From: a virus
DNA: 64,000 bases
IMG/VR virus record: IMGVR_UViG_3300033516_000084
Coordinates: 36,967-100,966 of that record
Reading direction: 5' to 3' (one strand)
Part shown: positions 1 through 64,000 of the stretch, in pieces
Layout of the letters: the number at the start of each line of letters is the position of its first letter
How positions within the stretch are numbered: the stretch's first letter is position 1
Made by a program: the position numbers and the translations under genes
The notes under the pieces: generated by a model
Database searches by the model: none
Told to the model about the DNA's origin: nothing
What the model saw: the letters and a program-made list of their open reading frames with translations, nothing else

Positions 1-641
1 TCTTTCAACGGGTCAGTCAGGAACTTGAACACTTCAACCACAACCGGCACATTGCCTTCGGCGGTGTTCAGACCTTCAAAGCGCATGTACAGCTCACTGG
101 TAGGTGCAGTAAGGGCATCAACCTTCACCTGGGTAGCGAAGGTGTAGTCAACGGTAACGACACCGCCATCAAGCAGACCTGTAATGGCAGGTGCAAACTT
201 GAGTGAACCGGCTTCCAGGTTCACTTCGTAGTCCGTACCGTCAACCAGGGTAGCAGCGCCGTTCTTGACCACAACTGCCGACACCTTGAGGTTCTTCAAC
301 GAAGAAATCTTACCCAGATACACCGTAACAGCCTCACCGGTAACAGAGCCACCGGCGATAGTGACTGTCTCACCGCGCAGTGCATCAGCCAAATTAGCGG
401 CCAAAAAGTTTTCCACGGTCATCGACAGGCTGGACTTGGTTTCAGTAGTCAAACGCAGGTCGATAGCGCGTTGACCAGAACGGCTTTCCTTGTGTTCGAT
501 GTTGGACACCGCGACACTGATTTTCAGATCAGAGACGTTACCAACGGGGATAAAGCCCATAGGCAGGCCTGTGGTGGGGGCGCGTTTTGCCAGAAGCACT
601 ACGCCCTGACCCGAGAAATAGCTATTGGTGGTATCCCACAT
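1..641 (-). CDS. major tail (tube) protein, truncated by the window edge
   Basis: Not in the ORF track. Manual translation from ATG 641 (GGAG RBS): MWDTTNSYFSGQGVVLLAKR...VGNVSDLKISV...IEHKESRSGQRAIDLRL. The YFSGQG and EHKES.SG.R pattern is typical of siphovirus tail tube proteins; it follows the neck genes. Confidence 0.8.
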   Translation of the reverse strand, partial: MWDTTNSYFSGQGVVLLAKRAPTTGLPMGFIPVGNVSDLKISVAVSNIEHKESRSGQRAIDLRLTTETKSSLSMTVENFLAANLADALRGETVTIAGGSVTGEAVTVYLGKISSLKNLKVSAVVVKNGAATLVDGTDYEVNLEAGSLKFAPAITGLLDGGVVTVDYTFATQVKVDALTAPTSELYMRFEGLNTAEGNVPVVVEVFKFLTDPLK

Positions 642-783
642 GATGTAACTCCTAGATTGAAAATGTTAACCGAAAAAGTCCTGTACGAACTACTTACTAA
701 CCTACCAGCCCGTCTCAGTTAGGATGCCTACCCGTTGGTGTTGGCAGTACCTAAATTATAGCCACCCTTTATGCACCTACTAA

Positions 784-1215
784 TTACCGGACAATGATCT
801 TTGTTGACCACCGTTGTACCCACAAGGCTTTATCTGGAAAACTGTCTGAATATCCCTCTGATAGGAACTCCCAAGGGTGTCCTGCGGGTGAACTTTTTCC
901 TTCTAGGGCAGTCCCCATTGCGTCCAATATATTGATGCCCGGTATCTCCTGCACCACGTTGTCGGATAAGGATGTACTGTCTATTGCCATGTACAGACCA
1001 AAGTGTGCGGTCTTGGACACAGCTCTTTTGGTGCCACCGGGCTCAGGATTCCCTGTCATTCCCTCGTACACTATGCCTACTTGAGGCCCTTTTGCCCCTT
1101 TTATCATCCGTACCAGTTTCTCTGGGGTGTAGACAATATGGGCCCTACCCTTTAGCTCTGCAATTGATTGCAGGGACTCCGTAATGTGCTGTAGGCACTG
1201 TTCAATTTTGGGCAC
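784..1215 (-). CDS. putative tail terminator / tail completion protein
   Basis: Sits between the virion morphogenesis gene and the major tail gene. Probable start is GTG 1215, overlapping the upstream stop; the ORF-track extension to 1365 overlaps the neighbour. Confidence 0.55.
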   Translation of the reverse strand: MPKIEQCLQHITESLQSIAELKGRAHIVYTPEKLVRMIKGAKGPQVGIVYEGMTGNPEPGGTKRAVSKTAHFGLYMAIDSTSLSDNVVQEIPGINILDAMGTALEGKSSPAGHPWEFLSEGYSDSFPDKALWVQRWSTKIIVR

Positions 1216-1669
1216 TGATAATCTCCTGTACTTTCTTCTCAAAAATAGATAAAGCCATCGAAGCGTGTTCGGGGGTAATTGCCAAGAACTCCCGTTTAAC
1301 CATCCCATCGGTGCCAAGGTTGTGCTTATTGGCGTAAGGCACATCTGTAAAGATACTGGCCTCACCCAAGTTAGGCAAGGTGGCTAGCTGTATTGACCTG
1401 AACAACCTGCCACTGTCAAACAGAGTACCTGTACCACCACGTTTCCTGCGGGCAATACCAGACCTACTGGGAATCCAAGGGGCACCAGCCGGGTCTTGCT
1501 CTGCCAAGTACGTGGTACGTAGGCGGTTAAGGATAGCCGCTGTGGAAGCTGCCATCTCCCTATCGAACAGCTTATTCAGGTCCCCATCTAGGCCCCCAAA
1601 TAAACTGCCTTCTTTACCTGCTATGGTAAAGGTGATAGGGCCATCACTGGCCTTAGTAAGGTTGATCAC
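1202..1669 (-). CDS. phage virion morphogenesis protein (Mu gpG / P2 gpS-like)
   Basis: Motifs QDPAGAPWIPS, LFDSGRLFRSI, TDVPYANKHNLG and REFLAI match this family; neck-region context. Confidence 0.8.
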   Translation of the reverse strand: MINLTKASDGPITFTIAGKEGSLFGGLDGDLNKLFDREMAASTAAILNRLRTTYLAEQDPAGAPWIPSRSGIARRKRGGTGTLFDSGRLFRSIQLATLPNLGEASIFTDVPYANKHNLGTDGMVKREFLAITPEHASMALSIFEKKVQEIISAQN

Positions 1670-2256
1670 AGTGCGGCCTGAGAGTGTACAAAGGGCCGGA
1701 AAGAAAAGTCTGACACCTTGCGGTAAGAAGCGGCCATAGCCAAAGCCAATTCATTAACCCCCGGCGCGGGGGCAGGTGCCGACTTGTCGGGTTGGTTCTC
1801 GGCAAAGATAAGGGCAGTGTACACCAGTAACGCCTGTCTAATGGTGTCCGGTACTTCCTTGGGGTCGATACCTGACTCATAGACGATGGTCAGGTACTTG
1901 TTGTCTAGGTCCAGCGGGAAGTACACTGTGCCCTGCTCACCATCAACCAGCACAGGCTTTACCTTGGTGCTTACCCCGCCCACGGCATCGGCGTAGGTGG
2001 CGCGTACAGAGGATGGACTCACAAACAGGTTTGCCAGCTTCACCTTCAACATACCGTGGGGTACTACCCCCGAGTACAAGTCTGAGTTGAGGTGTACCAC
2101 GTCGATACACGAAAACTGCTCTATAGAACACCCTAGGTCTGCACCTAGTTTGTTCTGAGCCTTTTTGATCGTACTGGTGATGGTATCTGATAGGTCGGTC
2201 TTCAGATGGGATGCAAGCCCCATAGAGGCAATTACTTCATCCACAGTTATCAGCAT
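1666..2256 (-). CDS. putative head-tail adaptor/connector
   Basis: N-terminal MLITVDEV, C-terminal YESG...VPDTIRQALL pattern; lies two to three genes downstream of the capsid gene. Confidence 0.6.
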   Translation of the reverse strand: MLITVDEVIASMGLASHLKTDLSDTITSTIKKAQNKLGADLGCSIEQFSCIDVVHLNSDLYSGVVPHGMLKVKLANLFVSPSSVRATYADAVGGVSTKVKPVLVDGEQGTVYFPLDLDNKYLTIVYESGIDPKEVPDTIRQALLVYTALIFAENQPDKSAPAPAPGVNELALAMAASYRKVSDFSFRPFVHSQAAL

Positions 2257-2269
2257 ACCATTCTCCAGA

Positions 2270-2677
2270 TTACACCACTATGGCAACTTCTTTGACCTCG
2301 TTGTCCGCATCAGCTTGCGCTAGGCGGGCAGTAATCTCCGGGTCATCATCACCTAGTTCAAGCCTACCAACCGGGGTTACCTTTCGGGTATCACCACTGT
2401 CAATCATAGGAGACTTGACTTGGCGCATGGCCACGGTCTGGAGTTCTTGGGGGATTTGAACTAGCTTGGTACGGGGTTTAGCCAGACCGAACACGGGGAC
2501 TCCCTGGGGGTCAACCTGCGACAGTACTACCTTGGCCGACTCGGCATCAAACACGTACACCACGCCTTTTTCATACAACATACCGTTGTACATATAGCGT
2601 TTGACCTTGAACATCTCCAAGTTAACGTCCGTGGCCTTAGCTTTTACGGGCGATTCTACTTTAGTGGTTACAGCCAT
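2270..2677 (-). CDS. hypothetical protein (head module)
   Basis: 135 aa ORF with GGAG RBS between the capsid and adaptor genes. Confidence 0.6.
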   Translation of the reverse strand: MAVTTKVESPVKAKATDVNLEMFKVKRYMYNGMLYEKGVVYVFDAESAKVVLSQVDPQGVPVFGLAKPRTKLVQIPQELQTVAMRQVKSPMIDSGDTRKVTPVGRLELGDDDPEITARLAQADADNEVKEVAIVV

Positions 2678-2786
2678 TTAATACTCCTGTGGGTGAAAGA
2701 CTTAGAGTGTACACCAGTATCGGGTACTGCAATTGATTGCGCTCAAAATAAGGGCAAGCCCCAAGTGTACCGGGCTTATCCACACC

Positions 2787-3482
2787 TTACAAACTAGGCA
2801 GGTTGCGGTGTAGGCTAATGTGTTGCCCATGGGTCAACAACTGTAGGTTCTCTAGTCGATTATCACCCTTATCTAGGTTTATGTGGTGTACTATTTCGTC
2901 ATCCCTGGTGTTCGGTTTGTGTAGGTCTTTCTTATACAAATACCTGCCTATGTGCTTTTCCATCACTAGGATATGCTCCTTAACGTAGCCTGTCTTATCT
3001 GTGCGAGGGTGGTTTCCTTTGCCCACAAAAATAAGTCGGTAACCAAAGGGGTCTACGTGGTCTCCTTTGAAAAACTGGGACGCTGTACCCTCGGCAGTAT
3101 TGGGCTGGTGTCCGTCTATCCACTTCAAGGGTAGCCCCAGTACTGTCCAGTAGGTACCGTCATCTTTGGGGCGTGTTTTTAGGGCTAGTTCAGTTACTAG
3201 GCCACCGCAGCCACAGTGACAGGTACCATCAAAATCTTTCCGAAGTTCCGGTAGCCTCAACTCAAAGTCTTTATTATGACTACCCTTGGTACGGTGTGAG
3301 TTAGGGCTAGGCACCTTATCTGGGGCGTGCCCCCTAGAGTACTGATAATAGTTACCCCGCAAAACCACCCTACCCGCCTTAGTGACGGTATTAGCCGTTA
3401 CCTTTTTAGTCATAGTACCGCAGCCACAATGGCAGTGAGCGTACATACCGCAGCTTGGTACACCACAAATACAACGTTCCAT
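2787..3482 (-). CDS. HNH homing endonuclease with two CHCGCG repeats
   Basis: YVKEHILVMEKHIGR...VHHINLDKGDNRLENLQL (HNH), plus two N-terminal CHCGCG motifs. Confidence 0.85.
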   Translation of the reverse strand: MERCICGVPSCGMYAHCHCGCGTMTKKVTANTVTKAGRVVLRGNYYQYSRGHAPDKVPSPNSHRTKGSHNKDFELRLPELRKDFDGTCHCGCGGLVTELALKTRPKDDGTYWTVLGLPLKWIDGHQPNTAEGTASQFFKGDHVDPFGYRLIFVGKGNHPRTDKTGYVKEHILVMEKHIGRYLYKKDLHKPNTRDDEIVHHINLDKGDNRLENLQLLTHGQHISLHRNLPSL

Positions 3483-3510
3483 AAAAAACCCCTTCTGTTT
3501 AGGAAGGGGT
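3483..3510 (-). terminator. rho-independent terminator after the major capsid gene
   Basis: Minus strand AACCCCTTCCTAAACAGAAGGGGTTTTTT: GC-rich stem followed by a U tract. Confidence 0.8.
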
Positions 3511-3551
3511 TAGCTTAACATGAAACCTTTTAGGTGTCAATGTTTATATAT

Positions 3552-4487
3552 TTAACCGCCGATATTTTGGTAGTGAACAACAGCATCGGTCTCTTCTATC
3601 TGGAAGCCAACACGGGCAGTCAGCACGATCACGAAGGTACGGGCGCGAATGTCCTTGTCGTATTCGATCTGAATGTTGCGCCAGATACCGAACAACAGAT
3701 TCAGCGGGTCGCAATACAGGCCACTGGCTGTAGGCATACGGCTGGCACCACGAACCTTGGAACCGTGCATATAAATGTCCTGCACACCAACCAACATGCT
3801 GTCACCCAAGGCCGTATTACGGTTGGAGTACAGATCACGCAGTTCGGTTTCGTTGTCCACCGACATGTACTGAATCATCTGTGCGCGGTTACGCAGGTAC
3901 TTATCAGGCATGGCCTTGACACCGGCCTTCAGAATGTCCTTGCTAATGGAGGCAGCGGATGCATTCACGATGTTCGACTGAGCCAGTTTCAACCAGCCGT
4001 TGGTCAACGCCAGATACGGGTCAGCGGATGCGCTATCACCGAGCAAGCCAAGCTCTTCCAAGTCAACAGCAGCACGCTCTGCCATCATGTCAACCAGCGT
4101 CTGGTGCAAGCCACCGGGGCCACCTTGCAGGGCGGCATCAGTACCGGCACGCTCAATGTTGTCTTCCAGAACATCGTAAGGAAGATTGATTTCAGCGATC
4201 ACCTCGTCGGTGTTCATGATGATCTGGCTCAAGTCAGCCTTGTAGCGTTGGGCTTCGGTCAGGGCAACACCCTGGGTACCAGCACGCAACATACGTGAGC
4301 CAAAGCCGATCTTGTTGATCTTGCGCTGTGGGCTGTTCATGGTAACCGTGCGGCAATTTTGCAGCATGGTCGGTGTGTCCATCAGCTTGCGAATGAAACG
4401 ATCAGTTTGTTCGTCATTCAGCTTACCAGCGGTAGCGAGGTCGCCCAGTGCGAGGTCTGCCTTTTGGATAAGTTCTTGGTTGTTCAC
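3552..4487 (-). CDS. major capsid protein (HK97 fold)
   Basis: GKLNDEQTDRFI, YDVLEDNIE, AVDLEELGLLGD and IEYDKDI motifs; directly downstream of the scaffold and protease, followed by a terminator. Confidence 0.9.
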   Translation of the reverse strand: MNNQELIQKADLALGDLATAGKLNDEQTDRFIRKLMDTPTMLQNCRTVTMNSPQRKINKIGFGSRMLRAGTQGVALTEAQRYKADLSQIIMNTDEVIAEINLPYDVLEDNIERAGTDAALQGGPGGLHQTLVDMMAERAAVDLEELGLLGDSASADPYLALTNGWLKLAQSNIVNASAASISKDILKAGVKAMPDKYLRNRAQMIQYMSVDNETELRDLYSNRNTALGDSMLVGVQDIYMHGSKVRGASRMPTASGLYCDPLNLLFGIWRNIQIEYDKDIRARTFVIVLTARVGFQIEETDAVVHYQNIGG

Positions 4488-4517
4488 GGTTTAGCTCCTA
4501 ATTTCAAAAAGAATGGG

Positions 4518-5978
4518 TTAACGGTTACGGGCGATCATCGCAGAATCAAAAACCCCTGTGCGGGGGTCATTATCTACCTTCTTGATCTTGGCGATGGGTT
4601 GAGGGTCGCCAGCGGTCTCAGAAGCTAGAACAGTTCCACGAACCGCATGGGTTGCAGTTTCGGCTTTTTTCGCCAGTACGTCAATTTTTTCTTCGGTGGA
4701 TTTCTTGATCATGGTAATGTCGGCAGATAGGGTACCAACATTCTTTGTCAGATTAGCCACTGCACTTGCCATTTCTGACATAGCTTTCAGTACTTTTTCA
4801 ATCTGAACATTATTTTCAGCCTGTTCGCTCTTCTTGGTGGCAGCGGGGGCCGCCTTGCTCATTTCAGCAGCACGTTCCTCGGTGGTCATACGCATGAATG
4901 CGAACTTCTTAGCACCATCAGCAATATCTGCCATGAACGTCTTCTCTTCAGGGGTCATACTGCCCTTGAGAATTTCATCGGCCTTTTTGATCTTGTCACC
5001 CGTGGAAGTGCATTCACCGGTAACAGGCACCTTTTTCTTAGGGCCGGTAGCAGTGTCTTCAATACCTTCGGTGTTGTCGGTGGTATCGCTCTCAGCAGCA
5101 GCGGCGGCTTCAGCACCAACAGCGGCTACTTGTGCCTCGGGGACAGCGACAGCCGGGTTTTTCACCGCTTTTTTGGTCTTGGTGCGATCACCCTTTCCAG
5201 CGGCTACTTCAGCATCTTCCTCTTCGGTAGACTCGTCTACTTTCTCTTCAGCAGTGCCTTCGACAGGTTTCTTTTTGGCGAAAGGATTGACACCCTTTTT
5301 GCCTGGAACAAACTCGGCCTTGACCAGGGTCTCCAGTTCAGCCTCGACCTTCATAACAGCAGACGGGATAGCCATAGTCAAATAACCCAGGTATTGTTGA
5401 ACACTTTCCATGCTGTCACGCATGATCGTAGAAGCATCAGCAGGAGACTCTGCCTTTTGCACACCCTCACGGATAGCCTCAGTCGCGGTCTCCATGACCA
5501 AACTAGGGCCATCAAAATAACCGTTTGATTCTGCAATTTCACCGAATGCCGATTTTTTCAAGTTGGTGAGGTGGCTACCCATGTTGCCCAACACCACGGC
5601 AGTGGTAGAGTTGAGGCGAACGATAGTACCGTTGTCGATAAAAGCCTCGTCCTCTTTGTGGATAGCAATGGTGCCATCTTCAAACTCAGTGTGCTGAGTA
5701 AGGTTGATGCCATGTGCTGACAGCAGGCCCTGGGCCTTGGCTACCAGTTCGTCATTTCCAGACGACAAGATGATGGCCGACACCGAAGCGGTATCCACCT
5801 TGGATTGTTCTGCTGCGGATTTCCTTACTCGAAAACCCAATTTTGAGAGGTCTAGGCTCATATCTTTCTCCTGTGACTTGATAATGCGAAACGGTATGCG
5901 GTTGGCCCCACGGTCAACCAACGACACGAATTTTACATCCAAGTCGGACAGTTTGCGGAGGGAGGTTAATACTTTCAT
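4518..5978 (-). CDS. capsid scaffold / assembly protein
   Basis: N-terminal LSDLDVKFVSLVDRGAN motif seen with XkdF-type proteases; charged coiled-coil body with many hydrophobic-x-K-[A/S/G] sites; lies between the protease and the capsid gene. Confidence 0.75.
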   Translation of the reverse strand: MKVLTSLRKLSDLDVKFVSLVDRGANRIPFRIIKSQEKDMSLDLSKLGFRVRKSAAEQSKVDTASVSAIILSSGNDELVAKAQGLLSAHGINLTQHTEFEDGTIAIHKEDEAFIDNGTIVRLNSTTAVVLGNMGSHLTNLKKSAFGEIAESNGYFDGPSLVMETATEAIREGVQKAESPADASTIMRDSMESVQQYLGYLTMAIPSAVMKVEAELETLVKAEFVPGKKGVNPFAKKKPVEGTAEEKVDESTEEEDAEVAAGKGDRTKTKKAVKNPAVAVPEAQVAAVGAEAAAAAESDTTDNTEGIEDTATGPKKKVPVTGECTSTGDKIKKADEILKGSMTPEEKTFMADIADGAKKFAFMRMTTEERAAEMSKAAPAATKKSEQAENNVQIEKVLKAMSEMASAVANLTKNVGTLSADITMIKKSTEEKIDVLAKKAETATHAVRGTVLASETAGDPQPIAKIKKVDNDPRTGVFDSAMIARNR

Positions 5979-6123
5979 AAGGGTCTATCGTAGTTGTTGT
6001 TGGAGTACCTAACAAATCCGGCGTGTGGTGTTTTATAGGAGGGTCAAGGGGTCTAGTATCGGAGGTATAGGGCTTTACCATGTGAGAGTACACAACTCTA
6101 CCATTTAAGCTCTTATACATAGA

Positions 6124-6720
6124 TTACTCGATAGTAATTTTCAGGTCGTCTACCGCAGAAAATCGGTGGCTGTGGTTTCTCTCGGTCTCGGTAACCGTAC
6201 CACCCTTTATAAGATGGGCGTGCCCATCATCCATAGAGGTGCGGCCACCAAGGAATTTTCCTTCGCCGCTGTAGGTGACAAAAAACTGGTGTTCGTGCTT
6301 ATCGCTCTTGCTGGTCATACCCGTTACTACTGAAGGTATGTCAATTTCTACTTTACCCATACTGGTTGTCGCCATGGCCTCAAGGGAAAATCCGTTTATC
6401 TCACCCTTTTTGATTTTTTGCCACATCTCATCATTGTCGATGTGCATACCAACTACCCAGCTACCGGGGATAAAAAGAGGGTCTCCCTTGCGGGCAATAA
6501 AGGACTCGACAATGGTAGCGCCTTTAACTAATACATTTCCGTGCTGGCAGTCAACTTGATTTAGACGCTGGTTTTTCATAAACCTATAAGCAGCTTTTTG
6601 AATATCCTCGGCCAGCATATAGTCACCCCCAGAATCAACGCGGTCAGGCGCATATACCTCCCCAAATACTAGCTGCTGTTCAGGTTCACCATCTTCTGTT
6701 TTCAGAATAACTAATTCCAT
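6124..6720 (-). CDS. XkdF-like prohead serine protease
   Basis: LVFGEVYAPDRVDS, DIQKAAYRFM, D.QH, IVESFIA, GSWVVG and KIKKGEINGFSLE motifs. Confidence 0.85.
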   Translation of the reverse strand: MELVILKTEDGEPEQQLVFGEVYAPDRVDSGGDYMLAEDIQKAAYRFMKNQRLNQVDCQHGNVLVKGATIVESFIARKGDPLFIPGSWVVGMHIDNDEMWQKIKKGEINGFSLEAMATTSMGKVEIDIPSVVTGMTSKSDKHEHQFFVTYSGEGKFLGGRTSMDDGHAHLIKGGTVTETERNHSHRFSAVDDLKITIE

Positions 6721-6784
6721 ACTGCCTCCTAGATTGAATACGCAACTGATTGCACTGGTCGCAGCAACCTCTTTTTTTCACGCC

Positions 6785-6886
6785 TAACTTTTGAGACAAA
6801 ATAAGGGGCGTTTCGGTGACCCAATACCAACGTAAAACACCCACACCGTCTGATCTGGTGTGGGTGTAAACGCAAGTGTCATACAC
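6785..6886 (-). pseudogene. frameshifted N-terminal remnant of a GIY-YIG-like homing endonuclease
   Basis: YDTCVYTHTRSDGV, a one-base insertion, then VFYVGIGSPKRP; matches the start of the intact gene at 12474-13166. Confidence 0.7.
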
Positions 6887-6895
6887 ATGTTACCC

Positions 6896-7300
6896 CTAAG
6901 AAAAGCTGGCGTAAGAATGGGTACCTGTGCTAGCTCTACGCTCAGGCTCTTTGCTCTCAGCCCCGCTGCTGCCTAGTCGGGCATAGGATTGACTACTGCC
7001 ACCTTTGGCTGGTTTTTGTAGGTACTTAGAAAATCCACCAAATTGTTTTTTGGGTGGACCTTCTTTGTCACCCAACCGGGCGTAGGAGTGGGTAGCCTGT
7101 TTACCAGCACCTCCCATATTATGGGGGCCCTCGGCGTTGTCATTACCCACTGGGGCCCCTACGGGGTTACGTTTGAACAAGGCAGCTACTTGGGGCTTAT
7201 GCATACTGAGGACTCCGGGTGGCGGCGTGCAATTGATTGCACAGGTCTTCGACTCTGAATATCTTAGAAAATCCGGTGAAAGGTTTCTTTGATTTACCAA
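6896..7300 (-). CDS. hypothetical basic, Gly-rich protein (possible internal head protein)
   Basis: Internal repeat THSYARLG / SQSYARLG / THSYASF; start uncertain, possibly MHKPQ near 7204. Confidence 0.45.
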   Translation of the reverse strand: MVNQRNLSPDFLRYSESKTCAINCTPPPGVLSMHKPQVAALFKRNPVGAPVGNDNAEGPHNMGGAGKQATHSYARLGDKEGPPKKQFGGFSKYLQKPAKGGSSQSYARLGSSGAESKEPERRASTGTHSYASFS

Positions 7301-7658
7301 AGTCCTTGGCAGCGGTACTAGCGTTCATTGCCTTCAGGTTAGCCCCTGAGTAGGTAGCTGGGTCATGTGTACCCTCCAGCACACCATACGCATGGGTGGC
7401 CGCATTGATGTGCGCTACGGCTGCATCAGAGTGGGCTTTCCTATTAGGAGAACCGCTCGGGTGCTTATCACCTGAGCTAATATGCCCGTTGATAGCCTTC
7501 TCATGCCCAGCAGCTTGGAGCTTCCAGCCCCCCACCTCATGTGCAGGTAGTAGGTCACTGTATCGGGCTTTACCAGCGTGGGCCTTATTCCAGGCAGTCC
7601 AGTCCTTACGAACTAGCTCCAGTGGTTCATTAAACAGGGTAGATATTAATGACTTCAT
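7197..7658 (-). CDS. hypothetical His/Ala-rich protein (possible internal head protein)
   Basis: GGAGG RBS; LVRK-DWTAWN tag; AHSDAAVAH helical motif. Confidence 0.6.
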   Translation of the reverse strand: MKSLISTLFNEPLELVRKDWTAWNKAHAGKARYSDLLPAHEVGGWKLQAAGHEKAINGHISSGDKHPSGSPNRKAHSDAAVAHINAATHAYGVLEGTHDPATYSGANLKAMNASTAAKDFGKSKKPFTGFSKIFRVEDLCNQLHAATRSPQYA

Positions 7659-7666
7659 AAGGCCTC

Positions 7667-8329
7667 CTAGTTAACAAGACGACTAGCGGATGCTAGGTTA
7701 GCGGTTATGGAGTTCTCCACCGATGGGTAGTCTATAGCCTCTTGATGCGCCTGCATAGCGTGTTCGTGGGCAGACTTCTTAACCCCTACCGCAAACTCTG
7801 AGGCTATCCTGTGGATATTGGTCATCTGCTGGTGGTAGGGTTCACCATTCATACCCGGCAGGTTGAAGGGGTTATGTTTACCATCTTCGGCCTTGGTGAT
7901 ACGGGTGTCTCCGGTGAACACCGGGTGGTACAACTGAGAGGATTGTTTTTTGGGGGCAGCGCGGATATGCAACTCCATACTGGCGCAGTATGCCTCCTCC
8001 TCATACTTCTGTACTTTGAACGAGGTTGGGTTAGCGCGGGCTAGGGCGATACTTGACTCCTTGATGGCAGCAAGTCGGTCATTAGACTCGTCTCGCATCT
8101 TAGCCACCAACTGGGTTCTCGGGTCTTCGGACTTCAGCTCGCGCTGGTGAGTCTGCTCTTCCATCGCACTACGCTGTATAGAGTCCTGGTGGGCGGTGGT
8201 TACCAATGGTTTTGTCTTGGTTTTATCGGCTTTGAATACGCGAGTCACGTCTGCATTAAACATCTTTGGTTCTTCCGTGAAATTGATTGCACAGGCAGGG
8301 CCGGTGGTACCCTGGTATTTTACATACAC
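7667..8329 (-). CDS. hypothetical protein (possible internal head protein)
   Basis: ORF in the head operon with RVFKAD, KVQKY, RITKAE and GVKKSA sites. Confidence 0.55.
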   Translation of the reverse strand: MYVKYQGTTGPACAINFTEEPKMFNADVTRVFKADKTKTKPLVTTAHQDSIQRSAMEEQTHQRELKSEDPRTQLVAKMRDESNDRLAAIKESSIALARANPTSFKVQKYEEEAYCASMELHIRAAPKKQSSQLYHPVFTGDTRITKAEDGKHNPFNLPGMNGEPYHQQMTNIHRIASEFAVGVKKSAHEHAMQAHQEAIDYPSVENSITANLASASRLVN

Positions 8330-8338
8330 CTTTGGGTA

Positions 8339-11239
8339 TCACGATAGCCCTGTTTCGTCAAAATAATAAATACCTTCATACCGTACACCATTAAGCAGTA
8401 AGTCCAAGGTATTTTTAGACAAACCAATACTGCCAAGTTGTTTGATAGAGGATGGATTTACTGACAAAGTGACAGCCATGATCGCCGCCTCTTGCGCTGC
8501 TGTCAGCCTGCCTTTGGGTATGGATACCATGCCCGTGAGTAGGTCAGCCTGTACCTTGGCCCAATCACCGGCTTCTGGTACAAACCCTGCCATACTAAGC
8601 TCTACGGCGTTACCCGCTTGTACCTTTGCCGTGGCGTAGGCCGCACCCATACTGGGGTGTAGTTTTTTCAGCGTCTCCCACTCACCGGTAGTCAGCATAG
8701 TGGCTACCAACTCAGGGTGTAGCTCCATCCCACCTGTGCCAGTTCTAAACAAGAACCCCTTTTCTTTGGACTCACCCCATGCAAAGGCTATGTTATTACC
8801 ACGGGTCACCCTGATCATCCCAGTTGCTGCGCCAAGTAAGGACGTTATCTTTGCACCGGTAAGGGACGATAGCAAGGTAACCGGGTCTACTCCGATGTAT
8901 GAGTTCCACAGAGACAACTGGCGTGGGGTAACACCTATGCCCAGGTCAGTAAAGGTTGTTTTAGTAGCAGTAAAGTCCGGTAGCACTTGGTTGACAGGCT
9001 TTGGCTTGGGGGCTTCCACAGGGTTTACCTGAGTGAGACCAGTAGCAGGGTTTACCGTTACCTCTACCGGGCGAATACTTGGCGGCGGTGGGGTTTGAGG
9101 CACGGTATTAACAGACGGTACCAAGGCCGTGGGTGTTGCGCTAGGTTTGGGCTTTTCCAACCTGCCTACGTGATCTAGCCTAACCATCAGCGTTCGGCAG
9201 TTTGACCCCCAGCTAATACGACCATTGTGGTTTATGAGCAGGGTGTGGTTCTTTTCAAGAGTGACATCATACACAACCCCATCGTATTCACGAACCTGCA
9301 ATTGATTGCACTTCTTAAATACGGTAGTCCCATCCCCCACTACCCAGTTATCGTGATTACACGCATACAACCCATTACCATGCTGGGTGTAAGTCCCTTT
9401 TGCAGAGCCTAATCTAATTGAGGGAGTATGTCCTAGTCTTATCAGTAACTCGCACAAGTCATCTCGCATACGAATAGACGAGGTAAAAAACACCCGTTCT
9501 GTGCTTTTATAGCCCAAAAACTTAGAGCCAGTCTCCCTAACGTGCCCATCCCCCAAGGCATAGGCTGCTAAGAACACGTCTATCAATTCTGGGCTTAAAT
9601 TCTTAATAAATTGTGGCACAAACTTCTGGTGAGATTTGCCGTACTGAAGGCACACTGCCCCGATATAGGTATCAGATACCACTATCTTGTGTCCGTATTT
9701 GCTTTCGTGCTTTCGTGCCTTTGGACACAATCTAAGCACATCCATAAACATCTTGTTTGCGTGTTTTGTTTGCGATATGACAGGGTAGTACGTGCCATTC
9801 ACGTGAGGCTGTACGCTACCTTCCGATAGGTAGTAACCTAAGAACTTCAACAAGGATGGGGTATCCCTTTCACTCCCGGCAAACATAATTGACTGTGGCG
9901 ATTCCCCTTTGTGTTTTGAGGATGTGTATAGTCTATTTTCTACTTTGTTGGATAGGAATCCAGGTATGCCTCCGAACATTAGTTCAGTGCTTCTGCCAGC
10001 CTTACCATGGTCCACCCTTCTACCCCAAAACATTTGATGGTCTGGGGTTACCTCTAAACTAGCATCACCCCGTTTGTTGTAGAACTTAAAAACGTCCCCC
10101 TTATGAACATAGGCTATGTTCTTCACAGCGGATACCCATTCAAGCTGGTGAGTGTTTGGATTCAATGACAAAAACTTGTCTACAGCTATGTCCACATCCT
10201 TAAAGTCTATAAACCCTCTTGAGGTGTAGACCTGTGTCCCTTCAACATAGCATCCGGGGTGGAAGGGTGGTGTCCCCAGACCCTTATCCTGTAGCTGCTG
10301 GGGGGTCATACGTTCATAGGCTTCCATGCTAGGTGTACTTTGATCTGGCCACGGGTGGATGGTCTTCAAGTCGTTGGGGTCATCAACGTACACCGCAGAG
10401 TCTAGGATTCTTTTGGCACTGTCTATGGTAAACACCTTTCCATGTACCAGCCTACAAAATCGTGAGGTCCTGTTATCTAGCTGTGCGCTTAGTTTGTAGG
10501 TCTTGTGTCCCCGCATCTCAGACTCGGCCACAAAACCCCATCCTGATAACCGGCTGGTGTGCAGGTTACTGATCATCTGGGCCATTGAATTGCTGTCGTC
10601 TTTGAATGGTACGAACAGTCTAATGGGGTCTGCCTTAGATAGGTTCGATACAGCTTTGGTTACAAGTAAGCCGTGCTTCCTAGCATTGGACTCAGACTCT
10701 GCGTCCATCGACACAGGAATTGATTCCACTCCTTGGTCTCTAAGCCACGCATAGCGGTGTCTTCCGTTCGAGAAACCCACCTCACCGTTGGCATCCACTC
10801 CAACATAAGGAGCTTCCATGTTGTCGTGGGGCTTTACCGTGAACGAGGTCTTATCATCAAACGGTTCCTGCCCACCATTGATGTACCTGCCAAACCGCTC
10901 GTACCGGTCTTTGATCTGACCATCACCATTTGGGCCGATGTAAAAATCCTTTGACTCGGAAAACTTGCGGTCAAACGCTGGAACCTTGAGGTGTACCAGC
11001 GGGTGGCCCATTACTGGGTCTACTCTTACCTGTTTGCCAGCTACATCAACGTATTGATTGCCTTGGAAAGGGTGGCCTTCTGCTTCTTTCTTTACAGAGG
11101 TTGCCATCCCATAGCGTACCTCTCCATCTTCAAAAACAAGGCGTACCATTTCATAGTCGTCCTTCTTGGCGGGTGTACCGTCTTTATTCAAATACTGAGC
11201 AATAGCTGCACGGCCCTCTATCTCCACATCTTCTATCAT
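8339..11239 (-). CDS. MuF/gp7-like head morphogenesis polyprotein with a ParB-like domain and an intein
   Basis: LDNRTSRFCRLVHGKVF and PPFHPG|CR (MuF); NGRHRYAWLRDQGVESIPV (ParB/Srx-like); GHPFQGNQY tag. Confidence 0.85.
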   Translation of the reverse strand: MIEDVEIEGRAAIAQYLNKDGTPAKKDDYEMVRLVFEDGEVRYGMATSVKKEAEGHPFQGNQYVDVAGKQVRVDPVMGHPLVHLKVPAFDRKFSESKDFYIGPNGDGQIKDRYERFGRYINGGQEPFDDKTSFTVKPHDNMEAPYVGVDANGEVGFSNGRHRYAWLRDQGVESIPVSMDAESESNARKHGLLVTKAVSNLSKADPIRLFVPFKDDSNSMAQMISNLHTSRLSGWGFVAESEMRGHKTYKLSAQLDNRTSRFCRLVHGKVFTIDSAKRILDSAVYVDDPNDLKTIHPWPDQSTPSMEAYERMTPQQLQDKGLGTPPFHPGCYVEGTQVYTSRGFIDFKDVDIAVDKFLSLNPNTHQLEWVSAVKNIAYVHKGDVFKFYNKRGDASLEVTPDHQMFWGRRVDHGKAGRSTELMFGGIPGFLSNKVENRLYTSSKHKGESPQSIMFAGSERDTPSLLKFLGYYLSEGSVQPHVNGTYYPVISQTKHANKMFMDVLRLCPKARKHESKYGHKIVVSDTYIGAVCLQYGKSHQKFVPQFIKNLSPELIDVFLAAYALGDGHVRETGSKFLGYKSTERVFFTSSIRMRDDLCELLIRLGHTPSIRLGSAKGTYTQHGNGLYACNHDNWVVGDGTTVFKKCNQLQVREYDGVVYDVTLEKNHTLLINHNGRISWGSNCRTLMVRLDHVGRLEKPKPSATPTALVPSVNTVPQTPPPPSIRPVEVTVNPATGLTQVNPVEAPKPKPVNQVLPDFTATKTTFTDLGIGVTPRQLSLWNSYIGVDPVTLLSSLTGAKITSLLGAATGMIRVTRGNNIAFAWGESKEKGFLFRTGTGGMELHPELVATMLTTGEWETLKKLHPSMGAAYATAKVQAGNAVELSMAGFVPEAGDWAKVQADLLTGMVSIPKGRLTAAQEAAIMAVTLSVNPSSIKQLGSIGLSKNTLDLLLNGVRYEGIYYFDETGLS
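9200..10252 (-). mobile_element. intein (LAGLIDADG) in the MuF PPFHPxCR motif
   Basis: Begins CYVEGTQVYT; block B VTPDH; LAGLIDADG motifs FLGYYLSEGS and LAAYALGDG; ends WGSN followed by Cys; 351 aa. Confidence 0.9.
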
Positions 11240-12477
11240 GCTTTTGGCCCCTGTACATAGCTGGTGTTTAGCTTGTCATACAAATCCTGCCACTCTTTAC
11301 CCAGCCCTTTACGGGCAACAGGTCCTAAGGTTGCCATCTCTGCTAGAGTCTCGTTTATGGCATGTATGATATGTCTAGAGTTTGTTTCAGAAGACTTCCA
11401 CCACTCTCGACTATAAGCAGTAACCCCATCCGACACCTTTAAGGTCTCGTAGTTTACAGCAAATTGATCAGTAAAATCTGTGTCCATTTGAGCCACCCTG
11501 AACTTGTGGTGGGTGAACTCATGTTGCAATACCTGAGCTATAGCCGTTGGGTTATCCATTTTTGATGGGTACACGGTTATCCTGGGGGGAGAATCTTTAC
11601 TAGCTCGCGTATAGGAACCGCCATAGACCAAGCTCTTCCCATTCAGGTTAAACATTTTTGTTTCGTAGTCTGGCACCACCTCAATACCGTCAGGAATACC
11701 AAGAGTTTTAGCTACTGCTTTTACATAGCGCTCTATGCCTTCTTCAGAAGACATATCGTGGGAATGATGCGCCCATCCATACTCTGACACCGTACAACCG
11801 AGGGCTTTTCCCACAGGCCCTGCCCATTTTTCGGCATTTAGCTCAGGCTCCTCCAAAATGTCCTGCTTGTCCATGTCCGAGTACAGGGGGTTATCTGCTA
11901 CCTCTTTGTCATACCAATCCTTAAAGGCTTTTTTAACTAATCCGGGGTCTATCTTCGGGTAGGCATCAACCGCTTTTCTAGCCAACTCAGTAGGGGAGCC
12001 TTCAAACCCACCAATACCCCCTGTGTATTGATTTCCGTGAAAAGAATGACCCTTAGCCTCTTTTTGAATCTGAACTTGGGTACCAGCTTCTCTAGCTCGT
12101 GCAATTGATTGCAGTAGCTTGCGTTGGGTCTGTAACGTACCGTTGTACTGTAGGTACTGTCGTAAATGGCTTAAAGACTTATCCACCGTCTTATCCAATG
12201 GTAGGCTGGCTATCATACTGGCCCTACCTCCTGCCGCCATTGATGCCCCGTATTCTATGGCAGCTCTCATCAAAGCCCTAGAAAAACTCACTACAATCGA
12301 AAATACTGGCTCTAATGTAAAAGATTCTGCTGCCATGATCGCAAGATCAAAGTCATTATTTTTTAGATGTTTTGCATTGGTATTCCAAGCCTCGGATATA
12401 AGTGGATGTAGAGCACTCTGGAGTTTTTCAGACAACATACGTTCTATATCCAAAAAATCTTCTATTCGCGTAGTCAT
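11236..12477 (-). CDS. MuF N-terminal-like helical region fused to a zincin metallopeptidase-like domain
   Basis: HEFTH (HExxH) with downstream VTAYS and NETLAE; preceded by IQK-EAKGHSFHGNQY. Confidence 0.7.
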   Translation of the reverse strand: MTTRIEDFLDIERMLSEKLQSALHPLISEAWNTNAKHLKNNDFDLAIMAAESFTLEPVFSIVVSFSRALMRAAIEYGASMAAGGRASMIASLPLDKTVDKSLSHLRQYLQYNGTLQTQRKLLQSIARAREAGTQVQIQKEAKGHSFHGNQYTGGIGGFEGSPTELARKAVDAYPKIDPGLVKKAFKDWYDKEVADNPLYSDMDKQDILEEPELNAEKWAGPVGKALGCTVSEYGWAHHSHDMSSEEGIERYVKAVAKTLGIPDGIEVVPDYETKMFNLNGKSLVYGGSYTRASKDSPPRITVYPSKMDNPTAIAQVLQHEFTHHKFRVAQMDTDFTDQFAVNYETLKVSDGVTAYSREWWKSSETNSRHIIHAINETLAEMATLGPVARKGLGKEWQDLYDKLNTSYVQGPKA

Positions 12478-13166
12478 ACGGATACCTCTGCCAATTGTGC
12501 AGCTTTGCGCTTTAGCCAGTAGGCCTTGTTAGAGGCCCTCATTTTTGCAAGAGTTTCGTGGGAATGGGTCTTACCTAGATTAGCATCCCGTAACTTTGCT
12601 TTATGCGCCTCGGACTTAAGTACTCCCATACTAGCGGCACTCATTTTTGCTCGGGTTTCCTCTGAACGGTTGGTACCTTTTTGGGCAGCACCTATTTTTG
12701 CTCGGGTTTCTTCTGATGCGGGTGCTCTAAATACCCAAGCAGCCTTTACTTTAGCGACAGCCTCTGCGGACATTTTTCTACCTAAATTTGTGGCACTGAT
12801 CTTCGCACGAGTTTCCTCGGAGTGCATTTTTCCTTTTTGAGAAATACTCTTTCTTTTTTTGGTCTCCTCAGAGTGAATAACACCCTTTGCACCCTCACCC
12901 CCCTCAGTAATGTTACACAGCTTGTCACCACTTATTGCCCGGTATTTTTTGATCAACTCTACCTCTAACACACAAGCGGCCCCCCAAGATAGGTTTTTGT
13001 ACAGAATTGTTACCATGTACGCATACTTACTTGTGGTGTTGTTCCAATGCGGGTTACGATTGGAATCAATGTAGGGGCGTTTTGAATTTCCTATACCCAC
13101 GTAAAACACTACTCCGTCTAAGCGGGTGTGTAGGTAAACGCAGGTGTTGTTAGTGATTGTGGGCAT
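12474..13166 (-). CDS. GIY-YIG-like homing endonuclease with NUMOD3 repeats
   Basis: CVYLHTR...FYVGIG...R, NITEGGEG, and repeated HSEETRAKIS units. Confidence 0.85.
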   Translation of the reverse strand: MPTITNNTCVYLHTRLDGVVFYVGIGNSKRPYIDSNRNPHWNNTTSKYAYMVTILYKNLSWGAACVLEVELIKKYRAISGDKLCNITEGGEGAKGVIHSEETKKRKSISQKGKMHSEETRAKISATNLGRKMSAEAVAKVKAAWVFRAPASEETRAKIGAAQKGTNRSEETRAKMSAASMGVLKSEAHKAKLRDANLGKTHSHETLAKMRASNKAYWLKRKAAQLAEVSV

Positions 13167-16098
13167 TGATGCTTTCTGGTGTACAGTATGAGCTTAAAAG
13201 TTGGTCAAAAAGGGCTTTAGTTTCAGGCTCTAGGGCATCAACGCTTTTCTGTACCAGTGCCTTATCCGCATCAGTCATTGAAATTAGAGGTTCTACCAAA
13301 TTTTCAGCTTCTGCTGTACGTCTCACCAATTTCAGTAGTTGTAAAGTAGATACTTCAGACTTAGTGACTTTCACGGGGGTATGAGCCTTTGGCCCTTCTT
13401 TTTCTGAGTCACCCGGTTTTGGTAAAATAGTTCCTGGAGGCAATGGAGTTGTGTAAGGAAGGTTTGTGTGCGGATCGACTTTTGGCTCTGGCAACACCGG
13501 GGCTTCTGGCGCGGGCGCTTCTTCGGGGGCAGCGGGCGCTTCTTTGTATTTAAGGTCGGTGCCTAGGGCGGCATTAACTGCGGACACAAAGTCTTTCTTC
13601 TCCACCATCTCGGCCACCAGTGGTAAGCCCTTGAACAACTCCTCAACGGACTTCATGGTAATCGGCAGGCTACGGAATTTGATGGTCTTGTACCCAAAAC
13701 CTTTCATCAACGTCTTGTTGATAATCTCATCAAACTCAGTGCGTTCGGGCTGGAATACCTGTGCCTCTGCCACTTGGTAAGCGATTACTGCCGTTGCGTA
13801 GGAGTAGTCGGTAGAGTTCCCAGAGACTAGCACCTTTCCATTTCTACGAGTGACTAGAGTACCTTTAGGCATGGTAAAGCAGTGTACTTTCCCGGTGTAG
13901 GGTACTGCGTACATTTGCTTAGAAGGTTTTAACATGTGGCACTCATCAGTATGAACCCCCACATTCCAAATAGCATGCCACCCCTCCTGCCTTTTATACC
14001 TCTTAGCCGTAGAGGTCATACCCAACCTGAAACACAACTCCTGAACATCCCCCGCCAACCCCTCGGAGGTAGTGGAGTATGTAAAGGAACCGGGTGATGC
14101 GGTGCTAGAGCAGTCCGAATGAAGGCTACCGTCCCCTTCTACAAGAGCATTTAAAATAATTTTCAACTGTCTAGTTGATAGACTGAAAACGAACCTGGGT
14201 ATTCTTTTATTGGAGGAACCCCCACCACACTCTTCTCGTAGCCAATCATACAGACCGCCGTGGCATACAGACACACTTTGTTGATTTCCCCTAGATACAA
14301 TTAACCCCGGAGTAAACCCCATACTGGATAGACACCTAACCATCTTGGTTGCAACTTCTCCAGTATTCTGTGATAGGGATATAGGGCCTCGTACATCCAC
14401 GGGAGTGCTTCCCTCAGCTATAAAGTAGCCTAAGAAAGCAAGGAAGTCGTCCATAGGCACCTGATAACCACTGCCAGTTGCCAGAGACTTGTAGTACCTC
14501 TTCAAATCTCGGGTAGGGTTTTTTGAAGGCATCCCAGGAGTCCACGCATTAGTTCTGGTGTTGGTGGGTATATTAAAGTAAGAAACCTCGTCACCCTCCC
14601 ACCCTGCTGAAGTGGGGAACTCAATATGGCCCCCTAAACCACCCTTAATTGATAACAAGGAATCGGCGTGTACCTTACCCCAAGGCATGGCATCACCCCC
14701 CCTAGTGGAAACATGGCGCACTACCATAGCGTGATTAGGGGTTATCAAAGCATCAATTCCCCTATTTTTCAAATGTACTAAATCACCTTCGTAATCATAA
14801 GAATGGTGGGCTGTGGGCGTATCGAAAGACATTTTATTAGTGTTCAAATCTACTTGCGCTAACTGTAGCCCAATGGCCTCATCAAACATCCTCCAGCCCT
14901 CAGAGGTTAGATATTCGGTATCCTCAGAATGACACCTACCTATAAACAGCGGGGGTAGTCTAAAGCCAACTCGTACATGCTCCTCTGCGCGGGTGTCGTA
15001 TTGGGCGTACAGGGCATCCCCTTGGTTGGTGAACCGTTCTACCCGTGCGCTTACTGTGCCACTACTATCCAGTGACCCACTATTGGACATGAGTTCAACC
15101 ACTACTGCCCTGCCCTTTTTGCGGTTGCTGGAACTCAAGTAGGTACGCAATTGATTGCTGGCATCCCCAACCATCTGTCCACCTTGGATAAAGATGATCG
15201 CAGGCGGCATACCACCGGCATCAAACAGTTCAAGATTGGCCTCCTCAGCTTTTCTGGAACCCAGTACGGACGGTAATTGATTTATCCACCGGGGTATGGA
15301 GTAGGGACTTGTTGGGTCTTTGTCCACCCCGAAGGCCAGTACCTCTGAAGCACGTTTATCCGCTGGCAGGGTAGTACCTTCCTTGGCCCAGGCCCCAGTA
15401 TGTCGGTCTAGGTCGAGCGGTACACCAAACTCTTTGAAATACTGGCGACTAACCCCATTAAACGTCTGCATGTACTTGCGTGGGCGTTCCTTGATGGATA
15501 TAGTAATGTCGTTACCCCCTCTGGATACCACGTACTTCGTATCCACGGGGTCTCCCAAGCGGACTAGGCGTAAGGTCTGCCCCTCTAGGTAGCGAGTACC
15601 GACGATAGAACCGTCCATAGTTCTCAGTACCTCTAGGAACCCATAGCCCATGGATTCAAGGTCTTGCCTGATCAACCGGCGTTGGGTAATGAATGACTTA
15701 CCGGGGTAGGGCTCTGCAAAGAAGGCTCTGGCCTGTACCAGTTCTTCTTCATTAATTTCAGTATTGTCATCCATCTTGACAAACTCATGCCCTGTGCCAT
15801 CAATGTTCACCTCCATCGCTTGGATACACTGATTCAAGATATTGTTCTGTTTTGCCAGTAGTTTAAGGGTTTTAGGCGGGTAAGGTGGCATAACTGCCAA
15901 GTTACTACCCCCTGTTCCTTGGGTGAAGTACAGGTTGACAAACTCGTCCTCTATGAGTCTCTCTGCATCCGCCATAACAAGGTAGGTGTCGCCTTTAATA
16001 ACGCGAGAAACCACAGTTAACTCTGGCTGTTTAATAGTTTTGGTAATAGGCTTAGCTGTCTTTATAGGGGGTGTAGGGGTCTTGATAGAGATTGACAT
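13150..16098 (-). CDS. portal protein (PBSX-like) with an intein
   Basis: DLESMGYGFLEVLR, YSIPRW, FDAGGMPPAIIFIQGG and FRLPPLFIGR|STDYSYATA; upstream of MuF, protease and capsid. Confidence 0.9.
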   Translation of the reverse strand: MSISIKTPTPPIKTAKPITKTIKQPELTVVSRVIKGDTYLVMADAERLIEDEFVNLYFTQGTGGSNLAVMPPYPPKTLKLLAKQNNILNQCIQAMEVNIDGTGHEFVKMDDNTEINEEELVQARAFFAEPYPGKSFITQRRLIRQDLESMGYGFLEVLRTMDGSIVGTRYLEGQTLRLVRLGDPVDTKYVVSRGGNDITISIKERPRKYMQTFNGVSRQYFKEFGVPLDLDRHTGAWAKEGTTLPADKRASEVLAFGVDKDPTSPYSIPRWINQLPSVLGSRKAEEANLELFDAGGMPPAIIFIQGGQMVGDASNQLRTYLSSSNRKKGRAVVVELMSNSGSLDSSGTVSARVERFTNQGDALYAQYDTRAEEHVRVGFRLPPLFIGRCHSEDTEYLTSEGWRMFDEAIGLQLAQVDLNTNKMSFDTPTAHHSYDYEGDLVHLKNRGIDALITPNHAMVVRHVSTRGGDAMPWGKVHADSLLSIKGGLGGHIEFPTSAGWEGDEVSYFNIPTNTRTNAWTPGMPSKNPTRDLKRYYKSLATGSGYQVPMDDFLAFLGYFIAEGSTPVDVRGPISLSQNTGEVATKMVRCLSSMGFTPGLIVSRGNQQSVSVCHGGLYDWLREECGGGSSNKRIPRFVFSLSTRQLKIILNALVEGDGSLHSDCSSTASPGSFTYSTTSEGLAGDVQELCFRLGMTSTAKRYKRQEGWHAIWNVGVHTDECHMLKPSKQMYAVPYTGKVHCFTMPKGTLVTRRNGKVLVSGNSTDYSYATAVIAYQVAEAQVFQPERTEFDEIINKTLMKGFGYKTIKFRSLPITMKSVEELFKGLPLVAEMVEKKDFVSAVNAALGTDLKYKEAPAAPEEAPAPEAPVLPEPKVDPHTNLPYTTPLPPGTILPKPGDSEKEGPKAHTPVKVTKSEVSTLQLLKLVRRTAEAENLVEPLISMTDADKALVQKSVDALEPETKALFDQLLSSYCTPESINAHNH
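13816..14934 (-). mobile_element. intein (LAGLIDADG) in the portal gene
   Basis: Begins CHSEDTEYLT; ITPNH; FLGYFIAEGS and LNALVEGDG; ends VSGN followed by Ser; 373 aa. Confidence 0.9.
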
Positions 16099-16352
16099 AG
16101 CATAGTCCTGTTGGGGTATGGGTAGATTCTACTATGCATACACCTACCTGCTACCACAGTAATTCTGTACGTCTTCTAGCTTGCTGTGATAGGCGCATTT
16201 TCAACTTTCACCCACTTCGCTGCCCTACAGTGGATTACATACTGGCAACATGCACTTGTCGAACTCTTTGAAAGATGGCTACTTCTAGGCCTACTTCCTG
16301 AGTTATCAAAACTTTTGAGAATATATTTTCAGCCTACTGCAATTGATTGCAG

Positions 16353-16568
16353 TTACTCTTTCTCAAGGCCTGCCGGGAACAAGGAATCCAAAGTTTCGGG
16401 CGACAGGTCTTTGCAAAATTCGCGGGCGAAGTTGACACCAAGACCAACAGGGACAATGCTACCGTCATTATCTACTTCCTGTTTCACTGGCAGGTAACCA
16501 CGGTCTGGTGGGGCTACGGGGCCAGGGGTACTTACAACAGGGATACCTTTGAAAACATTTTTGAACAT
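16353..16568 (-). CDS. small hypothetical protein (MFKNVFK N-terminus)
   Basis: AAGGAG RBS before ATG 16568; upstream TTGACA-17-TAGGAT promoter. Confidence 0.55.
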   Translation of the reverse strand: MFKNVFKGIPVVSTPGPVAPPDRGYLPVKQEVDNDGSIVPVGLGVNFAREFCKDLSPETLDSLFPAGLEKE

Positions 16569-16644
16569 AAATTTCTCCTTAATGTGACATCCTACCACAT
16601 CGGAATTGATTTGTCAAGCCTTTTTTACACAAATTTCGTGTAAA

Positions 16645-18927
16645 TTAAGACCTATTCCTGGGCCTTGGAGAAACCGTAGTACGAGTACCGTCTGGGGCGT
16701 GGTAAGGCATATCCGCACCAAGGTAGTCGGCAAGGTGTTGCATCTGTTCCTTATCACTAAATTTCACACTACCATACCAATTACCATTAGCAAGGGCATC
16801 GAATTTGAATTTAGAGTCTGCTCCTTGGCTACCATTGCCGCTATCAGCCCATGCCTTATCCAAGTGGGGTGTCTGTGCAGAGGTATACAGGCGCGGGAAC
16901 TCCTTCAGGTGTCCGTACTTCTTATCTAGCTCATCCAGCTCATCCAGCTCCCTCTTAACATCAGGGGTGTGCAAGTGGGCTGGTATGGTACCCAGGGCGG
17001 CCTTAGCCTTTTGTAATGCCTGCCTCCTCCATGCTGGTGGATTATCGTCATTAAACCCATACCGTGCCCAGGTGTGGAAACCACCTTCCAAAGCACCGTG
17101 AACGTGAAACCCGTTCATCCCCATCTTGTCGTAAACTGGTATAGATTTGGCAAAGTTCTTCTTAACCGCACCCATACCACGGTCTGCTTTTTCTAAGTTT
17201 AGAAACCCGTGTTCAACAACACCGGTAGATTTGTTAAACCCCCTACTCAAAGCCGTTTGTACCTTAGCCCCGTGTACGGTACTACCCCCTCGTGCCCCTA
17301 CAGACAAGTTTCCACTACTATCTATGGAAAGTGTCCCACCTACTATCTTGGCATTTGTACCCATCAACGCATCTATTATTTCGTGAGGCGTTACATTTGG
17401 ATAATGCTTACTTATGGCTGTAGCTACTTGAGGTGGAGTCTGACCCCACTCCCCACTGACGGTCATACCCCTGGCATTTAGCTCCTTCATCTGGGTATGC
17501 ACTTGACGACCATGATCGGTCATATTGGCCTCAGTGGCCCTGTTAACATCATCTTGGACCGCTTGTGCGGCGGCTGCGGCTGCTGTGGCCCTAGTTGCGG
17601 CTGCGGCTCTATCTGCCTCCTGCTGGGTGTGGGCCCTCTCTTGTACAGCGTGACTATCTCTATCTTCTTGAGTAAAGGAAGCCTCCACAGCTCTACGCTG
17701 CCTATCCGGCATACTGGCTAGCCTCGCGGCCCTTACCGAATGTTCTTGGCTGTTCAGCCTATCAGCCAGACTTCTAGCGTGGGAGGCTTCCGAAGCAACA
17801 GCACTTGCTCTTTGTGAGCTTGATAGGTGCTTCATCGCATTGGCATGACTCGCGTCATCTAGGCCATGTAACTCGGCACCGGTATTAGGCCCCTCTCTTG
17901 CCCGACGCTCCTCTTCTCTCACGGTGGTGGCATGGTGAGTAGCCGCATCACTCCACCTACGGCGCTGATCAAACTCTTGGTTATCTTGGATAGCCTGCTT
18001 CTGCCCCACGGACATAGTATCTAGAACAGCCTGCCTATCTGGGTGGCTAAGCCTATCCAGTGGGTCGGTAATAGTACGTACATGGTCAGTTAAGGCTGTT
18101 CTAGCGGCTGATCTTGCTTGGCGTGATAGACCGCCAAGATGACTATCCCGCTCTCGCTGGCTCATATCAAACAATGAGGCCCCAACAACAGCGTTTCTAG
18201 CGGCTACAACACCGGCCACCCGTGTAGCATTAGCCCGATTAAGGTCTGTTAAAGAGCGCCCGAACGAATCTGGTGTAAGATGGTGGGATGGCACTCTAGC
18301 CGCTGTAGCACGGGTGCTGCTCAAAGTCAGGCCATGCTCAGCCAACTGCCTACCATGTGCATCCCCTGCTAGTCTAAGGGTAGCATCGTCACGAGCCCAA
18401 TCAGGGGAGTCATGGGTATCTACGATTGTCTGGAGCCTATTCCTCTCATGCCCTGAAAGTATCGACACAGTTCTTGAGTTGTATAGGTGGTTGTTATCAA
18501 CAAGGGCCGTTCTTTGAGCTACTAGTTCTTCTCTACGTGCTGCCATCGCCTCTCTAGCTGTGGCAGTTGCGGCTCGGGCGGCTGCGGTCCTTACTGCGGC
18601 GGCTGTAGGCGGTCTTGCGGGGGGTCTTGCGGGGGCAGGGGGCGGAATTGCGTCATTAAACTTCTGGTCAACGGTCTGCTGGATACCAGACATACGTTGC
18701 TCTTTATGCTTATTGAATAAAGGCTTCAGGTCCCTCCCTATAGCCGTTTGTTCTACTCCAAATTGAGTCCTATCTCTATCATTACTCCTAGAGAACTTAC
18801 CACCCACACTAACAAAGGTGTGGGTATTCGGTGCGTCTTTACGGGCAAACTTCCCATTGGCATCATGGTATGGGTTGGCTTTAAGTATGTGAAATAGGTG
18901 TGCAAACATACCCCGAGTGTATCCCAC
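16645..18927 (-). CDS. putative virion-packaged effector with a C-terminal GNAT-like acetyltransferase domain
   Basis: N-terminus MFAHLFHILK-ANPYHDANGKF; Ala/Arg-rich middle; C-terminal EHGFLNLEKADRGMG...VHGALEGGFHTWARYGF, paralogous to the C-terminus of 52321-55161. Confidence 0.6.
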   Translation of the reverse strand: MGYTRGMFAHLFHILKANPYHDANGKFARKDAPNTHTFVSVGGKFSRSNDRDRTQFGVEQTAIGRDLKPLFNKHKEQRMSGIQQTVDQKFNDAIPPPAPARPPARPPTAAAVRTAAARAATATAREAMAARREELVAQRTALVDNNHLYNSRTVSILSGHERNRLQTIVDTHDSPDWARDDATLRLAGDAHGRQLAEHGLTLSSTRATAARVPSHHLTPDSFGRSLTDLNRANATRVAGVVAARNAVVGASLFDMSQRERDSHLGGLSRQARSAARTALTDHVRTITDPLDRLSHPDRQAVLDTMSVGQKQAIQDNQEFDQRRRWSDAATHHATTVREEERRAREGPNTGAELHGLDDASHANAMKHLSSSQRASAVASEASHARSLADRLNSQEHSVRAARLASMPDRQRRAVEASFTQEDRDSHAVQERAHTQQEADRAAAATRATAAAAAAQAVQDDVNRATEANMTDHGRQVHTQMKELNARGMTVSGEWGQTPPQVATAISKHYPNVTPHEIIDALMGTNAKIVGGTLSIDSSGNLSVGARGGSTVHGAKVQTALSRGFNKSTGVVEHGFLNLEKADRGMGAVKKNFAKSIPVYDKMGMNGFHVHGALEGGFHTWARYGFNDDNPPAWRRQALQKAKAALGTIPAHLHTPDVKRELDELDELDKKYGHLKEFPRLYTSAQTPHLDKAWADSGNGSQGADSKFKFDALANGNWYGSVKFSDKEQMQHLADYLGADMPYHAPDGTRTTVSPRPRNRS

Positions 18928-18973
18928 CTACGCCCAGGCAGCTAGACCCTTGTCAGTGCAATTGATTGCACGC

Positions 18974-19225
18974 CTAACTGGGTAATTTCTCTGGCATGGG
19001 TTGGTGTGGCTCCACGATCAAACAGTATCGGCACTGGAAAGAAAAGCTGTCTTTCGTGTTCTCTGGCTGGCTGAGGCCCTTGTATGTTACCCACCCATCT
19101 TTTAGGCCGATAAGGTGTACGATGCTACCGCTTGAATCCTGCCAGCGTGAGCCTACTTTCAACACCTCTGGTGGGTAGATATGTTCGCATACGATATTGT
19201 TACCGTGGCTGGCCTGTATTCTCAT
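18974..19225 (-). CDS. hypothetical protein
   Basis: 83 aa ORF; VGSRW...KDSFSFQCRY. Confidence 0.55.
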   Translation of the reverse strand: MRIQASHGNNIVCEHIYPPEVLKVGSRWQDSSGSIVHLIGLKDGWVTYKGLSQPENTKDSFSFQCRYCLIVEPHQPMPEKLPS

Positions 19226-19276
19226 GCTGGTCTCATTAATTTAAGGGGTTAAGGGGTAGCTACCTACCCCGGTTAT

Positions 19277-19582
19277 TTACAGGCTGCGGGTCGTTACGAC
19301 AATATCACTGTCTTCCCATTGGGCATTAATCCACACCCCCGAATCGAGGTGTTCCATCCTGCCAAGTTTTCCGAGTAGCCGGGTGTGCCGGGTTTCTGAA
19401 ATGCTCTCAAATTGGATTGTCCACCCTTTACCGGCTTTGAATACCTGACGTTGCTTAGCAAGCACCGCTTCCTTCAACCAATTTTGGCGTGTGGGGTGCA
19501 GGGTGAGTGTAGCCGACGCTTCCGTCACCACCTCCTCGGGGAACAGCATCAACGTGGGGAAGGGGGTGATGGCATTAAGCAT
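19277..19582 (-). CDS. early cassette protein (paralog of 24524-24766)
   Basis: Own promoter and leader; shares QVFK.G.GWTIQ.E.IS.T and DSGVW..AQ with its paralog. Confidence 0.7.
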   Translation of the reverse strand: MLNAITPFPTLMLFPEEVVTEASATLTLHPTRQNWLKEAVLAKQRQVFKAGKGWTIQFESISETRHTRLLGKLGRMEHLDSGVWINAQWEDSDIVVTTRSL

Positions 19583-19662
19583 TTTCAGTCCTTTGAAATT
19601 GGTTGGTAAGCCTGTATTATATATCAGTTTATCAAGGTTTACAGGCTTTTGGAAAATATATT

Positions 19663-19896
19663 TTAGGCCCGTTCGCAGTGCAGGCCACCTGCCTTACCCA
19701 GGCTAAGAACGTAGTCCGGGTACTCATTGATTTGGTCAAGGTCCTTGGCGATATGAATCGCGGCTTCATATCCCTGACCGTAGCGGTGTAGTTCTGTAGC
19801 GGCCTTCAGGAATACCTCCTTGGCCTCACCGATACTACGGTATTTGTTGTAGTAGGGGTAGCCACACAGCGGGGCCATCAGGAAACAAGCAGCCAT
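19663..19896 (-). CDS. early cassette hypothetical protein
   Basis: Follows a class II promoter/leader. Confidence 0.65.
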   Translation of the reverse strand: MAACFLMAPLCGYPYYNKYRSIGEAKEVFLKAATELHRYGQGYEAAIHIAKDLDQINEYPDYVLSLGKAGGLHCERA

Positions 19897-19977
19897 TTTT
19901 CAGTCCTTTGAAGTTTGTGGTAAGCCTGTAGTATATCGCAGTTTGACAAGGTTTACAGGCTTTTGGAAAATATATTT

Positions 19978-21228
19978 TCACCCCAGCCTGAGGCCCAACA
20001 GGTCTTCTAGCTTGAATGCATGGTGTCTTCTCCAGCGTTTAGCAAGACCGAAGAATGCGGTCATGTCAGTCGAGGCCAAGGTATCCACGTCCGGGTGCCC
20101 TAGCTCTTTTGCCCGTTCGCCCAACCACTTGGTTTGATCACGCATGTCATCGTCAAACGAGGTGGTGGTTACAGCCTTTTCCTTGGAACAGTACCTCTTT
20201 TTTGCGTCACGGTAGGGATTGGCTTTTAGTACGGATGAGGGACTACTAGGGTAACTCTTGAACATCGACATAATCTCTTCTTCCTCCGTGGTAACAGTAA
20301 TTCCATGGGCCTTAACCACGTCCCAAGCCTCCTTACTGAGAGAATTTTTGTCCGGTACAACAATGGACTGAATATCCTTGACAGATACGCCTCCATGAAC
20401 TTGAGCCTCCATGTATGCAGCGGCCCGTGCCTCATTTACTGTTTTTGCCTCTGAAACCCTTGAGGCCACCGAATCTACATTAAATGCCCCTCTATAAACG
20501 TCCAGCCCAATCACACTGGCTAACTTTGGGTCAGTTACCTTTGAGGGCGGGTAAGCCACTTTGGTGTCGTTGTTGGAGGTCATCCCATTTACTGAGTCCC
20601 CACCGGTAAAGGTGGTGCGATCACGAACCTCGGGTTTGAGAGTCACCCTACTTCTTCCGTAGACCACAGCCCCAGAATTAGCCATCTCCATGGGTTTAGC
20701 CCCAGCACTGTGCAACACCCCATAGATTATGCTATGGGGTTTTTTAGCATCACCAAACATCAGCTTTTCGGCATTGGCCATTGCCTCTAAGATCGAGGGA
20801 TTCTTAGACTGTAGCTCCTGGGAGGTCTTAAAACCTCCACTTGTAAGTATGGTATTCAAGTCATCCTTGCCCGTATGTATCACCACCTTGGCATCCTTCA
20901 TCAGGGCAGAAAGGCTTTCCTGGGCTTTGTGTAGACCCTCTACATCTACCTCAGCTAGCTTATGCATCATGTTGGCCCGCTCCGCTAGCAAGTCCTTGTT
21001 TATGGGTGGCTCATTTTTTGTAGCCCCCTTTTTAGGGGCACCAAACATACTCACAAAGCCAGCCTTATCGCCTGTAGAGAACCTGCCTAGCCCGTCGTGA
21101 TACGGGTTGGCCTTTACTATGGTTTCCTGGGCGGGCAACAGGCTCTTATTTTGGAACAAAAAGCTATACATGGTAGTGCGGTGGATTAGGGTGTTAGAGT
21201 CTCCATTGTCCCACGCTAAGGCCCTCAT
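19978..21228 (-). CDS. DUF3626-like (putative ADP-ribosyltransferase-fold) effector with NPYH tags
   Basis: IYGVL, YGRSRVTLK, RTTFTGGDS and YMEAQVHGGV..KDI motifs; IVK-ANPYHDGLGRF and VLK-ANPYRD tags; likely start MYSFLF near 21171. Confidence 0.6.
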   Translation of the reverse strand: MRALAWDNGDSNTLIHRTTMYSFLFQNKSLLPAQETIVKANPYHDGLGRFSTGDKAGFVSMFGAPKKGATKNEPPINKDLLAERANMMHKLAEVDVEGLHKAQESLSALMKDAKVVIHTGKDDLNTILTSGGFKTSQELQSKNPSILEAMANAEKLMFGDAKKPHSIIYGVLHSAGAKPMEMANSGAVVYGRSRVTLKPEVRDRTTFTGGDSVNGMTSNNDTKVAYPPSKVTDPKLASVIGLDVYRGAFNVDSVASRVSEAKTVNEARAAAYMEAQVHGGVSVKDIQSIVVPDKNSLSKEAWDVVKAHGITVTTEEEEIMSMFKSYPSSPSSVLKANPYRDAKKRYCSKEKAVTTTSFDDDMRDQTKWLGERAKELGHPDVDTLASTDMTAFFGLAKRWRRHHAFKLEDLLGLRLG

Positions 21229-21348
21229 AGCACGCGCTAATCCGGTGCTGGCATATCGGTAAAGGAGTCTATGCAGTGGGCGTGTATAGCCATGTTTTCC
21301 CAGATGGTCAACTGCCCCTGGGGCGTGGGGCGTGGGGCCGGGGTTTGG

Positions 21349-21558
21349 TTATGCGAGGGCGCGAGACTCAGCAGCCTTGGCTTGTTTTTGGTAATACAAA
21401 AAGTCTTCAGTACCAACCACGGCATTGGCTGTCTGGATGTAGTAATCAGCGGCATCGGAATAGGCTGCGAAGATAGCCCAGTTCTCATCGCAGGCGTAGA
21501 GACCAGCGGCTGAGTTGCAGTCGTTGGCCTTACACATGTAATATTCGTAATCAGTCAT
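21349..21558 (-). CDS. early cassette helical protein, family copy 1
   Basis: MTDYEYYMCKANDCNSAA...GTEDF.YYQ.QA..AE.RALA; own promoter. Confidence 0.7.
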   Translation of the reverse strand: MTDYEYYMCKANDCNSAAGLYACDENWAIFAAYSDAADYYIQTANAVVGTEDFLYYQKQAKAAESRALA

Positions 21559-21774
21559 TTTCAATCCTTTGAAGGTGGAGGGTTTTGGTTGGTAAGCCAT
21601 TAGTATAACACAGTTTATCAAGGATTACATATATTTTAAAAATATATTTTCAGCCCAGGGTAGTGCATGGTGGGGCTATTTTCTCTGGCACTGGCAGGGC
21701 TTGCACTTGGGGGGGGGGTAAGGCTTTATTACATCAGGTTTTTACCGTTTGTCAAGATATTTACAAAATATATT

Positions 21775-21993
21775 TTAGAAAGCGAGAGCACGTTCCTCAG
21801 CCGACCAGGCTTGTTCTTGGTAGTACGAAAAGTCTTCAGTACCGATGGATGCGGCGGCTTGCTCAAAAGAAGCAGCGGCTTGTTCATAGGCACTGGCCGG
21901 TTTGGGTTGATCTTCCAACCGGTATTTGATGGCGGCAGCCGCACATTCTTTAGCTTTGCCAGTGTAATACTGGAAATCAGTAATCTCAGCCAT
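21775..21993 (-). CDS. early cassette helical protein, family copy 2
   Basis: ITDFQYYTGKAKECAAAA...GTEDFSYYQEQAWSAEERALA. Confidence 0.7.
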   Translation of the reverse strand: MAEITDFQYYTGKAKECAAAAIKYRLEDQPKPASAYEQAAASFEQAAASIGTEDFSYYQEQAWSAEERALAF

Positions 21994-22132
21994 TTTTCAC
22001 TCCGTTGAAAGGTTAAGGGGTTATTGAAGCCAATCCCTTGTGTTTTTTAGCCAGATCACCCACCACACCGGGACGGTAGGGTTTTTTTCGGCTTAGGTAA
22101 TCAATTCGTCGCTCACTCCTTTGAGTTGGTTA

Positions 22133-22154
22133 AAAAAGGGGGGTATCACCCCCG
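22133..22154 (-). terminator. rho-independent terminator
   Basis: GGGGGTGATACCCCCC followed by TTTTTT on the minus strand. Confidence 0.7.
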
Positions 22155-22382
22155 GTGGCCGTTTATGTATGCCACTTTACCCCCCCGCCTTCTACTCAGT
22201 TTCCACTCGGCAGGGGGGCCGCGAGGAAGCGTTGAGTCCAATTACTTCATTTTCATGTACTCCTTTTTAGGTTAGTGGGTTTTTGCTGGGATGCAGCTAT
22301 TATAGCGCAGTTTGACAAGGTTTTACACGTTTTTGAAAATATATTTTCAATCCTCGTATTCGTGTTCTTCCTCAGCAGCCTA

Positions 22383-22775
22383 TTAGTAGTCAGACTCAAA
22401 AATGGTTGAGATTTGGGCGTATCCGGTGACATAGATCATCCCATCTGAATACCCGAAGGTCGTTGGCGCGGTGATCACCAGCTTGTGCATCGACTGCTCG
22501 ACACCCTCACGGGTTCCGTATTCGACTGGTACCAGACCAATCAGGCCAGCATCCACCCCGTACTCACGTCCGTGGTCATCATCGAAGCTGCCATCACCGT
22601 AAGCGGTGCTGCTGGCGTACACCTTGAAGCCCTTGATCGCCCCCTCTGGCTGCTCAAAATACTCACAGGATTCCAATAGGTCACTCCAGTCCTCTGAGGG
22701 CACGGCATAGCACGGGTCACCTAAATAATACTCACCAGCGGGGATAACGATTTCAAAATTTTTGGTTTGTGACAT
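22383..22775 (-). CDS. conserved phage hypothetical protein
   Basis: GEYYLGDPCY, STAYGDGSF and VDAGLIGLVP motifs; class II promoter. Confidence 0.75.
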   Translation of the reverse strand: MSQTKNFEIVIPAGEYYLGDPCYAVPSEDWSDLLESCEYFEQPEGAIKGFKVYASSTAYGDGSFDDDHGREYGVDAGLIGLVPVEYGTREGVEQSMHKLVITAPTTFGYSDGMIYVTGYAQISTIFESDY

Positions 22776-23205
22776 TTTCAATCCTTTGAAGCTGTTTGGT
22801 TGGTAAGCCTTGAGTATAGCACGGTTTATCAAGGTTTTTACACGATTTGAAAATATATTTTTCTACTTCTGGCTGGCGTAGTACTTCTGGCGGGCACGAA
22901 TCTCTTGGTTAGCTAGGTCGATAATGTCTTCATGGCCGTTGTCTGTGATGTACTTGGTAGCTCTAACTACCCCCTTAGGGCGGCTAGTGATGCTATGGGC
23001 AAATCCTTGTACCTGGCAATGACACTGACGGTATTTCTGCTGGCCAAGGCAACGATGTGTGCGGCCTCTTGTTCTTCAGTGCGTGGGGGTAGGAGGCAAA
23101 AACTCCTGGGGATGCATGGTGTGGTCTGTGTGGTTCATAATAATCATTATAGGGGTCGGTAGTTTACTACCAACCACAGCCCCGTTTCCGGGGCGTTGGC
23201 GTGGC

Positions 23206-23559
23206 CTAGGACTCGTCTTGTTCTTCAGCGGGTTCGCTGGAAAGGTCGGTCCAGTAAAGGATTATGTCACGACCCATACTGTCTTGTTTGAAGTCGAGCA
23301 AGACTTCCACCGCTTTATTGAAGTCGTAAAGGGAGCGATCACCCTTACCATCATCTACCCCTCGTACCAGATCATCGGCCATTTTCTTGACAACCTCGGT
23401 AATGAGGTTCATGCAGTTGGATAATGAGCCGGTAATGCCTACGCACTCGGAGCCGTACATCCCACGTCCGCTGTAGGAGTCGCGGAACTGCACGTCCTCG
23501 GTTTCGCCGCACAGGGCTTCAAGGTTTACGAGCAGAGTGGCAGTGGTGTTTGCATTCAT
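23206..23559 (-). CDS. conserved phage hypothetical protein
   Basis: YSGRGMYGSECVGI...DSMGRDIILYW motif; class II promoter. Confidence 0.75.
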   Translation of the reverse strand: MNANTTATLLVNLEALCGETEDVQFRDSYSGRGMYGSECVGITGSLSNCMNLITEVVKKMADDLVRGVDDGKGDRSLYDFNKAVEVLLDFKQDSMGRDIILYWTDLSSEPAEEQDES

Positions 23560-23772
23560 CTTCAGTCCTTTGAAAGTTTGGGGGGGGTAAGCGGCTTTTT
23601 AGGGCCTGGGGTAATTATATATCAGTTTGCCAAGGTTTTAACTGATTTTGAAAATATATTTTTCAGGCTTTGAAAATATATTTTCGCCCACCTACGGCTG
23701 TCTGTACCCCAAGTGCATGGTGGGGGCTAAAAACCATGCCCCGGATTTCCGGGCTTTGGTCTGGGGGCAGGA

Positions 23773-24087
23773 TTAGACGAATCCAAGAACGGCAGTGACA
23801 TGGCCTTCTGCGTTGCGGATAGCGTCCTTTCCGGTGTCGGGGCCGACAACATCTGGGCGTGTGCCGCGAAGTTCGCCCAAGACCATGCCGCTGACAACAT
23901 AGATCGTGTCGTCAGCCGGTGCTGGCAGGTCGATGACTGGGCCGATTACTTGGCGTGTGAGCCGGATGCCGCCAATGTCAGGGCAGGGTGTACGGGTGAC
24001 TGAACAGCGGGCGATGATGCCCGACTTTTCCAGCGTGCCGAGGCCGACAACGGTGATGGCGTGGGGTGTGCAGTTGATGAAGTTCAT
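23773..24087 (-). CDS. conserved phage hypothetical protein
   Basis: INCTPHAIT...SGIIAR...LPAP...YVVS...RPDVV.PDTG..AIRN..G pattern. Confidence 0.75.
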   Translation of the reverse strand: MNFINCTPHAITVVGLGTLEKSGIIARCSVTRTPCPDIGGIRLTRQVIGPVIDLPAPADDTIYVVSGMVLGELRGTRPDVVGPDTGKDAIRNAEGHVTAVLGFV

Positions 24088-24155
24088 ATTCAATCCTTCT
24101 AGGGTTGTGCAATTGATTGCAGCCCATTTTGTGGGCCGCGAGTAGGGTAGTGAGG

Positions 24156-24371
24156 CTACGCCTTCTTGGTGAGTTTTGGGGCCTGTTTAGGGGCTGGCGT
24201 GGTGGGTTTTGGAGTCGGAATCGCTTTCACTATGTTGAATGACCGGATGGCCCCCACGGTATTCACCGCCAATCCGCTGCAAGCGGTATCCCGAAACTCG
24301 GTAGTACCGTCCGGGTGCTTGCACTGGTAAATGTTTGCGCTGGCTGCGCTGGACGCGAGGGATTTACGCAT
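24156..24371 (-). CDS. DUF4124-like small protein
   Basis: ANIYQCKHPDGTTEFRDTAC resembles the IYxCxDxxGxxxFxDxPC motif. Confidence 0.5.
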   Translation of the reverse strand: MRKSLASSAASANIYQCKHPDGTTEFRDTACSGLAVNTVGAIRSFNIVKAIPTPKPTTPAPKQAPKLTKKA

Positions 24372-24494
24372 TTTTCAGTCCTTTGAAGGTTTTGCTGGGA
24401 TGCCGCTAGTATAGCGCAGTTTGCCAATGTTTTAACTTATTTTGAAAATATATTTTCAACCCACCACCGGGTGCATGGTGCGGCCCTGGGTGCA

Positions 24495-24520
24495 AAAAAA
24501 CCCGGTTGTCCGGGCGGGGG
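24495..24520 (-). terminator. rho-independent terminator (repeated; similar copies at about 26540 and 27188)
   Basis: CCCGGACAACCGGG followed by TTTTTTT on the minus strand. Confidence 0.75.
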
Positions 24521-24523
24521 CGG

Positions 24524-24766
24524 TTAGCGTAGCGGCTGAGTGCCGGTGATGATAGACCCCGAGCGGGTGTATTGAGCGGTTACCCACACCCCGGAGTCCT
24601 CTTGTTGGGTGCGTCCGATTTTGCCGATGCAGCGGCGAATAAGCGTGTCCGATATATGTTCGGATTGGATTGTCCACCCACGACCCGGTTGGAATACCCG
24701 GCGTTGCTCCTCAAGCAAGGCCAAAAAGAGCCACTGGGCTTTGGTGGGTGTGTCGTTTGCTTGCAT
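24524..24766 (-). CDS. early cassette protein (paralog of 19277-19582)
   Basis: RVFQPGRGWTIQSEHISDT...DSGVWVTAQ. Confidence 0.7.
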   Translation of the reverse strand: MQANDTPTKAQWLFLALLEEQRRVFQPGRGWTIQSEHISDTLIRRCIGKIGRTQQEDSGVWVTAQYTRSGSIITGTQPLR

Positions 24767-24950
24767 TGCAGTCCTTGGTAGTGGTTGGTAAGCCTTGATT
24801 ATACGCCAGTTTGACAAGGTTTTACTCATTTTTTTGGGTGGTAGAAAAGATATTTTCGCCCTCTGTGGCTGTAGTGGACTCCTCCTATGGCTTGCATGGT
24901 GCGTGCCTGGGGCACAAAAAAGCCACCGACAGGTGGCTAGTTGGGAGAGC

Positions 24951-25202
24951 TTAGACTCTTACGGTGTCTTCGCTGTAGCCGAAGCTGCGGAGGTGTTTGC
25001 AGTCATTTTTGCGGCCAGTTGCCGGGTTAATCTTTGCAAAGACCCAGCCCTTGCAAGAGCAACGCCTGTTAGTGGTGTCCACCCGGTACTCGGCAGTGCC
25101 GGAGGCACTGGGAATTGTGAAGACCGCATAGCTGGGCTGACCAGCGTAAGCGCTGTTCACGATTTCGGTGGAGATAATCCGGGGGGTGTAAGAAGTAGCC
25201 AT
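24951..25202 (-). CDS. SWIM zinc-finger-like protein
   Basis: S.SG...YRV...CSCKGW...CKH pattern. Confidence 0.7.
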   Translation of the reverse strand: MATSYTPRIISTEIVNSAYAGQPSYAVFTIPSASGTAEYRVDTTNRRCSCKGWVFAKINPATGRKNDCKHLRSFGYSEDTVRV

Positions 25203-25633
25203 TTTCAGTCCTTTGAAAGTTTGGGGGGGGTAAGCGGCTTTTTAGGGCCTGGGGTAATTATATATCAGTTTGCCAAGGTTTTAACTGATTTTGAAAATAT
25301 ATTTTCACTTCTTCTGGCTGGCGGCATCCTCTCCTCAAGGGTGTTGCATGGTGCAATTAATTGCACTCGTCCACACCCAAAATGCGTGGGTATTCTCCAC
25401 CAAAACGTGGCTGTGTTCTGGTTTTCAGTGCTTAAAAATTAGGCAGAAAACACGGGGTTTTGACTTCCAGTGCTACGGCTTGCATAGCACTAATTGAAGC
25501 GCACCCAAATCGCGTTGGGGGCAGCAGGTGGCAGTCGGTGGGAGATATTAGGACAGGTGCTTATTTTTTTGTGTGCCGGGCTTGTACACCCCTTGCCAGT
25601 GCAATTAATTGCAGTTGGCAAGTGCAATTAATT

Positions 25634-25912
25634 TCACATCAGGCGCAGGTAGTTCTTGATCGTCCTCTTGCGGGTAGGGGTGTCGCTAAGTCTCACCCAG
25701 CCCTCGGTGTACTTCATATCCTCTGCAAAGGCGGCAATAAAGTCGCGGGGGGTAAGCCAGCTTTTACCTGCATTGTTTTTGTGGTCTCCCAATATGTCGG
25801 CACCCGCTAGTTGCAGTTTGTCGATCTTCTCCATGGCCCTGGCCTTGGCATCATCAAGCAATTCCGTAACCCTTTTTTTCAAATCGTCCATAGATTCTTG
25901 GTCGTAGTCCAT
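25634..25912 (-). CDS. hypothetical protein
   Basis: Helical 92 aa ORF from MDYDQES. Confidence 0.55.
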   Translation of the reverse strand: MDYDQESMDDLKKRVTELLDDAKARAMEKIDKLQLAGADILGDHKNNAGKSWLTPRDFIAAFAEDMKYTEGWVRLSDTPTRKRTIKNYLRLM

Positions 25913-26202
25913 GAGCTTCTTTCGTGTGTGGGTGGTGGGGTAGGGTGGGCAGGTGGACTGGGTGTCGCTGTGGGCCTTTGTAGGCCCTTGGACTACTTGC
26001 GTACAAACCCGGATATGCAAAATTTTCCGCGTGGCAGGTTGTAGTCGAACTCTCACGTCACGTCAATTTCCTCATCGTTGATTGTCACGGTTTCAACGCT
26101 TGTATATGTACTCATTTTGCATTCCTTTGCTTTTTGGTTGGTAAGCCTTGATTATAGCGTAGTTTTTCAAGGTTTACCATCTGTTTGAAAATATATTTTC
26201 TA

Positions 26203-26409
26203 TTATGCGAGAGCGCGGTACTCAGCCGACTGAGCTTGTTCTTGCAGGTAGGAAAATTCGGGAGTGCCCACGGCTCCAGCAGCACGTGTGTAATAGTGGG
26301 CAGCGTCCATCCACACGCTGGCGCTGGCATGGTCATCCGACATGCTGGCATCGGCGGCGGCTGAGTTGCAGTCGTTGGCCTTACACATGTAATATTCGTA
26401 ATCAGTCAT
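26203..26409 (-). CDS. early cassette helical protein, family copy 3
   Basis: The first 18 codons and the promoter/leader are essentially identical to 21349-21625. Confidence 0.7.
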   Translation of the reverse strand: MTDYEYYMCKANDCNSAAADASMSDDHASASVWMDAAHYYTRAAGAVGTPEFSYLQEQAQSAEYRALA

Positions 26410-26571
26410 TTTCAATCCTTTGAAGGTGGAGGGTTTTGGTTGGTAAGCCATTAGTATAACACAGTTTATCAAGGTTTTAACTGCGGTTGAAAATATATTT
26501 TTCAACCCCCTGAGGCAGTGCATGGTGCGGTCTGGGGCGTAAAAAAAGCCCGGACAATCGGGCTGGTGGGG

Positions 26572-26757
26572 TTAGGTGTGTTTAGCGCAGGGTGTCCACC
26601 CGGTGGTCAGGGTCACCATCTTCTTTTCGGTGCGTGGTGCGGGCCTGCCGTTGATGTGGCGAACCACGCAGGTAGGGCAGATGCTGGTGTACCGGTAGCG
26701 TACAGCAGCATCTGCTGTGGGCCCTTGCGGGTTGATTATATCGTGTATTGTTGGCAT
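26572..26757 (-). CDS. small CxxC protein
   Basis: Follows a TTCAAAGGACTGAA leader. Confidence 0.55.
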   Translation of the reverse strand: MPTIHDIINPQGPTADAAVRYRYTSICPTCVVRHINGRPAPRTEKKMVTLTTGWTPCAKHT

Positions 26758-26813
26758 TTCAGTCCTTTGAAAAAGTGAGATAAACCCACCCGGTGGGTGG
26801 GTGGGTGTGGGGA

Positions 26814-27056
26814 TTAAGAAGGGATAAGGTTAGCGGTAACCCAGGCTTTAGCAGCAGTGAGGTTTTCGAGTTTGGGGGAAATAGGGTGGAGCGCATTATT
26901 GCGGATTGTGGGGCCGCAAACCTCGCAGTTAGGGGAAGCAGGGTAGAGGAAAATTTTGGCGTGGATTTCACCGGAGTCGGTTGAGCACACTTGGATTTGC
27001 GGGTCGCTGGTTGGGTAAAATGAAAAAAGGGCGCAGGGGGCGGGAGATGCTTGCAT
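26814..27056 (-). CDS. early cassette hypothetical protein
   Basis: Class II promoter/leader. Confidence 0.6.
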   Translation of the reverse strand: MQASPAPCALFSFYPTSDPQIQVCSTDSGEIHAKIFLYPASPNCEVCGPTIRNNALHPISPKLENLTAAKAWVTANLIPS

Positions 27057-27240
27057 TTTCAATCCTTTGAAGGTGGAGGGTTTTGGTTGGTAAGACTTGA
27101 TTATAGCGCAGTTTATCAAGGTTTTAACTGCGGTTGAAAATATATTTTTCAACCCCCTAGGGCGGTGCATGGTGTGGCCCTGGGCGTAAAAAAAGCCCGG
27201 ACAACCGGGCGGGTGTGCAATTGGTTGCACACCGGGTTAC

Positions 27241-27543
27241 TCAGTAGGGTTCGTAGTCGGGTTCGTAGTCGGGTTCGTTAAACTCGGGACCATCGACCTC
27301 TTGGCTTTCGAGGGCCGCAATTTCCAAGTCGATGATTTGGTCGTCATCGAGTTGGGAGTACACGTCGAGACCATCGGCAGTTTTTGCCGTGCAGAGAGTC
27401 ATCTCCTCGGGTTCGTCCGGTTCTTGTTGGAGGCCATCGCGGTAAGAGCCACGATCTGCTGGTGTGTAGTCGAATACACAGGTTACTTCCACTTCCTCGT
27501 CGTTGAGGGTTACAGTGGCTTCGGTGGTGTAAGAGCTTGTCAT
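27241..27543 (-). CDS. highly acidic small protein
   Basis: Asp/Glu-rich with a C-terminal EPDY tandem repeat; own promoter. Confidence 0.7.
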   Translation of the reverse strand: MTSSYTTEATVTLNDEEVEVTCVFDYTPADRGSYRDGLQQEPDEPEEMTLCTAKTADGLDVYSQLDDDQIIDLEIAALESQEVDGPEFNEPDYEPDYEPY

Positions 27544-27929
27544 GTCAGTCCTTTGAAAAATGGGGGGAAGGGGTGGGATTTTTAGGGCCTGGGGTAATTA
27601 TATATCAGTTTGACAAGGTTTTAACACGGGTTGAAAATATATTTTCGCCCTCCTGTGGTCGCACTGGGTGGCTGCATGGTGCAATTGGTTGCACACCCCG
27701 TGGTGGTGTGCAGAAAATCTAGTGTGGGTGTACACACAGGTGTCATACTTGACTGTTGGAACCTTAACCAAGGCGCTAGAATCACTCATTTCAAATCCCC
27801 AAAGTTAGTCACCAGCCATAATAATTCCTGGTAGACCAGTGGGGACTGGTGCGGCGTACCGCAACTACTAGGGCTGATGATCGACATATACAAGTTGGGC
27901 TACCAGACCCAGCTTGTATTACAGTTGGA

Positions 27930-28901
27930 TTAGTGAGGGTACAAAAGGTTAATTACTTTCATACTCCAGCTACTATCAATAGCCCTGATCACAATACCCT
28001 CACCGTGTTTTCCGTTAGGGTATTTGACTTCTGCCATTTTGCGAAGGACATCCTCCTTGGCCTCCGCTATTCTGAACTCGGTGCCCTTTACCATGTGAAT
28101 AACCGGGGCCACTGGAATGCCAATCTTCCTGCACACTATCCTAAAGTCAATGTCATCCACCTTTTTGTGCTGAGTCCAGTCATACAGGGTGAATGCATAG
28201 CCATCAATAGCTGGTAGTCCCATAGGGTTGCTTTGGATGCCCGGACCAACGACTTCAAACTGTAAGGCCATGCCCGGTGGCAGCTTGGACATGTCGTATT
28301 TGCGGGCCACCCTCCAGTAGCTGTTACCTGCACCGGTGGCGTTGAACTCTCTTAGCTCTAGATTGCGACTGGCCACATGTAGGTTTCCTTGTTCGTCATT
28401 CCAAGCCGTACAGCTACTACCATCACACTTCAGGGTTACTACCCATGTTTCAGTAGCCATTCGCTCAACCAACTCGGGTACGGTCTGGAAGTTTGGTTCA
28501 TCTGTTTTTGGGATAAACGAGGGGAAGTTTCCTATGGCCTCACCGGTCATACTCTCTGGCAGCGGCTTGCTGTACTTGGTTACCCCAAGTTCTTTAGATA
28601 GGTCGTACCCCGGTTCTTCTGCTGGTGCTCCCGCAACAATCACGCACTCGGAGGGCACGCCCTTAAACCGGGCCATCCTCACCCTCCATTTATGACGTTC
28701 CATAAACGGCCACCTGTCGCTTGGGGGCAGCAGCGCATCCTGTAGAAACACGGTCACTAGTTCATTGAGGTGGTGGTCGAGTCCGACTACCCCCACCCAC
28801 TTACCGGCTGGGCCGCATACTACGGTTGCCTTCAAGATTTTGTCAGCGTTGGCAATGGGTTCCAACGCTACAATTTTTCCAATTACTGCCACTTCTGCCA
28901 T
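27930..28901 (-). CDS. RNA ligase (Rnl2 / DRB0094-like)
   Basis: N-terminal OB-like LEPIANADKI; motif I KCDGSS; FEVVGPGIQSNP; EGIVIR; KVIN. Confidence 0.88.
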   Translation of the reverse strand: MAEVAVIGKIVALEPIANADKILKATVVCGPAGKWVGVVGLDHHLNELVTVFLQDALLPPSDRWPFMERHKWRVRMARFKGVPSECVIVAGAPAEEPGYDLSKELGVTKYSKPLPESMTGEAIGNFPSFIPKTDEPNFQTVPELVERMATETWVVTLKCDGSSCTAWNDEQGNLHVASRNLELREFNATGAGNSYWRVARKYDMSKLPPGMALQFEVVGPGIQSNPMGLPAIDGYAFTLYDWTQHKKVDDIDFRIVCRKIGIPVAPVIHMVKGTEFRIAEAKEDVLRKMAEVKYPNGKHGEGIVIRAIDSSWSMKVINLLYPH

Positions 28902-28910
28902 GATAATTCC

Positions 28911-29216
28911 TTACAATTTTTTGAACTCAGAGATTGTACGGTCTTCGGGGAACCCCTTGAACACGATACCGGATACGGATTCAAGGATGACCACACTGCC
29001 CTTTATGTCGTAGGCCCCCTCAAACTCTGGCCTTCCCTCAAGGGTATAGAGTACGTCCAGCTTGTTGGGGTAGTCCTCATACAGCTCTTCCAGCGTAGTG
29101 TACCCGTTGTCTGTGAAGGTTCCATACGAGTTACTCACACTGAGGCCAAAAGTGAATGGCTCGTTTGAGCCAGCAATCCGGCTCTCGGTGATCGAAATGT
29201 ACAACATGTTTGACAT
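28911..29216 (-). CDS. hypothetical protein
   Basis: AAGGAG RBS; 101 aa. Confidence 0.6.
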   Translation of the reverse strand: MSNMLYISITESRIAGSNEPFTFGLSVSNSYGTFTDNGYTTLEELYEDYPNKLDVLYTLEGRPEFEGAYDIKGSVVILESVSGIVFKGFPEDRTISEFKKL

Positions 29217-29458
29217 ACTAGCTCCTTATTTCTTATAAAGGCGTGAATAAAACAGGTCTTGGGTAGCCGATGGAAGGGCCATGAACTCACAGCTTTGATC
29301 GTGGTACATGACCAGCAACTGCTGGTATTCGTGGTTCGTGAGGCGCGTGGTGAGAGGCATTTTCAATCCTTTGAAGTTTGGTTGGTAAGCCTATAGTATA
29401 GCGCAGTTTGTCTAGGTTTACAGGCTTTTTGAAAATATATTTAGTGCAATTGATTGCA

Positions 29459-30055
29459 CTACTCTTGGACTCTGACCCGCAGAGGGGTCTCCTCCTCATA
29501 AGGCTCTGAAATGGTGATCGAGGTAGTCACTTCATTAGCTTCTTTCACTTCCTCTTCAATCGTACCCCGCAGTGCTGCCGTGGTGTCCACACGTTTCTCT
29601 AACCGAAACCTGAATCCGATTACCAGTCTGTCGCCAATGGTGTAGGCCCATACCCTCACCCCCCCAACGAGGTTACCCATCACGGCTATCTTATGAAAGT
29701 AGTTGCCTGTTACCGGGTTCTTCAATGTGCCTCGGCCCCCAAGGGTGTAGGAGTTAGTCAGGTACTTGTAAATGTCCCCAAGCATTATCTCCTGTAGGTC
29801 GATAGAACTGATCAAGAACTCCATCTTAGAGAACTTGGACATGATGGTCTCAGAAAAAGTCGCTGCTAGACCGAACCGGTGAATCCCCTTTACAAGGGCA
29901 TAGGCCGGGTGTCCGTAGTAGTTAAATATCCTATCATCACAGATAGATGCATGAATATCCGAGCCCCCATCAAAAGACACACTAGGAAACAGGTGATGGC
30001 ATAGGGCGGCCACAGAGGGCTCTTTATCTGATTTATAGCCCATTGGTGGCCTCAC
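29459..30055 (-). CDS. hypothetical protein
   Basis: Overlaps the end of the AAA ATPase gene. Confidence 0.6.
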   Translation of the reverse strand: MRPPMGYKSDKEPSVAALCHHLFPSVSFDGGSDIHASICDDRIFNYYGHPAYALVKGIHRFGLAATFSETIMSKFSKMEFLISSIDLQEIMLGDIYKYLTNSYTLGGRGTLKNPVTGNYFHKIAVMGNLVGGVRVWAYTIGDRLVIGFRFRLEKRVDTTAALRGTIEEEVKEANEVTTSITISEPYEEETPLRVRVQE

Positions 30056-32078
30056 GTACCATGACCTTTACCATGGACTTTACAGACTTTACCACTACCA
30101 CCTGGGGTACTGGGTCTCCGGGAATAAACAGGGTTTTCATATCATCTTTCAACTTCTGCTGTAGGTGTGCCGGTATGTCACGTAGTTCTCCCCACAATTT
30201 CAGGGCCAGGGTCTTGTAAATGTGGGCCGCGAACTCCACGGCTTCCATCCATGACTCAAGGCCCTTGAACACCATCACCTCGTCAATACGTCCCTCACGG
30301 TACAACTCCTTGGGGATTGATTCCCGACAGTTGGTGGTCATGACCGTGAATACCCGTGACTCATGTTCCTGTAGCCACCACAAAAGTGTACCTAGTAAGC
30401 TGGTGGTAACCCCTGAATCGCTCTGTGAACTAAAGGCTTTCTCTGCCTCGTCAAGCAACAGGATGCACGGGCCTAGGCTGTCTACCTGGGATAGGGCGGC
30501 ATTAAGACCAGCCTCACTACCACCCACATACTTGTCTTTTAACGACCCAATATCTAGGTGGTACAGGGGCACACCCCACTGGTTGGCGATAAATTTGGAG
30601 GCAGCGGATTTTCCTGTATTGTGAACAATAAATCCGTCAGCCACAAAGTTATGTGCAGGGGCTTCCATTTGAATGTCATAGGTTAGCAACTCTCCAACTG
30701 GTTGGAAAGCAACAATAGTATCTAGTACAAAGTACTCGGTTTTGAAGTTCTTTTGATTCTCCAGCCCGTGATAGGTAGCGTGCTCTTTTTTGGTAAAAAC
30801 CATCAAATTACTAAGAGAATCATTCAACTTATTCTCGTCGCGGTGGTGTACCTCCTGATCACTGGTAAGGAATATAAGACCCTCCATCTGATTAGTATCC
30901 AGTCGGGTGCGGTACTCGTCCACGCTGAGACCATTCATATGGGCTTCCACTACTAACCGGGAAAAATGGAGCCTCTTATAGAGGTACCCGTCCACCACCT
31001 TAGTACCTGCAACAGGATGGTGTTTAACGCAGACCTCTTTCCTATGGATAAGCCGCTTAGCCCTATCTGTTGTCCCTGTGGGACACATACTACCCTTCAT
31101 ACGCACCAAATCTCCGGGCTTCAAAGTTTGGGCTTCTACAAAAATACCTTTATCGTTACACACAGGATGGTCTGCTGTAAGCACAATACTATTACCAGCT
31201 TGCGTAGCTAGCTTAAAGCAGGGTTTTACCCCCGAGGTAACGATAGCTACTACCCTATTGTAAAATAGAACACCGTCTTCCCCCATAGAATGCAGGTAAG
31301 TTGGCTCATTTTTTAGCCTAACAGGGTTCTTACCACAAGGTAGGCCATTGAATCTTAAATACAGGTCTTTCATTAGTATAGGGCGACCCCCTGGCCTTGC
31401 ACCCCTTTTGTATATAAGCTCCGTGTCCCCTGATAAACACCCAGGATTGCCATCGAACAACAACCCCCTGGGTGTGAGACTTGGTAGCACCGGTTTTGTG
31501 AAAAACAGACCGTTATCTTCTAGCCAGTTCTCAAGGTAGGACGGGCATTGGTAAAAGTCATAGGCGGTATCAATCTGTACCAGTCCTTTCAACTTGCTGA
31601 TATAGCTTTTCCGGGTGTCGTTGATTTCTCGGGCGGTAACTTTACCAGACCGTTTTAGGGTAATTCGCGTGGCCTCGTACATCTCTTTCAAGGTCATCCC
31701 GCTAAAGGCTGGCAGGGCTTCCTCTGTCAATGCCGGGTCATCCATTAACGTACTCAGGTACTCCAGCATCATCTGGCGTGGTGGTAGCATGGCCCCACCT
31801 GAAAAATGCAGTACCGAGGGTTTGGTGTTTACGAACACCAAGCACTTACCCTTGGATTTGAACTCCATGTACATCTGAGGTGTCGATAGCTCTGCTGATG
31901 TGTAGTAAATGTCGTTCTTCAACATACCCACTGTACCATCTGCGCCCGCAGACTGCGGCATCGGGTAGGTTTGCTCTCCGGCAATGTACGACAGTACCTC
32001 CTGTACATGTAATAAGTCCGTGGTGGTCACATGAATGAACGGCAACTTTGACTTCAGTGCTTGTTCTAGAATATCCAT
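30033..32078 (-). CDS. AAA+ ATPase (Ycf46/Cdc48-like) with an intein in Walker A
   Basis: GLLFDGNPG|TGKS; Walker B ILLLDEAEK; MTTN; PKELYREGRID. Confidence 0.9.
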   Translation of the reverse strand: MDILEQALKSKLPFIHVTTTDLLHVQEVLSYIAGEQTYPMPQSAGADGTVGMLKNDIYYTSAELSTPQMYMEFKSKGKCLVFVNTKPSVLHFSGGAMLPPRQMMLEYLSTLMDDPALTEEALPAFSGMTLKEMYEATRITLKRSGKVTAREINDTRKSYISKLKGLVQIDTAYDFYQCPSYLENWLEDNGLFFTKPVLPSLTPRGLLFDGNPGCLSGDTELIYKRGARPGGRPILMKDLYLRFNGLPCGKNPVRLKNEPTYLHSMGEDGVLFYNRVVAIVTSGVKPCFKLATQAGNSIVLTADHPVCNDKGIFVEAQTLKPGDLVRMKGSMCPTGTTDRAKRLIHRKEVCVKHHPVAGTKVVDGYLYKRLHFSRLVVEAHMNGLSVDEYRTRLDTNQMEGLIFLTSDQEVHHRDENKLNDSLSNLMVFTKKEHATYHGLENQKNFKTEYFVLDTIVAFQPVGELLTYDIQMEAPAHNFVADGFIVHNTGKSAASKFIANQWGVPLYHLDIGSLKDKYVGGSEAGLNAALSQVDSLGPCILLLDEAEKAFSSQSDSGVTTSLLGTLLWWLQEHESRVFTVMTTNCRESIPKELYREGRIDEVMVFKGLESWMEAVEFAAHIYKTLALKLWGELRDIPAHLQQKLKDDMKTLFIPGDPVPQVVVVKSVKSMVKVMVREATNGL
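30618..31439 (-). mobile_element. intein carrying an HNH domain
   Basis: Begins CLSGDTEL; LTADH; VHHRDENKLNDSLSNL; ends IVHN followed by Thr; 274 aa. Confidence 0.9.
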
Positions 32079-32154
32079 TTTCACTCCGTTGAGGGTTGGT
32101 AAGAGCTAATTATATCAGGTTTTGTCAAGGAATTGGCAGCACCTGCTAATATAG

Positions 32155-32346
32155 TTAGCTCAATTGATTGCATGGGTCTCTGGTATCTTGGCAAGCGTAC
32201 ACCTCTCCAAGATATTCCTTGTAAGGCATCGGGGACTTCTTGACCGCCTCTTGTGGTGAGGTGGCTAATACATCGGCAATGGCCCTGCCTTCTGGTGCCC
32301 AGTACAACCGGTACAGGCGTGGTGGGTGTTTTTCTGGCTGGCTCAT
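32155..32346 (-). CDS. hypothetical protein
   Basis: Translationally coupled small ORF. Confidence 0.5.
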   Translation of the reverse strand: MSQPEKHPPRLYRLYWAPEGRAIADVLATSPQEAVKKSPMPYKEYLGEVYACQDTRDPCNQLS

Positions 32347-32534
32347 GACATGCTCAGTAGAACTTGGAGTAACTGTTGCTCATCGGCAATGACTTCCTCA
32401 TCACGCCCCTTGGGGGTTGCCGCGATCTTTTCCGCTAAAAATAGAGCTGGTTTACTCTGTTCTCCAAAGAAAGACTTGGCTAGGTCATACCAATTACCTA
32501 GGGTTGAATCTACACCGGTTGACATTTGTTGCAT
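32343..32534 (-). CDS. hypothetical protein
   Basis: MSTGVDSTLGNW...FGE...FL..KI..GRDEEVIADE.Q. Confidence 0.55.
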   Translation of the reverse strand: MQQMSTGVDSTLGNWYDLAKSFFGEQSKPALFLAEKIAATPKGRDEEVIADEQQLLQVLLSMS

Positions 32535-32547
32535 AGGGTACTTTCTG

Positions 32548-32764
32548 TTATGGGGTTGAGGGCGTTGACTCAGCCGAAAAGAACCGGCCACCGCGCCCGG
32601 CAGGCTTGACCGTGAACGGGTTGAAGCTCATTTTCTCACCAAGCCGTGCCCATGCGCGATTTGCATTTTCCTGCACACTGGAGGGTGTACCGCACTGGAG
32701 CATGATCATGGACTCCATCAAGGACACTAGGTCATCTCCTGTCATTTCAAAAAGAAGTCTCATA
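32548..32764 (-). CDS. hypothetical protein
   Basis: QENANRAWARLGEKM.F...TV.P; RBS upstream of ATG 32764. Confidence 0.55.
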
Positions 32765-32770
32765 GGTTCC

Positions 32771-33145
32771 TTAGATAACAAGGTTTTTGATGCCAACCAT
32801 GTAGGTAGGTGGTGTGGGCATGGCCTCTGTGGTATTTCTCCACAGGTGTAAGCAGTAGGGATGGTTGTTCACATACGCCGACTCTGGTGGGTGGTACTGT
32901 ACTACGCAGTCTTCTGGGCCCCAGAACAGGGATTTGATCTTGCACATCTCCTCCCATGTTGGGCAGCGCAGGGGTAGGCTCACGCTAACGTGTTCCCACC
33001 CCTGCTCGTCGCTGGCTACCACGGTAAAGGGGACGGATGCCCCATTTTCTCTATGGGGTAATCGGAACATCCCGTTGTTACCATAGGACTTGTCGGATTT
33101 CATAGGCCCGGTTATCATCCGGCGCTCTTCTGGTACAGTAAACAT
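32771..33145 (-). CDS. conserved phage hypothetical protein
   Basis: GWEHVSVS...PTWEEMC.IK.LFW...QYHPP...YVNNHPYCLHLW. Confidence 0.75.
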   Translation of the reverse strand: MFTVPEERRMITGPMKSDKSYGNNGMFRLPHRENGASVPFTVVASDEQGWEHVSVSLPLRCPTWEEMCKIKSLFWGPEDCVVQYHPPESAYVNNHPYCLHLWRNTTEAMPTPPTYMVGIKNLVI

Positions 33146-33471
33146 TAGGAGGGCACTCCTTGGGTGCGTGAATCGGCAATGGTCAACAGTTGCCCGGCAT
33201 ATTTGAGGATGATCTTGCGGGCGTACACCATCTGCTTTTCGGTGAGAGCCATTCCTCTCAACAATCTCTGTGCGAAGCTGGACATAATTTCGGCGTGGAC
33301 ACCTGAGTACCCCACCCCATTGTTTTCCTTGGTAGAGAGCGTGGCCTGCTCACTCTCGGTCTGGCGCTGGTAGATTGCCACTACGCCGCGCTGTACGGCC
33401 CGGTCATTGGTAAGCAGCAATTCCTTGATCTGCTGTTTACGATCTTTCTTGGTTTTGGCAGGTGTCCACAT
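33145..33471 (-). CDS. conserved phage hypothetical protein
   Basis: YQRQTESEQ...NGVG...LTEKQ...KYAGQL; class II promoter. Confidence 0.75.
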   Translation of the reverse strand: MWTPAKTKKDRKQQIKELLLTNDRAVQRGVVAIYQRQTESEQATLSTKENNGVGYSGVHAEIMSSFAQRLLRGMALTEKQMVYARKIILKYAGQLLTIADSRTQGVPS

Positions 33472-33564
33472 TTTTTCAATCCTTTGAAGGTTGGTTGTTT
33501 GGGGTAAGCCTGTATTATATATCAGTTTATCAAGGTTTACAGGCTTTTTGAAAATATATTTTGG

Positions 33565-33864
33565 CTACTTGGAGTTGCGTCTATTGGCGTTTTGTTCGGT
33601 AACCGTAGCCCACTTACAATTTTTGGCACTATAACCTTTATTATTGTCTATTCTTTCTAGCGTCATATTTTTTGGGCGTGGGCCAAGGTCTTTCCTGAAC
33701 TGCTCGAAAGAGTCCCACTCCTTACTACAGGTGATACCCCGGCCACCGTACTCTGAGTACCAGTCGTCTTTAGGGTTTTGGCAACGCTGGCGCATGGACT
33801 TCCAGCATTCGTAGCTGGAATAGTCTGCGTTGTTTTTATCAACTTTGAATAGGTAGGCGAACAT
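33565..33864 (-). CDS. minimal HNH endonuclease
   Basis: [32 protein letters not shown]. Confidence 0.8.
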
Positions 33865-34109
33865 CTTGGGTCTCTAGGTGGTGGATTGTGCGCTATTGTA
33901 CCAACACCTAAAGAGCCTTACTACCCCTAATACGGAGCTATACCTGGGATGGGGCGGGCAAAAGAGTACGCTTTCCATGCGTGGTTCGTGGGCAGTAGCT
34001 CGGGTGGTAGCTGTACCACTTTTTGGGCCGGTACCTCGGGTGGGGGCAGCGGTTTGGTGTTTTGAGTGTTCATCAGTGGTCCTGTTAAAAGTTGTGCAAT
34101 TGATTGCGC

Positions 34110-37100
34110 TTACCAAGTCCTAGTGATTTTCACATCAACAAGACTTCCCATCGAAGGCCCCATTTTACAATCAGCCAGGAACCGGGTCTGGGGCTCCCAA
34201 CCAACTTTATGAAAGGGTAGGCATTCCATACCCTCCACGACTTTATGTGCAAAGTACTCCCATTTGTCCTCGGGTGCGTAAACATAACTTGCATCGTGGA
34301 TGGCCCCAAAACAAGGGGCTTCAGCATACATCCCGGTACGTACCTGCTCTGAGATAGCCCAGATCATCATATCCGATAGGCATCCTTGTACCCCGCTGTT
34401 GATCGCCCTGCGCTCCTCCTGCGCCCGTATCTCTTGGCGTGGGCTATTGATTAGCGGTAGGTGGCGAACCCTGCCCAACGGACTGATGATATACCCATGG
34501 TTCTTAGCAAAGGTCTTGTACGTGTGGTGGTAGGCCAGCAACTGCGGATAGGTCTCAAAAAATACGTTGCGGGCGTGGGTAGCCTCTTCCAGGGTCATAA
34601 CCACCCCGTACCCGGTTCTGGCGTAGTCCATGAACCCTGGGGCCCCCATTCCGTAAAGAAGTCCGAACACCATGGCCTTGGCCTTTTGGCGTAGCTCACC
34701 ATAGCGTTCTTTGTCCGTCTTCTTAAGCTCCATCATCTGCTCATAGGTCAACCCTGCGGCTGTGGCTCCGGTGTAGGCGTGTAAATCCATGCCCTTGGAA
34801 AACGCGGTAAGCATGGCCTGCTCATTAGCCATACATGCGGCTACCCGTACCTCACCAGCACTATAGTCACTCTCAAGGACTACGAACCCAGGTGGGGCGG
34901 TATAGCACTTGCGGATTCGCTTACCCCATGTGGTATGTTTTGGGATTGTATTGTGGACAACGATACCGTTAGCCACGAAACTATGACTATCTTCAATGGT
35001 TAAGTCGAATGTCTCTTCGGCAGGAACCTCTTCTATACTAAGGATGGTATCTTTGGTAAACCCTGCTTCTTTGGCCTCACTGGTGTGGTGAACACCGCTT
35101 CCACACTCCACCCTAGACCAAGCCTGCCGTTTATCACTTGGGGGGACATACCAAGCTCTCTCCCCCATACGGATTTGCTCTTCGTAACCCCGTTGTACTC
35201 CAGCATGGCGCTGTTTCTCTTGTTCGTACCTTGCTCCAAGGGGGTAGCCCATCTGCAATTGATTGCACTGTAATCCCCATTCACATCCATTCGGTCTAAG
35301 GACATACCCATAGGTTTGTCCCCCATATCCGCCAAAAAGGTCTCGAATGAATGTAACCACTCCGGGCAAACCGCAATTCCACGACCCCCATAGCCCTTGT
35401 AGCCATCCACCTTTGGGTTGTAGCATCGGTTTTTCATACTGTGCCACGTTGAGTATGTCGAAGATACTTTTAGACCCTCTGATCTTCCACTGGAGTGCCC
35501 ATGTGTTGCAATAGTTTTGCACCCACATGATCTTGCTTTCCCACTGGTTAGGTAATCTGCACGAAGCTCCTTTACCGAACCACACTGGCATTTGCACTTT
35601 ACCCAATGCCTCCCCTGTATCATCCCCACGTCCTCCACTAGTAGTAGCATACCCACTGTTTTCCCTATACCCAAGTAAGGATGTTTCATCAAAAAATCTC
35701 CAAGTTATATCACCAACTTTCAACCAGTCAGCCCTAACAAACCCAGAATCCGTTAGTAGTGGGTGGTTCCCTGTACATTCAAGAACTGCCCCTGACTTGG
35801 TGGTTATCTTCAACAGAGGCTGTACGCCATTACGGTATACACCTACTACAGGCTTCCATTCCCCTGTATGGGTTAGAACCATATAAGGTTTCCCCTGTTC
35901 ATACCCATCTACCATAGATTGAATGCTCGACCAACCATCCTTATTATACACTAGTGTAGAACCCTTACAACATTGGAAGGCTGGTCCTGTGCAAGATAAT
36001 CGCCCTGTATTATGAGTCATAATACCACCAGTTACGTGACTATGGTCTTTTTCTACGGTCACCCCATAGGTAGGTTCTGGTGGTAGGTGCTTAATATCTG
36101 TTACAAAAATCCCCTTAAAAGTTGACAGTGGGCCGACATGGTTTTTTGTCTCCCAACGCTGCCCTGAAAGAACCATCCCTATGAGCCTATGGCTAACCCC
36201 AAAAATGTGGCCTAACTCCTTTTGGGTTGGCCCCCCATCAGCCACAGGTTTGGAGCTACGGATAATAGACACTATAGAGGGGGTTAGCTTAGCCTCATCA
36301 CCCACACGTTTTGTAAGAGTACCGTGCTTTACAGCATCTAAATGATCTTCTTTGGAGGTACCGTATGCCAGATTGGTAAGGGTATTATCCCATGCAATAC
36401 CATTAAGGTGCCGCACTTCCAGCCCGTTAGCCGCACCTAGAAAAGCAGTAGCCACTAATTTGTGTACTGCAAAATCCATACGGTCTTCGCCTCTGGTTTG
36501 TGACCCGTTACGGTATAGACACACTTTCAGGTGCCCCCATTTTCCTTTAGGATTTTGAGTAAGTACTCGCTTAGTTTTTTTGTTAAAAACCCTCCCCCAC
36601 GTACTCACTTCAAAATCAACCCAATTGTGAATAGGTGCCCACACCTCTGTGTCAGAGTGTGCCCATGCTTGCATACCGACCTCTAAATCCTCAGCATTTA
36701 CCCACGTATCTCTTATTCTATAAGGATGGTTGGGGGTTGTTTTAAGCACTAGACCATTACTCATAGTGACTTGGATTATCGGCTGAACTCCGTTAAAAAC
36801 GGTTTCTGTTACCGGGTGTTGTTCACCTGTGTGAGTGATAACCAGATTACCTGCCACCACATTCTCTATGGGAATGTACCCTTTGTTGGTCAACACCAAT
36901 TCCCCTGCTGGCAGACAAACCGTACCTTCTCCACTGCGCTCCTTATCCCCTGAGTAAAAAATATAGGTCGGGTGTAGCCTACCATCTGACCGTATATGTT
37001 TACCAAAACCTACTATATAAGTAGATAAGGTTTTAGTGGTACTAGAAAACTCACTCATCAGTTCAACAAATTCCTTGGCCTCTGGTACATCTTTGAACAT

Positions 37101-39164
37101 TTCTAAGTGGTCTAGACTAGTTACGGGGGCTTTTGTTTTTTCCGTAAACATTTTGGGCTTTAGGTTCAGCCCATCCTTGGAGAACATAAAATCTTTTATC
37201 AAACTGGCCTTAGTCAGGTTTAGACCTCCCTGTCTGTCGGGGTCGTAATGGCGGGCGGCTAGGATTCCACCAATCACACTTTTACCTTTACGTATCAATC
37301 TATGGCTATCTGCTATTAAATCGGCTTCCAACGTATCGAAAGCCTCCTTGTCGATATGCACACCACCCTTCTCTACCAATTCAAAAGCTCTGGCCGCAGG
37401 ATGTAGTATATTGATGTAAAACCTAGTAAGAGGCTCATTCTGTAGTAATGCTTCCTTCTGTGCAGAAGCTATTACTAGGCAAGCATCTACATCTCCCGCG
37501 CTGTAGCGTAGGAACCCCGTTGGGTCTTTGGCGTACTCCAAGTCCATCCGGGACTTGTCTGCTGTCAAATCGAACGGGTCAGAATATCCCCCCAAACTTG
37601 GGTAGTATATCTTGCAGTGAACGTCTAACCCGTTGCTGTTATGTGATGCCAGCCCTTCGGCTATGAAAGTCTTGGTAGACGTAGTTATGCACACGACTTC
37701 ACCCAAGCCCAAGTCTTTAATACATACAATTTTGTCCTTAAATGGGCATACCGTAATTTGTGACCCAATCCACCTTTGTTTAGGAATTAGCCTCAATGGT
37801 CGAGTAGATACTAACAGTGCCAAGGAGTTCCATGCTTTTTTCATCAGTACGGTCTTGCACACATTGATGTTGTCATCATACTCACCATAGTTCAAACCAA
37901 GTTCATCAAGGATACGTTTCATATCATCTTGAACAACACCCGGCTTCTGGCCCCAAGTTACAGCCCAAGACCTGTACTGGGGTTTATCTCTGTTGGTGTG
38001 GTGACAGGAACCCTCGCCATCCAGAAACCCAGACATACGCCCACGGTCAAACTCAGATATTTTTAGCGGGTCTGGGGCAGGGGTTAGGCGGGTTATCTCA
38101 TCGCCCACCTTTAGCATTTCGGCCTTGCGCCAAGTCTGGAATCTGGATGCGTCTTCTCGAACAAGCATCTGGTGATTCCTGCTAATCCGCAAAACCGTAC
38201 CAGAGGACATAGTGACCTCCAATTTACAGGATTTTCGTGTAGACACCTCAGACACCGTAGCAATTTGGAACGTCCTGGCCTTACCCACGTCTGCCGTCTG
38301 CTCGTCAAACCCAAGCAAGGTATCCCCTTCTTGAACGCTGTCTGCGGTTACCCACCGTAAATCAGAAGTCAGTAGTTTAGTGCTGGCATCTACACAGCGG
38401 TTCTCGTCCAGAATTGACCCTAAAAGATAGGTATCCAGATTGAAATTAGTGCAGTTAATGCCAGACTGCTCGTACACCCACTCAATGTCGTATTTGCCGT
38501 TGGCGGCACGTAAACTGATTTCTTGGCAGTTCAGTAGGTAGTACAAGTCAGCCTTATGTACCGGGTCCTGCATAAAGGCCTTGGACTGCTCTTTAGAGGA
38601 AAAGGCCACCATATACCCCGTACCGGCTTTCCAACTAAATTGGAGTCCAACTATATACCCATTGGGATGGAAGCGGTCTAGGCCCATGGTCTCGGTGTCG
38701 AATGCAAGGTCTACCCGATTACCTACAGAGACCAGTTTAGCGACCTCAGAGACGATTTGTTTTAAGTCGGGTAGGTAGCAGTAGTCTCCGTACTTTGGCT
38801 CGTTGGTGCCTGTTGTGGCAAGGCGTAGCACGGCCCCTACGTCAGTGAGCATATCCACGAACTGGCCGTGGTCCATGTCCCCGATAGATGGGCTGTAGCT
38901 CACCATCAGCGGTACACCCCCGGTAGAAAGTACCTGCTTTCTAAGCCCAGTAACTTTTCTACCCTTTGGGATACCCCCCTGCTGTTGTAGGAGCAGCAAA
39001 GACGTGCTGCCCATGCAGAACACAGCCTTAGCCTGTGGCAGTAATGCGGCTAGACCCTCTAGGTCTTGGGCAAAAGTTATGGGGGTGTCGGGGTATGAGC
39101 AAGTCACAGACCCTATCTTAGACAAGATGGTCATCCTGTCGGCGTTGGAAAAGATTACTAGCAT
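34110..39164 (-). CDS. polA: DNA polymerase family A with an N-terminal UDG-like region, 3'-5' exonuclease and three inteins
   Basis: Exonuclease FDTET, NGKYD, YSAGD; TGRLS; motif A DYSAGEVR; motif B RQKAKAMVFGLLYG; motif C IHD. Confidence 0.95.
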   Translation of the reverse strand: MLVIFSNADRMTILSKIGSVTCSYPDTPITFAQDLEGLAALLPQAKAVFCMGSTSLLLLQQQGGIPKGRKVTGLRKQVLSTGGVPLMVSYSPSIGDMDHGQFVDMLTDVGAVLRLATTGTNEPKYGDYCYLPDLKQIVSEVAKLVSVGNRVDLAFDTETMGLDRFHPNGYIVGLQFSWKAGTGYMVAFSSKEQSKAFMQDPVHKADLYYLLNCQEISLRAANGKYDIEWVYEQSGINCTNFNLDTYLLGSILDENRCVDASTKLLTSDLRWVTADSVQEGDTLLGFDEQTADVGKARTFQIATVSEVSTRKSCKLEVTMSSGTVLRISRNHQMLVREDASRFQTWRKAEMLKVGDEITRLTPAPDPLKISEFDRGRMSGFLDGEGSCHHTNRDKPQYRSWAVTWGQKPGVVQDDMKRILDELGLNYGEYDDNINVCKTVLMKKAWNSLALLVSTRPLRLIPKQRWIGSQITVCPFKDKIVCIKDLGLGEVVCITTSTKTFIAEGLASHNSNGLDVHCKIYYPSLGGYSDPFDLTADKSRMDLEYAKDPTGFLRYSAGDVDACLVIASAQKEALLQNEPLTRFYINILHPAARAFELVEKGGVHIDKEAFDTLEADLIADSHRLIRKGKSVIGGILAARHYDPDRQGGLNLTKASLIKDFMFSKDGLNLKPKMFTEKTKAPVTSLDHLEMFKDVPEAKEFVELMSEFSSTTKTLSTYIVGFGKHIRSDGRLHPTYIFYSGDKERSGEGTVCLPAGELVLTNKGYIPIENVVAGNLVITHTGEQHPVTETVFNGVQPIIQVTMSNGLVLKTTPNHPYRIRDTWVNAEDLEVGMQAWAHSDTEVWAPIHNWVDFEVSTWGRVFNKKTKRVLTQNPKGKWGHLKVCLYRNGSQTRGEDRMDFAVHKLVATAFLGAANGLEVRHLNGIAWDNTLTNLAYGTSKEDHLDAVKHGTLTKRVGDEAKLTPSIVSIIRSSKPVADGGPTQKELGHIFGVSHRLIGMVLSGQRWETKNHVGPLSTFKGIFVTDIKHLPPEPTYGVTVEKDHSHVTGGIMTHNTGRLSCTGPAFQCCKGSTLVYNKDGWSSIQSMVDGYEQGKPYMVLTHTGEWKPVVGVYRNGVQPLLKITTKSGAVLECTGNHPLLTDSGFVRADWLKVGDITWRFFDETSLLGYRENSGYATTSGGRGDDTGEALGKVQMPVWFGKGASCRLPNQWESKIMWVQNYCNTWALQWKIRGSKSIFDILNVAQYEKPMLQPKGGWLQGLWGSWNCGLPGVVTFIRDLFGGYGGQTYGYVLRPNGCEWGLQCNQLQMGYPLGARYEQEKQRHAGVQRGYEEQIRMGERAWYVPPSDKRQAWSRVECGSGVHHTSEAKEAGFTKDTILSIEEVPAEETFDLTIEDSHSFVANGIVVHNTIPKHTTWGKRIRKCYTAPPGFVVLESDYSAGEVRVAACMANEQAMLTAFSKGMDLHAYTGATAAGLTYEQMMELKKTDKERYGELRQKAKAMVFGLLYGMGAPGFMDYARTGYGVVMTLEEATHARNVFFETYPQLLAYHHTYKTFAKNHGYIISPLGRVRHLPLINSPRQEIRAQEERRAINSGVQGCLSDMMIWAISEQVRTGMYAEAPCFGAIHDASYVYAPEDKWEYFAHKVVEGMECLPFHKVGWEPQTRFLADCKMGPSMGSLVDVKITRTW
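34950..35972 (-). mobile_element. Pol intein 3 (contains an out-of-frame HNH gene)
   Basis: Begins CCKGSTLV; CTGNHP; ends VVHN followed by Thr; 341 aa; the central region has no recognisable in-frame domain. Confidence 0.88.
35033..35692 (-). CDS. HNH endonuclease nested in an alternative frame of Pol intein 3
   Basis: CKCQCG, SCGC, WHSMKNRC, YGGRGI, LDRMDVNGDY..NCRWAT; own GGAGA RBS; frame offset 1 relative to polA. Confidence 0.88.
   Translation of the reverse strand: MMKHPYLGIGKTVGMLLLVEDVGMIQGRHWVKCKCQCGSVKELRADYLTSGKARSCGCKTIATHGHSSGRSEGLKVSSTYSTWHSMKNRCYNPKVDGYKGYGGRGIAVCPEWLHSFETFLADMGDKPMGMSLDRMDVNGDYSAINCRWATPLEQGTNKRNSAMLEYNGVTKSKSVWGRELGMSPQVINGRLGLGWSVEAVFTTPVRPKKQGLPKIPSLV
36009..36917 (-). 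mobile_element. Pol intein 2 with a NUMOD4-HNH domain
   Basis: Begins CLPAGELV; TTPNHP; FEVSTWGRV, VHKLVATAF, RHLNG..DN..NL; ends THN followed by Thr; 303 aa. Confidence 0.9.
37638..38396 (-). mobile_element. Pol intein 1 (reduced LAGLIDADG) in the exonuclease domain
   Basis: Begins CVDASTKLLT; SGFLDGEGS; ends ASHN followed by Ser; 253 aa. Confidence 0.88.
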
Positions 39165-39173
39165 TGCATCCTA

Positions 39174-39611
39174 CTAAATTTGATCGACAATTGCCAAGTC
39201 CATAGGTTCCCAAAGGTTGGGAACCTCGGAAAAAAGGCTGTTCATATAAAACACTCGGGTGATAGAGGGCTTTAGCTTCTTCAAGCTGGCCTTGGCGTTA
39301 CCTAGGCCGAACTCACGTTCTGCACCCACATGGATTTTAGCCTTTGACCCATCAAAGAACAGTAGCCACGTACCCTCGGCAGTGGCTATGAAGTACGACC
39401 ACAGGTTTCCATAGATGCGGGCTACAGCACTGCACATGTTGTCTGTGTTTTCGTCCACTACGATAGTCACGTCACCCTTGGCTACCCACTGCCCCACCTT
39501 GAACTGGTGCGAGGGGATAAGTCCCCGTATGTCAGAACCAACATGAAACATGTCGGTTTGAAAGGCATCAGCTACTTTGTAAACCAGATCATCATTCATT
39601 TGAACTCCCAT
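39174..39611 (-). CDS. hypothetical protein
   Basis: In the operon upstream of polA. Confidence 0.6.
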   Translation of the reverse strand: MGVQMNDDLVYKVADAFQTDMFHVGSDIRGLIPSHQFKVGQWVAKGDVTIVVDENTDNMCSAVARIYGNLWSYFIATAEGTWLLFFDGSKAKIHVGAEREFGLGNAKASLKKLKPSITRVFYMNSLFSEVPNLWEPMDLAIVDQI

Positions 39612-39844
39612 TTATTTAAGGCGTTGGAAACAATAAAATCTTTGCCGGTCATAACCCCGTAGTACATCAGGGAAAACTTCAATACCGTGGGGTTGGAAGT
39701 GCGCTCAGTGCAGAACAACTCTGCCTGATCACTCACCCCGTTGACGGACACCTTCATCTTGCCCCCCACTTTCATGGCCACCAACTTCTTGTTTAGCTGG
39801 TACTTCTTGTCCAGCTCCAGGTCTTGAATTTGCGCGTTATCCAT
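39596..39844 (-). CDS. hypothetical protein
   Basis: Coupled ORF. Confidence 0.55.
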   Translation of the reverse strand: MDNAQIQDLELDKKYQLNKKLVAMKVGGKMKVSVNGVSDQAELFCTERTSNPTVLKFSLMYYGVMTGKDFIVSNALNKWEFK

Positions 39845-40619
39845 TTAATTGTTCTTTCATGGTTGCTACTTCTTCAAACTCGATACCGGCACCCATGATA
39901 ACTGAGCCAATAACCCGCATAGCCATGGAATTATTGTTCAGACTAACGTGCATACTCAGATAGTTTGAACTGTCGGTAAACCCTAGGGCAACCAGCTTAT
40001 CCGCTGTTTCCTGGCTCTTGGCCCCTTGGAACTCAGCCCGGATGCTTACCGTACCAGTTTGTTCACGTACCGCTATGTTCAACTTTCCGATAGCGGCCAC
40101 CCGGTAAACAGAGCCAGCACTAGTACCATCCACCTTCTGCCCTATAGCCCTAGCGTCTTTCAGCTTGATCACCGATGGCGTGGGTTTAGGCTTGGCCTTG
40201 ACCACCGGGGCCTGTTTTTGGGCAGATTCATACAATGCCTTTACAGAAGCAGCAGCTTTCACCTCACTATTAGGCACTGGTATCGAGGTCATCCAAGGTG
40301 GTGGCACAGTGGCCACCGGGGGCGCTGGTGTGGCTAGTACCTGCATACCCGCGCTGGCTATCAACGCCTCTTCAATAACAGCGCACAGTTTGTCCGCAAT
40401 AATGCTCTTGATGGACAACGAATCTGCTTTTGACAGTGGGACAGGGGATGCCGCAGAAAACTCGACACCCTTGACCGTAAAAGATACGGAGAACAGTCCC
40501 ACTTTAACAGGAACCCCCAGAGACTGTAGGTATTTCACCTTTGTTATCCCCGGTGAGTTATATCCTAAAATGGATTCCAAGGTAGTTATGCTTGACTGGT
40601 TTGACATAGTAATCGCCAC
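39837..40619 (-). CDS. hypothetical two-domain protein with a Pro/Ala linker
   Basis: Class I promoter and hairpin RBS; C-terminal GQKVDGTSAGSVY domain. Confidence 0.65.
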   Translation of the reverse strand: MAITMSNQSSITTLESILGYNSPGITKVKYLQSLGVPVKVGLFSVSFTVKGVEFSAASPVPLSKADSLSIKSIIADKLCAVIEEALIASAGMQVLATPAPPVATVPPPWMTSIPVPNSEVKAAASVKALYESAQKQAPVVKAKPKPTPSVIKLKDARAIGQKVDGTSAGSVYRVAAIGKLNIAVREQTGTVSIRAEFQGAKSQETADKLVALGFTDSSNYLSMHVSLNNNSMAMRVIGSVIMGAGIEFEEVATMKEQLNG

Positions 40620-40685
40620 TTTCTCACTCCTTTGAGTTTGTTTGTGTAAGGCTTTATTATAACAGGGTTTAATCGTTTGTCAAGA

Positions 40686-41444
40686 TTAAAACAGCACTCC
40701 CACCGCTTTTTTATTGGAGGCCACTGCATTCCACGTTTTCTTTGCGTTAGCGAATGCGGTTCCAGCCTTCTTCTTAATTTCACTAGCGCCTGCTTTGGGC
40801 CACGAATCGGTCACCCCTTTCATGGACTTACCACTGTACCCTTGCAGCGGGTTGTAGCCCTTGGCCGCGAACTCCTTGGTGCCATCCACCTTGGTGATAC
40901 CGAAGTGCTTATGCAGGAAATTGATTTGGTCCAGGGACTCCACGGCTTTTTTGCAGTAGAGTTTCCTGACTGACGTAATAGAGTCCTTATCACCGTTTAT
41001 CACGTTGAATACCGCAGAAAATAGGGTACCAGTACGGCCATGCCCCCCGATACACCCGGCGTGTACCCGCTTACCGGCCTGCAATTGATTGCACACGAAA
41101 TCCACCAGCTTGGTAAAGGTCTTGACATCATTGGGGGCATTCATGTCGGTGATCGGGTACAGCACCTGCTGAATCTGGTACTCCAATTCCCACGGCAAGT
41201 ACTCTTTTACCTGCATCCCGTGGTCCAGACCGATGTAAACATCAGCGTTTCCGATGATCGGGTTAATGCAACTGCCACCGTACAAAGTACCTCCCCCAAT
41301 CAACAGCGTTGGGTGGGTGTGGTAGCACGAATGCTTACCCATGACCGGGTGAGAGGATTTTGCACCCCAATCACTCAGGTCAAGGCCCATCATGTTGTCG
41401 GAATAGCCTTTTTCGCTGTAGGATTTCATATTACATTCTTTCAT
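40686..41444 (-). CDS. protein tyrosine / dual-specificity phosphatase family
   Basis: CX5R motif HAGCIGGHGRTG; PITDM loop; AVES..Q. Confidence 0.85.
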   Translation of the reverse strand: MKECNMKSYSEKGYSDNMMGLDLSDWGAKSSHPVMGKHSCYHTHPTLLIGGGTLYGGSCINPIIGNADVYIGLDHGMQVKEYLPWELEYQIQQVLYPITDMNAPNDVKTFTKLVDFVCNQLQAGKRVHAGCIGGHGRTGTLFSAVFNVINGDKDSITSVRKLYCKKAVESLDQINFLHKHFGITKVDGTKEFAAKGYNPLQGYSGKSMKGVTDSWPKAGASEIKKKAGTAFANAKKTWNAVASNKKAVGVLF

Positions 41445-42435
41445 AAATAGCTACTGTTTCACCAGGATACCACTCCAACACACTTTTTGTTTTTACAGCT
41501 TTCCCATTCACCAACACCGGCGCGGTAGGCTTGGGGTGCATAGCATCTTGCTTTGCCTTCTGCTTCATGTAGCTGGTTGACGTAATAACCGGCACTACCT
41601 TATGCCAGTCAACGTATGGACCAAGGCCAAGGGTGTCTTTGCCAGCCAAGGCCAAGGCGTAAATGTCGGAAGTGCAGGCACTGTTAGCGAACTCCTTGTT
41701 AATCAGCGCCTCACACACCTGACCAGACCGCTGTACATCCAAGATCACCATAAACTCGCTACTGTACTTGTCGTACATCATCCCCTTGTTGAACATCGGT
41801 CCGTTATTGTGGGCCAGGGTGTACGCTGTATCAATGAACACCTCCCCGCTAATCGTACCGTTCACGTAGTTGAGTAGAGTATGGGCGATCATCCCCCAGG
41901 GCTTACCACCGTACCCTCCACCAAATGACCCGGTATTAAACGAGTGTGTCAGGCACTGGCAATAGTCCTTCAATGAAATATCGGGCACCTTCTTTAACCA
42001 CGCATTTAATGAATCTTCTGAACTACTGTCAGATATGGTAGGGCACAGGGCCTTTAGTTCGGGGGTGTAGGGCTGACTCTTGACACCACTCACGGTATCC
42101 AAGTTTTTAAGGTGCCGCCATTCCCGGCTGATGACCAAGAACGTGTACCAGAACATCCGGCTATGCTGCGAGTCCATCTCCTTGCAGTAGAGGGACACCA
42201 CTTTTTCACCCCATTCTGGCAGTACCTCATTCTCGGTAAACCGGGCAGACATTAGGCCTACTAGCTGGTTAAGGGCATAGAAGCGAATAGCCTGGGCATC
42301 AGGGTTTTCTGTAGAACTGTTTTTGTCAATAGACAGCAGCTTGTCAGCCAACTGCTTTGCTGATACCCCAAACCCTGCTACCCGGCGCATTGGATGCGAG
42401 GATACTGACCTGAGGGTTTTTCCGTTTTCTTCCAT
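41431..42435 (-). CDS. hypothetical protein, possible substrate-binding partner of the PPDK-like kinase
   Basis: Motifs SREWRH, GGYGGKPWG.IA and FIDTAYTLAHNNGPMFNKG; sits between the two phosphatases. Confidence 0.6.
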   Translation of the reverse strand: MEENGKTLRSVSSHPMRRVAGFGVSAKQLADKLLSIDKNSSTENPDAQAIRFYALNQLVGLMSARFTENEVLPEWGEKVVSLYCKEMDSQHSRMFWYTFLVISREWRHLKNLDTVSGVKSQPYTPELKALCPTISDSSSEDSLNAWLKKVPDISLKDYCQCLTHSFNTGSFGGGYGGKPWGMIAHTLLNYVNGTISGEVFIDTAYTLAHNNGPMFNKGMMYDKYSSEFMVILDVQRSGQVCEALINKEFANSACTSDIYALALAGKDTLGLGPYVDWHKVVPVITSTSYMKQKAKQDAMHPKPTAPVLVNGKAVKTKSVLEWYPGETVAIYERM

Positions 42436-42469
42436 TGTTGCACTCCTTTGCTGTAGAGCTAATTATATG

Positions 42470-42946
42470 TCAGTTATACGGGTTTGTCAAGAGTTTATTC
42501 TTCTTAAACACGTTTTTTACCTTGGCCCAAAAAATCATCTTCTTGATCTTAGGGTCAATCTCAAAGTCCTGCACGTACTTCATCTGCTGCTCAGTCTCTA
42601 CCGCATGGGCATAGTACTGGGTGCGTACTGACGTAACCGGGTCTTCATCCCCCCAGGCCTTCATAACCAGGGCCATGATCAGCCCGGTGCGGCCAATGCC
42701 ACCGAAGCATCCGGCGTACACCGGTTCACCCTCCAAGATATAGGTGATGGTGGCAAGTAGTCCCTCCTGCATGTCCTTCAAGGCAGGTACATTGAAGTCC
42801 TTAGTAGGGATATTGACTTCACATGGTGCATTGATTTCAGCCGCCATTTTCACACCAGTCATCCCCCGTGGGATTTTAAGGTAAGGGCCTCCGTACATGC
42901 GATACGAACAACCACGAAAAGCTGGTAATGAGATGAAACCCTTCAA
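42470..42946 (-). CDS. protein tyrosine / dual-specificity phosphatase family
   Basis: YAGCFGGIGRTG; PTKDF; AVET..Q; likely TTG start. Confidence 0.85.
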   Translation of the reverse strand: MKGFISLPAFRGCSYRMYGGPYLKIPRGMTGVKMAAEINAPCEVNIPTKDFNVPALKDMQEGLLATITYILEGEPVYAGCFGGIGRTGLIMALVMKAWGDEDPVTSVRTQYYAHAVETEQQMKYVQDFEIDPKIKKMIFWAKVKNVFKKNKLLTNPYN

Positions 42947-43031
42947 TTGATACTCCTTTATATGCAGTGGGCTACTGCGGTTACGATTTACTTGCTACTG
43001 AGTCTATTATATACCAAAATAAAGTAGTTTG

Positions 43032-43250
43032 TCAAGTATTTTTAGCACTATATCTAAAGTTTTGGGTGTGATAGTAGCCCATCCTGTATACATGCATGGT
43101 TTCCATGTCAACGTCAAATATCCACCCCCTGTACCTACGGTTAGCCCATAGGTGGGTGAACTTTGCACTGCTGATAACCATCTTCTCTAACTGCGGTAGC
43201 GTTAGATCGTGGCTTCTCCTCAGTGTATCGGGCTGAATCTCCAATAACAT
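43032..43250 (-). CDS. hypothetical protein
   Basis: Small ORF with TH..ANRRY..WIF. Confidence 0.5.
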   Translation of the reverse strand: MLLEIQPDTLRRSHDLTLPQLEKMVISSAKFTHLWANRRYRGWIFDVDMETMHVYRMGYYHTQNFRYSAKNT

Positions 43251-43254
43251 GACA

Positions 43255-43515
43255 CTAAGTCAACCTAATGATAGGTATGTCCCGGCTGGCCTCAAAACAC
43301 AGGCGTGGGCCGGGGTTAGCGGATGCGCCTCGTCCAATACTCACGTACACCTTGGGCAGAATCTCTACTCGGTTTTGTGACGAAATAATGAAGGGGATAG
43401 CCTTCTCACCTACGGCCATTCTCATAATTTCTCCAGGGCCTACCGAGGTCATCGTTACCTTGGTGTCGCCAATTTGCAGTACCTGTCCGGTACGAACCCC
43501 AATACTCAAAGCCAA
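43255..43515 (-). CDS. CsrA/RsmA-like RNA-binding protein
   Basis: LSIGVRTGQVLQIGDTKVT and RLCFEASRDIPIIR resemble CsrA LILTRRVGETLMIGDEVTV and RIGVNAPKEVSVHR, with an internal extension. Confidence 0.55.
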   Translation of the reverse strand: MALSIGVRTGQVLQIGDTKVTMTSVGPGEIMRMAVGEKAIPFIISSQNRVEILPKVYVSIGRGASANPGPRLCFEASRDIPIIRLT

Positions 43516-43526
43516 GATATGTCTCC

Positions 43527-44015
43527 TTAAACTGGTTGAAATAAGGCTTCCTGGGCTGTAGCCCTAGCAGAAACCGCGTCTTTTAACTCTACAAAAAACC
43601 CCAAATGTCGCTTCTTTTTATTAAGCGTAATTTGTGAGTGCCACCTTCTGCCACGGTACTGACTAACCCCGATATGCCCAGATTTGTTGGTAGAGGGCAG
43701 TGACCGGTTCTGATTATTCACCGCCTGAGGCACATCCCGGTAGTTGGAAAACACATCATTTTCTGGATTACGGTCTTTGTGGTCGATAACACCGGTGGGC
43801 CATGCGCCAGTCATGTAAAACCATGCCAACCTAGCTGCCGTATAGGAAGCTGTGCCTATCATAATCCTGCGGCGGCGGTCACTTTGAACACCTGCCCAAT
43901 ACCCGGCAACATCACCGGCCTTCACAGACCGTCGGGGGCTGACCAGCCAAACCAACACACCCGTTATTGGGTCGTAGTTAAGCTGTCTTAGCAGACTAGC
44001 GTGAGTCAAAGCCAT
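43527..44015 (-). CDS. HNH-AP2 homing endonuclease
   Basis: LNYDPITG, RLAWFYMTG.WP..IDHKDRN..ND...N, NKSGHIGV, HLGFF. Confidence 0.85.
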   Translation of the reverse strand: MALTHASLLRQLNYDPITGVLVWLVSPRRSVKAGDVAGYWAGVQSDRRRRIMIGTASYTAARLAWFYMTGAWPTGVIDHKDRNPENDVFSNYRDVPQAVNNQNRSLPSTNKSGHIGVSQYRGRRWHSQITLNKKKRHLGFFVELKDAVSARATAQEALFQPV

Positions 44016-44023
44016 ATATTCTC

Positions 44024-44443
44024 CTATTTTAGTCCCATTAAATCCAACGCGCATTCCGCAAGCTCCCAGGTGCTGCCATCAATAACCCCCCGTTTGTAAT
44101 CCACTACTCTAACCAGACCCCGGCTTCTTAATATCATCAGGTAGCTACTAACGTCCGATACCGTGAAGCTATTACCGTGTAGGGTTAGGGTGTCAGTAAC
44201 CTCCCTACTATTAGCCGGTTCTATTTGCCATAAACATGATAATGTCGAGAACAGGTAAGTTCCAACCCTTGGTAATCGCACATCCTTCACTTTCTCATTA
44301 TGGATAACCTCAAGGGATAACAGGGTCGTAAATACCACCTTCCGGTAACCGCACCAGCATACTAGTGTCAGGTCGGTATCGGATTTTTGGTATCTCGCGT
44401 TTGCGCTTCCACACTTTGGACAGTCTGCTGTATAGACACTCAT
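44024..44443 (-). CDS. zinc-ribbon plus winged-HTH protein (putative transcription factor)
   Basis: CPKC...CWC; C-terminal SDVSSYLMILRSRGLV...TWEL. Confidence 0.6.
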   Translation of the reverse strand: MSVYTADCPKCGSANARYQKSDTDLTLVCWCGYRKVVFTTLLSLEVIHNEKVKDVRLPRVGTYLFSTLSCLWQIEPANSREVTDTLTLHGNSFTVSDVSSYLMILRSRGLVRVVDYKRGVIDGSTWELAECALDLMGLK

Positions 44444-44494
44444 AGAACTCCGGGCGGTAAGGCCCGTATTCTACCGTATCCTTATACCATGTAA

Positions 44495-46417
44495 TCATTG
44501 GGACACCACCGAGTAAGCAGCAGGGCCGGGTGAGCCCTTGGTGTTCCATACTGACACAGTTACCCCCTCCAATTTGAGCCAATTCATCACCCGTTGTTCT
44601 GCCACACCCCAGTTCAGGCTATTTGATTTTACGAAAACATCGGTGGTGGACATTACCAGCTCTTCCAGACTCGGGGACTCTGACAGCGTGGTGGACAGTT
44701 CATTCCACTTAAACCCGTAGGTAATAACTTTGTAAGAAACCAGACCATCAAGTAACCCAGCCACCCATTGTTGCCTTGCCTTAATATCGGTGTCGGTCAT
44801 AAACACTGCGCTTTCACCGGGTGTGTAGGACAAGCTGAGATTAAGACAGGCCTTCTTACATTTGAGAACAATGCCCTCAATCGCGGCATTGGTAAGATGC
44901 AGGATACTTCCAATCTCCAAGCACAGGGCAGGTACTTGCATATCAGGTGCATCTGATACCAGTAGCGGGGTAGAGCCTACCTTGAGACTGCGGAAAGCGC
45001 CAACCATTGGATTGTTTCCACCGACAACCGGCACTTCACCCAACCACACCCGGCCTGTTGCACCGTCAAGGCTTACGGTAGCACCGGCCTTGAAATAATT
45101 ATGGTAGCTCTCCCCCAGACCCACTACACAGCACCGGTTCATTGATCGGGCAACTACGGCAGCGTGGCTAGTACTCCCACCGGTCATGGTCAAGATACCT
45201 ACCGCAGCATTCATGCCGCCAATATCATCGGGTGTGGTCTCGCCGGTAACCAAGACCACCTTCTGACCTATCTTGGCTAGGTTGATAGCGTCAACACTAG
45301 ACAGGCAAACTATGCCGGTAACCACCCCAGAACAGGCAGGGATTCCCATTGCAAAGTAAGGCGTATGAAACTTTGGGTCAATCACTGGCTGATTAGCCAG
45401 ATCAAGTTCTCTCTCGGCCACCCGTGCAATTGATTGCGCGGCTGTCAGTAGCCCCTCTGCCATCATACTCATTGCAATTTTTACAGCAGCAAAGGCACTG
45501 CGTTTGGCAGTCCGGGTTTGCAGAATGTACAACTTACGGTCTTGGATAGTGAACTCAACATCCTGCACATCGCCCTTGATTTTCTCCAGCTTGGTAACCG
45601 TGGTGATAAGCTCTTCGGCCACCTTAGGGTTCCATTCGGCCAGCTTAGACAGCTTCATCGGGGTGGCAGTACCGGCTACCACGTCCTCACCCTGGGCGTT
45701 GATTAGGAACTCACCAACCACTTCATTTTCCCCACTGTCCGGGTCGCGAGTAAACAGTACACCTGTACCGCTATCGTTGTTCAGGTTACCGAATACCATC
45801 GCCTGAAGTACTACGGCTGTACCCCAATCATCAGGGATGTTGTTCAGCTTACGGTAGGTCTTAGCCCGCTCATTGTTCCAGCTTTTGAACACCGCTTCGA
45901 TTGAACTGAGAATTTGGTCTTGGGCCTTGGGGAAAAGTTGGCCGGTCTTGCGCTCATACAAGGCAAGGGCTTCTGGCAGGGTCTCGGACTCCAAGTCCTT
46001 ACGGGGGATTGAATGCACCACGTTACCGTGCATTACCACCAGACGCTTAAAGCTGTTTACGGCACAGTCTTCACCTATTCTAGCCTCCCACTGTGAAAGG
46101 GTTTTGTTATCGAGGCCGACATTCAGAATCGTTTCTAACATCCCAGGCATTGAAGCCCTTGCCCCTGACCGCACTGACAGAAGGGGCTGATACCCAAAAA
46201 TTTCCTTGAAAAAATTGTCGTAAAGTTTCAGCTCAGCAGCAATCTTCTTCATTGTCCCCTTAGGAGACTTTCTGTACTCCACACACACGTGTGTGGGAAT
46301 GATCAGGGCGGGCGGCACGTTAAGACCTTGTTGATACATGGAGATAAGACCGGCCCCTTTTCCACCGTGGATTATTGGGTCTGCTACTACTGATTGGTCT
46401 AAAATTGAAACAAACAT
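44495..46417 (-). CDS. PPDK-like phosphotransferase (ATP-grasp plus His swivel, no pyruvate-binding barrel)
   Basis: GGKGAGL, PLLSVRSGARASMPGM, QAMVFGN, GEDVVAG, DVEFT..LQTR and GGSTSHAAVVAR; about 170 unrelated residues follow the swivel domain. Confidence 0.9.
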   Translation of the reverse strand: MFVSILDQSVVADPIIHGGKGAGLISMYQQGLNVPPALIIPTHVCVEYRKSPKGTMKKIAAELKLYDNFFKEIFGYQPLLSVRSGARASMPGMLETILNVGLDNKTLSQWEARIGEDCAVNSFKRLVVMHGNVVHSIPRKDLESETLPEALALYERKTGQLFPKAQDQILSSIEAVFKSWNNERAKTYRKLNNIPDDWGTAVVLQAMVFGNLNNDSGTGVLFTRDPDSGENEVVGEFLINAQGEDVVAGTATPMKLSKLAEWNPKVAEELITTVTKLEKIKGDVQDVEFTIQDRKLYILQTRTAKRSAFAAVKIAMSMMAEGLLTAAQSIARVAERELDLANQPVIDPKFHTPYFAMGIPACSGVVTGIVCLSSVDAINLAKIGQKVVLVTGETTPDDIGGMNAAVGILTMTGGSTSHAAVVARSMNRCCVVGLGESYHNYFKAGATVSLDGATGRVWLGEVPVVGGNNPMVGAFRSLKVGSTPLLVSDAPDMQVPALCLEIGSILHLTNAAIEGIVLKCKKACLNLSLSYTPGESAVFMTDTDIKARQQWVAGLLDGLVSYKVITYGFKWNELSTTLSESPSLEELVMSTTDVFVKSNSLNWGVAEQRVMNWLKLEGVTVSVWNTKGSPGPAAYSVVSQ

Positions 46418-46476
46418 TTTGCACTCCGTTGCGTTTTGGTTGGTAAACCTTTATTATATACGAAAATTTGGGTTTG

Positions 46477-46821
46477 TCAAGAGTATTTCCAAAAAATATC
46501 GAAAAAACATCTGCCCCCTAACTCGTACCACCCTTGGTCACGCAGGGATTCGACTAGTCGGTCGTTTTGCACACTCTCTATGTACAGGGCTTTTAGCCCC
46601 AATCTAATGAGGTGTTCCCGGACCATCGGTAGCCAGTGGGTGAACACCTTTTTACCCGGCTGGTGTACGTGGATACTGGCTATGTCAAAGGTCGGTATAA
46701 CGTCATCCAGCTTCTGGCAGTAGTGGAATCCCTTATGCACGTACACGTCCATGATGGCACTGGTGTACCACTCATTCCGGGTGTGCCCTTCTAAGAACTT
46801 TTGTACTTCCGAGGGTGTCAT
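46477..46821 (-). CDS. small GNAT-fold-like protein
   Basis: FDIASIHV..PGKKVF...LYIESVQNDRL...L...GW pattern. Confidence 0.45.
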   Translation of the reverse strand: MTPSEVQKFLEGHTRNEWYTSAIMDVYVHKGFHYCQKLDDVIPTFDIASIHVHQPGKKVFTHWLPMVREHLIRLGLKALYIESVQNDRLVESLRDQGWYELGGRCFFDIFWKYS

Positions 46822-46822
46822 A

Positions 46823-47194
46823 TCACTCCTGATCTTCTAACGGGCCGTATTCATTGATATTCACTGCGTTAAGGGCCTCGGTATGATCTTCCTCAGTAAT
46901 GGGGTTAATGTAGGAGCCATCCATGACCTCCACGGTATGGAACCATGTGAAGGTCAGGGTGTTGGTGCCACCAACAGCATCCAGTACTACGTGCCGGTCA
47001 CCTACTTTATACAGACCGGGTTGAATGTCCCCGCTCTTGTGGTACATGGTCAGCAGGTCTTCAATCTCGCCTTCACCTAGGGCTGACACCTCTTGGTCAT
47101 CCACTTTGGAGGCAGGAAAATCGCTAGGTTTCAATAGGTCCATAATATCCTTTGAGGGCGGTATGCACCCGGTGGTTAATGCAGGGTAGTCCAT
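46823..47194 (-). CDS. acidic hypothetical protein
   Basis: Coupled ORF. Confidence 0.5.
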   Translation of the reverse strand: MDYPALTTGCIPPSKDIMDLLKPSDFPASKVDDQEVSALGEGEIEDLLTMYHKSGDIQPGLYKVGDRHVVLDAVGGTNTLTFTWFHTVEVMDGSYINPITEEDHTEALNAVNINEYGPLEDQE

Positions 47195-47475
47195 GCCAGG
47201 GTTCCATAGTCCCCTTCTTTGGACTGTGGGTGAGGATAAAACTTGAAAGAGTACAACCGTATCAGGTTGTTATAGAAGTCTTGGTGGTCAAACATGTCAG
47301 CGTCTTCCCGGTTATCCTTGAGCGCCTTGAACACGCCCTCTAGTACCAGTTTGCAGGTGCCTACATGGGCAGTGATAGCGTAGCATGGGACACCGTACTC
47401 ACTAATGTAGTCGGTGGAAAGGTCGATATTGAGGGCCGCACATATATCGGCTACCAGTGTTTGGAGTTCTTCCAT
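47176..47475 (-). CDS. hypothetical protein
   Basis: Start MEELQ follows a TTCAAAGGATTGAA leader. Confidence 0.6.
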   Translation of the reverse strand: MEELQTLVADICAALNIDLSTDYISEYGVPCYAITAHVGTCKLVLEGVFKALKDNREDADMFDHQDFYNNLIRLYSFKFYPHPQSKEGDYGTLAWTTLH

Positions 47476-47727
47476 TTCAATCCTTTGAAAGCTATCAGAC
47501 TTTGGTGAGCCAGCTAACAAACAATTTTTTGGTCGCAATCTCCGAGAATGCGAGACGCGCCTTGATGGCCTCATGGCAGGCGGCAAGCCACTCGCTTTTG
47601 ATGTTACGGCCAGAAGCGGTTGTTACGTTGCCCATTTTCAATCCTTTGAAGCTGTTTGGTTGGTAAGCCTTGAGTATAGCACGGTTTATCAAGGCTTTTC
47701 ATATATTTCACATATATTTTTATCGGC

Positions 47728-48084
47728 CTAGGGGATTGAATACCCGGTGAGCGTGTACTCGTCTCTCCAATCCTTGTGGCAGGAATTGCACTCACATGCG
47801 GCCCAGGCAATGTTGGTATACGTCTGTGGATTAAAAGACTCAATGTCTTCACTGCCACAGAACGGGCAGGTAGAACCTCCGTCATTCAGGTACTCTTCTT
47901 GGGACATAGGAGGCCTGTCAAAGTCTGGGTCTGCCAGATCGTCGATAACCTGATGACCAAGTTCGATAGACCGGTCTTGCACACGGTTTACGCTGGCCCC
48001 GCGAAGCTCCTCGGGTGTCCAGATGATCACAGCGTAGCCCTCTGCCCGCAAATCTCGCATAGCCTGAAGTTGGTCGTTGGTCAT
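47728..48084 (-). CDS. hypothetical zinc-ribbon protein
   Basis: CPFCGS...CNSC..W; class II promoter upstream. Confidence 0.6.
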   Translation of the reverse strand: MTNDQLQAMRDLRAEGYAVIIWTPEELRGASVNRVQDRSIELGHQVIDDLADPDFDRPPMSQEEYLNDGGSTCPFCGSEDIESFNPQTYTNIAWAACECNSCHKDWRDEYTLTGYSIP

Positions 48085-48349
48085 ATACTTTCCTGGCGTG
48101 GTGTTGATAAGCCTGTAGTATAACCGAGTTTGACAAGGTTTACAGGCTTTTTTGAAAATATATTTGTGCAATTGATTGCACTCCGTTGCAACCCCACTTA
48201 GATGCCTACTACCATGTCGTCTGGGTTGATCAAAACCCTGGCCCCGGTAGACAGTACGGTGGCTTGGTCTTCGTCATCCTTCACCATAATCTCGTCTTGG
48301 TCGGGTAGGTAGAATTTGTCTCCTACCTCCAGCAGGTAGAACTTTAGGT

Positions 48350-48754
48350 TCACAGCCTGTCCTCAAGCAACCGGTCCAATGACCCCATCATCATGTCGAA
48401 ATTGCGCTGACTAGGGAGGTTGAGGTAGCCAGAGAATGCCCGGTAGAAGGTGGCGGCTTGTCGTACCTCCTCGCCTTGTACATAGTCATCAACCAGTCTG
48501 AAGATGGCGTAATTTTGAATCATCACGTTGCCTGAAACGTGCTGGTCTTTCAGGTAGTACTCGGCAGATTTCAGGCTGCGAACATACTCTTTTCCGTGGC
48601 GGCGCATCACATACTTGAGGGCGCAACCCATGTTGAAGTTCAGACATCTGACCAAGTTGATGGCCTCGATTCCGCTTGGGTGGACGTTATAGTGTTTAGC
48701 TAGGTTTACCTCATCAAACTCTTTTTCTGATGGGGTTGTATCGGTATTACTCAC
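48350..48754 (-). CDS. DUF3310 (T7 gp1.7-like nucleotide kinase family) protein
   Basis: VN..KHY..HPSGIEAI...FNMGCALKY..R...K...L..A.YYL. Confidence 0.7.
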   Translation of the reverse strand: MSNTDTTPSEKEFDEVNLAKHYNVHPSGIEAINLVRCLNFNMGCALKYVMRRHGKEYVRSLKSAEYYLKDQHVSGNVMIQNYAIFRLVDDYVQGEEVRQAATFYRAFSGYLNLPSQRNFDMMMGSLDRLLEDRL

Positions 48755-48797
48755 AAGGTTCCTTTTGGGTTAATCGGGGGTACTATTCTAAATCTAC

Positions 48798-49001
48798 CTA
48801 CTTGCAGCGCCACAATATGTCGTCCAAAATATCCTTGACGGTATTCAGTGCCAGAAGGTCCTCTGAGGGTGGGCCAGTTTTTACCTGTCTGGACACCACG
48901 TCATTCACCTCGTGCAAGGTGTCCCAAATTTCATCCACAAGTAGCACACGCTTAAACTTCTCAACCTCATCATCGTTGTAAGTCAGGGTAATGGTCGTCA
49001 T
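48798..49001 (-). CDS. hypothetical protein
   Basis: AAGGA RBS; small ORF. Confidence 0.5.
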   Translation of the reverse strand: MTTITLTYNDDEVEKFKRVLLVDEIWDTLHEVNDVVSRQVKTGPPSEDLLALNTVKDILDDILWRCK

Positions 49002-49029
49002 TTATTGTCCTTGTAATGTTGCGGCTGAA

Positions 49030-49239
49030 TTATCTTGTCTGGATTATCTTTGATAATTGCTGATAATTAGGGCTCCATAATCTGGTCTTCCCAGCCCGGC
49101 TATTCACCCGATGTACCTCTTCCCACTCCATGAGTTTGGCTAGCAGTGGTTCACTCTCACGCAAGGCCTTCAATTGGTCTGAGGGGCTGGTGATACGACA
49201 TCGTTCACGGGCTTCTGGGGTGATGATAGAGTGGGTCAT
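49030..49239 (-). CDS. hypothetical protein
   Basis: Coupled ORF. Confidence 0.45.
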   Translation of the reverse strand: MTHSIITPEARERCRITSPSDQLKALRESEPLLAKLMEWEEVHRVNSRAGKTRLWSPNYQQLSKIIQTR

Positions 49240-49571
49240 TTGATTTTCCCCTTACATATAGCAATTTGTGACTTCATGTAGTCTTCATACTCTTTTGGAA
49301 TCTCAATGACCATGATCAGGGTGTTACAGGACTTCTTCCAACGCTTGAAAAAAGCCTCAAAACTGATCACGTCCTTACAGTCCTCATCACACACAACCCC
49401 GTTGTGGATGGTGACCTTTGCCCCATCTGGTAAGTCTTCTACTTCACCCTCGTACTCCTCACCATCACAGGTCAGTTCTTCGGTGTCACAATAACAGCCG
49501 GTACTATTTAATAACCCATCCCAGTCTGAGGAATAGAAAGCCTTGTATTCGGCACCTGAACATTTCAACAT
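49236..49571 (-). CDS. hypothetical protein
   Basis: 111 aa ORF with RBS. Confidence 0.6.
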   Translation of the reverse strand: MLKCSGAEYKAFYSSDWDGLLNSTGCYCDTEELTCDGEEYEGEVEDLPDGAKVTIHNGVVCDEDCKDVISFEAFFKRWKKSCNTLIMVIEIPKEYEDYMKSQIAICKGKIK

Positions 49572-49579
49572 AAAAATCC

Positions 49580-49819
49580 TTACTTAATCCATTTTTTGGT
49601 GAACAACTCTCGCACATTGAAGTGCGGCTCTTCGTTGGCAACTTCCCGGTTGAGGGTTACGCTGGTAGTAATCTCTGATTCCCCATCAACCTCTGCCGAT
49701 TGATCGTACAACCATGCACTGGGTGTGGGCCTTGTCTTCATAAGCCTGATGGGCTTTTTAGGAGTGGTCGCAATCACCGACTCGTCACTGGTGTGCTGGT
49801 CTGAACCGTAGATAGCCAT
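49580..49819 (-). CDS. hypothetical protein
   Basis: Promoter and RBS upstream. Confidence 0.5.
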   Translation of the reverse strand: MAIYGSDQHTSDESVIATTPKKPIRLMKTRPTPSAWLYDQSAEVDGESEITTSVTLNREVANEEPHFNVRELFTKKWIK

Positions 49820-49898
49820 AATATCCCCTTATTAAGTTAATTGATTTTAGCGCCTTGATAAAGTGAATTATAGCACATTTTGTCAAGGTTTTACAGGC

Positions 49899-50050
49899 CT
49901 ATAATAAATTTTCTACCTGTACTCCGCACTCTGCGAACAAGGATTTTGAGCGCCGGATATGCTCTGCCCATCGGGTAGAGACCTCGTCTGTCATAGGCAT
50001 AACCACCACCCGAATGATTCCCGATTGCACAATGGCTCTAGCACAGTTAA
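49899..50050 (-). pseudogene. orphan duplicate 3' end of dCMP deaminase
   Basis: Manual translation NCARAIVQSGIIRVVVMPMTDEVSTRWAEHIRRSKSLFAECGV aligns with DCSRSIVQVGIKHVIIAPMSTVFEERWQEHIKRSKMLFDECGV. Confidence 0.85.
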
Positions 50051-50148
50051 ATACTTTTTGCCATGCGGTTTGATTTTCGTGTGGCGGTTTGCTTTGCTAT
50101 AGTCCCTGCTGATACTGGTGGTCTACATTTTGAAGCGGCACGCAGGTG

Positions 50149-50604
50149 TCATTTTTCATAGTCAATCATAGTGTAGGAAACACCACATTCATCAAAAAGC
50201 ATTTTTGACCTCTTAATATGCTCCTGCCACCGTTCCTCAAATACGGTGCTCATTGGTGCAATTATAACGTGTTTTATGCCAACCTGAACAATTGATCTGG
50301 AGCAGTCCATGCATGGGAAGTGGGTCACCAATATAGTACAGCCCTCTAATGGGGTGCCTACTCTGGCGGCGGCTAGAATGGCATTCAACTCAGCGTGAAC
50401 TATCCAGTAGTATTTTTCAGGCCTACCTACCATCCGCTCGTCTTCGTCAGCAGAGCACTTCCTAGGGGCACCATTATATCCCGTAGAACGAATCTCAAAA
50501 TGGGGACCAATAATGACCGACCCAACCTTAGTTTCATCTTTTGAAAATTGCGCCACTGCACGCGCAATATCCATGTACTTCTCATGTTTTGATCTACTAG
50601 ACAT
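50149..50604 (-). CDS. dCMP deaminase
   Basis: STGYNG, HAELNAI and PCMDC motifs. Confidence 0.9.
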   Translation of the reverse strand: MSSRSKHEKYMDIARAVAQFSKDETKVGSVIIGPHFEIRSTGYNGAPRKCSADEDERMVGRPEKYYWIVHAELNAILAAARVGTPLEGCTILVTHFPCMDCSRSIVQVGIKHVIIAPMSTVFEERWQEHIKRSKMLFDECGVSYTMIDYEK

Positions 50605-50852
50605 TTTGTAATTCTCTCAGTTTTTTATTTGCCATCCGTGTGGCAGTCCGTTTAGCTATGGATTCTGGAGAGAGTAAAAGGGTGACCGTGTATCCATGCT
50701 TCTCCACAACCCGGTGCCAGTAGGCATTGCGTTTGGTGTTTTCATGAGGTCTTTTTTGGTCTGCCAATTCCAACATAAAACACCACGCCATCTAGGCGTG
50801 TATGAATGTAGACACAAGTGTCGTCTACTGTAGTGATAAGGTCTTGCGTCAT
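50597..50852 (-). pseudogene. frameshifted, internally deleted GIY-YIG-like homing endonuclease
   Basis: DTCVYIHTRLDGVVFYVGIGRP, a frameshift in an A run, then KRPHENTKRNAYW; homologous to 12474-13166. Confidence 0.8.
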
Positions 50853-51112
50853 AGGTTCATAATCTCGGTGATAGCCTTCGCTACTTCAACACACCGGCTA
50901 TCGGGTAGTCCGGTACGCTGTTCAACATCTAGGGCAGTATACCCTTGGCCATCAAAGAAGTCTTGTACAGCAATAAGCAGGTTACGCTGATATTCTATAA
51001 GGTCTGCGGCTTTATCCGCAATTTCAGCGTAATCAAGGTTCAGGTTTCTGGTGCGACTTATGTCCGCACCAGTCCTGAGGGTTTTTACTAACTCCCTGGT
51101 ATCGAAGCTCAT
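50849..51112 (-). CDS. hypothetical protein
   Basis: Coupled to the HDAC gene. Confidence 0.55.
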   Translation of the reverse strand: MSFDTRELVKTLRTGADISRTRNLNLDYAEIADKAADLIEYQRNLLIAVQDFFDGQGYTALDVEQRTGLPDSRCVEVAKAITEIMNL

Positions 51113-51969
51113 ACCATCTCCGGCTGTTTGTGGTCACAGTACTTCAGCCACAGGTCATAGGTGTTGGCGTGAAGCTCCAGTACCTTGCTAAAGGGCTTGG
51201 TGTACCCACCCGCCAAATCCCAGACCACAGGGATACCCCTATCTCTTGCAAAGGCAAATACAAGAGTGTCTCGTTGAATCAACTGCCATTCTGTCAGGCA
51301 CCCGCCAAGAGGGTCCTTAATAAAGGGGTCCATGCCTGCTTGGTACAACAGTACCTTGCACTCCCCGAATACACTACGCAAAATCTCTGGCAAGTCTTTC
51401 AGGAACTCGTCACCCATATTACGGTTAGCGTAGCTAGTGCCTCCATACGTGTAGTGTGGGGTGTTCTCAATACCGAGGGCAGAAAAAATATCTACCGTCC
51501 CATTGCCATAGTGCATATCTAGGTCCAGCACACCGGGCTTCATATCAAATTCTTGGGCCACCACAGCCGCTAATGCGAGTCCGTTGAAGGTGCAAAATCC
51601 TCCACCAAAGTCATGACCGGCGTGGTGAAACCCGGACACAGGTACACAGCTACTGTAACCCTCGATAGAGCGCATCACCCCCTCGACCATGGCACCGCAG
51701 GTATAGGTACAGGCTTCTGCTACTTTTGGGTCGTGTGAGCCAAACCCATTTGGTTGCACCCCTGACAGTACCTCTTTCAAGTACTTAGGGTCGTGTACCC
51801 GCTTCAAAAGCTCTATGGCACTGGTACTCTTGAATACCGGGATACCATCTTCTTCGATCTTGGGGGCGATATGCTCAAGGAAAGCCTTGGGCTTTTTCCA
51901 ACTCGGGCTATAGCTGTCTACGTGCAAGGGTACGCACAGTGGGTTCCAAATGATTGCTGGTTTGAACAT
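51109..51969 (-). CDS. histone deacetylase family (Zn-dependent) enzyme
   Basis: GFHHAG, GGFCTFN, LDLDMHYGNGT, YQAGMDP..DPLG and LAGGY. Confidence 0.9.
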   Translation of the reverse strand: MFKPAIIWNPLCVPLHVDSYSPSWKKPKAFLEHIAPKIEEDGIPVFKSTSAIELLKRVHDPKYLKEVLSGVQPNGFGSHDPKVAEACTYTCGAMVEGVMRSIEGYSSCVPVSGFHHAGHDFGGGFCTFNGLALAAVVAQEFDMKPGVLDLDMHYGNGTVDIFSALGIENTPHYTYGGTSYANRNMGDEFLKDLPEILRSVFGECKVLLYQAGMDPFIKDPLGGCLTEWQLIQRDTLVFAFARDRGIPVVWDLAGGYTKPFSKVLELHANTYDLWLKYCDHKQPEMV

Positions 51970-52050
51970 TAGTCACTCCTTTGATTTGTGATTGTTGCGA
52001 TACCTGCATTCTAACAGGTATTTATAGGTTTGTCAAGTATTTTTTACCAC

Positions 52051-52272
52051 CTAGTGCAATTGATTGCGCGGCTTCACCGGTTGCGGGGTTACCATCAACT
52101 GCACAAGGTCCTCGGCAATACCGTTTTTACGCATTTGCTCTGCGGAGGCTGCGCGGTGCTTAGTATCCTCAACATCCTCGGCCAACAGCGACTGTAGCAA
52201 CGTGCTGTTTCTCCCACCCACGTTCATAGAGTCCTTCTCCTTAGGCCGCATCTTGTCTCGTCCTGTAGTCAT
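52051..52272 (-). CDS. small hypothetical protein
   Basis: Class I promoter and AAGGA RBS. Confidence 0.5.
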   Translation of the reverse strand: MTTGRDKMRPKEKDSMNVGGRNSTLLQSLLAEDVEDTKHRAASAEQMRKNGIAEDLVQLMVTPQPVKPRNQLH

Positions 52273-52320
52273 TTAATATCCTTTAGTAAGAATGCATTAT
52301 AACAGACCATAATCAGTTTG

Positions 52321-55161
52321 TCAAGGGGTTTTTGCCTTTTTTGTTGTCAGGTAATCCCTTAGTTGTTTGGCAGAATCCACGTCTGAAAAGTGGTGGGTGG
52401 CGTTCCAGTTGCCTCCTGACATAGCCGTTTTCACGAAAGTCATAGGTATGTTGTCCGGTATCCTTGGGTCCTTGGAGTCCTTGTACGTGTGCCCAAAGTG
52501 GTCATCTAAGTTAGGCGTGGGCAGGTTGGCAAGTTGGGTGGCCATGTGCTTATCATCAGAGGACAGTATGGCGTGTAGGGCATCCCGCTCTTTCATTGCC
52601 TCCTTGGACAACGGCACTCGGTCTTCTCTAGGGATACCCTCATTTGCCTTCTTTATTATCCGGGACATACCATCCTCTACGCTCTTGCGTACCGGGTATA
52701 GGTCGTCCGGGGTGAACCCAAACTTACTCCAGGCATAGGCACCAGCCTCTAGGTTAGCGTGTACGGTAATGGCTTTTAGCCCCATCTTCTTGTACAAGGG
52801 CAGGGAGTTTGTAAACAACGCTTTTGCGGTTCCTTTGTTCCCCTCACCATCTTCCATCTGTAGAAAGGTGTGGTCAATTGATTGCATGTCCTTGGACAGG
52901 CAACGCTCTACCCACCCAACTTTAGAGCCATGCACCTCACCTGTACCCGCGAATGAAACCCGTCCCTTTAGATGCTCGTAGCCCACACCACCGGTATGCT
53001 CTTCAATGGAGGCTCCTACGATCTTCCCATCAGCGTATTCGTTCTCCCCCCAAATAGCTTTCACCATCTCCACTGGGTCTACCCGGCCCATTGTTTTTGC
53101 GTGAAAATCCTCGGCGGTGTACCCGGATGATATACCTTTGTCACTTAGCTCCTTTAACTTGGCACGAACATGGTCTACTGTGTGCGTCGGTATATCCTTA
53201 CCATCATAGGTCTTGTTTGGGTCAGAACCTATGACCTCCCCCGTAAGCCCTGTGCCGTTGGCTTTATGCTTGCTGGCATTCTGGTTGCCTAAGGGCGCAC
53301 CTTTGAATACGGATGCAGATACATCTAAGTGTGCGTCTTTTCTAACCCAACCTGGCGGTTCAAAAAGCTCCCCAGTCTCACCATCCACATACCGCCCATC
53401 AGCAGTTTTGGATGAGCCCTCTGGTGGCCTCCAACGCCCTCTGGGGGCCTTAGGCTCGTCAAAGAACTCACTAGACTCTTTATCGTACTTAGTCTTAGCC
53501 TGCTCAACCACATCCAATACCACGCGATCTTCGGACACGCTACGCACTTTCAGCTTACCCGGTGGTAGTAAGACTTCGTGCTCTGACTCATCCCTACCCT
53601 CATCATAATCTGGGTCATTACGGTGATGGGAATACAAATCCATGCTTATGGCCTTAGAGCCCTTTGGTAAATGAATCTCTAACAGGGGTGCCTTTCTACC
53701 ATCAGAGTCCCCACCAATCTCACGATAGCCCTCTCCAACTTTTTTATCCACAGTCGTAGACCACGGCCCTTTTAGCTCAAAGGGGTCTCCAGGCTTTGCA
53801 TTAGCCCACTGAGTATCGTCAGCCCCCACACCCCTAAAAAGAACCTGATTAGCCTTGGTAGGTAAGACGTTATGGAACGCACCTAGTAACCTGTCTGAAA
53901 TCCTAGCATTTTCAGAATTACCAGCATTTCCCATTACCTGAGAATATGAACGGAGGGCCTGTGCCTGGCCGGGTGGTAGGGGCACTGCCTTACCAGTAAC
54001 TGGGTGGATTGTTAATCCACTTACAGCACTAGGGATGTGGTATTTGTCCTTATTCTTTCTAGCATTCTGGTTACCTAGTGGGGCACCTTTGAACAAGTTT
54101 ACCCAACCACCATGTTTCAATACCTTGGATGGCTTGTTATGGTTTAGTAGTTCTACTTCCAGAACAGTTTGTTTCTGTTCACCAGCCAGTGGGTGTATAA
54201 ACGTGCGTTCTTTGGCACCAACAACTTTGTACTCTCTATCTCTTGGGAGTAAAAACTCTTGCTCTCCCGGATGATCTGATCGGTTATCACCCCCACCTAA
54301 CCACGCCCCCGTAGTACCTTTGGGGGCGCGTATTTCCATCACTACTCTACCTGATGACGAATAGCTTTTAGCCTCTCTTAGGGAGGGGGAAGTTGACCCA
54401 AAGGCTGGGTCTGAGAAGGTCTTACCTACTAGTGAAGACAGCTCTTCAATACTAGAACTTTTACCATATCTTTTTGTGTCACCCAAAAGCCTGCTTACAT
54501 CCGAGGCGCGATATAGAGTCCCACCCTCTGGTAACGACATTTTTTCTAATGCAGAGTCGAGGGTCTTTACCTGGGCGTGTATAGCTGGGGACTCTCCAAC
54601 TCTACCCTCTCCTATAGCCTCGTTCATAGCCTCATGCTGAGAGCCCGTGTAATCACTTACAGATTTTTTCTCTGAATCAGATAAACTACCCCACATATCT
54701 TGGGTAGCGTCTGACATACGTGCGCTATGGTCTAAAATAGCTTTAGGAGACTGCTCTAGTATAGGGATAGAGGTAGCACTAGAACCCCCTCCAGAAGCCC
54801 TTTTATTCCCAATGGAGCCGGGCCTGCGGGCAAAGGCGTGACCACCCACTGCGTTTTTATTTCCTAGAGGGGCACCTTTGAACACCGATGCCATACCGGC
54901 AATTGATTTCACCCGTGGTTTTGGGTGTATCAGCCCAGTCTTGTTGTCTAGGTAGAGGATGCCCCCATCACCCTTTATCGGCGTGCGGTGGTCTTCGTCC
55001 CCGGACAATATGCTGTCGGGTATCCCTTTTGGGAACGCTTCGCAGGTCAAGCCATTATTCCAGTGTCCACAGGTGTGGCAGGGTAGAGCAGGTAGCTCTA
55101 TTCCGCTAGTGTCATCCATCCTACTGCGTAGGTCGTTGTATGTCGGTTTAGTAGTCATCAT
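52321..55161 (-). CDS. effector polyprotein: Cys domain, two VIP2-like ADP-ribosyltransferases and a GNAT-like domain
   Basis: CHTC..CEAFPKGIP..DH; ART1 LYR...GSTS...EQEFLLPR; ART2 LFRG...WSTT...EHEVLLP; GNAT-like HTFLQM...GTAK...GAYAWSKFGF; each module preceded by FK-GAPLGN.NA. Confidence 0.8.
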   Translation of the reverse strand: MMTTKPTYNDLRSRMDDTSGIELPALPCHTCGHWNNGLTCEAFPKGIPDSILSGDEDHRTPIKGDGGILYLDNKTGLIHPKPRVKSIAGMASVFKGAPLGNKNAVGGHAFARRPGSIGNKRASGGGSSATSIPILEQSPKAILDHSARMSDATQDMWGSLSDSEKKSVSDYTGSQHEAMNEAIGEGRVGESPAIHAQVKTLDSALEKMSLPEGGTLYRASDVSRLLGDTKRYGKSSSIEELSSLVGKTFSDPAFGSTSPSLREAKSYSSSGRVVMEIRAPKGTTGAWLGGGDNRSDHPGEQEFLLPRDREYKVVGAKERTFIHPLAGEQKQTVLEVELLNHNKPSKVLKHGGWVNLFKGAPLGNQNARKNKDKYHIPSAVSGLTIHPVTGKAVPLPPGQAQALRSYSQVMGNAGNSENARISDRLLGAFHNVLPTKANQVLFRGVGADDTQWANAKPGDPFELKGPWSTTVDKKVGEGYREIGGDSDGRKAPLLEIHLPKGSKAISMDLYSHHRNDPDYDEGRDESEHEVLLPPGKLKVRSVSEDRVVLDVVEQAKTKYDKESSEFFDEPKAPRGRWRPPEGSSKTADGRYVDGETGELFEPPGWVRKDAHLDVSASVFKGAPLGNQNASKHKANGTGLTGEVIGSDPNKTYDGKDIPTHTVDHVRAKLKELSDKGISSGYTAEDFHAKTMGRVDPVEMVKAIWGENEYADGKIVGASIEEHTGGVGYEHLKGRVSFAGTGEVHGSKVGWVERCLSKDMQSIDHTFLQMEDGEGNKGTAKALFTNSLPLYKKMGLKAITVHANLEAGAYAWSKFGFTPDDLYPVRKSVEDGMSRIIKKANEGIPREDRVPLSKEAMKERDALHAILSSDDKHMATQLANLPTPNLDDHFGHTYKDSKDPRIPDNIPMTFVKTAMSGGNWNATHHFSDVDSAKQLRDYLTTKKAKTP

Positions 55162-56624
55162 TTTGCCCTCTTCTTTTTAATAGCGGTTGTCTTAATGGTA
55201 AGCCTACCGCTTTCGTCTACACTAGCAGAGTCAACCCTGAAGTGTGTACCACGATCTATTATAACCTCCCGCTCATCGGGCTTTCTGGCGTATTTATCGT
55301 CATCTACTAGAGGGGGGATAGGTTTATAGTACCCCTTCCATTCTTTATCGGTCTCCTCGCGTGGAGGTTCTAAGGTTCCTACATAAGCTACCTTATGCCC
55401 CTTAGGAACAGTTATCTCCATCTGTAACTCTGCTATAGACCCGTTGGCATCGTCCCACATCTGTGCCGTGAGTTTGTTAGTAGTGGAGCTTGTAAATCCG
55501 GGGTCCTTCAATACTGAGCCTACCAGTTTTCCATTTTCATGCAAGGATTTCATTTCATGATGTAGCTCCCACCCATTAACACCTCGAAATACCTTTAAGG
55601 GGGAGGATACTGGAGACATGGCCTTATCTAATGACTCTACTATAGACTTTGCCCTGTCGTCCCATTGGGGTTTACCAAGGGTCGTCCCTGGTTTCCTCAA
55701 CGAGGTATTCACCCCATAATACTCGTTGTCGGTATAGGCTTTAACATTTGCCCTATCTACCTCGTTTAAGCTGTCCAAGTGGGCGCGGCTTTTGGATACT
55801 ATATTGAAAACTGGCCTACCTTCCTCAGTGGGGCCCCACTCACTTACCTCACCCCAGGCGCTGGTATGTACCGCCTTATCTTTGGAGGTGAACTGTCCAC
55901 CCTTTCCATGATAGGGGTTGGCCTTAAATACGGAGGTGAACCCTTCGTAGTACTGGGCTATGGATTCCAATATATACAGCCCTTCTGACTTTTTTACCTC
56001 AGGGTCATCCGGGGTGTCGGATGCTAACAACCATGACAAGTCCAATATGAGTTTCTTTTTAGGTGGCTGGTCAGACAGTAGACCGGCTACGGCCAAGTCG
56101 GGGGCTTGTATATCGTCTTTGGCTAGTGCAATTGATTGCAGGTTCTCAGACTTTTCCACCACCTTACCAACATAGTCCTCATTTACCGGCTCATAGATTT
56201 CAGGCCCGAACATCAGTGGGCCGGTGTAGGGCTGTATGGTCGTCAGATCGACCTCAGAGCCCTTGTAGGTGATGGTGACATGGGATTGGTACTCCGGGTA
56301 GTCCCAGCTCGCTCCAGCGGCCTCCCATTGGTCATGGCGGTCTTGCAGGGCCTTACTACTGAACTTCAAGACAACCGCTGTATCACCCAAGGGGGATACC
56401 TCACGTACTGCTGGAATATCGGACACGTTGTCAACAACTAGATTGTTGGTATCCGGGGCTAGGGTGTCCCACGCCACGGGTGTCCTACTATACACCACGG
56501 TCACATGTAATTCGGAAATTTCTAGAACTCTTGGAAAACCCTGTGCCTTTGCCCAGTCAGTAAACTCCTGAGAGTTTACAAGTTTTCTCTGAACGTACAG
56601 GGTGGATATGTTTGGCGTGATCAT
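55158..56624 (-). CDS. Acb1-like 2H phosphoesterase fused to a VIP2-like ADP-ribosyltransferase
   Basis: Two HxT motifs (LHVTVVYSR, SHVTITY) with FGPE; VFK-ANPYHGKGGQF; VFRG...GFTSST...EREVIIDRG. Confidence 0.8.
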   Translation of the reverse strand: MITPNISTLYVQRKLVNSQEFTDWAKAQGFPRVLEISELHVTVVYSRTPVAWDTLAPDTNNLVVDNVSDIPAVREVSPLGDTAVVLKFSSKALQDRHDQWEAAGASWDYPEYQSHVTITYKGSEVDLTTIQPYTGPLMFGPEIYEPVNEDYVGKVVEKSENLQSIALAKDDIQAPDLAVAGLLSDQPPKKKLILDLSWLLASDTPDDPEVKKSEGLYILESIAQYYEGFTSVFKANPYHGKGGQFTSKDKAVHTSAWGEVSEWGPTEEGRPVFNIVSKSRAHLDSLNEVDRANVKAYTDNEYYGVNTSLRKPGTTLGKPQWDDRAKSIVESLDKAMSPVSSPLKVFRGVNGWELHHEMKSLHENGKLVGSVLKDPGFTSSTTNKLTAQMWDDANGSIAELQMEITVPKGHKVAYVGTLEPPREETDKEWKGYYKPIPPLVDDDKYARKPDEREVIIDRGTHFRVDSASVDESGRLTIKTTAIKKKRAK

Positions 56625-56845
56625 TCCCCTAGTTTAACGCACCGCACGGTGGTGAGCAACCGCCGCACTTTTACATGATACCCGATGGAAAATAGCTTAC
56701 TGCCTACTCCCCCCAGCACCCCTGCAAGAACCGCAGATACCGCGAACACCAGGGAAAGGGTAGCCACTGCCTTCACAAAACTCATAAGCCTGTTCATAAT
56801 GCGCCTTTGGCTAGCAATAAAAAGGAAACTAGGGCCATAGCCCAT
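56621..56845 (-). CDS. small membrane protein
   Basis: One hydrophobic helix. Confidence 0.4.
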   Translation of the reverse strand: MGYGPSFLFIASQRRIMNRLMSFVKAVATLSLVFAVSAVLAGVLGGVGSKLFSIGYHVKVRRLLTTVRCVKLGE

Positions 56846-56982
56846 GCCATTGCCGCATTGAATAGCGGGGATAATTTTCTTCCTAGGAGAAACTGAGCCA
56901 TGTTACCACCGCACCAACCCAGAAAAAACCCCACTATGCACCACAACACCAACATGGTGGTGGTCATGTCGCTACCCCCCAT
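56794..56982 (-). CDS. small membrane protein
   Basis: Two hydrophobic segments. Confidence 0.45.
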   Translation of the reverse strand: MGGSDMTTTMLVLWCIVGFFLGWCGGNMAQFLLGRKLSPLFNAAMAWAMALVSFLLLAKGAL

Positions 56983-57206
56983 TCTACCTCCTTGGATTTA
57001 ACAAACCCCTGTTCGTCCTGCTTAATATCCACCGTAAGTCGGTCGATACGGCGCTGGTGGTAATCTACCATAGCCTCGGCATACTCCTTGGCCGTGTGTG
57101 CCTCCAAAATAGCTAGTTGAGCGTGGCGAAGCTCCTGCCTCTTCATATACAGTGGGTCTAGGGCTCCAAAGGTGGCTCGGAGGGTCTGAAATATACTCGG
57201 CTTCAT
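56964..57206 (-). CDS. hypothetical protein
   Basis: EL..AQ..LEA..AKEYA.AMV.YH..RI.RL pattern. Confidence 0.6.
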   Translation of the reverse strand: MKPSIFQTLRATFGALDPLYMKRQELRHAQLAILEAHTAKEYAEAMVDYHQRRIDRLTVDIKQDEQGFVKSKEVEWGVAT

Positions 57207-57727
57207 GGTAATCCTTGGTGGTGGGTACTGTACCAGTCTGCAATTGATTGCAGTCCAGATTTTGACAGGGTGTCTAATAGGTTTTGGGTTCCTTCACTCA
57301 ACTTTATCTTCTGCTTGGCCCACAAGCTGGACAATGCCTCGGCTGTAAGGAACCCACTCGGGAATACCGTAGACAGGAGGCCCACGGTCACCTGGGCATC
57401 GGCGTTGGTAAGCTGCCAATACCTGAGGGCGTAAATATACATCACTAGGTCACCAGGGGTGCTAGCCAGACAACACAAAAATATCTTGGCGGGTGTAGAC
57501 AGGTTTAGCCCGACAAACTCAGCACGTTTATCAAGCACCTTGTATGTGAAGGTGTCCCGAATCGCCTCCAACAGGTCTTCTATACCCTTGGTGTTGTCGA
57601 CCAACTCCAGCATCATCACCGTAACAAACACCCGGCTTTGGGTGTCTGACATGGGCCTTGACTCTGCCTTAAAAAATGTGGCAGACCATTCTGCCCACAT
57701 AGTGCATCGCTCCTGTACGTCCATCAT
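57203..57727 (-). CDS. hypothetical protein
   Basis: Coupled ORF, 174 aa. Confidence 0.6.
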   Translation of the reverse strand: MMDVQERCTMWAEWSATFFKAESRPMSDTQSRVFVTVMMLELVDNTKGIEDLLEAIRDTFTYKVLDKRAEFVGLNLSTPAKIFLCCLASTPGDLVMYIYALRYWQLTNADAQVTVGLLSTVFPSGFLTAEALSSLWAKQKIKLSEGTQNLLDTLSKSGLQSIADWYSTHHQGLP

Positions 57728-57993
57728 ACTTCCTTGGTAAAAATGTTATGGTTTTTTATCAACCATGTTTCGATAACCGGGAAACCGTCGCTGTCCACGT
57801 CCACCACCACTTTTACACGGGTTTTGCGAACACAGGCAAATCGTACACCGTCAAGCACATCAATTTCGTTAATGAACCCGTGGGCAATAGCCCATTCATC
57901 GGTGGTGTTGCTGTAGCTGAACCAGTTACCATGTTCCTTCTCTTGGAAGTCACCAAGAATTTCCTTGCTTTGGGTGGTGGTTGCGAGTGCCAT
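57724..57993 (-). CDS. hypothetical protein
   Basis: Class I promoter plus hairpin leader. Confidence 0.65.
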   Translation of the reverse strand: MALATTTQSKEILGDFQEKEHGNWFSYSNTTDEWAIAHGFINEIDVLDGVRFACVRKTRVKVVVDVDSDGFPVIETWLIKNHNIFTKEV

Positions 57994-58044
57994 TTTCAGT
58001 CCTTTGAGGGTTGCGGGTTGGTAAGCCTTTATTATAGCGTAGTT

Positions 58045-58953
58045 TTAGGGTTTGTCAAGATTTTTCTTCACCTTATACGATTTTTTTATCACCCCGGTAG
58101 TCCCCTTGGACACAACTGTGGCGTTTATCCATACCATTATGCCGGTGGACAACCGGCGTATGTGTCCCATACGCACATGCTCTCTGAGTGCCCTTCGACC
58201 TATGATCGGGTGCCCATCAAAGGTGCCCTTATCCCTTTCAGGCTTGCTAGGGTCGAGGGTCAACTCCCAGGTCTCACTAAAAGGCAGTGGTGGTTTTCCT
58301 ATCTTTGGCTTGTCCGTGCGCTTTTTCCCAATCCTCACATTAGAGCAGGCCAGTACATTCAAGAGTTCTATTATTACATAAGCCCCGTAGGGGGTGTCCA
58401 ATGAAGTCCCCGCCCCCAGCTCTAGGTCTGTCATGTCCTTCAAGTGGGTCTTTTTGATTTTGAACAGTACTATTTTAAGTGTCCCTGAATCAGATAACCC
58501 ATCATTCCAGTTTTTTGTGGGTAGCAGAAAGGCAGAGGCCGAAACCCATCTAGCCACACTTGGGACATACATCCAAGCACTCACAACAACGGGTTTGAAG
58601 TACTCCAACCACTCAGGGTTATTGAATATATGGGGTATCCAATCCTGTACATTGGTGGACACCACCAACACGGCACGGGTCAAAGCCTCTTTGCCTTCAG
58701 ACACCCTCTGCCGGTGAACGACAGGTGTCGGGTATTGCAACACCATCTCGTTAAAAGGTAAGTGCAGTTCTGAGGTCAAGTCCAGTCCCCTTGCCTGTGG
58801 GTCGTCCATGATAACCCCATCTGGTGGTAATACAAACTTTGCGCCATCAACCAGGACACTCTTCACCTTTTGCACAAGAGGATAAGCAGGGGACGGACTA
58901 ACTGGTACAGGTTGATTGTCTAGGTACTTCCATAGGTCTTTGGCGTAACTCAT
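58045..58953 (-). CDS. conserved phage hypothetical protein
   Basis: LPF..M..Q and C-terminal REHVRMGHIRR...VWI...V motif. Confidence 0.7.
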   Translation of the reverse strand: MSYAKDLWKYLDNQPVPVSPSPAYPLVQKVKSVLVDGAKFVLPPDGVIMDDPQARGLDLTSELHLPFNEMVLQYPTPVVHRQRVSEGKEALTRAVLVVSTNVQDWIPHIFNNPEWLEYFKPVVVSAWMYVPSVARWVSASAFLLPTKNWNDGLSDSGTLKIVLFKIKKTHLKDMTDLELGAGTSLDTPYGAYVIIELLNVLACSNVRIGKKRTDKPKIGKPPLPFSETWELTLDPSKPERDKGTFDGHPIIGRRALREHVRMGHIRRLSTGIMVWINATVVSKGTTGVIKKSYKVKKNLDKP

Positions 58954-58978
58954 TTATGATCCTCTCACCTGTGTGCAG

Positions 58979-59203
58979 TTATGCAATTGATTGCAGGTCT
59001 TCGCTGACCACTACCTTCAACTGTTGGGTGTCGCGGGCGAATAACCTGGCCGCACGTTCTGCATGTTCTACTGTAGGGTAGTCCATAAAGTGTTCCCACG
59101 GTTCCCAGTCTATCCTGTAAGATTTGTAGCACCCGTTGTAACAGCGGCTCTGTGGGTCAGTGTTGTGCAGTACGCCACGGCGTATGTGAACAGCTATTAT
59201 CAT
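58979..59203 (-). CDS. hypothetical protein
   Basis: NTDPQSRCYNGC; class II promoter and hairpin RBS. Confidence 0.65.
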   Translation of the reverse strand: MIIAVHIRRGVLHNTDPQSRCYNGCYKSYRIDWEPWEHFMDYPTVEHAERAARLFARDTQQLKVVVSEDLQSIA

Positions 59204-59392
59204 TTAGCACTCCTTTGCTTACCCTGTGTGGGTAGTTGGTTGGTAAGACTTGATTATAGCATAGTTTATCAAGTCTTGCTAAGTATTTTTCCTACTTTGG
59301 CGGGTTTTTTGGAGCCTCTTTTTTAGGCTTCTTTTTTTCTTTGTTGGACTTGGGCGTTTTGTTTGCCATACGATTCTCCGGTGGTTGGTTAA

Positions 59393-59575
59393 CTAGGGAA
59401 GCTCTAAATACACGGTGACTGTGGGGGTGGCGCTTTGCAAGAACCCATGCACTACCTTGGATACCCGTAGTTCTCTGCCGTTGTTGATGGTACAAAAATC
59501 ACCAACTTGGGGCACGGTCAGTAGGCTGGCTTGAAACCCGGTATCCAGCCCTACCTGAATGCATACTTTTACCAT
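59393..59575 (-). CDS. hypothetical protein
   Basis: GGAG RBS; VPQVGD motif. Confidence 0.5.
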   Translation of the reverse strand: MVKVCIQVGLDTGFQASLLTVPQVGDFCTINNGRELRVSKVVHGFLQSATPTVTVYLELP

Positions 59576-59595
59576 CTAAACTCCTGTTGAGGTGC

Positions 59596-59880
59596 CTACC
59601 AAAGGTCTCTTGACTCTTTGGACTTTCTTATTTTCTTTGGCTCTACCGGTAAGTGTGTCGGGTAGGAAATGTTGGTGATACCCTCAGACACCTTTTTGCC
59701 CTTAGTGGGGGCGGGAATTTCGGTGCTGTTAATACAGGCACACAGATCATAGAAGGTTTCTTTGTGCAGGTCTCCTACCAAGTACAGAACACCGTCTGTG
59801 TACTCTTCGGTAGTAAGCCACGGAACAGCAGAGGCCCGCCTGTCAGCACCAAACACAACCCAAGGGGCACCTGCTTCCAT
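59596..59880 (-). CDS. hypothetical protein
   Basis: Coupled ORF. Confidence 0.45.
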   Translation of the reverse strand: MEAGAPWVVFGADRRASAVPWLTTEEYTDGVLYLVGDLHKETFYDLCACINSTEIPAPTKGKKVSEGITNISYPTHLPVEPKKIRKSKESRDLW

Positions 59881-60074
59881 TACATAGCTCCGAGCTTGCG
59901 TAGTCTGTCTTCTGCCTGTGTGGGTGTTAGGCCAACTACGTTGGTGGTATGCCCCATGAATTTACCGTAGTTACCAATGCTGTACTCTTCACCGGTAGCT
60001 ACTTGACGCAACAGCTTCTTATACTGTGCGCGGGTAAGCTCGTACACCACCCCACCGTCAACGATGTAAACCAT
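59880..60074 (-). CDS. hypothetical protein
   Basis: Coupled ORF (TAATG overlaps). Confidence 0.5.
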   Translation of the reverse strand: MVYIVDGGVVYELTRAQYKKLLRQVATGEEYSIGNYGKFMGHTTNVVGLTPTQAEDRLRKLGAM

Positions 60075-60367
60075 TAGGCAACTTCCGCTACTTGTTCGGT
60101 GGTGATCGTGGTAATGGTTTGGGGGGCCAGTGTCACCACGTTCAAGGGGATTGAAAGGGCCAACTCACCTTGAACAGGCTTCTTGACCTTCATAACCCGG
60201 ACACCGGCTTCCATCAACTCAGCCACTTCGCTAGTGGTAGCGGCCTTGGCCTCATAGCGGTCTGCTACTACCATGCCAATGGCTTGGGTTTGGCTGTCAG
60301 CGTCCACCAAAAATTTGGATTGATTTGTGCTGTCTTGGCTGTCCCGCACTACGTAAATTCGGCTCAT
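60074..60367 (-). CDS. hypothetical protein
   Basis: RIYVV...LV.A.SQ.QAI..V; GGAG RBS. Confidence 0.6.
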   Translation of the reverse strand: MSRIYVVRDSQDSTNQSKFLVDADSQTQAIGMVVADRYEAKAATTSEVAELMEAGVRVMKVKKPVQGELALSIPLNVVTLAPQTITTITTEQVAEVA

Positions 60368-60509
60368 GTAAATACTCCATTAGTTATACCCCTAGCGCGG
60401 TGGCTTGCGTAAGCTATTGTACCCTAATACCATTCTATTTGTAAGAGTGCCCATAATTTTTATGCTACGGACACCCTATGCCTATGCACTTGGTGCAATT
60501 GATTGCACG

Positions 60510-60917
60510 TCAACCAAGCTCAGCGATCTGTTTTGCCAGCTCTTCTGCTGACAACTCCTTTAGTGCGGCATCTTGTTTTTCCCCCAAGATAGCCACCAGC
60601 TTGTCCTTTTTGGCCGCACGTTCGGCTTTGACCCGATGCTCTTCATTGACCTTCAGTTTATAGGCAATAACGTGCTTCATGATTTCCAACATCAGTTCGT
60701 ACTTGGCCTTAGCCGGGCTGGTGGTGGTGCTGACAAAGCTCTCCTCTGTCACGGCCTTGAGCGAGGCGTTCACTTCCTTGGCTACGGTGTCCAAATCGAA
60801 TTGATTCTTCGACTGCAATGGCAGGTCCCAAAGCTGTTCTGTCATCAGGTCACCACGAACCGAGGGGAAGCGCAGTTTCTGGATGCCGGCTTGTTCAAAC
60901 AAAGAATCGGTACTCAT
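60510..60917 (-). CDS. conserved phage coiled-coil protein
   Basis: LFEQA..KLRFPS.RG.L..EQLWDLPL...EESFV. Confidence 0.75.
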   Translation of the reverse strand: MSTDSLFEQAGIQKLRFPSVRGDLMTEQLWDLPLQSKNQFDLDTVAKEVNASLKAVTEESFVSTTTSPAKAKYELMLEIMKHVIAYKLKVNEEHRVKAERAAKKDKLVAILGEKQDAALKELSAEELAKQIAELG

Positions 60918-60941
60918 ATATACTCCTTAAAAAATAAAATA

Positions 60942-61580
60942 CTAAACCACAATAACTAACTTTTTGCCTTGGGTAGGCTTCAACGTACACGCATCCTCTA
61001 CAGGCATCCCTAAAGACAGCCTATAGGTTAGGGCAGAATGCGATATACCCAACTTCTTAGCCCAATAAGATACAGGCTTTCGCACACCATTAACGGTACA
61101 AAAAACCGTATTCCTCTTATTAGAATCCTGCTCATCTTTTGTAGCCCACCTGCAATTGATTGCGCAGTAATTTCCGTTGTTGTCAATCCGATCAAGGGAG
61201 GTGCCTTCTGGTCGTAATCCCATGTCTTTGAAAAAGGCAGAAAATGACTGCCATTCCGCACACACGGTAATCCCCCTGCCACCATAGTGTCTGTAGGCTT
61301 GGTGCGCTGGGTCAACGCATCTAGCAACCATACTAGCCCACGAGTTAAATTCACGGGTATTGGTTTTACCGTGTAGAGTGTTTCTAAGCACCATAGCAGA
61401 AACCCTAGCACAACCACACGAAGTCGAACCACCTGTCCTCAGTGAACTGGTATTGACCTCTTTTGTAGTCCCACAATCACAGACACACAACCACTTAGAA
61501 GGTCTCGTGGGGGTATCGGTCTTAGACAACACAGTCCACATACCGTATCTGTTGCCTTCCAATCCAAGTACCCGTTTCAT
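60942..61580 (-). CDS. HNH homing endonuclease (same family as 35033-35692)
   Basis: WLCVCDCG, SCGC, WASM..RC, YGGRGITVC, LDRIDNNGNY..NCRWAT; GGAGG RBS. Confidence 0.88.
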   Translation of the reverse strand: MKRVLGLEGNRYGMWTVLSKTDTPTRPSKWLCVCDCGTTKEVNTSSLRTGGSTSCGCARVSAMVLRNTLHGKTNTREFNSWASMVARCVDPAHQAYRHYGGRGITVCAEWQSFSAFFKDMGLRPEGTSLDRIDNNGNYCAINCRWATKDEQDSNKRNTVFCTVNGVRKPVSYWAKKLGISHSALTYRLSLGMPVEDACTLKPTQGKKLVIVV

Positions 61581-61643
61581 AAAACCTCCTAAGTTAAGCA
61601 CTATTATAGCACAGATTGTTCAAAAATGTTCATTAGATACTCC

Positions 61644-63653
61644 TTAGTTAAAACGCACGTTATACGTCTTTTGCACTGATGTAGAGCTTTGCACCTGAAC
61701 GGTGATAACGTCCTTTCGGGTGCTGGAGAACCCCAAACCGCTCAACTGGTTTTCAACCATAGGGCATTTAGTCAAATTTGATAACTGCTCAAAAACTTTC
61801 CGGTGGGCATCCAACTTAGAGTTCAGGAACTCGTTATAAATCCCCCTTGCAGGTTCTGGATTACGACACCCCTCCAGTACAAAGAACCAGTGTTTGTTAC
61901 CAACGGCGTTGTCATCCCAGTAGTTCGGGCTGTACATCATCGTCTGCACCTTCACAAAGGTTTCGGTCTTGATACCCCACTCCACCTTTGACCGGCCTTC
62001 TTGCGTTAGCTCGGGGTGGGAAGTGCAGGACACCATTGCATTGTTTTTTACAGTGATTGTCAGCACATCTACTGTTCCTGTCACTGGTTTAGCGTACTTG
62101 TACTGGGTAGTAGCCCCGTCAAATTCAACCTCTAGGACAAACCCAATGTCAGCGGTTTCGCGGCGGTTGTATTGGTTGACGTACACCCGGTACACGCCAT
62201 CACTTAGGCTTACCCAACTAAGGTTCTCAACCGCCTCGCGGGTAGTCCCACCCCCGGCATTCATGTCCACATCCAAGACCGATCTTTTATTACCAAAGTA
62301 AATACGCTCACCATTAGGCGTATAGCACCCCAAATCCAGATCATCATAGTTGAACCACGCGAGAGACACCCGGAGTTTGGCGTTGGTCACATTGCCACCG
62401 GCATTCTTCACCTTCTCCTTGATAGAGTCAGTGATATTGCCGTTGTAACTCCAGCCAAAATCATTGTCCCATTTGAACAACTTCCCTGAATCAGGGTTTA
62501 CTGGCGCGGTAAGGCTTACCAAGTTAGGCAGGTACTTGCCCTGAACCAGCAAGCTCATGCCCTGGGCTTTGGGTACGACCTTGGACATGAAATCAACAAT
62601 ACCAATATCCTCGGACTTGCTGCTGGTGCGCCCGGTGGTGGTATCAACATGGGCCATCAACAGACCCTCTACCCCGCCCTTCATGTGGGACCTGACTGAG
62701 TTGTCCACCCACAGGACGTTGTTCACACTCACATCCCCGATAGTGGCTAACCGGCGTTCAAGGGCTGGCTCAAGTCCAAGCTCTGTGATGGTAGCCATAG
62801 CAGCCTTTACCATGCTCTGAGTGATCAAGGCAGTTGTACGCTTGTAATTTGTTGGGGCTACTTTGACCTCGAATGAGCGTACTGCGTGTTCTACACCAAT
62901 GCCTTCACTAAGGTCTTGCACCAGAGTACCGATCACGGTGTTACGGAAGTGCGCAGCTTGTCCAACAGCGCTTGTCCACACGTAGGTGTCACGCTCAGTG
63001 CCACCTTGTGGCAAGGTCAGGTACTGATTCTGCGCCTTCTGAAAAGTCACCACCGCTGCCCGGTGCTCTGCACCCCGGTAGATGGCATTGGAGTCAATCA
63101 ACTCCAGCACCTGTGCCACTGACGCTGGAGACAGCTCCTCCAGGCCACGCTTAAACACTTGGGCGGCTGTACGGAAATCGCCTCGCGCCTTGTCTACTTG
63201 ATTGGTCAGATGCCTACTAGCCACCTTACCATGAAAGTGGTTCCAGTTCATGATCGTACCACCTGCCAGTAACTGCTTGGTCTGCTCAGCCCCGTAGGAG
63301 GCCTCAGACGACCTGAATAGGTTGGTGATAGGCATTGATAGCACCAGTGCATCTAAGGCCGCTGCAACCCCATTGAATGGGTACTCTGCGCCCTTTACAC
63401 CCCACACCGATTGGAGCTTGCCGTTGACCACGGCCACCACGGTGCCGATGTTCCGCACGAAGTTCTTGCAGCAACTGCAATCATGCTCGGTACGGGTCTT
63501 GTAAATTGGATTTGTCCCCTCTGGGAACGACTGGAGGTATTTTTCCCACAGCAAGTCACCATCAACGGTAACGTAAAGTTCTTGCTTGGACATTTCCACG
63601 AACTTGGAATGTACAAGGCTTGCAAACGGCTTAAATTCTGACATAGGTTTCAT
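61644..63653 (-). CDS. conserved large phage protein with a YfaP/DUF2135-like domain
   Basis: EHDCSCCKNF; LRVSLAWFNYDDLDL...LDVDMNAG...AVEN; SPNYWD...GNKH.FF. Confidence 0.7.
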   Translation of the reverse strand: MKPMSEFKPFASLVHSKFVEMSKQELYVTVDGDLLWEKYLQSFPEGTNPIYKTRTEHDCSCCKNFVRNIGTVVAVVNGKLQSVWGVKGAEYPFNGVAAALDALVLSMPITNLFRSSEASYGAEQTKQLLAGGTIMNWNHFHGKVASRHLTNQVDKARGDFRTAAQVFKRGLEELSPASVAQVLELIDSNAIYRGAEHRAAVVTFQKAQNQYLTLPQGGTERDTYVWTSAVGQAAHFRNTVIGTLVQDLSEGIGVEHAVRSFEVKVAPTNYKRTTALITQSMVKAAMATITELGLEPALERRLATIGDVSVNNVLWVDNSVRSHMKGGVEGLLMAHVDTTTGRTSSKSEDIGIVDFMSKVVPKAQGMSLLVQGKYLPNLVSLTAPVNPDSGKLFKWDNDFGWSYNGNITDSIKEKVKNAGGNVTNAKLRVSLAWFNYDDLDLGCYTPNGERIYFGNKRSVLDVDMNAGGGTTREAVENLSWVSLSDGVYRVYVNQYNRRETADIGFVLEVEFDGATTQYKYAKPVTGTVDVLTITVKNNAMVSCTSHPELTQEGRSKVEWGIKTETFVKVQTMMYSPNYWDDNAVGNKHWFFVLEGCRNPEPARGIYNEFLNSKLDAHRKVFEQLSNLTKCPMVENQLSGLGFSSTRKDVITVQVQSSTSVQKTYNVRFN

Positions 63654-63695
63654 CCTAAAAAGTTGGTAACAACGCTAACGCTAGCCCCAAGTTGG

Positions 63696-63932
63696 CTACT
63701 TGGCACTCTCCTTATGAAATTGATTGCACAAGGACACGGCCTCTGCGACAGCCTTATCCACATTTATTTTTAGTTGGGCATAGAATGCCGGGTGTACCAA
63801 GCACTCGTACCCGGTCTTCAGGGTTTTTCTCTGGCCCACGGTCAACCCCAGCTTGAAGGTGCTGAAAATCCGCAGGGCCTCTTTAGTACACCCGGTGTTC
63901 AACAGGTGTAAGGCTTGTTCTGTTTTAGTCAT
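63696..63932 (-). CDS. hypothetical protein
   Basis: Class II promoter/leader at 63933-64000. Confidence 0.65.
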   Translation of the reverse strand: MTKTEQALHLLNTGCTKEALRIFSTFKLGLTVGQRKTLKTGYECLVHPAFYAQLKINVDKAVAEAVSLCNQFHKESAK

Positions 63933-64000
63933 TTTCAATCCTTTGAAGGTGAGGGTTTTGGTTGGTAAGACTTGATTATAGCACAGTTTGCCAAGGCTTA

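Follow-up and report, generated by a model that had tools for sequence, protein, structure and literature searches.

Candidate docking sites of a dimeric phage protein that binds DNA: a lattice of near-palindromic 14-base words in DLP5-like phages

Dispersed short words in phages, plasmids and bacteria

The genomes of Cluster O mycobacteriophages carry 17-bp dyad repeats (TGTTCGGNNNCCGAACA) in more than 30 copies per genome, distributed throughout and partly inside genes (Cresawn et al. 2015, PMC4351075). Their inverted arms are invariant and their centre is variable, with an asymmetry that is not tied to the direction of transcription; the authors predict binding by a dimeric protein and, as a putative function, a process other than transcription initiation (PMC4351075). 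The word described here, TGCAATTGATTGCA, resembles these repeats in its many dispersed and partly intragenic copies, its invariant inverted arms and its variable centre. It differs from them in sequence and length, and the phage group and the host phylum are unrelated. Furthermore, the sites described here are evenly spaced and conserved in position across 30-60% protein identity, and the word recurs, with drift, in phages of several proteobacterial genera, whereas those of Cluster O are more closely packed at one end of the genome (PMC4351075).

In the KorB-OB, Noc-NBS and ParB-parS systems, a dimeric reader loads at its site and acts at a distance; for example, KorB on the IncP plasmid RK2, a CTP-dependent sliding clamp, can get to promoters at a distance of up to 1.5 kb (PMC11790492). 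As in our case, the site is a palindrome of similar length with many copies that are dispersed over a mobile replicon or a chromosome and are often intragenic, and most relatives of our phage encode an orphan protein of that fold. On the other hand, the ParB-like gene is not in our contig, and the C-terminal domain of its product is missing in four complete genomes with the lattice. RK2 has 12 OB sites in 60 kb, a density that is exceeded several times here.

Short over-represented words that are evenly spread and lie within genes in all frames are also known as DUS/USS, Chi and KOPS, which mark 'own' DNA for a DNA-handling machine. Our word is likewise short, written into genes in all frames and evenly spread, but those words are bacterial, non-palindromic and 8-12 nt long, and Chi and KOPS are polar relative to replication. 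The stoperators of Cluster A phages (L5 gp71) are similar in that there are some 25-35 copies of a 13-14-bp word genome-wide, in that the copies are, in this particular genome, co-oriented with transcription, and in that the phages are temperate and some are kept as plasmids. As summarised in PMC4351075, stoperators are asymmetric, located at gene borders and oriented as a rule, whereas here the arms are palindromic, the sites are mostly intragenic and the orientation is free in most relatives.

Number, spacing and location of the sites in the window

Within the window, that is, the whole 64-kb stretch of DNA that was analysed, the 14-base near-palindrome occurs in 15 exact copies, all on the plus strand. 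Twenty copies are exact for the first 13 of the 14 nt, the extra five ending in GCG. At up to two mismatches we found 32 sites, 29 of them oriented (all +) and three with a symmetric TA centre. The recount thus reproduces the figures of the initial annotation (about 32 copies, 20 exact for the first 13 nt); dinucleotide shuffles of the window gave 0 exact copies and 0.57 at up to two mismatches. The whole 101-kb contig contains 22 exact 14-mers. Each half-site reads TGCAAT and frequently has an additional outer G or C ([G/C]TGCAAT). Between the half-sites there is invariably a pyrimidine-purine step (TG/CA, TA or CG).

The site is repeated about every 2-3 kb in this phage, both within genes and between them. 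The largest gap, put at about 5.8 kb by the initial annotation, measures 5826 bp (35254 to 41080). The spacing is more regular than Poisson, the CV of the gaps in the window being 0.67-0.69 versus 0.98 (P about 0.005). In six genomes the CV was 0.47-0.69 against 0.98 for random placement (P <= 0.005), and it was also low in G010, G013, G017p, RcZahn and TM16.

The genes of the contig are all encoded by the minus strand, so that "sense" denotes the minus-strand reading; all sites given below are on the plus strand, except the TA-centred copies, which have no strand. Among the exact sites inside genes, the one at 1159..1172 lies in CDS 784-1365 (minus), where sense reads TGCAATCAATTGCA and encodes LQSIA; its position is kept in the orthologues of G006, G007, G012 and DLP5. 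The site at 12100..12113, in CDS 11236-12477 (the N-terminal part of a MuF-like protein), is kept in position in G006, G007, G012, G015 and DLP5 (G006 and G007 have a flipped centre), and the site at 41080..41093, in the ThyX-like gene 40686-41444, is found at the same codon position in G006, G015 and DLP5. Further exact copies are located at 7228..7241, 31 nt before the end of CDS 7197-7658, at 56127..56140 in CDS 55158-56624 and at 57239..57252, 36 nt before the end of CDS 57203-57727. Mobile passengers carry the site as well, as the initial annotation had claimed. There are exact copies at 9297..9310, in the LAGLIDADG intein region of the MuF-like gene 8339-11239, and at 35254..35267, in the last intein of PolA, and a copy with one mismatch at 61151..61164 in the HNH endonuclease gene 60942-61601. 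The latter two are paralogous, reading YSAINCRWAT in the HNH part of the PolA intein and YCAINCRWAT in the HNH gene. A frame check bore out that the intragenic sites use all three reading frames.

The intergenic exact sites are found at 16338..16351, where a promoter-like AAATATATTCTC element follows directly in sense, at 18957..18970, 3 nt past the stop codon of the upstream gene, at 24108..24121 and 58982..58995, 14 and 28 nt before a gene start, respectively, and at 60494..60507, 2 nt after a stop codon. The exact sites at 29445..29458 and 48167..48180 abut early-promoter elements. Single mismatches are seen in the intergenic sites at 2728..2741 (ending in GCG) and 27680..27693, at 27216..27229 (TGCAATTGGTTGCA), where a terminator-like hairpin and a T run follow in sense, at 34095..34108, 1 nt past the PolA stop codon, and at 52055..52068, at a gene end. 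They are also seen at 8278..8291, near the start of CDS 7667-8329, at 45425..45438 in the PPDK-like gene 44495-46417 and at 63715..63728, near the end of CDS 63696-63938. Sites with two mismatches occur at 6741..6754, in the portal gene 13150-16098 (15146..15159), at a gene end adjoining a promoter-like stretch (32159..32172) and twice in CDS 52321-55161 (52873..52886 and 54898..54911). The TA-centred copies are TGCAATTAATTGCA at 25352..25365 and 25600..25613 and, with one arm mismatch, TGCAATTAATTTCA at 25623..25636.

Conservation and orientation among related phages

The lattice is shared by cultured phages of Stenotrophomonas, Rhodobacter, Rhizobium and Vibrio. At up to one mismatch, phage DLP5 has 36 copies, RcZahn about 15 and each of ten IMG/VR records between 8 and 52 (five of these records are 93-98 kb long); exact sites number 22 in the complete genome G013 and 40 in G021. 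The relatives are syntenic, with 30-55% amino-acid identity. The same 14-mer, or variants keeping TGCA-N6-TGCA, tiles DLP5-like phages of about 95 kb and 47-62% GC. Other words have the same architecture: TGCAACATATTGCA in TM16, TGCA-RTYRAY-TGCA in RcZahn, TTGCAATTAA in VHS1, CGCAAT..ATTGCG in G022, TGA[TA]CT-YR-AG[AT]TCA in G023 and GGCAAT..ATTGCC in L354. The word belongs to the phages and is not a host motif, as all or most of the hits in two MAGs lie on phage contigs (18 of 18 on a 96-kb contig in G016, 21 of 25 in G017).

A site is kept at the aligned position in 109 of the 214 site-orthologue pairs, where the centre flips between CA and TG. At these conserved sites the arms are 99.4% identical and the flanks 42%, in orthologues of 28-60% identity. 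The initial annotation had taken the site for a signal at the level of DNA or RNA; these results support a signal at the level of DNA and under selection, and neither a peptide signal nor a paralogous repeat. It is also ancient. Since the centre flips between relatives, the site can be regarded as one of two-fold symmetry in duplex DNA, its pyrimidine-purine centre being flexible. We consider it fairly probable that the 14-mer is a docking site for a phage-encoded homodimer, selected along DLP5-like genomes.

The initial annotation had stated that the site is always in one orientation. This holds within the window (29:0) but not as a rule: the 37 kb of the contig outside the window contain two reverse copies (37:2 for the contig), and in relatives 30-40% of the copies are in the other orientation. 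The ratio of about 60:40 in relatives is the one to be expected, given that sites in one of the two orientations bring a TGA into the frame of genes; we found zero occurrences of that orientation in the frame concerned, and the commonest reading frame of the site encodes LQ[S/L]IA. When 16 relatives are pooled, the counts are 77:51, that is, the 3:2 expected from the in-frame TGA. Co-orientation with genes is 38:5 in G015, intergenic sites are biased too (65:20 over six genomes), and the CGCAAT variant occurs in the sense 5' arm only (6:0). Strict co-orientation, which had been likened to stoperators, occurs only here and in one further lineage. In this genome it is nearly perfect and constitutes an overlay specific to the lineage, partly due to the in-frame TGA of the other orientation; the strong polarity seen here, together with the 6:0 of the CGCAAT variant, is beyond what a symmetric reader accounts for. 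Since all genes of the contig are on the minus strand, the direction of transcription is not separable from genome polarity here.

Potentially, an immunity repressor could bind the sites and block elongating RNA polymerase one way, as with stoperators, and so shut down a one-directional genome while the phage is a plasmid prophage. The co-directional genes and the co-oriented sites of the contig and of G015 fit such a role, as does the three- to sixfold enrichment of sites in intergenic DNA and at gene ends; moreover, both DLP5 and DLP3 are temperate phages, the former being maintained as a phagemid (PMC5834331, PMC7326821). Yet half to three quarters of the sites are intragenic, the arms are palindromic, the centre flips at conserved positions and the ratio in the 16 relatives is that given by coding constraint alone. 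No repressor gene tracks the motif, the wHTH being missing from G013, G021 and G010, and we regard this explanation as improbable.

A signal in single-stranded DNA, where a hairpin or word on the lagging-strand template starts primers or loads the helicase, seems to us similarly doubtful. The spacing of 2-3 kb is about the length of an Okazaki fragment, strand polarity is strict in G000 and G015, and the lattice accompanies the DnaB/DnaG/PolA/RecA module rather than the structural one. However, the stem has just 5 bp (4 bp in RcZahn-type variants) and is invariant in sequence, without compensatory changes, most relatives have both orientations on the same strand, and the known DnaG-type primases read trinucleotides.

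It is quite unlikely that the sites serve site-specific nicking, cleavage or recombination, be it as T5-like nicks or as hotspots for the RecA, RusA, RuvC and exonuclease set of the phage, which possibly would promote the exchange of modules between co-infecting relatives. The same word is indeed seen at homologous positions, often gene borders, in diverged relatives, modules are mosaic between G021, G022 and DLP5, and genes for a ligase, for recombinases and for many HNH nucleases are found in the family; but no nuclease tracks the motif, the assemblies show no breaks at the sites and many conserved sites are mid-gene, away from module borders. Very unlikely is a conserved host protein recruited by the phages: the remote G013 has the exact word and the nearer TM16 and RcZahn have variants, so that the core phylogeny is not simply followed, and the CA form contains AATCAA, the core of the IHF consensus, but the TTR part of that consensus is unmatched, the two MAGs carrying such phage contigs lack the word in their other contigs, the hosts range from Stenotrophomonas to Rhodobacter, Rhizobium and Vibrio (phages of 47-62% GC), and the drift of the word between phages fits a phage-encoded reader.

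Candidate readers and a possible role of the lattice

A dimeric DNA-binding protein, as the initial annotation had suggested, fits both the arms conserved at homologous positions and the flipping pyrimidine-purine centre, and candidate docking sites for such a paired phage protein are the most likely reading of the lattice. The two readers proposed there did not stand up. The protein at 44024 is a true Zn-ribbon and winged-helix protein, but its gene is missing from G013 (22 exact sites), G021 (40 exact sites) and the syntenic place of G010. The "ParB-like domain at 8339" yields only a sub-threshold PFIN hit, and the 101-kb contig as a whole gave no ParB_N match. The roles suggested there (silencing, segregation, protection or stepwise ejection) are conjectural.

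When modules are shuffled, the lattice stays with the replication/recombination module, which points to a reader encoded in that module. For example, the only genes that G021 has in common with DLP5 are those for replication/recombination, sugar genes and the ParB-like gene; G021 has no DLP5-type capsid, portal or terminase, no PPDK/ThyX cluster and no wHTH. The best candidate is the phrog_17202 protein (DLP05_067 of phage DLP5), and the alternative is an orphan ParB/Noc/KorB-like protein (DLP05_107); neither was found on this contig.

All complete or near-complete genomes that were examined have a phrog_17202 homologue, even the remote G013 and VHS1 (that of G023 is split in two pieces). Its segment RKAxYL, which together with GWTK was a search pattern of the scan that collected these loci, is invariant in all genomes of the TGCAAT type, down to 27% identity, and is altered in TM16, G023 and G016p. 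C predominates as the outer base only if x is D or E, a covariation resting on about two independent lineages and having exceptions: in L363, L386 and L366 the half-sites are changed and RKAMYL is not, and L347 has D yet mostly T. The model of the homodimer reached an ipSAE of 0.81 (best control 0.00); in calibration, 20 of the 30 proteins whose solved structure is a pair attained the mark, as did 1 of the 23 whose solved structure is a single chain; at least 52% of the contacts agreed between runs, and pLDDT was at least 70. The protein had no Pfam or PDB sequence match and no profile similarity to the ParB family, and its putative DNA-binding fold is a lead from the atlas (0.83). The second candidate has a fold resembling that of ParB, Noc and KorB (Foldseek E 5e-9 to 1e-7) and is encoded by most relatives, but its C-terminal domain is absent from the complete genomes G012, G013, G015 and VHS1, all of which have the lattice.

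Taken as docking sites, the copies, about 25-50 per genome, would be kept by selection at even intervals of 2-4 kb in a large family of DLP5-like siphophages of about 95 kb. A phage-encoded homodimer would read them, its gene probably belonging to the replication/recombination module and thus falling in the roughly one third of the genome that is missing from the contig. Its likely job would be to load or anchor all along the phage chromosome, comparable to KorB, Noc and ParB at their dispersed palindromes, rather than to regulate single promoters.

The 14-mer in the contig and selection on the word

The 14-mer TGCAATTGATTGCA, a near-palindrome of the form TGCAAT-NN-ATTGCA, occurs in 15 exact copies in the window, all of them on the + strand, while dinucleotide shuffles gave none. 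When up to two mismatches are allowed, we find 32 sites in the window against a shuffle expectation of 0.57; 29 have the TG centre on the + strand, none is reversed, and three (25352, 25600 and 25623) have a symmetric TA centre. The source contig (IMG/VR, 100,966 bp, completeness rated 66%), whose bases 36967-100966 make up the window, holds 21 forward copies and one reverse copy that are exact, or 37 forward and two reverse copies with up to two mismatches. Since nearly all genes of the contig are on the minus strand, the sense strand of the sites is TGCAATCAATTGCA, and in this genome site orientation is inseparable from transcription or genome polarity.

Several statements of the initial annotation hold: 20 copies match the first 13 nt exactly, the largest gap between sites is 5.8 kb, the sites are found in all three reading frames, and there are two paralogous copies, one within the Pol intein and one within an HNH gene, besides a copy in the MuF-like gene's intein region. 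The comparison with Poisson spacing, which it had proposed as a check, shows that the sites are indeed more evenly placed (gap CV of 0.67-0.69 versus 0.98, P ~0.005).

The two arms, TGCAAT and ATTGCA, are exact reverse complements, and the asymmetry is limited to the central dinucleotide. Intergenic DNA is 3-6 times enriched in sites, but still half to three quarters of them are intragenic. In the reading frame where one orientation would give a TGA codon, this orientation is never present; the commonest reading frame of the site encodes LQ[S/L]IA. Among the alignable genic cases of a site and an orthologue (28-60% identity), the site is kept at the aligned place in 109 of 214, often with the central dinucleotide flipped; in 56 pairs of position-conserved sites, identity is 99.4% over the 12 arm bases and 42% over the 60 flanking bases. 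The centres observed are TG/CA, TA and CG, that is, always a pyrimidine-purine step. Since the arms are invariant and the centre flips while remaining a pyrimidine-purine step, the 14-mer, judged from its sequence, behaves as a symmetric duplex site, which sets it apart from paralogous repeats, peptides and compensated hairpins. An intrinsic RNA or single-stranded DNA hairpin signal maintained by compensatory change is not supported, because what stays invariant is the sequence of the arms (99.4% identity), and the hairpin stem becomes weaker in variants such as TGCAATCAACTGCA.

Two places in the contig stand out. Outside the window, one 369-aa gene (contig 10600-11709) has a site at each end, at contig positions 10621 and 11635; these are the contig's sole exact reverse copy and a forward copy, in inverted arrangement. 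At 24001-28000 of the window the GC skew turns positive (+0.17), and this segment, poor in long ORFs, has the highest promoter density and all three sites with a TA centre. We found no tRNA or Rfam match in the window, this segment included.

The phage family, drifted words and orientation

Among isolated phages, the major capsid protein places our phage nearest to the Stenotrophomonas phages DLP5, DLP3 and Summit (61% identity, ~96 kb), Rhodobacter phage RcZahn (55%), Rhizobium phage RHph_TM16 (TM16 below, 49%) and the VHS1-like Vibrio phages (~49%). A megablast against phage records gave no match. The genes of the window include PolA and the portal, MuF-like and AAA proteins, all with inteins, as well as a ThyX-like enzyme, a PPDK-like dikinase, a dual-specificity phosphatase, ADP-ribosyltransferases, an Acb1 domain and several HNH nucleases. 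Within PolA (34110-39164), one intein combines HINT with HNH/NUMOD4 and another precedes the polymerase domain; the portal (13150-16098) and the MuF-like protein (8339-11239) have LAGLIDADG inteins, and the AAA ATPase (30033-32084) an intein with HNH. Two neighbouring genes at 52321-56624 encode ADP-ribosyltransferase (exoenzyme-type) domains, the second fused to the anti-CBASS Acb1 domain. In the tail region, outside the window (contig 17214-34751), there is one open frame of 5845 aa; related proteins are far shorter (for example, 1321 aa in the relative G006).

An exact-word scan of IMG/VR returned many contigs with several copies. Counted over whole records with at most one mismatch, ten IMG/VR records, five of them of 93-98 kb, hold 8-52 copies each; four of the ten records compared whole are syntenic with our contig, at 30-55% protein identity and a GC content of 47-62%. 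The word or a variant of it is also present in cultured phages of Stenotrophomonas (DLP5, 36 copies), Rhodobacter (RcZahn, ~15), Rhizobium (TM16) and Vibrio (VHS1). The remoter relatives have drifted words with an unchanged architecture and mostly retained even spacing: TGCA-RTYRAY-TGCA in RcZahn (28 occurrences of TGCA-N6-TGCA versus 1.9 expected), TGCAACATATT[G/T]CA in TM16, 15 copies of the half-site TTGCAATTAA in VHS1, and, in further relatives, CGCAATCAATTGCG (G022), TGA[TA]CT-YR-AG[AT]TCA (G023) and GGCAATCAATTGCC (locus L354). On this sequence evidence, the lattice of sites is real and strongly selected, a family-wide set of putative DNA docking sites. The word is absent from relatives chosen through the 669-aa phrog_1735 protein (61644-63653), a Microcoleus phage included, since this gene is common far beyond the phage family; the protein is ~50% identical to proteins of Pseudomonas Zuri-like, ViI-like, DSS3_VP1 and Microcoleus phages, none of which has the 14-mer.

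Sites were classed by orientation as CA (sense) to TG. The ratios are 23:11 in DLP5, where all genes are on the + strand, 27:18, 33:17 and 33:19 in the relatives G006, G007 and G012, and 77:51 in 16 further loci pooled, and none of these departs from the 3:2 expected under the TGA constraint. Strong polarity (P<1e-4) is seen only in our contig (37:2) and in the relative G015 (38:5). The strict co-orientation claimed initially is thus correct for the window (29:0) and fails as a rule, given the two reverse copies in the contig and the pooled relatives; it is lineage-specific. Nevertheless, some directional factor acts on the sites, as intergenic sites of six genomes are divided 65:20 and the CGCAAT variant in our contig is found exclusively as the sense 5' arm (6:0).

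A link of the 14-mer to the early-promoter family was dropped, as no more than three of its 19 promoters lie directly next to a site. The promoter-like module itself, with 19 copies at 16328-33561 and 48165 (sense on the minus strand), consists of AAATATATTTTC, ~20 nt, AACCTTGACAAACTG and then TATAAT or TATACT; its first element is also palindromic. Since most of these modules lie at 19.6-33.6 kb and precede small genes there, this is probably the early region.

A motif of the host genome is rejected as well. All 18 matches in the MAG G016 and 21 of the 25 in the MAG G017 lie on the phage contig, and beside these the word is not seen as a host motif in either MAG. Separately, a Reyranella sp. 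MAG (6.5 Mb, many contigs) has ~30 scattered copies of the perfect palindrome TGCAATCGATTGCA, with a CG centre, and a Reyranellaceae MAG has ~7, where ~0.05 are expected by chance; these may be the site of a host regulator or be tied to resident prophages.

Candidate readers of the sites

The initial annotation named two candidates for the protein that reads the word, the wHTH at 44024 and a ParB-like domain at 8339. The wHTH (44024-44443) is predicted, at a pLDDT of 82, to combine a Zn ribbon with a winged helix; its matches are Fur, PadR and MarR-like, the recognition helix is conserved, and the protein is present in six motif-bearing genomes. As the general reader it is rejected, because other motif-bearing genomes are without it: it is absent from the complete genome G013 (22 exact sites) and from G021 (40 exact sites), and also missing from G010 (where the syntenic slot is empty), RcZahn, TM16, VHS1 and the phage contigs of G016 and G017. 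No relatives of it were found among 185,579 species genomes. The ParB-like domain at 8339 does not hold up either: there is only a sub-threshold PFIN match there, and no ParB_N domain was matched in the 101-kb contig (66% complete). The C-terminal ParB-like nuclease domain of the DLP5 MuF protein is not shared.

The most telling evidence on the reader comes from the shuffling of modules. The relatives G021 and G022 share with DLP5 only replication/recombination genes, some sugar genes and the ParB-like gene, and both retain the lattice. Since they keep it without the others, the structural proteins (capsid and portal among them), TerL, the PPDK/ThyX-cluster proteins and the wHTH are excluded as readers.

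The ParB-like protein DLP05_107 is encoded beside the DLP5 terminase, its predicted fold resembles ParB, Noc and KorB, most relatives encode such a protein, and in 80 IMG/VR loci it accompanies TGCA-type or other palindromes. On the other hand, four complete genomes, G012, G013, G015 and VHS1, lack its C-terminal domain; the first three have other ParB_N proteins only, some fused to methyltransferases, and a family profile search found no ParB_N protein in VHS1. From these sequences, a ParB protein as the only reader seems weakened, and phrog_17202 (DLP05_067) may be added as a second candidate.

We picked phrog_17202 among the proteins of the replication/recombination module that lack an assigned function. 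Every complete or near-complete genome examined has a homologue, in G023 in two pieces. Its RKAxYL motif is invariant in all genomes with the TGCAAT half-site, down to 27% overall identity, and altered in TM16, G023 and the G016 phage contig; in a wider set, C predominates at the outer position only with D or E as x. This covariation with the half-site has exceptions, covers few independent lineages and comes from a locus scan seeded with the same peptide patterns. A homodimer is predicted with an ipSAE of 0.81 (best control 0.00), pLDDT of at least 70 and runs that agree in at least 52% of contacts. In the calibration, 20 of 30 proteins whose solved structures are pairs came up to the mark, and so did 1 of 23 whose solved structures are single chains. 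A DNA-binding fold obtained no Pfam, PDB or hhalign profile support; an atlas lead (0.83) points to DUF3102 and ParB-HTH clusters. Neither candidate gene was found on our contig (66% complete).

The gene cluster around the wHTH (40686-46417) is conserved in most relatives examined, VHS1 included. Besides the wHTH, it comprises a PPDK_N/PEP-utiliser dikinase, a dual-specificity phosphatase, phrog_20946, the ThyX-like enzyme, a CsrA-like 86-aa protein (43255-43515, MALSIGV...FEA...I.R) and a small protein with the motif [HW][EA][RN]GNRR[FY]; in our contig an HNH gene (43527-44054) is inserted. The cluster is probably a DNA hypermodification pathway, since DLP3 DNA resists 15 restriction enzymes (PMC7326821).

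Known systems and possible function

The 14-mer or its variants were found in this sense in no paper searched, and the DLP3, DLP5 and RcZahn papers do not mention them. None of the usual sigma-54, FNR, IHF, Fis and LacI-type consensuses fits the word. Chi and KOPS words are non-palindromic and polar with replication or packaging, whereas here the arms are palindromic and most relatives have both orientations. Cluster A stoperators are asymmetric 13-bp sites whose orientation follows transcription group-wide; our arms are perfect inverted repeats, and only two genomes (37:2 and 38:5) are oriented in this way. Stoperators are read by the immunity repressor; here no repressor was identified, and the candidate wHTH does not track the motif. 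The closest published case is a 17-bp dyad repeat of Cluster O mycobacteriophages, of unknown function (PMC4351075): there, too, one dyad-symmetric word has more than 30 copies, genic and intergenic, with no link to promoters or start codons. The likeness is in kind only, as word and phages are unrelated.

Such a pattern typifies sites with an organising or marking role (KorB-OB, Noc-NBS, parS) rather than promoter operators. Those systems use a 13-16-bp palindrome at several to many places, compared with a 14-bp near-palindrome in 25-52 copies per genome here, and KorB on RK2 is the closest mechanistic model. Most sites are intragenic, their spacing is even, their positions are conserved, and in most lineages their orientation is free; on these grounds, they are probably loading or anchoring sites for a phage-encoded dimer that works along the whole chromosome. 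The process that they serve may be replication, recombination, silencing of the plasmid prophage or self-marking. A more specific proposal, which we make tentatively and hold to be rather unlikely, is that the lattice is read by a new family of dimeric DNA-binding proteins, phrog_17202 of the replication/recombination module, with recognition residues that co-evolve with the word, and that its role is to mark the chromosome, or to organise it, along the full length, in the service of replication, recombination or own-DNA discrimination, in DLP5-like phages and in other groups with sister palindromes.

The word keeps every letter, and its codon position, even where the surrounding proteins have diverged to 30% identity, and its even spacing extends over ~95 kb in dozens of phage lineages; its function is therefore important enough to constrain coding sequence genome-wide. 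As DLP5, RcZahn, RHph_TM16 and VHS1 are cultured and tractable, the reader and the phenotype are open to standard experiments; specificity could be probed with the series of word variants that nature already provides. In phage engineering, which concerns DLP3 as a proposed therapeutic phage, recoding of genes may destroy functional sites. The finding bears on the organisation or 'self' recognition of large phage genomes, and if the proposal is true, the lattice would be to phages what KorB, Noc or uptake-sequence systems are elsewhere, with a non-ParB reader.

Follow-up and report, generated by a model that had tools for sequence, protein, structure and literature searches.

Shine-Dalgarno sequences of promoter-proximal genes in an uncultured phage lie in the loops of CsrA-site-like hairpins

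In the 64,000-nt window analyzed here, part of a 101-kb phage contig, the Shine-Dalgarno (SD) sequence of about 27 promoter-proximal genes lies within the six-base loop of a small, covarying hairpin resembling a CsrA site (Table 1). Scanning the whole contig for CA-ANGGAN-TG returned 29 copies on the minus strand, which is the coding (mRNA) strand, 28 of them with a third base pair (stems of at least 3 bp), and 3 copies on the plus strand, none with a third pair. Twenty-seven copies lie 5 to 8 nt 5′ of an ATG, GTG, or TTG, with two doubtful ones at 10 nt, and the start-proximal copies are confined to positions 19583 to 63947. The initial annotation had put the hairpin-led genes at about 25, in agreement with this count, and all 14 of the hairpin sequences that it quoted match the minus strand at their coordinates. 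The stems are most commonly TTCA/TGAA and TTTCA/TGAAA (n = 15), with TCA/TGA (n = 4), GCA/TGC (n = 3), CTCA/TGAG (n = 2), AGCA/TGCT, and GGTTGCA/TGCAATC also represented. That the outer stem bases vary yet stay paired, as had been claimed, is borne out by the third pair, which across the 27 sites is T:A in 22 and G:C in 5, with no mismatches. A covariance-model scan, a check named beforehand, gave 29 matches at E values of ≤0.21, all on the minus strand between 19581 and 63950, the best plus-strand match having an E value of 3.9. Stems of at least 3 bp around ANGGAN have a frequency of 31% before start codons versus 6% in the background, and among SD-containing loops the ANGGAN hexaloops alone recur, while other loop sizes do not. 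A single GGA is present in 21/27 leaders. The stems are weak, with energies of some −1 to −2 kcal/mol for those hairpins that folding predicts; several hairpins are missing from the minimum-free-energy (MFE) fold, and none of their folding z-scores is significant. Such weak stems are expected if the site is stabilized by a protein.

The placement of the hairpin was examined with a gene list compiled without reference to hairpins. Among late/structural genes (window positions below 19300), just 1 of the 22 called starts scores as a hairpin, consistent with the earlier remark that it is not seen at structural-gene ribosome-binding sites (RBSs). In the early/middle region, it precedes 21/42 genes with an upstream gap of at least 40 nt versus 2/39 operon-internal genes (Fisher P = 5e-6). 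The hairpin goes with genes directly behind a promoter and not with operon-internal or structural ones; hence, the label of “early genes” as a general class gives way to a set that includes replication and metabolism genes. A TATAAT/TATACT element is found before 20 of the 27 hairpins, ending 13 to 43 nt 5′ of the loop, and the 5′ leaders are short (about 35 nt). Copies of these promoter-leader cassettes recur, visibly shuffled, at different small early genes, the leader at 21560 being identical to that at 26411.

Table 1. Hairpins, an example cassette, and the CsrA-like gene in the window
Feature	Positions	Strand	Remarks
Full cassette (example)	19583..19660	-	AT palindrome AAAATATATTTTC, TTGATA box, 8 nt, TATAAT, CA-rich G-poor leader GGCTTACCAACCAA, hairpin, ATG
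SD hairpin TTTCA-AAGGAC-TGAAA	19583..19598	-	then ATG of gene 19277-19582; covariance model 22.7 bits; TATAAT 22 nt upstream
SD hairpin TTCA-AAGGAC-TGAA	19899..19912	-	motif scan, covariance model
SD hairpin TTCA-AAGGAT-TGAA	21560..21573	-	motif scan, covariance model
SD hairpin TTTCA-ACGGAG-TGAAA	21995..22010	-	motif scan, covariance model
Hairpin CTCA-AAGGAG-TGAG	22112..22125	-	doubtful RBS (site 22121): TTG start, 10-nt spacing, very short ORF
SD hairpin TTCA-AAGGAT-TGAA	22777..22790	-	motif scan, covariance model
SD hairpin TTTCA-AAGGAC-TGAAG	23560..23575	-	C-rich leader variant; motif scan
SD hairpin TTCA-AAGGAC-TGAA	24374..24387	-	motif scan, covariance model
SD hairpin TTTCA-AAGGAC-TGAAA	25203..25218	-	C-rich leader variant; motif scan
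SD hairpin GCA-AAGGAA-TGC	26119..26130	-	motif scan, covariance model
SD hairpin TTCA-AAGGAT-TGAA	26411..26424	-	motif scan, covariance model
SD hairpin TTTCA-AAGGAC-TGAAA	26757..26772	-	motif scan, covariance model
SD hairpin TTCA-AAGGAT-TGAA	27058..27071	-	motif scan, covariance model
SD hairpin TCA-AAGGAC-TGA	27545..27556	-	C-rich leader variant; motif scan, covariance model
SD hairpin TTCA-AAGGAT-TGAA	29362..29375	-	motif scan, covariance model
SD hairpin TCA-ACGGAG-TGA	32081..32092	-	5′ of intein-containing AAA ATPase gene 30033-32078
SD hairpin TTCA-AAGGAT-TGAA	33475..33488	-	motif scan
SD hairpin CTCA-AAGGAG-TGAG	40623..40636	-	5′ of gene 39837-40619 (GTG start); covariance model 26 bits, best match
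SD hairpin GCA-AAGGAG-TGC	42440..42451	-	5′ of 334-aa gene 41431-42435
SD hairpin GCA-ACGGAG-TGC	46421..46432	-	5′ of PPDK-like kinase gene 44495-46417
SD hairpin TTTCA-AAGGAT-TGAAA	47475..47490	-	motif scan
SD hairpin TTCA-AAGGAT-TGAA	47637..47650	-	motif scan, covariance model
Hairpin GGTTGCA-ACGGAG-TGCAATC	48174..48193	-	3′ arm overlaps TGCAATCAATTGCA site; doubtful RBS (site 48186): TTG start, 10-nt spacing, very short ORF
SD hairpin TCA-AAGGAG-TGA	51973..51984	-	5′ of histone-deacetylase-like gene 51109-51969
SD hairpin TCA-AAGGAC-TGA	57996..58007	-	motif scan, covariance model
SD hairpin AGCA-AAGGAG-TGCT	59206..59219	-	forms in MFE fold
SD hairpin TTCA-AAGGAT-TGAA	63934..63947	-	motif scan
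CsrA-like protein gene, 86 aa	43255..43515	-	TTG start 7 nt after AAGGAG

Relatives of this phage, the Rhizobium phage TM16 among them, keep the ANGGAG hexaloop on unrelated stems (e.g., CTCA-ATGGAG-TGAG, TCCA-ATGGAG-TGGA, CCCA-AAGGAG-TGGG, and GAGC-AAGGAG-GCTC). In an alignment of 74 sites, in the choice of which the fourth stem pair played no part, this position is paired in 53/70 rows (UA 22, CG 19, GC 6, AU 5, GU 1), whereas control partners slid by 1 to 3 columns pair in just 30 to 40% of cells. With GenBank's own gene starts, TM16 has hairpins at 6/27 genes that follow a gap of at least 40 nt, on six different stems, and at 0/45 operon-internal genes (P = 0.002). Taking these findings together, the pairing is selected and not merely inherited with a copied cassette. 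AUGGAG, a weaker partner for the anti-SD than AAGGAG, is the commoner of the two in the relatives. The Rhodobacter phage RcZahn also keeps the hairpins; Rhodobacter is absent from the csrA table of PMC7366521. The closing pairs in the present phage are indeed CA/UG rather than AC/GU, but the proposal that this reversal makes the system orthogonal is weakened by relatives such as RcZahn, which have the canonical C-G closing pair.

The 86-aa protein encoded at 43255-43515 is plausibly a remote, very divergent CsrA derivative. No hairpin encloses the RBS of its gene. While the protein itself has no Pfam match and no significant CsrA match, its phage family comprises 644 clusters, and 70 of 120 family members match PF02599 (CsrA), all at subthreshold scores (12 to 20 bits versus the Pfam cutoff of 27), with no other family recurring in more than two. 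The family's C-terminal motif RLAFEAPRxIxIxR falls on CsrA HMM positions 23 to 46. In the ESM Atlas, the closest cluster bears the name “Carbon storage regulator family protein” (0.88, 207/256 features). Using hhalign, residues 3 to 44 align with CsrA 2 to 42 (P = 7.5e-4) and residues 48 to 86 with CsrA 10 to 47 (P = 1e-3); that both halves align weakly to CsrA suggests a fused, one-site derivative. Nine β-strands and no helix are predicted, and the AF2 model (pLDDT 91) has its first five strands at positions that appear close to those of the CsrA strands. In a structure search, RsmF/RsmN (4krw, 4k59) surfaced at a Z score of 3.9 to 4.0 (rmsd 2.6 over 49 residues, 20% identity), which is within noise, the rows above being generic β-sandwich matches only. 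Conservation across the family is strongest in the N-terminal β1 (MALSxGV) and the C-terminal β4′-β5′ (RLxFEAxxxIxIxR), which includes an Arg equivalent to CsrA R44, while the CsrA β1 arginines R6/R7 are not conserved. Of the initial description of this gene as CsrA-like, the remote likeness stands.

One possibility, which we tentatively prefer, is that the hairpins are single-hairpin operators of a phage-encoded translational repressor. The SD GGA at positions 3 to 5 of the ANGGAN hexaloop, on a weak 3- to 5-bp stem, would form the RNA operator, and a protein clamping it would block 30S binding and thereby shut down or tune the translation of promoter-proximal genes of the early and middle classes as infection goes on. 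The most likely binder would be the phage's own 86-aa protein, the fold of which may amount to about 1.8 fused CsrA repeats (β1-β5 followed by β2′-β5′); its conserved β1 and β4′-β5′ would correspond to the two parts of the CsrA dimer from which a single RNA-binding face is made, giving a protein with probably one RNA site rather than two, alongside leaders that mostly have one GGA. The claim that this protein shuts off the hairpin-bearing genes has the geometry and the plausible CsrA ancestry on its side, but the gene family also occurs in phages without the hairpin set: hairpin enrichment was not found in the family carriers DLP_5 and several IMG/VR contigs (L077-L084) and is weak in PG28, another carrier. 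KarBoss, the sole gene-negative relative tested, has no hairpins; as all hairpin-positive phages fall in one clade, the co-occurrence of gene and hairpin may mirror shared ancestry. Further, the CsrA-like gene shares a transcription unit with the PPDK-like kinase gene, which comes first in it, and in the four genomes checked the former is always immediately or closely downstream of such a kinase and, in three, upstream of PTP phosphatases, a neighborhood that hints at a different partner for the CsrA-like protein.

Alternatively, in what is the main rival and only somewhat less likely, the hairpin could be an intrinsic cis-element without a dedicated binder, presenting the SD single-stranded in its loop, with the CsrA-like gene unrelated to it. 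Such an element would keep the RBS, as part of a portable promoter-leader module, insulated from whichever coding sequence comes next, and may also shield a very short 5′ UTR from 5′-end-dependent decay. Its tie to promoter-proximal genes, which recruit ribosomes de novo on their ~35-nt leaders, the duplication and shuffling of the cassettes, the lack of strict coupling with the CsrA-like gene across phages, and the presence of hairpins in phages of hosts without CsrA all favor it. However, with stems so weak, several of them absent from the MFE fold, and without significant z-scores, a hairpin with no ligand bound should do little to present the SD or protect the leader, and the preference for AUGGAG in relatives despite its poorer anti-SD pairing, together with the recurrence of hexaloops alone, is better explained by a shape-specific reader than by SD accessibility. 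That this reader is host CsrA/RsmA, with the leaders as its targets or sponges, is improbable. The host regulator would then gate early phage translation in step with the physiological state of the cell, or the abundant leaders, about 25 in number, would titrate CsrA off host mRNAs, as CsrB does; indeed, the hexaloop, GGA position, and short stem match CsrA SELEX and RsmE-hcnA sites, the copies are many and on probably abundant transcripts, and the host of this uncultured phage may well have CsrA. Yet TM16 keeps its hairpins while no csrA is listed for Rhizobium, Sinorhizobium, or Agrobacterium (PMC7366521, Supplementary Table 1), which makes titration, as initially suggested, unlikely as a general role and would call for a phage-encoded binder. 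Likewise, DLP_5 infects csrA-bearing Stenotrophomonas but lacks hairpin enrichment, most leaders have one GGA where the bivalent dimer prefers two sites 10 to 63 nt apart, and the closing pair is A-U here versus C-G in SELEX. Action of the palindrome at the DNA level, as an operator that a dimeric repressor would bind on the DNA ~20 to 35 bp 3′ of each start site, or via another factor, whether by serving some other protein as its RNA site or by merely hitchhiking in a recombining cassette, appears very improbable. An inverted repeat does hold a fixed place in the repeated promoter cassette, and the phage has other strand-specific DNA motifs, but the stem bases change freely with complementarity kept, both within the window (T:A, G:C, C:G, A:T) and across relatives, which argues for RNA pairing over base-specific DNA recognition; moreover, the conserved center is asymmetric, being the SD itself, and the element keeps strictly to one strand and to the vicinity of start codons.

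Several parallels are suggested by known systems. The PeSL cassettes of T4-type phages, said to have been described by Arbiol et al. in 2010, reportedly place a repeated promoter and stem-loop before many small early genes and apparently spread by recombination, their stem-loop reportedly being terminator-like and upstream of the promoter rather than an SD-carrying hexaloop; the module found here is likewise a repeated promoter plus stem-loop, but its loop carries the SD downstream of the promoter. T4 RegA, unrelated in sequence, is said to recognize loosely defined, unstructured AU-rich sites. Like the repressor suggested here, it is a small phage protein credited with repressing numerous early mRNAs at their RBSs (PMC3014915), whereas the operator here would be a defined, covarying hairpin limited to promoter-proximal genes. 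Canonical csrA is found in 30/2517 phage genomes, e.g., Bcep22-like Lessievirus and P. aeruginosa rsmM phages (PMC7366521, PMC9144972). These too are CsrA-family genes of unknown role, some in phages of csrA-less hosts, but they encode ordinary ~64-aa proteins that pass Pfam (31.2 bits for Bcep22) and are described as morons; no cognate phage regulon is described for them in the literature examined, and Bcep22 has no SD-hairpin enrichment (6.2% versus 5.9%). RsmN/RsmF of P. aeruginosa, the sole CsrA-family chains in our structure search, albeit within the Z noise range, offer a precedent for insertions and rearrangement in the CsrA fold with GGA-hairpin binding kept (PMC3791407), though RsmN is a homodimer with an inserted helix, unlike the phage protein. 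The closest likeness in the RNA is to CsrA/RsmA-RsmE sites (e.g., P. fluorescens RsmE-hcnA), with an ANGGAN hexaloop, GGA at positions 3 to 5, short weak stems, and SD overlap; this geometry matches the SELEX ligands of CsrA, which have GGA in a hexaloop on stems of 4 bp or fewer, compared with 3 to 5 bp here (PMC7652899). The E. coli SELEX site, RUACARGGAUGU, and its kin are closed by C-G (AC...GU), while the phage loop has A-U as its closing pair, followed by C-G (CA...UG), and each leader has one site instead of two or more. The phage protein is remotely like CsrA in β1-β3 and in the β4-β5 “APKEVxIxR” motif, including the R44-equivalent Arg, but it has 86 aa and nine strands, lacks the C-terminal helix, falls below the Pfam threshold, and would seem to be one chain of 1.8 fused repeats instead of a swapped homodimer.

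The final 64 kb of an IMG/VR viral contig of 100,966 bp make up the window; nearly all genes of the contig lie on the minus strand. Megablast with an 8-kb query found no DNA-level match among cultured phages, and the DNA polymerase places the contig nearest to large siphoviruses, namely, the Stenotrophomonas phages DLP_5 and Summit, the Rhizobium phage RHph_TM16 (here TM16), the Rhodobacter phage RcZahn, and a group of Vibrio phages. A scan of genome contigs returned one MAG contig only, which gives no inference on host range. Only 44% of the 1684-aa DNA polymerase can be aligned with its relatives, and that in three pieces, so it may be interrupted by several inteins or insertions; the AAA ATPase contains an intein splicing domain and an HNH endonuclease.

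Features of the window with their coordinates
Feature	Position in window	Strand	Remark
14-mer TGCAATCAATTGCA, examples	1159-1172; 24108-24121; 48167-48180	-	
Promoter cassette with AT palindrome	19600-19660		
Identical cassettes, first pair	21560-21620; 26411-26470		
Identical cassettes, second pair	22777-22835; 47637-47695		
C-rich leaders	23576-23620; 25219-25263; 27557-27600		
AAA ATPase	30033-32078	-	
DNA polymerase	34110-39164	-	
Kinase-to-polA module	39837-46417	-	
Promoter with normal spacing	42460-42500		
Gene for the 86-aa protein	43255-43515	-	CsrA-like (plausible)
HNH endonuclease gene	43527-44054		
Histone-deacetylase-family gene	51109-51969	-	sole hairpin-led gene of three in 51109-56624
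946-aa protein with ADP-ribosyltransferase domain	52321-55161	-	not hairpin-led
Acb1 (anti-CBASS) domain fused to ADP-ribosyltransferase	55158-56624	-	not hairpin-led

Every CA-ANGGAN-UG hairpin that the initial annotation had listed over a Shine-Dalgarno (SD) sequence is present on the mRNA strand at the position it gave. The minus strand of the complete contig carries 29 copies of CA-ANGGAN-TG, 28 of them with a third base pair or more, and the plus strand carries three, none of which has a third pair. All hairpins lie between window positions 19583 and 63947, and 27 of the 29 minus-strand copies stand directly 5' of a start codon, at 5 to 8 nt (10 nt for two doubtful sites). Stems of at least 3 bp surround 6% of all ANGGAN words, against 5% expected, and 31% of those 5' of coding-strand start codons. 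A scan with a covariance model, the check that the annotation had proposed, gave 29 matches at E<=0.21, every one of which lay on the minus strand between 19.6 and 64 kb; the model was derived from the hairpin sites themselves.

Placement was assessed against a minus-strand gene list compiled independently of the hairpins. In the early/middle region, a hairpin precedes 21 of the 42 genes with an upstream gap of at least 40 nt (21 of 26 among those with an ANGGAN SD). The operon-internal counts are 2 of 39 for all genes and 2 of 13 for those with an ANGGAN SD (Fisher p=5e-6 and 1.4e-4, respectively). Hence, the hairpin is tied to the short leaders (~35 nt) of the first genes of transcription units and does not mark early genes in general, and the earlier description of early/middle genes as the marked class gives way to one by first-gene position. 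The accompanying remark that no hairpin was seen at structural-gene ribosome-binding sites (RBSs) holds, apart from 1 scoring site among 22 late genes. The hairpin-led genes encode a PPDK-like kinase, the intein-containing AAA ATPase, an HDAC-like enzyme, and many small ORFs. A scan for any stem-loop of at least 4 bp with an SD-like loop 5' of any start was swamped by spurious starts; the recurring hexaloops alone stood out from this noise. No Rfam family was found in the window, and the searched literature contained no SD-in-hexaloop hairpin, the RcZahn genome paper making no mention of hairpins, stem-loops, or promoters.

A TATAAT/TATACT element precedes 20 of the 27 hairpins, ending 13 to 43 nt before the loop, and most of the hairpins so preceded sit in a repeated cassette of an AT palindrome, a TTGAYA box, 8 nt, the -10 element, and the CA-rich leader GGCTTACCAACCAA. 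In the cassette at 19600-19660, which has similar counterparts upstream of about 20 hairpins, the palindrome reads AAAATATATTTTC. The TTGAYAAACTG box lies just 8 nt 5' of TATAAT/TATACT, the usual spacing being 17 nt; one promoter has the normal arrangement, TTGACA-17-TATAAT. A second, C-rich leader class (TATAAT-taccccaggccctaaaaagccgcttaccccccccaaac) is found at three hairpins, with the -10 element ending 43 nt before the loop. In two cases, a pair of cassettes has the same promoter, leader, and hairpin sequence throughout, and for 21560 and 26411 the identity extends into the first ORF codons. Such identity points to a recent duplication or recombination event that involved entire units of cassette and gene.

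A separate 14-mer, TGCAATCAATTGCA, is present in 15 copies in the window (1159-60507), where 0 are expected by chance, and every copy has the same orientation, on the minus strand; the contig as a whole has about 24, variants included, within as well as between genes. It resembles a site used at the DNA level, for nicking, modification, or packaging. Among the hexaloop-type inverted repeats of the related contigs, ATCAAT/ATTGAT is the most frequent.

Because many of the cassettes are obvious duplicates, the window alone is weak evidence that the pairing has been selected. As previously noted, the outer stem bases do vary while staying paired: the third position has 22 T:A and 5 G:C pairs without a mismatch, and T:A, C:G, and A:T pairs occur at the fourth. 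The relatives settle the question of selected versus copied pairing in favor of selection. In 13 viral contigs found via the 86-aa protein, ANGGAG hexaloops 5' of starts are held by quite different stems (e.g., CTCA/TGAG, TCCA/TGGA, CCCA/TGGG, GCTC/GAGC, and GGTC/GACC). In an ungapped alignment of 74 sites (70 distinct rows), the inner three pairs are paired by construction, since site selection used them; the fourth, which played no part in selection, is paired in 53 of the 70 distinct rows (UA 22, CG 19, GC 6, AU 5, GU 1), and the fifth is paired at chance level. In a control with the partners slid by 1 to 3 columns, 30 to 40% of cells were paired. About a dozen hairpins of the form NNNC-AAGGAG-GNNN are present in RcZahn (16.8% versus a background of 3.8%), and with GenBank gene starts TM16 has hairpins on 6 of 27 post-gap genes versus 0 of 45 internal ones (p=0.002), the six having six unrelated stems. 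There was no enrichment in 18 unrelated viral contigs (8.3% versus 7.5%). Taking these findings together, the motif is real, strand and position specific, under selection for pairing, and conserved in one phage lineage.

The gene for the 86-aa protein is likewise real, with an AAGGAG SD 7 nt 5' of a TTG start and homologues at 45 to 70% identity; the orthologues in RcZahn and TM16 are gp7 and EVB27_132, and the family comprises 644 clusters at 50% identity. The label “CsrA-like” given to it earlier is plausible, at a level below formal thresholds. The protein itself has no Pfam match at E<=10, its neighbors are without a CsrA match, the CsrA family profile PF02599 matches nothing in the whole contig, and the protein thus falls outside the family as delimited by the 27-bit gathering score. 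Across the family, 70 of 120 members match PF02599, the best E among the 120 being 1.9e-6; ten members scanned singly score ~12 to 20 bits, below that cutoff, and other Pfam families recur in at most 2 of the 120. The C-terminal RLAFEAPRxIxIxR motif maps to positions 23-46 of the CsrA HMM, i.e., beta4-beta5 including R44. With hhalign, residues 3-44 align to CsrA 2-42 (33% identity, P 7.5e-4) and, independently, residues 48-86 to CsrA 10-47 (P 1e-3). Sub-significant hhalign and Pfam alignments equate L3 and I5 with CsrA L2 and L4, and the nearly invariant I80, I82, and R84 with CsrA V40, V42, and R44; the R6/R7 of CsrA beta1 show no conservation in the family (V7; R/S8). An ESM Atlas feature search put the protein next to a cluster that bears the name “Carbon storage regulator family protein” and to a viral one with PF02599 in 12% of its members.

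Structure prediction, which had been suggested as a check on the CsrA fold, gave AF2 models (pLDDT 87.5; 91.2 with 120 sequences) that are nine-strand, helix-free monomers; CsrA is a five-stranded, strand-swapped homodimer with a C-terminal helix. The first five strands of the model with 120 sequences appear to lie at positions close to those of CsrA. Among structural matches, RsmF/RsmN appeared within noise (Z 3.9-4.0, 20% identity), a wide VIA-align search placed generic beta-sandwiches in its top rows (class II fusion protein domain I, Z 8.1) and had no CsrA chain among the matches listed, Foldseek against PDB returned nothing for the protein at E<=0.001, the protein by itself matched no PDB sequence, and the family profiles made chance matches only to PDB sequences. 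A two-copy complex prediction scored 0.00, which counts neither way on a homodimer. We propose that the protein is probably a CsrA derivative of ~1.8 fused repeats. The best-conserved parts of the family are beta1 (residues 2-6) and the last two strands (the final one at residues 82-85). Their CsrA counterparts, contributed by different subunits of the dimer, together make one RNA-binding face, with beta1 and beta5' parallel and adjacent; a fused chain without beta1' and with beta5 degenerate would therefore have kept one site.

Without exception the gene lies shortly 3' of the PPDK-like kinase gene, and in the window, TM16, and RcZahn it is followed downstream by PTP phosphatase genes, a neighborhood that hints at a role in that module. 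The module of the window comprises the kinase, the CsrA-like gene, a 72-aa ORF, a DSP/PTP phosphatase, a 334-aa unknown, a 260-aa gene, and polA, an order also seen in TM16, RcZahn, and partly DLP_5. The kinase has PPDK_N and PEP-utilizers mobile domains, without the pyruvate-binding barrel, and in the window an HNH endonuclease gene and a 139-aa ORF are inserted between it and the CsrA-like gene.

Are the protein and the hairpins linked? CsrA SELEX ligands present GGA in a hexaloop on a stem of at most 4 bp (PMC7652899), and the 27 sites have this type of geometry, with 3- to 5-bp stems (one of 7 bp), overlap with the SD, and GGA at loop positions 3-5. CsrA sites are closed by C-G with A-U outside (AC...GU; WC-ANGGAN-GW), whereas all window sites have A-U and then C-G (CA...UG), the reversal first described in the initial annotation; RcZahn, TM16, and the related contigs L023 and L024 have a C-G closing pair, as in CsrA sites. 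Further, CsrA targets have two or more GGA sites 10 to 63 nt apart, making dimer bridging possible, whereas 21 of the 27 leaders (presumed transcription start to +30) have one GGA only. A one-site protein would fit such one-site leaders, favoring the link. Gene and hairpins are both present in the window contig, the IMG/VR contigs L020 to L025, RcZahn, and TM16, and both are absent from phage KarBoss; these positive cases belong to one clade only. DLP_5 has the gene without hairpin enrichment, PG28 shows weak enrichment only, and nine further gene-bearing viral loci show no clear enrichment within 10 kb (23/297 versus 60/1091), which weakens a strict coupling. Bcep22, a phage with a canonical csrA, has no hairpin set and no enrichment, and no pattern between protein subtype and closing-pair type was apparent by eye. 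In L021 (IMGVR_UViG_3300035661_000247, 8638-8661), a TCA-ATGGAG-TGA hairpin lies 5' of the CsrA-like gene's own start and would allow autoregulation; the RBS of the window's CsrA-like gene is without a stem. Matches to the leader and hairpin core (CTTACCAACC...CAANGGANTG) at 18 loci in viral contigs, one each, look like chance, with no hairpin set.

On balance, we tentatively favor a repressor-operator relation between the 86-aa protein and the hairpins as the best single mechanism. Its main rival, to which we give somewhat less credence, is that the hairpin is an intrinsic element that presents or stabilizes the RBS. The hairpin is thermodynamically marginal (about -1 to -2 kcal/mol) and at times missing from the MFE fold; leader folding energies do not differ from those of shuffles (z-scores not significant), so thermodynamics alone speaks neither for nor against it. 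Recognition by host CsrA, the other possibility initially raised, is unlikely: csrA counts by genus are zero for Rhizobium and one for Stenotrophomonas (PMC7366521, Supplementary Table 1), and host CsrA therefore cannot be the reader of the hairpins in TM16. Still less probable is that they are read at the DNA level or by some other reader.

Extending the repressor-operator relation, it is possible, though with a lower probability, that a large-siphovirus lineage evolved a self-contained posttranscriptional switch of a fused one-site CsrA and single-hairpin operators. A CsrA gene would have undergone duplication and fusion to give an RNA binder with one chain and one site, whose present-day descendants would be a family confined to phages, with 644 or more sequence clusters and unrecognized by Pfam; the operators would be single GGA-hexaloop hairpins over the SD, at the first gene of almost every early/middle transcription unit, in a lineage that would infect alpha- and gammaproteobacteria, including hosts without CsrA. 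As the cultured RcZahn and TM16 carry both features, and the host genus of the latter is listed without csrA, the hypothesis is directly testable.

Two results hold even without the link: throughout a phage lineage, promoter-proximal genes are marked by a covarying hairpin with the SD in its hexaloop, and a place beside CsrA can provisionally be given to a large family of phage proteins. If the link is true, a CsrA-type regulator encoded by a phage would for the first time have a defined cognate regulon, and the CsrA fold would for the first time be known in a monovalent, single-chain form; protein and 14-nt operator would make a compact, possibly host-independent pair for translational control. 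Phage-borne csrA genes are already known (PMC7366521, PMC9144972), as are phage translational repressors such as T4 RegA (PMC3014915). In a regulon of the RegA type, a phage-encoded protein represses many phage mRNAs at their RBSs; of this, the multi-gene cis-element is demonstrated here, and repression by a phage protein is proposed.

Follow-up and report, generated by a model that had tools for sequence, protein, structure and literature searches.

A putative homing endonuclease gene nested out of frame within a DNA polymerase intein of uncultured phages

Described systems with hidden or displaced endonucleases

Homing endonucleases encoded outside the reading frame of their intein have already been published (Gorbalenya 1998, as cited in later work; Gosselin 2025; Phillips 2026), as an earlier note on the DNA considered here had suspected when it called for a literature check. 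In cyanobacteria, the dnaX intein contains an out-of-frame LAGLIDADG endonuclease (Gorbalenya 1998, as cited; Phillips, DeSimone & Gogarten, bioRxiv 10.64898/2026.09.14.751524). There, constraint acts on the endonuclease frame and is relaxed in the host frame that overlaps it, alleles with a mini-intein occur alongside empty ones, and a secondary invasion of a mini-intein has been proposed, all of which resembles the locus presented here, an intein in a phage gene for a family A DNA polymerase (PolA). However, the dnaX enzyme is of the LAGLIDADG type and is read from a ‘+2 ORF’ in a bacterial chromosomal gene, whereas the present one, apparently of the His-Me type, is read from the +1 frame of a phage PolA. 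Inteins with an endonuclease VII-like enzyme, described in a preprint, have the endonuclease between the splicing blocks and outside the intein frame, as here; their host frame is likewise open, with an in-frame reading devoid of a recognisable fold, and the enzyme is kin to free-standing phage endonucleases, so that invasion by such a gene was proposed as their origin. Differences concern the nuclease (PacI-like and of PHROG family 374 here), the phase (frame 2, or +1, here and frame 3 in the preprint) and the host gene (family A polymerase here; DNA polymerase III alpha, terminase, minor capsid and thymidylate synthase there). In addition, the present inteins come from uncultured environmental phages and have a clear Shine–Dalgarno (SD) sequence and start codon.

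Two other arrangements deserve comparison. The ShiLan domain is a hidden out-of-frame HNH endonuclease in a phage DNA methylase (Arsenault et al. 2025, PMC11855218); as in the present case, the nuclease ORF lies in an open host frame whose in-frame reading is a dispensable loop. ShiLan has neither splicing domains nor a detectable ribosome-binding site and its loop stays in the host protein, whereas the loop considered here belongs to a complete intein, with which it is predicted to be spliced out. In fractured genes, split inteins flank a free-standing homing endonuclease gene (Dassa et al. 2009, PMC2677866), and an endonuclease of free-standing type thus occupies the intein endonuclease position, as it does here. 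There the host is split into two ORFs, whereas the PolA analysed here is one ORF of 1684 codons with an unsplit intein; some relatives (L018–L020) do show the host-gene division of fractured genes, but with no endonuclease between the halves. The present family, large and found in uncultured phages, joins the few documented inteins with a separate, overlapping homing endonuclease gene.

The intein and the nuclease gene it contains

The window, that is the whole stretch of DNA analysed, comprises 64,000 nucleotides of an IMG/VR virus record (IMGVR_UViG_3300033516_000084, positions 36,967 to 100,966), and all features given below as coordinate ranges lie on its minus strand. The polymerase gene (34110..39164) is a single ORF of 1684 amino acids with three inteins. 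Pfam matches cover the DNA_pol_A domain (E 3.3e-46), an exonuclease domain and Intein_splicing (E 6e-22), and PF14890 scores 78.5 bits on the whole PolA against a cut-off of 35.8. Intein 1 (PolA residues 257–509; 37638..38396), delimited by its C..HN|S boundaries, is missing from relatives L164–L166. Intein 2 (residues 750–1052; 36009..36917) has an ordinary, in-frame endonuclease, with Pfam matches to PT-HINT, NUMOD4 and HNH_3, and lies upstream of intein 3, from which it is separated by 12 extein residues.

Intein 3, of 341 amino acids (PolA residues 1065–1405; 34950..35972), is of the class-1 type, with Cys1, a TGNH block B, a terminal His-Asn and a +1 Thr, its end reading ..VVHN|T. Residues C1, T67, H70, H340 and N341 are invariant across 14 aligned inteins, and two intein HMMs exceed their cut-offs (TIGR01445, 36.7 bits against 24.5; TIGR01443, 32.1 bits against 15.6). 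Where the window PolA reads ..PAFQ[341 aa]TIPKH.., the intein-free alleles of L164, L165/166 and L168 read ..PAFQTIPKH.., so the insertion is precise and in frame. With these splicing residues intact, intein 3 is predicted to be splicing-competent. In the AlphaFold model of the polymerase frame, an N-terminal splicing lobe (intein residues 1–97; 35682..35972; pLDDT 93–96), kept in 14 relatives, and a C-terminal lobe (residues 280–341; 34950..35135; pLDDT 86–95) enclose a linker of 182 residues (98–279; 35136..35681) with no stop codon. The C-lobe motifs ..AGF...ETFDLTI..SHSFVANG.VVHN are also kept in the mini-intein and split forms described below. The linker is modelled with pLDDT values of 30–44, below 50 throughout, and has no Pfam or NCBIfam match, in agreement with its earlier description as featureless.

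Over this linker, and over the first ~34 codons of the C-lobe, lies a second ORF of 218 codons (35033..35689) in the +1 frame relative to PolA, recognised by PHROG matches, tblastn and AlphaFold modelling; its tail, which overlaps the C-lobe, is itself poorly conserved. It runs from an ATG at 35687–35689 (with an alternative TTG start at 35692) to a TAA at 35033–35035 and is thus placed between the two splicing lobes. A GGAGA sequence (35697..35701), SD-like and 7 nt before the ATG, doubles as part of conserved Gly-Asp codons of the intein. The ORF, stop and GGAGA are located as first reported, namely as a complete nuclease gene on the same strand, shifted by one base, at the endonuclease position of intein 3. 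It was also correct that the polymerase frame is open throughout: across the ORF it has 0 stops, while the third frame has 17. The chance of a stop-free frame had been put at 1e-5 to 1e-4; openness beyond chance holds, but this estimate was too weak, the probability given the window's own codons being about 7e-9 to 1.5e-8, or about 1e-8.

The nested ORF matches PHROG families phrog_374 (E 1.4e-61), phrog_3377 (E 3.4e-51) and phrog_8790 (E 2e-37), and tblastn with it matched 1118 phage records. It spans its homologues end to end, and these are free-standing in more than 1,100 phage records and at more than 570 viral-contig loci. Blastn against phage genomes returned a sole match, to 88 nt of an Acinetobacter phage HNH gene. 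Searches of Pfam (E ≤ 0.01) and NCBIfam (E ≤ 0.1) returned no family, the HNH models PF01844, PF13392 and related ones included, and hhalign detected no relation between the nuclease and the HNH_3 domain of intein 2 (probability 0.2%). The label ‘HNH’ given at first sight is accordingly acceptable in a broad sense, through the name of the PHROG family and a PacI-like fold, but not as membership of the Pfam or NCBIfam HNH families.

The structural assignment relies on an AlphaFold model with a mean pLDDT of 90.7. Among 48,161 PDB chains, the best match of nuclease residues 73–160 was PacI (3m7k), with Z 6.1 (a Z below 8 not being decisive) over 73 residues at 2.3 Å and 25% identity. Foldseek against the PDB yielded no significant match with this model, I-HmuI ranking second at E 0.2, and profile searching of the PDB sequences produced matches at chance level only, with no significant sequence match to PacI. 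PacI belongs to group 20 of the His-Me finger enzymes (Jablonska et al. 2017, PMC5714182), which act without the canonical catalytic His and use instead a Tyr in an omega loop (PMC5714182). The nuclease residues R88, C89, R133, Y140, N144 and N156 are invariant. Strand 130–133 ends in the invariant Arg133 and there is no His in the core, so that the canonical catalytic His is absent, while Tyr140, invariant in 61 sequences, lies between strands 130–133 and 145–148. PacI (PDB 3m7k/3ldy) likewise has no catalytic His on beta-1 and a Tyr between two strands; the present protein differs in its extra N-terminal beta-barrel/zinc-ribbon and C-terminal helical domains, and in a proposed role in homing where that of PacI is restriction. 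It thus looks like a PacI-like His-Me nuclease of PHROG family 374, and its activity is predicted from the resemblance to PacI, for which the structural score is moderate.

A free-standing paralogue of the nested gene (60960..61499; 45% identity, E 7.8e-46 in a search of the same genome) was considered as the source of a recent duplication. This origin was rejected, the paralogue not being the nearest relative in the nuclease tree.

Two frames in related phages, and rival explanations

Related IMG/VR loci were collected with an alignment as query, a search with the single intein sequence having returned no match. The same intein, at the same site and in the same +1 phase, was found in 13 distinct lineages on other viral contigs, independently assembled from different samples and with intein identities of 28–47%. 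A homologous polymerase-frame linker occurs in about 30 further PolA protein clusters, so the family extends to at least 13 lineages seen in DNA and about 30 clusters seen in protein. Gene callers report the long polymerase ORF and nothing else here, so such nested nuclease genes are invisible in databases. No host-frame stop was found in the window, L004/5, L006–L010, L012–14, L016, L017, L021, L022 or L024, against 5–18 stops in the third frame. The equivalent frame of 79 free-standing homologues contains 3–33 stops (mean 16), and none of them has 0.

How the frame is kept open can be read from the codons. Nuclease codon positions 1, 2 and 3 differ at 0.41, 0.37 and 0.60, respectively, and over the overlap the endonuclease frame has a pairwise amino-acid identity of 50%, the polymerase frame one of 26%. 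Because the third position varies most and the endonuclease frame is the better conserved, these comparisons indicate that purifying selection acts on the nuclease frame and that constraint on the host frame is relaxed where the two overlap. A host-frame stop would need a T at the nuclease third position followed by AA, AG or GA, and since a T-to-C change at this position is always synonymous, the +1 phase would be cost-free. A T in these contexts was encountered at 0 of 635 nested positions, compared with 1277 of 4781 in free-standing genes. Synonymous choices alone have rid the host frame of stops, which suggests why the layout can persist.

Signals for translation are conserved as well. All 13 nested lineages have a start codon at the corresponding position (ATG in 12, TTG in L007), and a GGRG(A) SD-like stretch precedes it by 6–10 nt in 12 of the 13, derived from the Gly-Asp codons of the intein, so that the ribosome-binding site of the nuclease comes from conserved intein sequence. 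This shared conservation supports independent translation of the nuclease.

Taken together, it is very probable that intein 3 houses a once free-standing nuclease gene in its +1 frame, that both products are made and that the whole element homes. Ribosomes translating PolA would pass straight through the 0.55 kb overlap, and their reading would yield an unstructured loop of ~180 residues that joins the splicing lobes and is excised with the intein. Separate ribosomes would initiate at the internal GGAGA/ATG and produce the 218-residue nuclease, which would cleave PolA alleles that lack the intein, close to ..PAFQ|TIPKH.., and thereby bring about homing of the whole element. From the sequences and models we infer the translation of both products, splicing, the specificity of cleavage and the direction of invasion. 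A group I intron carrying an ORF was also considered; it was rejected in view of the open frame and of HINT lobes on both sides in every lineage.

The contig being a metagenome assembly, it could be argued that the endonuclease is truly in frame and was moved by two compensating indel errors, the event that the earlier note had named as fatal to its reading. The +1 phase with both frames open nevertheless recurs in the 13 independently assembled lineages, an accidental shift would be expected to leave ~16 host-frame stops, and the ORF, which comes with a start codon, SD sequence and stop of its own, aligns end to end with free-standing homologues. Kept in so many independent lineages, the two-frame layout excludes the paired indels; the likelihood of an artefact is negligible, and alignment of the related contigs confirms that the layout is real, conserved in many related phages and not an assembly error. 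Another way of making the nuclease would be +1 ribosomal frameshifting off the PolA frame, giving a fusion of N-extein, N-lobe and nuclease. The shared strand, the +1 phase and an overlap that starts just where the N-lobe ends would suit such a mechanism, which is nonetheless very unlikely given a conserved start codon with its purine-rich stretch in almost every lineage and a nuclease-frame stop located 5 to ~20 codons before the start in each of the lineages examined (in the window, 5), leaving narrow room for a shift. Moreover, no slippery or shifty motif was noticed upstream of the start when the sequence was viewed, without a dedicated scan.

More weight, although still improbable, has the proposal that the nested gene is conserved yet no longer homing, being domesticated or catalytically dead in a vertically inherited intein. 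The missing catalytic His, with the invariant Arg133 at the end of beta-1, could be taken in this sense, but PacI-type enzymes use a Tyr in place of that His (PMC5714182) and Tyr140 is invariant here. The N-terminal beta-barrel/zinc-ribbon domain is gone from a short class of the nuclease, in which endonuclease and splicing lobes appear co-inherited, and a dispersed 14-mer falls on nuclease core codons, three observations that also fit a gene without a homing function. On the other hand, the intein is patchy among close extein relatives with intact empty sites, as expected of a mobile element, and deletion derivatives (L011) and mini-inteins (L015) are consistent with a homing cycle.

Forms found at the polymerase site and the dispersed 14-mer

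Relatives differ in what they carry at this PolA site. Among the closest extein relatives, the intein is absent from L164–L166 and L168 and present in L167; L015 has a mini-intein at the same site, in L018–L020 PolA is split at exactly this site, and L011 is a deletion derivative. The idea that a free-standing gene invaded an intein is supported by the free-standing homologues, by the mini-intein at the same site and by the empty sites in the extein relatives. Lineages with the short nuclease, which is devoid of the N-terminal domain, form one clade both in the nuclease tree (SH-aLRT 100) and in the splicing-lobe tree (91/98). These two trees did not recover the long and short nested classes as one clade, so that either one invasion or two may have occurred, and they did not place the mini and split forms before or after the nuclease-bearing form.

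It is conceivable, if rather doubtful, that the site preserves the whole life history proposed by Dassa et al. and Gosselin et al. In this scenario, a free-standing PacI-like endonuclease may have entered a mini-intein in the cost-free +1 phase (the window, L004–L007); the N-terminal domain may then have been lost (short class), followed by the catalytic core (L011), with a mini-intein (L015) or a naturally split PolA intein (L018–L020) as possible end points. If true, the dual-coded intein would be a direct precursor of split inteins. With full, truncated, remnant, mini and split forms at one polymerase site, the family offers a system in which the ‘splicing first, endonuclease later’ model can be tested; the co-occurrence of these forms also bears on the origin of split inteins.

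A last feature is the 14-mer TGCAATCAATTGCA (coding strand; 35254..35267) within the nested endonuclease, which the earlier note had seen as a third layer of information. It is a genuine copy of a dispersed, co-oriented motif with 17 exact copies in the window; at ≤2 mismatches on both strands, 50 matches were counted against 0.57 expected. It supplies the codons S-A-I-N-C-R of the endonuclease and is read as C-N-Q-L-Q in the polymerase frame. Two further genes, the nested one of L006 and the free-standing paralogue (61151), have a 13/14 copy over these codons. The occurrence of this clade-wide motif on nuclease core codons in three separate genes could reflect a functional tie, such as an autoregulatory or recognition site.

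The PolA gene and the nuclease gene inside its third intein

The window is the final 64 kb of a 100,966-bp IMG/VR viral contig and carries on its minus strand (34110..39164) a 1684-codon ORF for a family A DNA polymerase (PolA) with a 3′-5′ exonuclease domain. Three inteins interrupt it: intein 1 (PolA residues 257-509), intein 2 (residues 750-1052), which holds an in-frame NUMOD4 + HNH_3 endonuclease of the ordinary type, and intein 3 (residues 1065-1405; window 34950-35972, minus strand), inserted at the slash in the conserved motif ..TGRLS..PAFQ/TIPKH... Just 12 extein residues (TGRLSCTGPAFQ, window 35973-36008) separate inteins 2 and 3. Intein 3 scores above the cut-offs of curated intein models, and its splicing residues (Cys1, block B T-G-N-H, terminal H-N and +1 Thr) are invariant across 14 aligned relatives. 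An intein-free ..PAFQTIPKH.. occurs in the closest extein relatives, which lie on other viral contigs (L164, with 65% identity, L165/166 and L168); this fixes the boundaries of intein 3 and shows that natural alleles with an unoccupied target site exist. L167 (61% identity) contains intein 3. L164, the nearest extein relative, is devoid of all three inteins, and L167 is devoid of intein 2. Judged from its sequence, intein 3 is complete and would be expected to undergo protein splicing. A structure model of intein 3 in the polymerase frame was confident for residues 1-97 and 280-341 (pLDDT 86-96) and of low confidence for residues 98-279 (pLDDT 30-44); since this low-confidence stretch lies between two confident splicing lobes, the overlap read in the host (polymerase) frame is probably a long disordered loop joining them.

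Within intein 3, a 218-codon ORF (ATG at 35689, TAA at 35033-35035, minus strand) lies in the +1 frame relative to PolA, with GGAGA 7 nt 5′ of its ATG. Over this stretch the polymerase frame has 0 stops and the third frame 17. The layout described in the earlier note (ORF, GGAGA, stop, one-base shift and open polymerase frame) was thus recovered in full, at the same coordinates. The ORF matches PHROG 374 (E 1.4e-61), as well as PHROGs 3377 and 8790; by tblastn, 1118 phage records contain relatives, as stand-alone genes of ~200 codons usually labelled as an HNH endonuclease or a hypothetical protein, and >570 loci in IMG/VR match it. Because the homologue match spans residue 1 to ~210, the nested copy represents an entire gene instead of one of its domains, and these similarities mark it as a real member of a large family.

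Neither Pfam nor NCBIfam gave any match to the nested nuclease, and profile comparison found no relation to the genuine HNH_3 domain that intein 2 carries. Its AlphaFold model (from 61 homologues; mean pLDDT 90.7) comprises an N-terminal beta-barrel that bears CxCxC..CGC cysteines, a core of two strands (130-133 and 145-148) followed by a helix, and a helical C-terminal part. A Foldseek search with the model returned no significant match; among 48,161 PDB chains compared, the top match was PacI (Z 6.1, 73 residues, 2.3 A, 25% identity; model residues 73-160). PacI is a His-Me finger enzyme without the catalytic His, whose role falls to a Tyr of the inter-strand loop (PMC5714182). The nuclease likewise lacks this His and has a Tyr at this place (Tyr140), which is invariant in 61/61 sequences, as are Asn144 and Asn156; strand 1 terminates at the invariant Arg133. 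The enzyme is read, with moderate confidence, as PacI-like. Given the PacI-type Tyr140 and Arg133 at the end of strand 1, the label ‘HNH’ used in the earlier note is valid for the broad superfamily but not in any narrower sense.

Recurrence, selection and probable expression of the nested gene

The two-frame layout could be an artefact, and the earlier note considered compensating indel errors that would place the nuclease in frame. Relatives gathered by search with a PolA-intein alignment come from viral contigs of many different samples, and the same layout is found in 13 distinct lineages (the window and loci L004/5, L006, L007, L008, L009, L010, L012-14, L016, L017, L021, L022 and L024), each carrying this intein in this position and an open nuclease homologue in the same +1 phase, with 0 stops in the host frame and 5-18 in the third frame. 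By comparison across lineages, this recurrence effectively rules out an artefact, compensating errors included. A homologous linker reading also occurs, at the protein level, in ~30 additional PolA protein clusters from other sources, as expected only if the same DNA is present in the same phase. Loci L018 and L019 provide a second, independent case: another PolA intein, this one at motif B (..AKAGNFG/C...VSN/CLYGM..; L018:3308-5341), with a splicing domain unrecognised by Pfam, holds a distant nuclease of the same family (L018:3897-4649; PHROG 374, E 8e-29), likewise in the +1 frame.

The open host frame exceeds chance: in 79 free-standing homologues taken as a null set, the equivalent frame is the richest in stops (mean 16, minimum 3, 0/79 stop-free); the window copy has 58 risky codon contexts and a probability of no stop of ~1e-8. 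A third-position T of a nuclease codon before AA, AG or GA is found in 0/635 contexts in nested copies versus 1277/4781 in free-standing ones. Exchanging NNT for NNC never changes the residue, so the host frame is kept open purely by synonymous choice, which makes +1 a cost-free phase for overprinting. Among nested copies, differences per nuclease codon position 1/2/3 are 0.41/0.37/0.60, and the proteins read in the nuclease frame share on average 50% amino-acid identity versus 26% for the host frame, a pattern that indicates purifying selection on the nuclease protein; for the host frame over the overlap, staying open appears to be the sole constraint. As the conserved region of the nuclease stops just short of the ..AGF.. 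that begins the conserved C-lobe of the intein, true double amino-acid constraint is limited to ~100 nt at the 3′ end.

The start codon lies at a homologous place just past the N-lobe in 13/13 lineages (ATG in 12, TTG in L007), and 12/13 have GGAG or GGGG 6-10 nt 5′ of it. This stretch consists of the codons of the conserved Gly-Asp pair of the intein, so that a single sequence provides both splicing-lobe codons and a putative ribosome-binding site. Production as a frameshift fusion from the PolA frame has little room, since the nuclease frame is closed by a stop 5 to ~20 codons before its start codon (5 codons in the window), which narrows the space for a shift; the signals point instead to internal initiation, and the product would presumably cleave the empty PolA site.

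States of the PolA site and known systems

The intein-3 site exists in several states. The nested nuclease has either its full three-part architecture or belongs to a short class without the N-terminal domain; in L011 (L011:1643-2242), an internal deletion has removed the catalytic core, leaving a 76-codon ORF with both frames still open; L015 has a mini-intein; and in L018:3001-3433, L019 and L020:3805-4262 PolA is naturally split exactly at this site, the stop of the PolN-IntN ORF overlapping the ATG of the IntC-PolC ORF, with no nuclease gene between the halves. The short class is a single clade in both the nuclease tree (support 100) and the splicing-lobe tree (91/98), which argues that nuclease and intein travel together. 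On these trees the long and short classes may go back to one invasion or to two, and the mini and split forms have no set order. A free-standing paralogue in the same genome (window 60960-61499) is not the nearest relative of the nested copy in the nuclease tree. A third, partial copy from the nuclease family just downstream of PolA (33556-33819, minus strand; residues 77-165, 53% identity, one TAG) is probably a decaying free-standing gene.

The earlier note suspected prior reports, and the literature check bears this out: inteins with out-of-frame homing endonucleases (HENs) are already known. For actinophages, inteins are reported whose HEN is endonuclease VII-like and read in frame 3, along with antisense HENs that are LAGLIDADG or VSR-like, and invasion by a free-standing HEN is the proposed origin (Gosselin, Arsenault and Gogarten, bioRxiv 10.1101/2025.01.02.630785). 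The dnaX intein of cyanobacteria, whose LAGLIDADG gene is out of frame, shows the same frame-dependent selection as PolA intein 3 (Phillips, DeSimone and Gogarten, bioRxiv 10.64898/2026.09.14.751524); that paper credits Gorbalenya 1998 with the first proposal. Related arrangements are a phage methylase with an out-of-frame HNH but without splicing domains (Arsenault et al. 2025, PMC11855218) and split inteins flanking free-standing HEN genes (Dassa et al. 2009, PMC2677866). Particular to PolA intein 3 are the PacI-like PHROG 374 nuclease and its +1 phase with zero-cost stop avoidance, both unlike the frame-3 endonuclease VII-like HEN of Gosselin et al., together with the Shine-Dalgarno-like sequence that the Gly-Asp codons form. 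The position in PolA is a further particular, as is the range of decayed and split forms found there.

A clade-wide 14-mer

The 14-mer that the earlier note regarded as a third layer (TGCAATTGATTGCA on the plus strand, TGCAATCAATTGCA on the coding strand) is genuine: at ≤2 mismatches on both strands, the window has 50 matches versus 0.57 expected, which makes chance unlikely. There are 17 exact copies, all in one orientation, and 26 with ≤1 mismatch (e.g. 16338, 18957, 29445, 34095 and 60494). Copies are strictly co-oriented with genes and about two-thirds are intergenic, many right behind stop codons, including that of PolA. Exact copies in many related phage contigs, distant ones included (loci L008, L009, L012, L021, L025 and L165), establish it as a clade-wide signal. 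The copy at 35254-35267 lies over the catalytic-core codons S-A-I-N-C-R of the nuclease, and copies that match at 13 of the 14 positions lie over the corresponding codons in the free-standing paralogue (61151-61164) and in the nested gene of L006 (L006:3697-3710). The 14-mer thereby covers the same core codons (x-A-I/T-N-C-R) in three separate nuclease genes of two phages, and its left half is not demanded by conserved nuclease residues.
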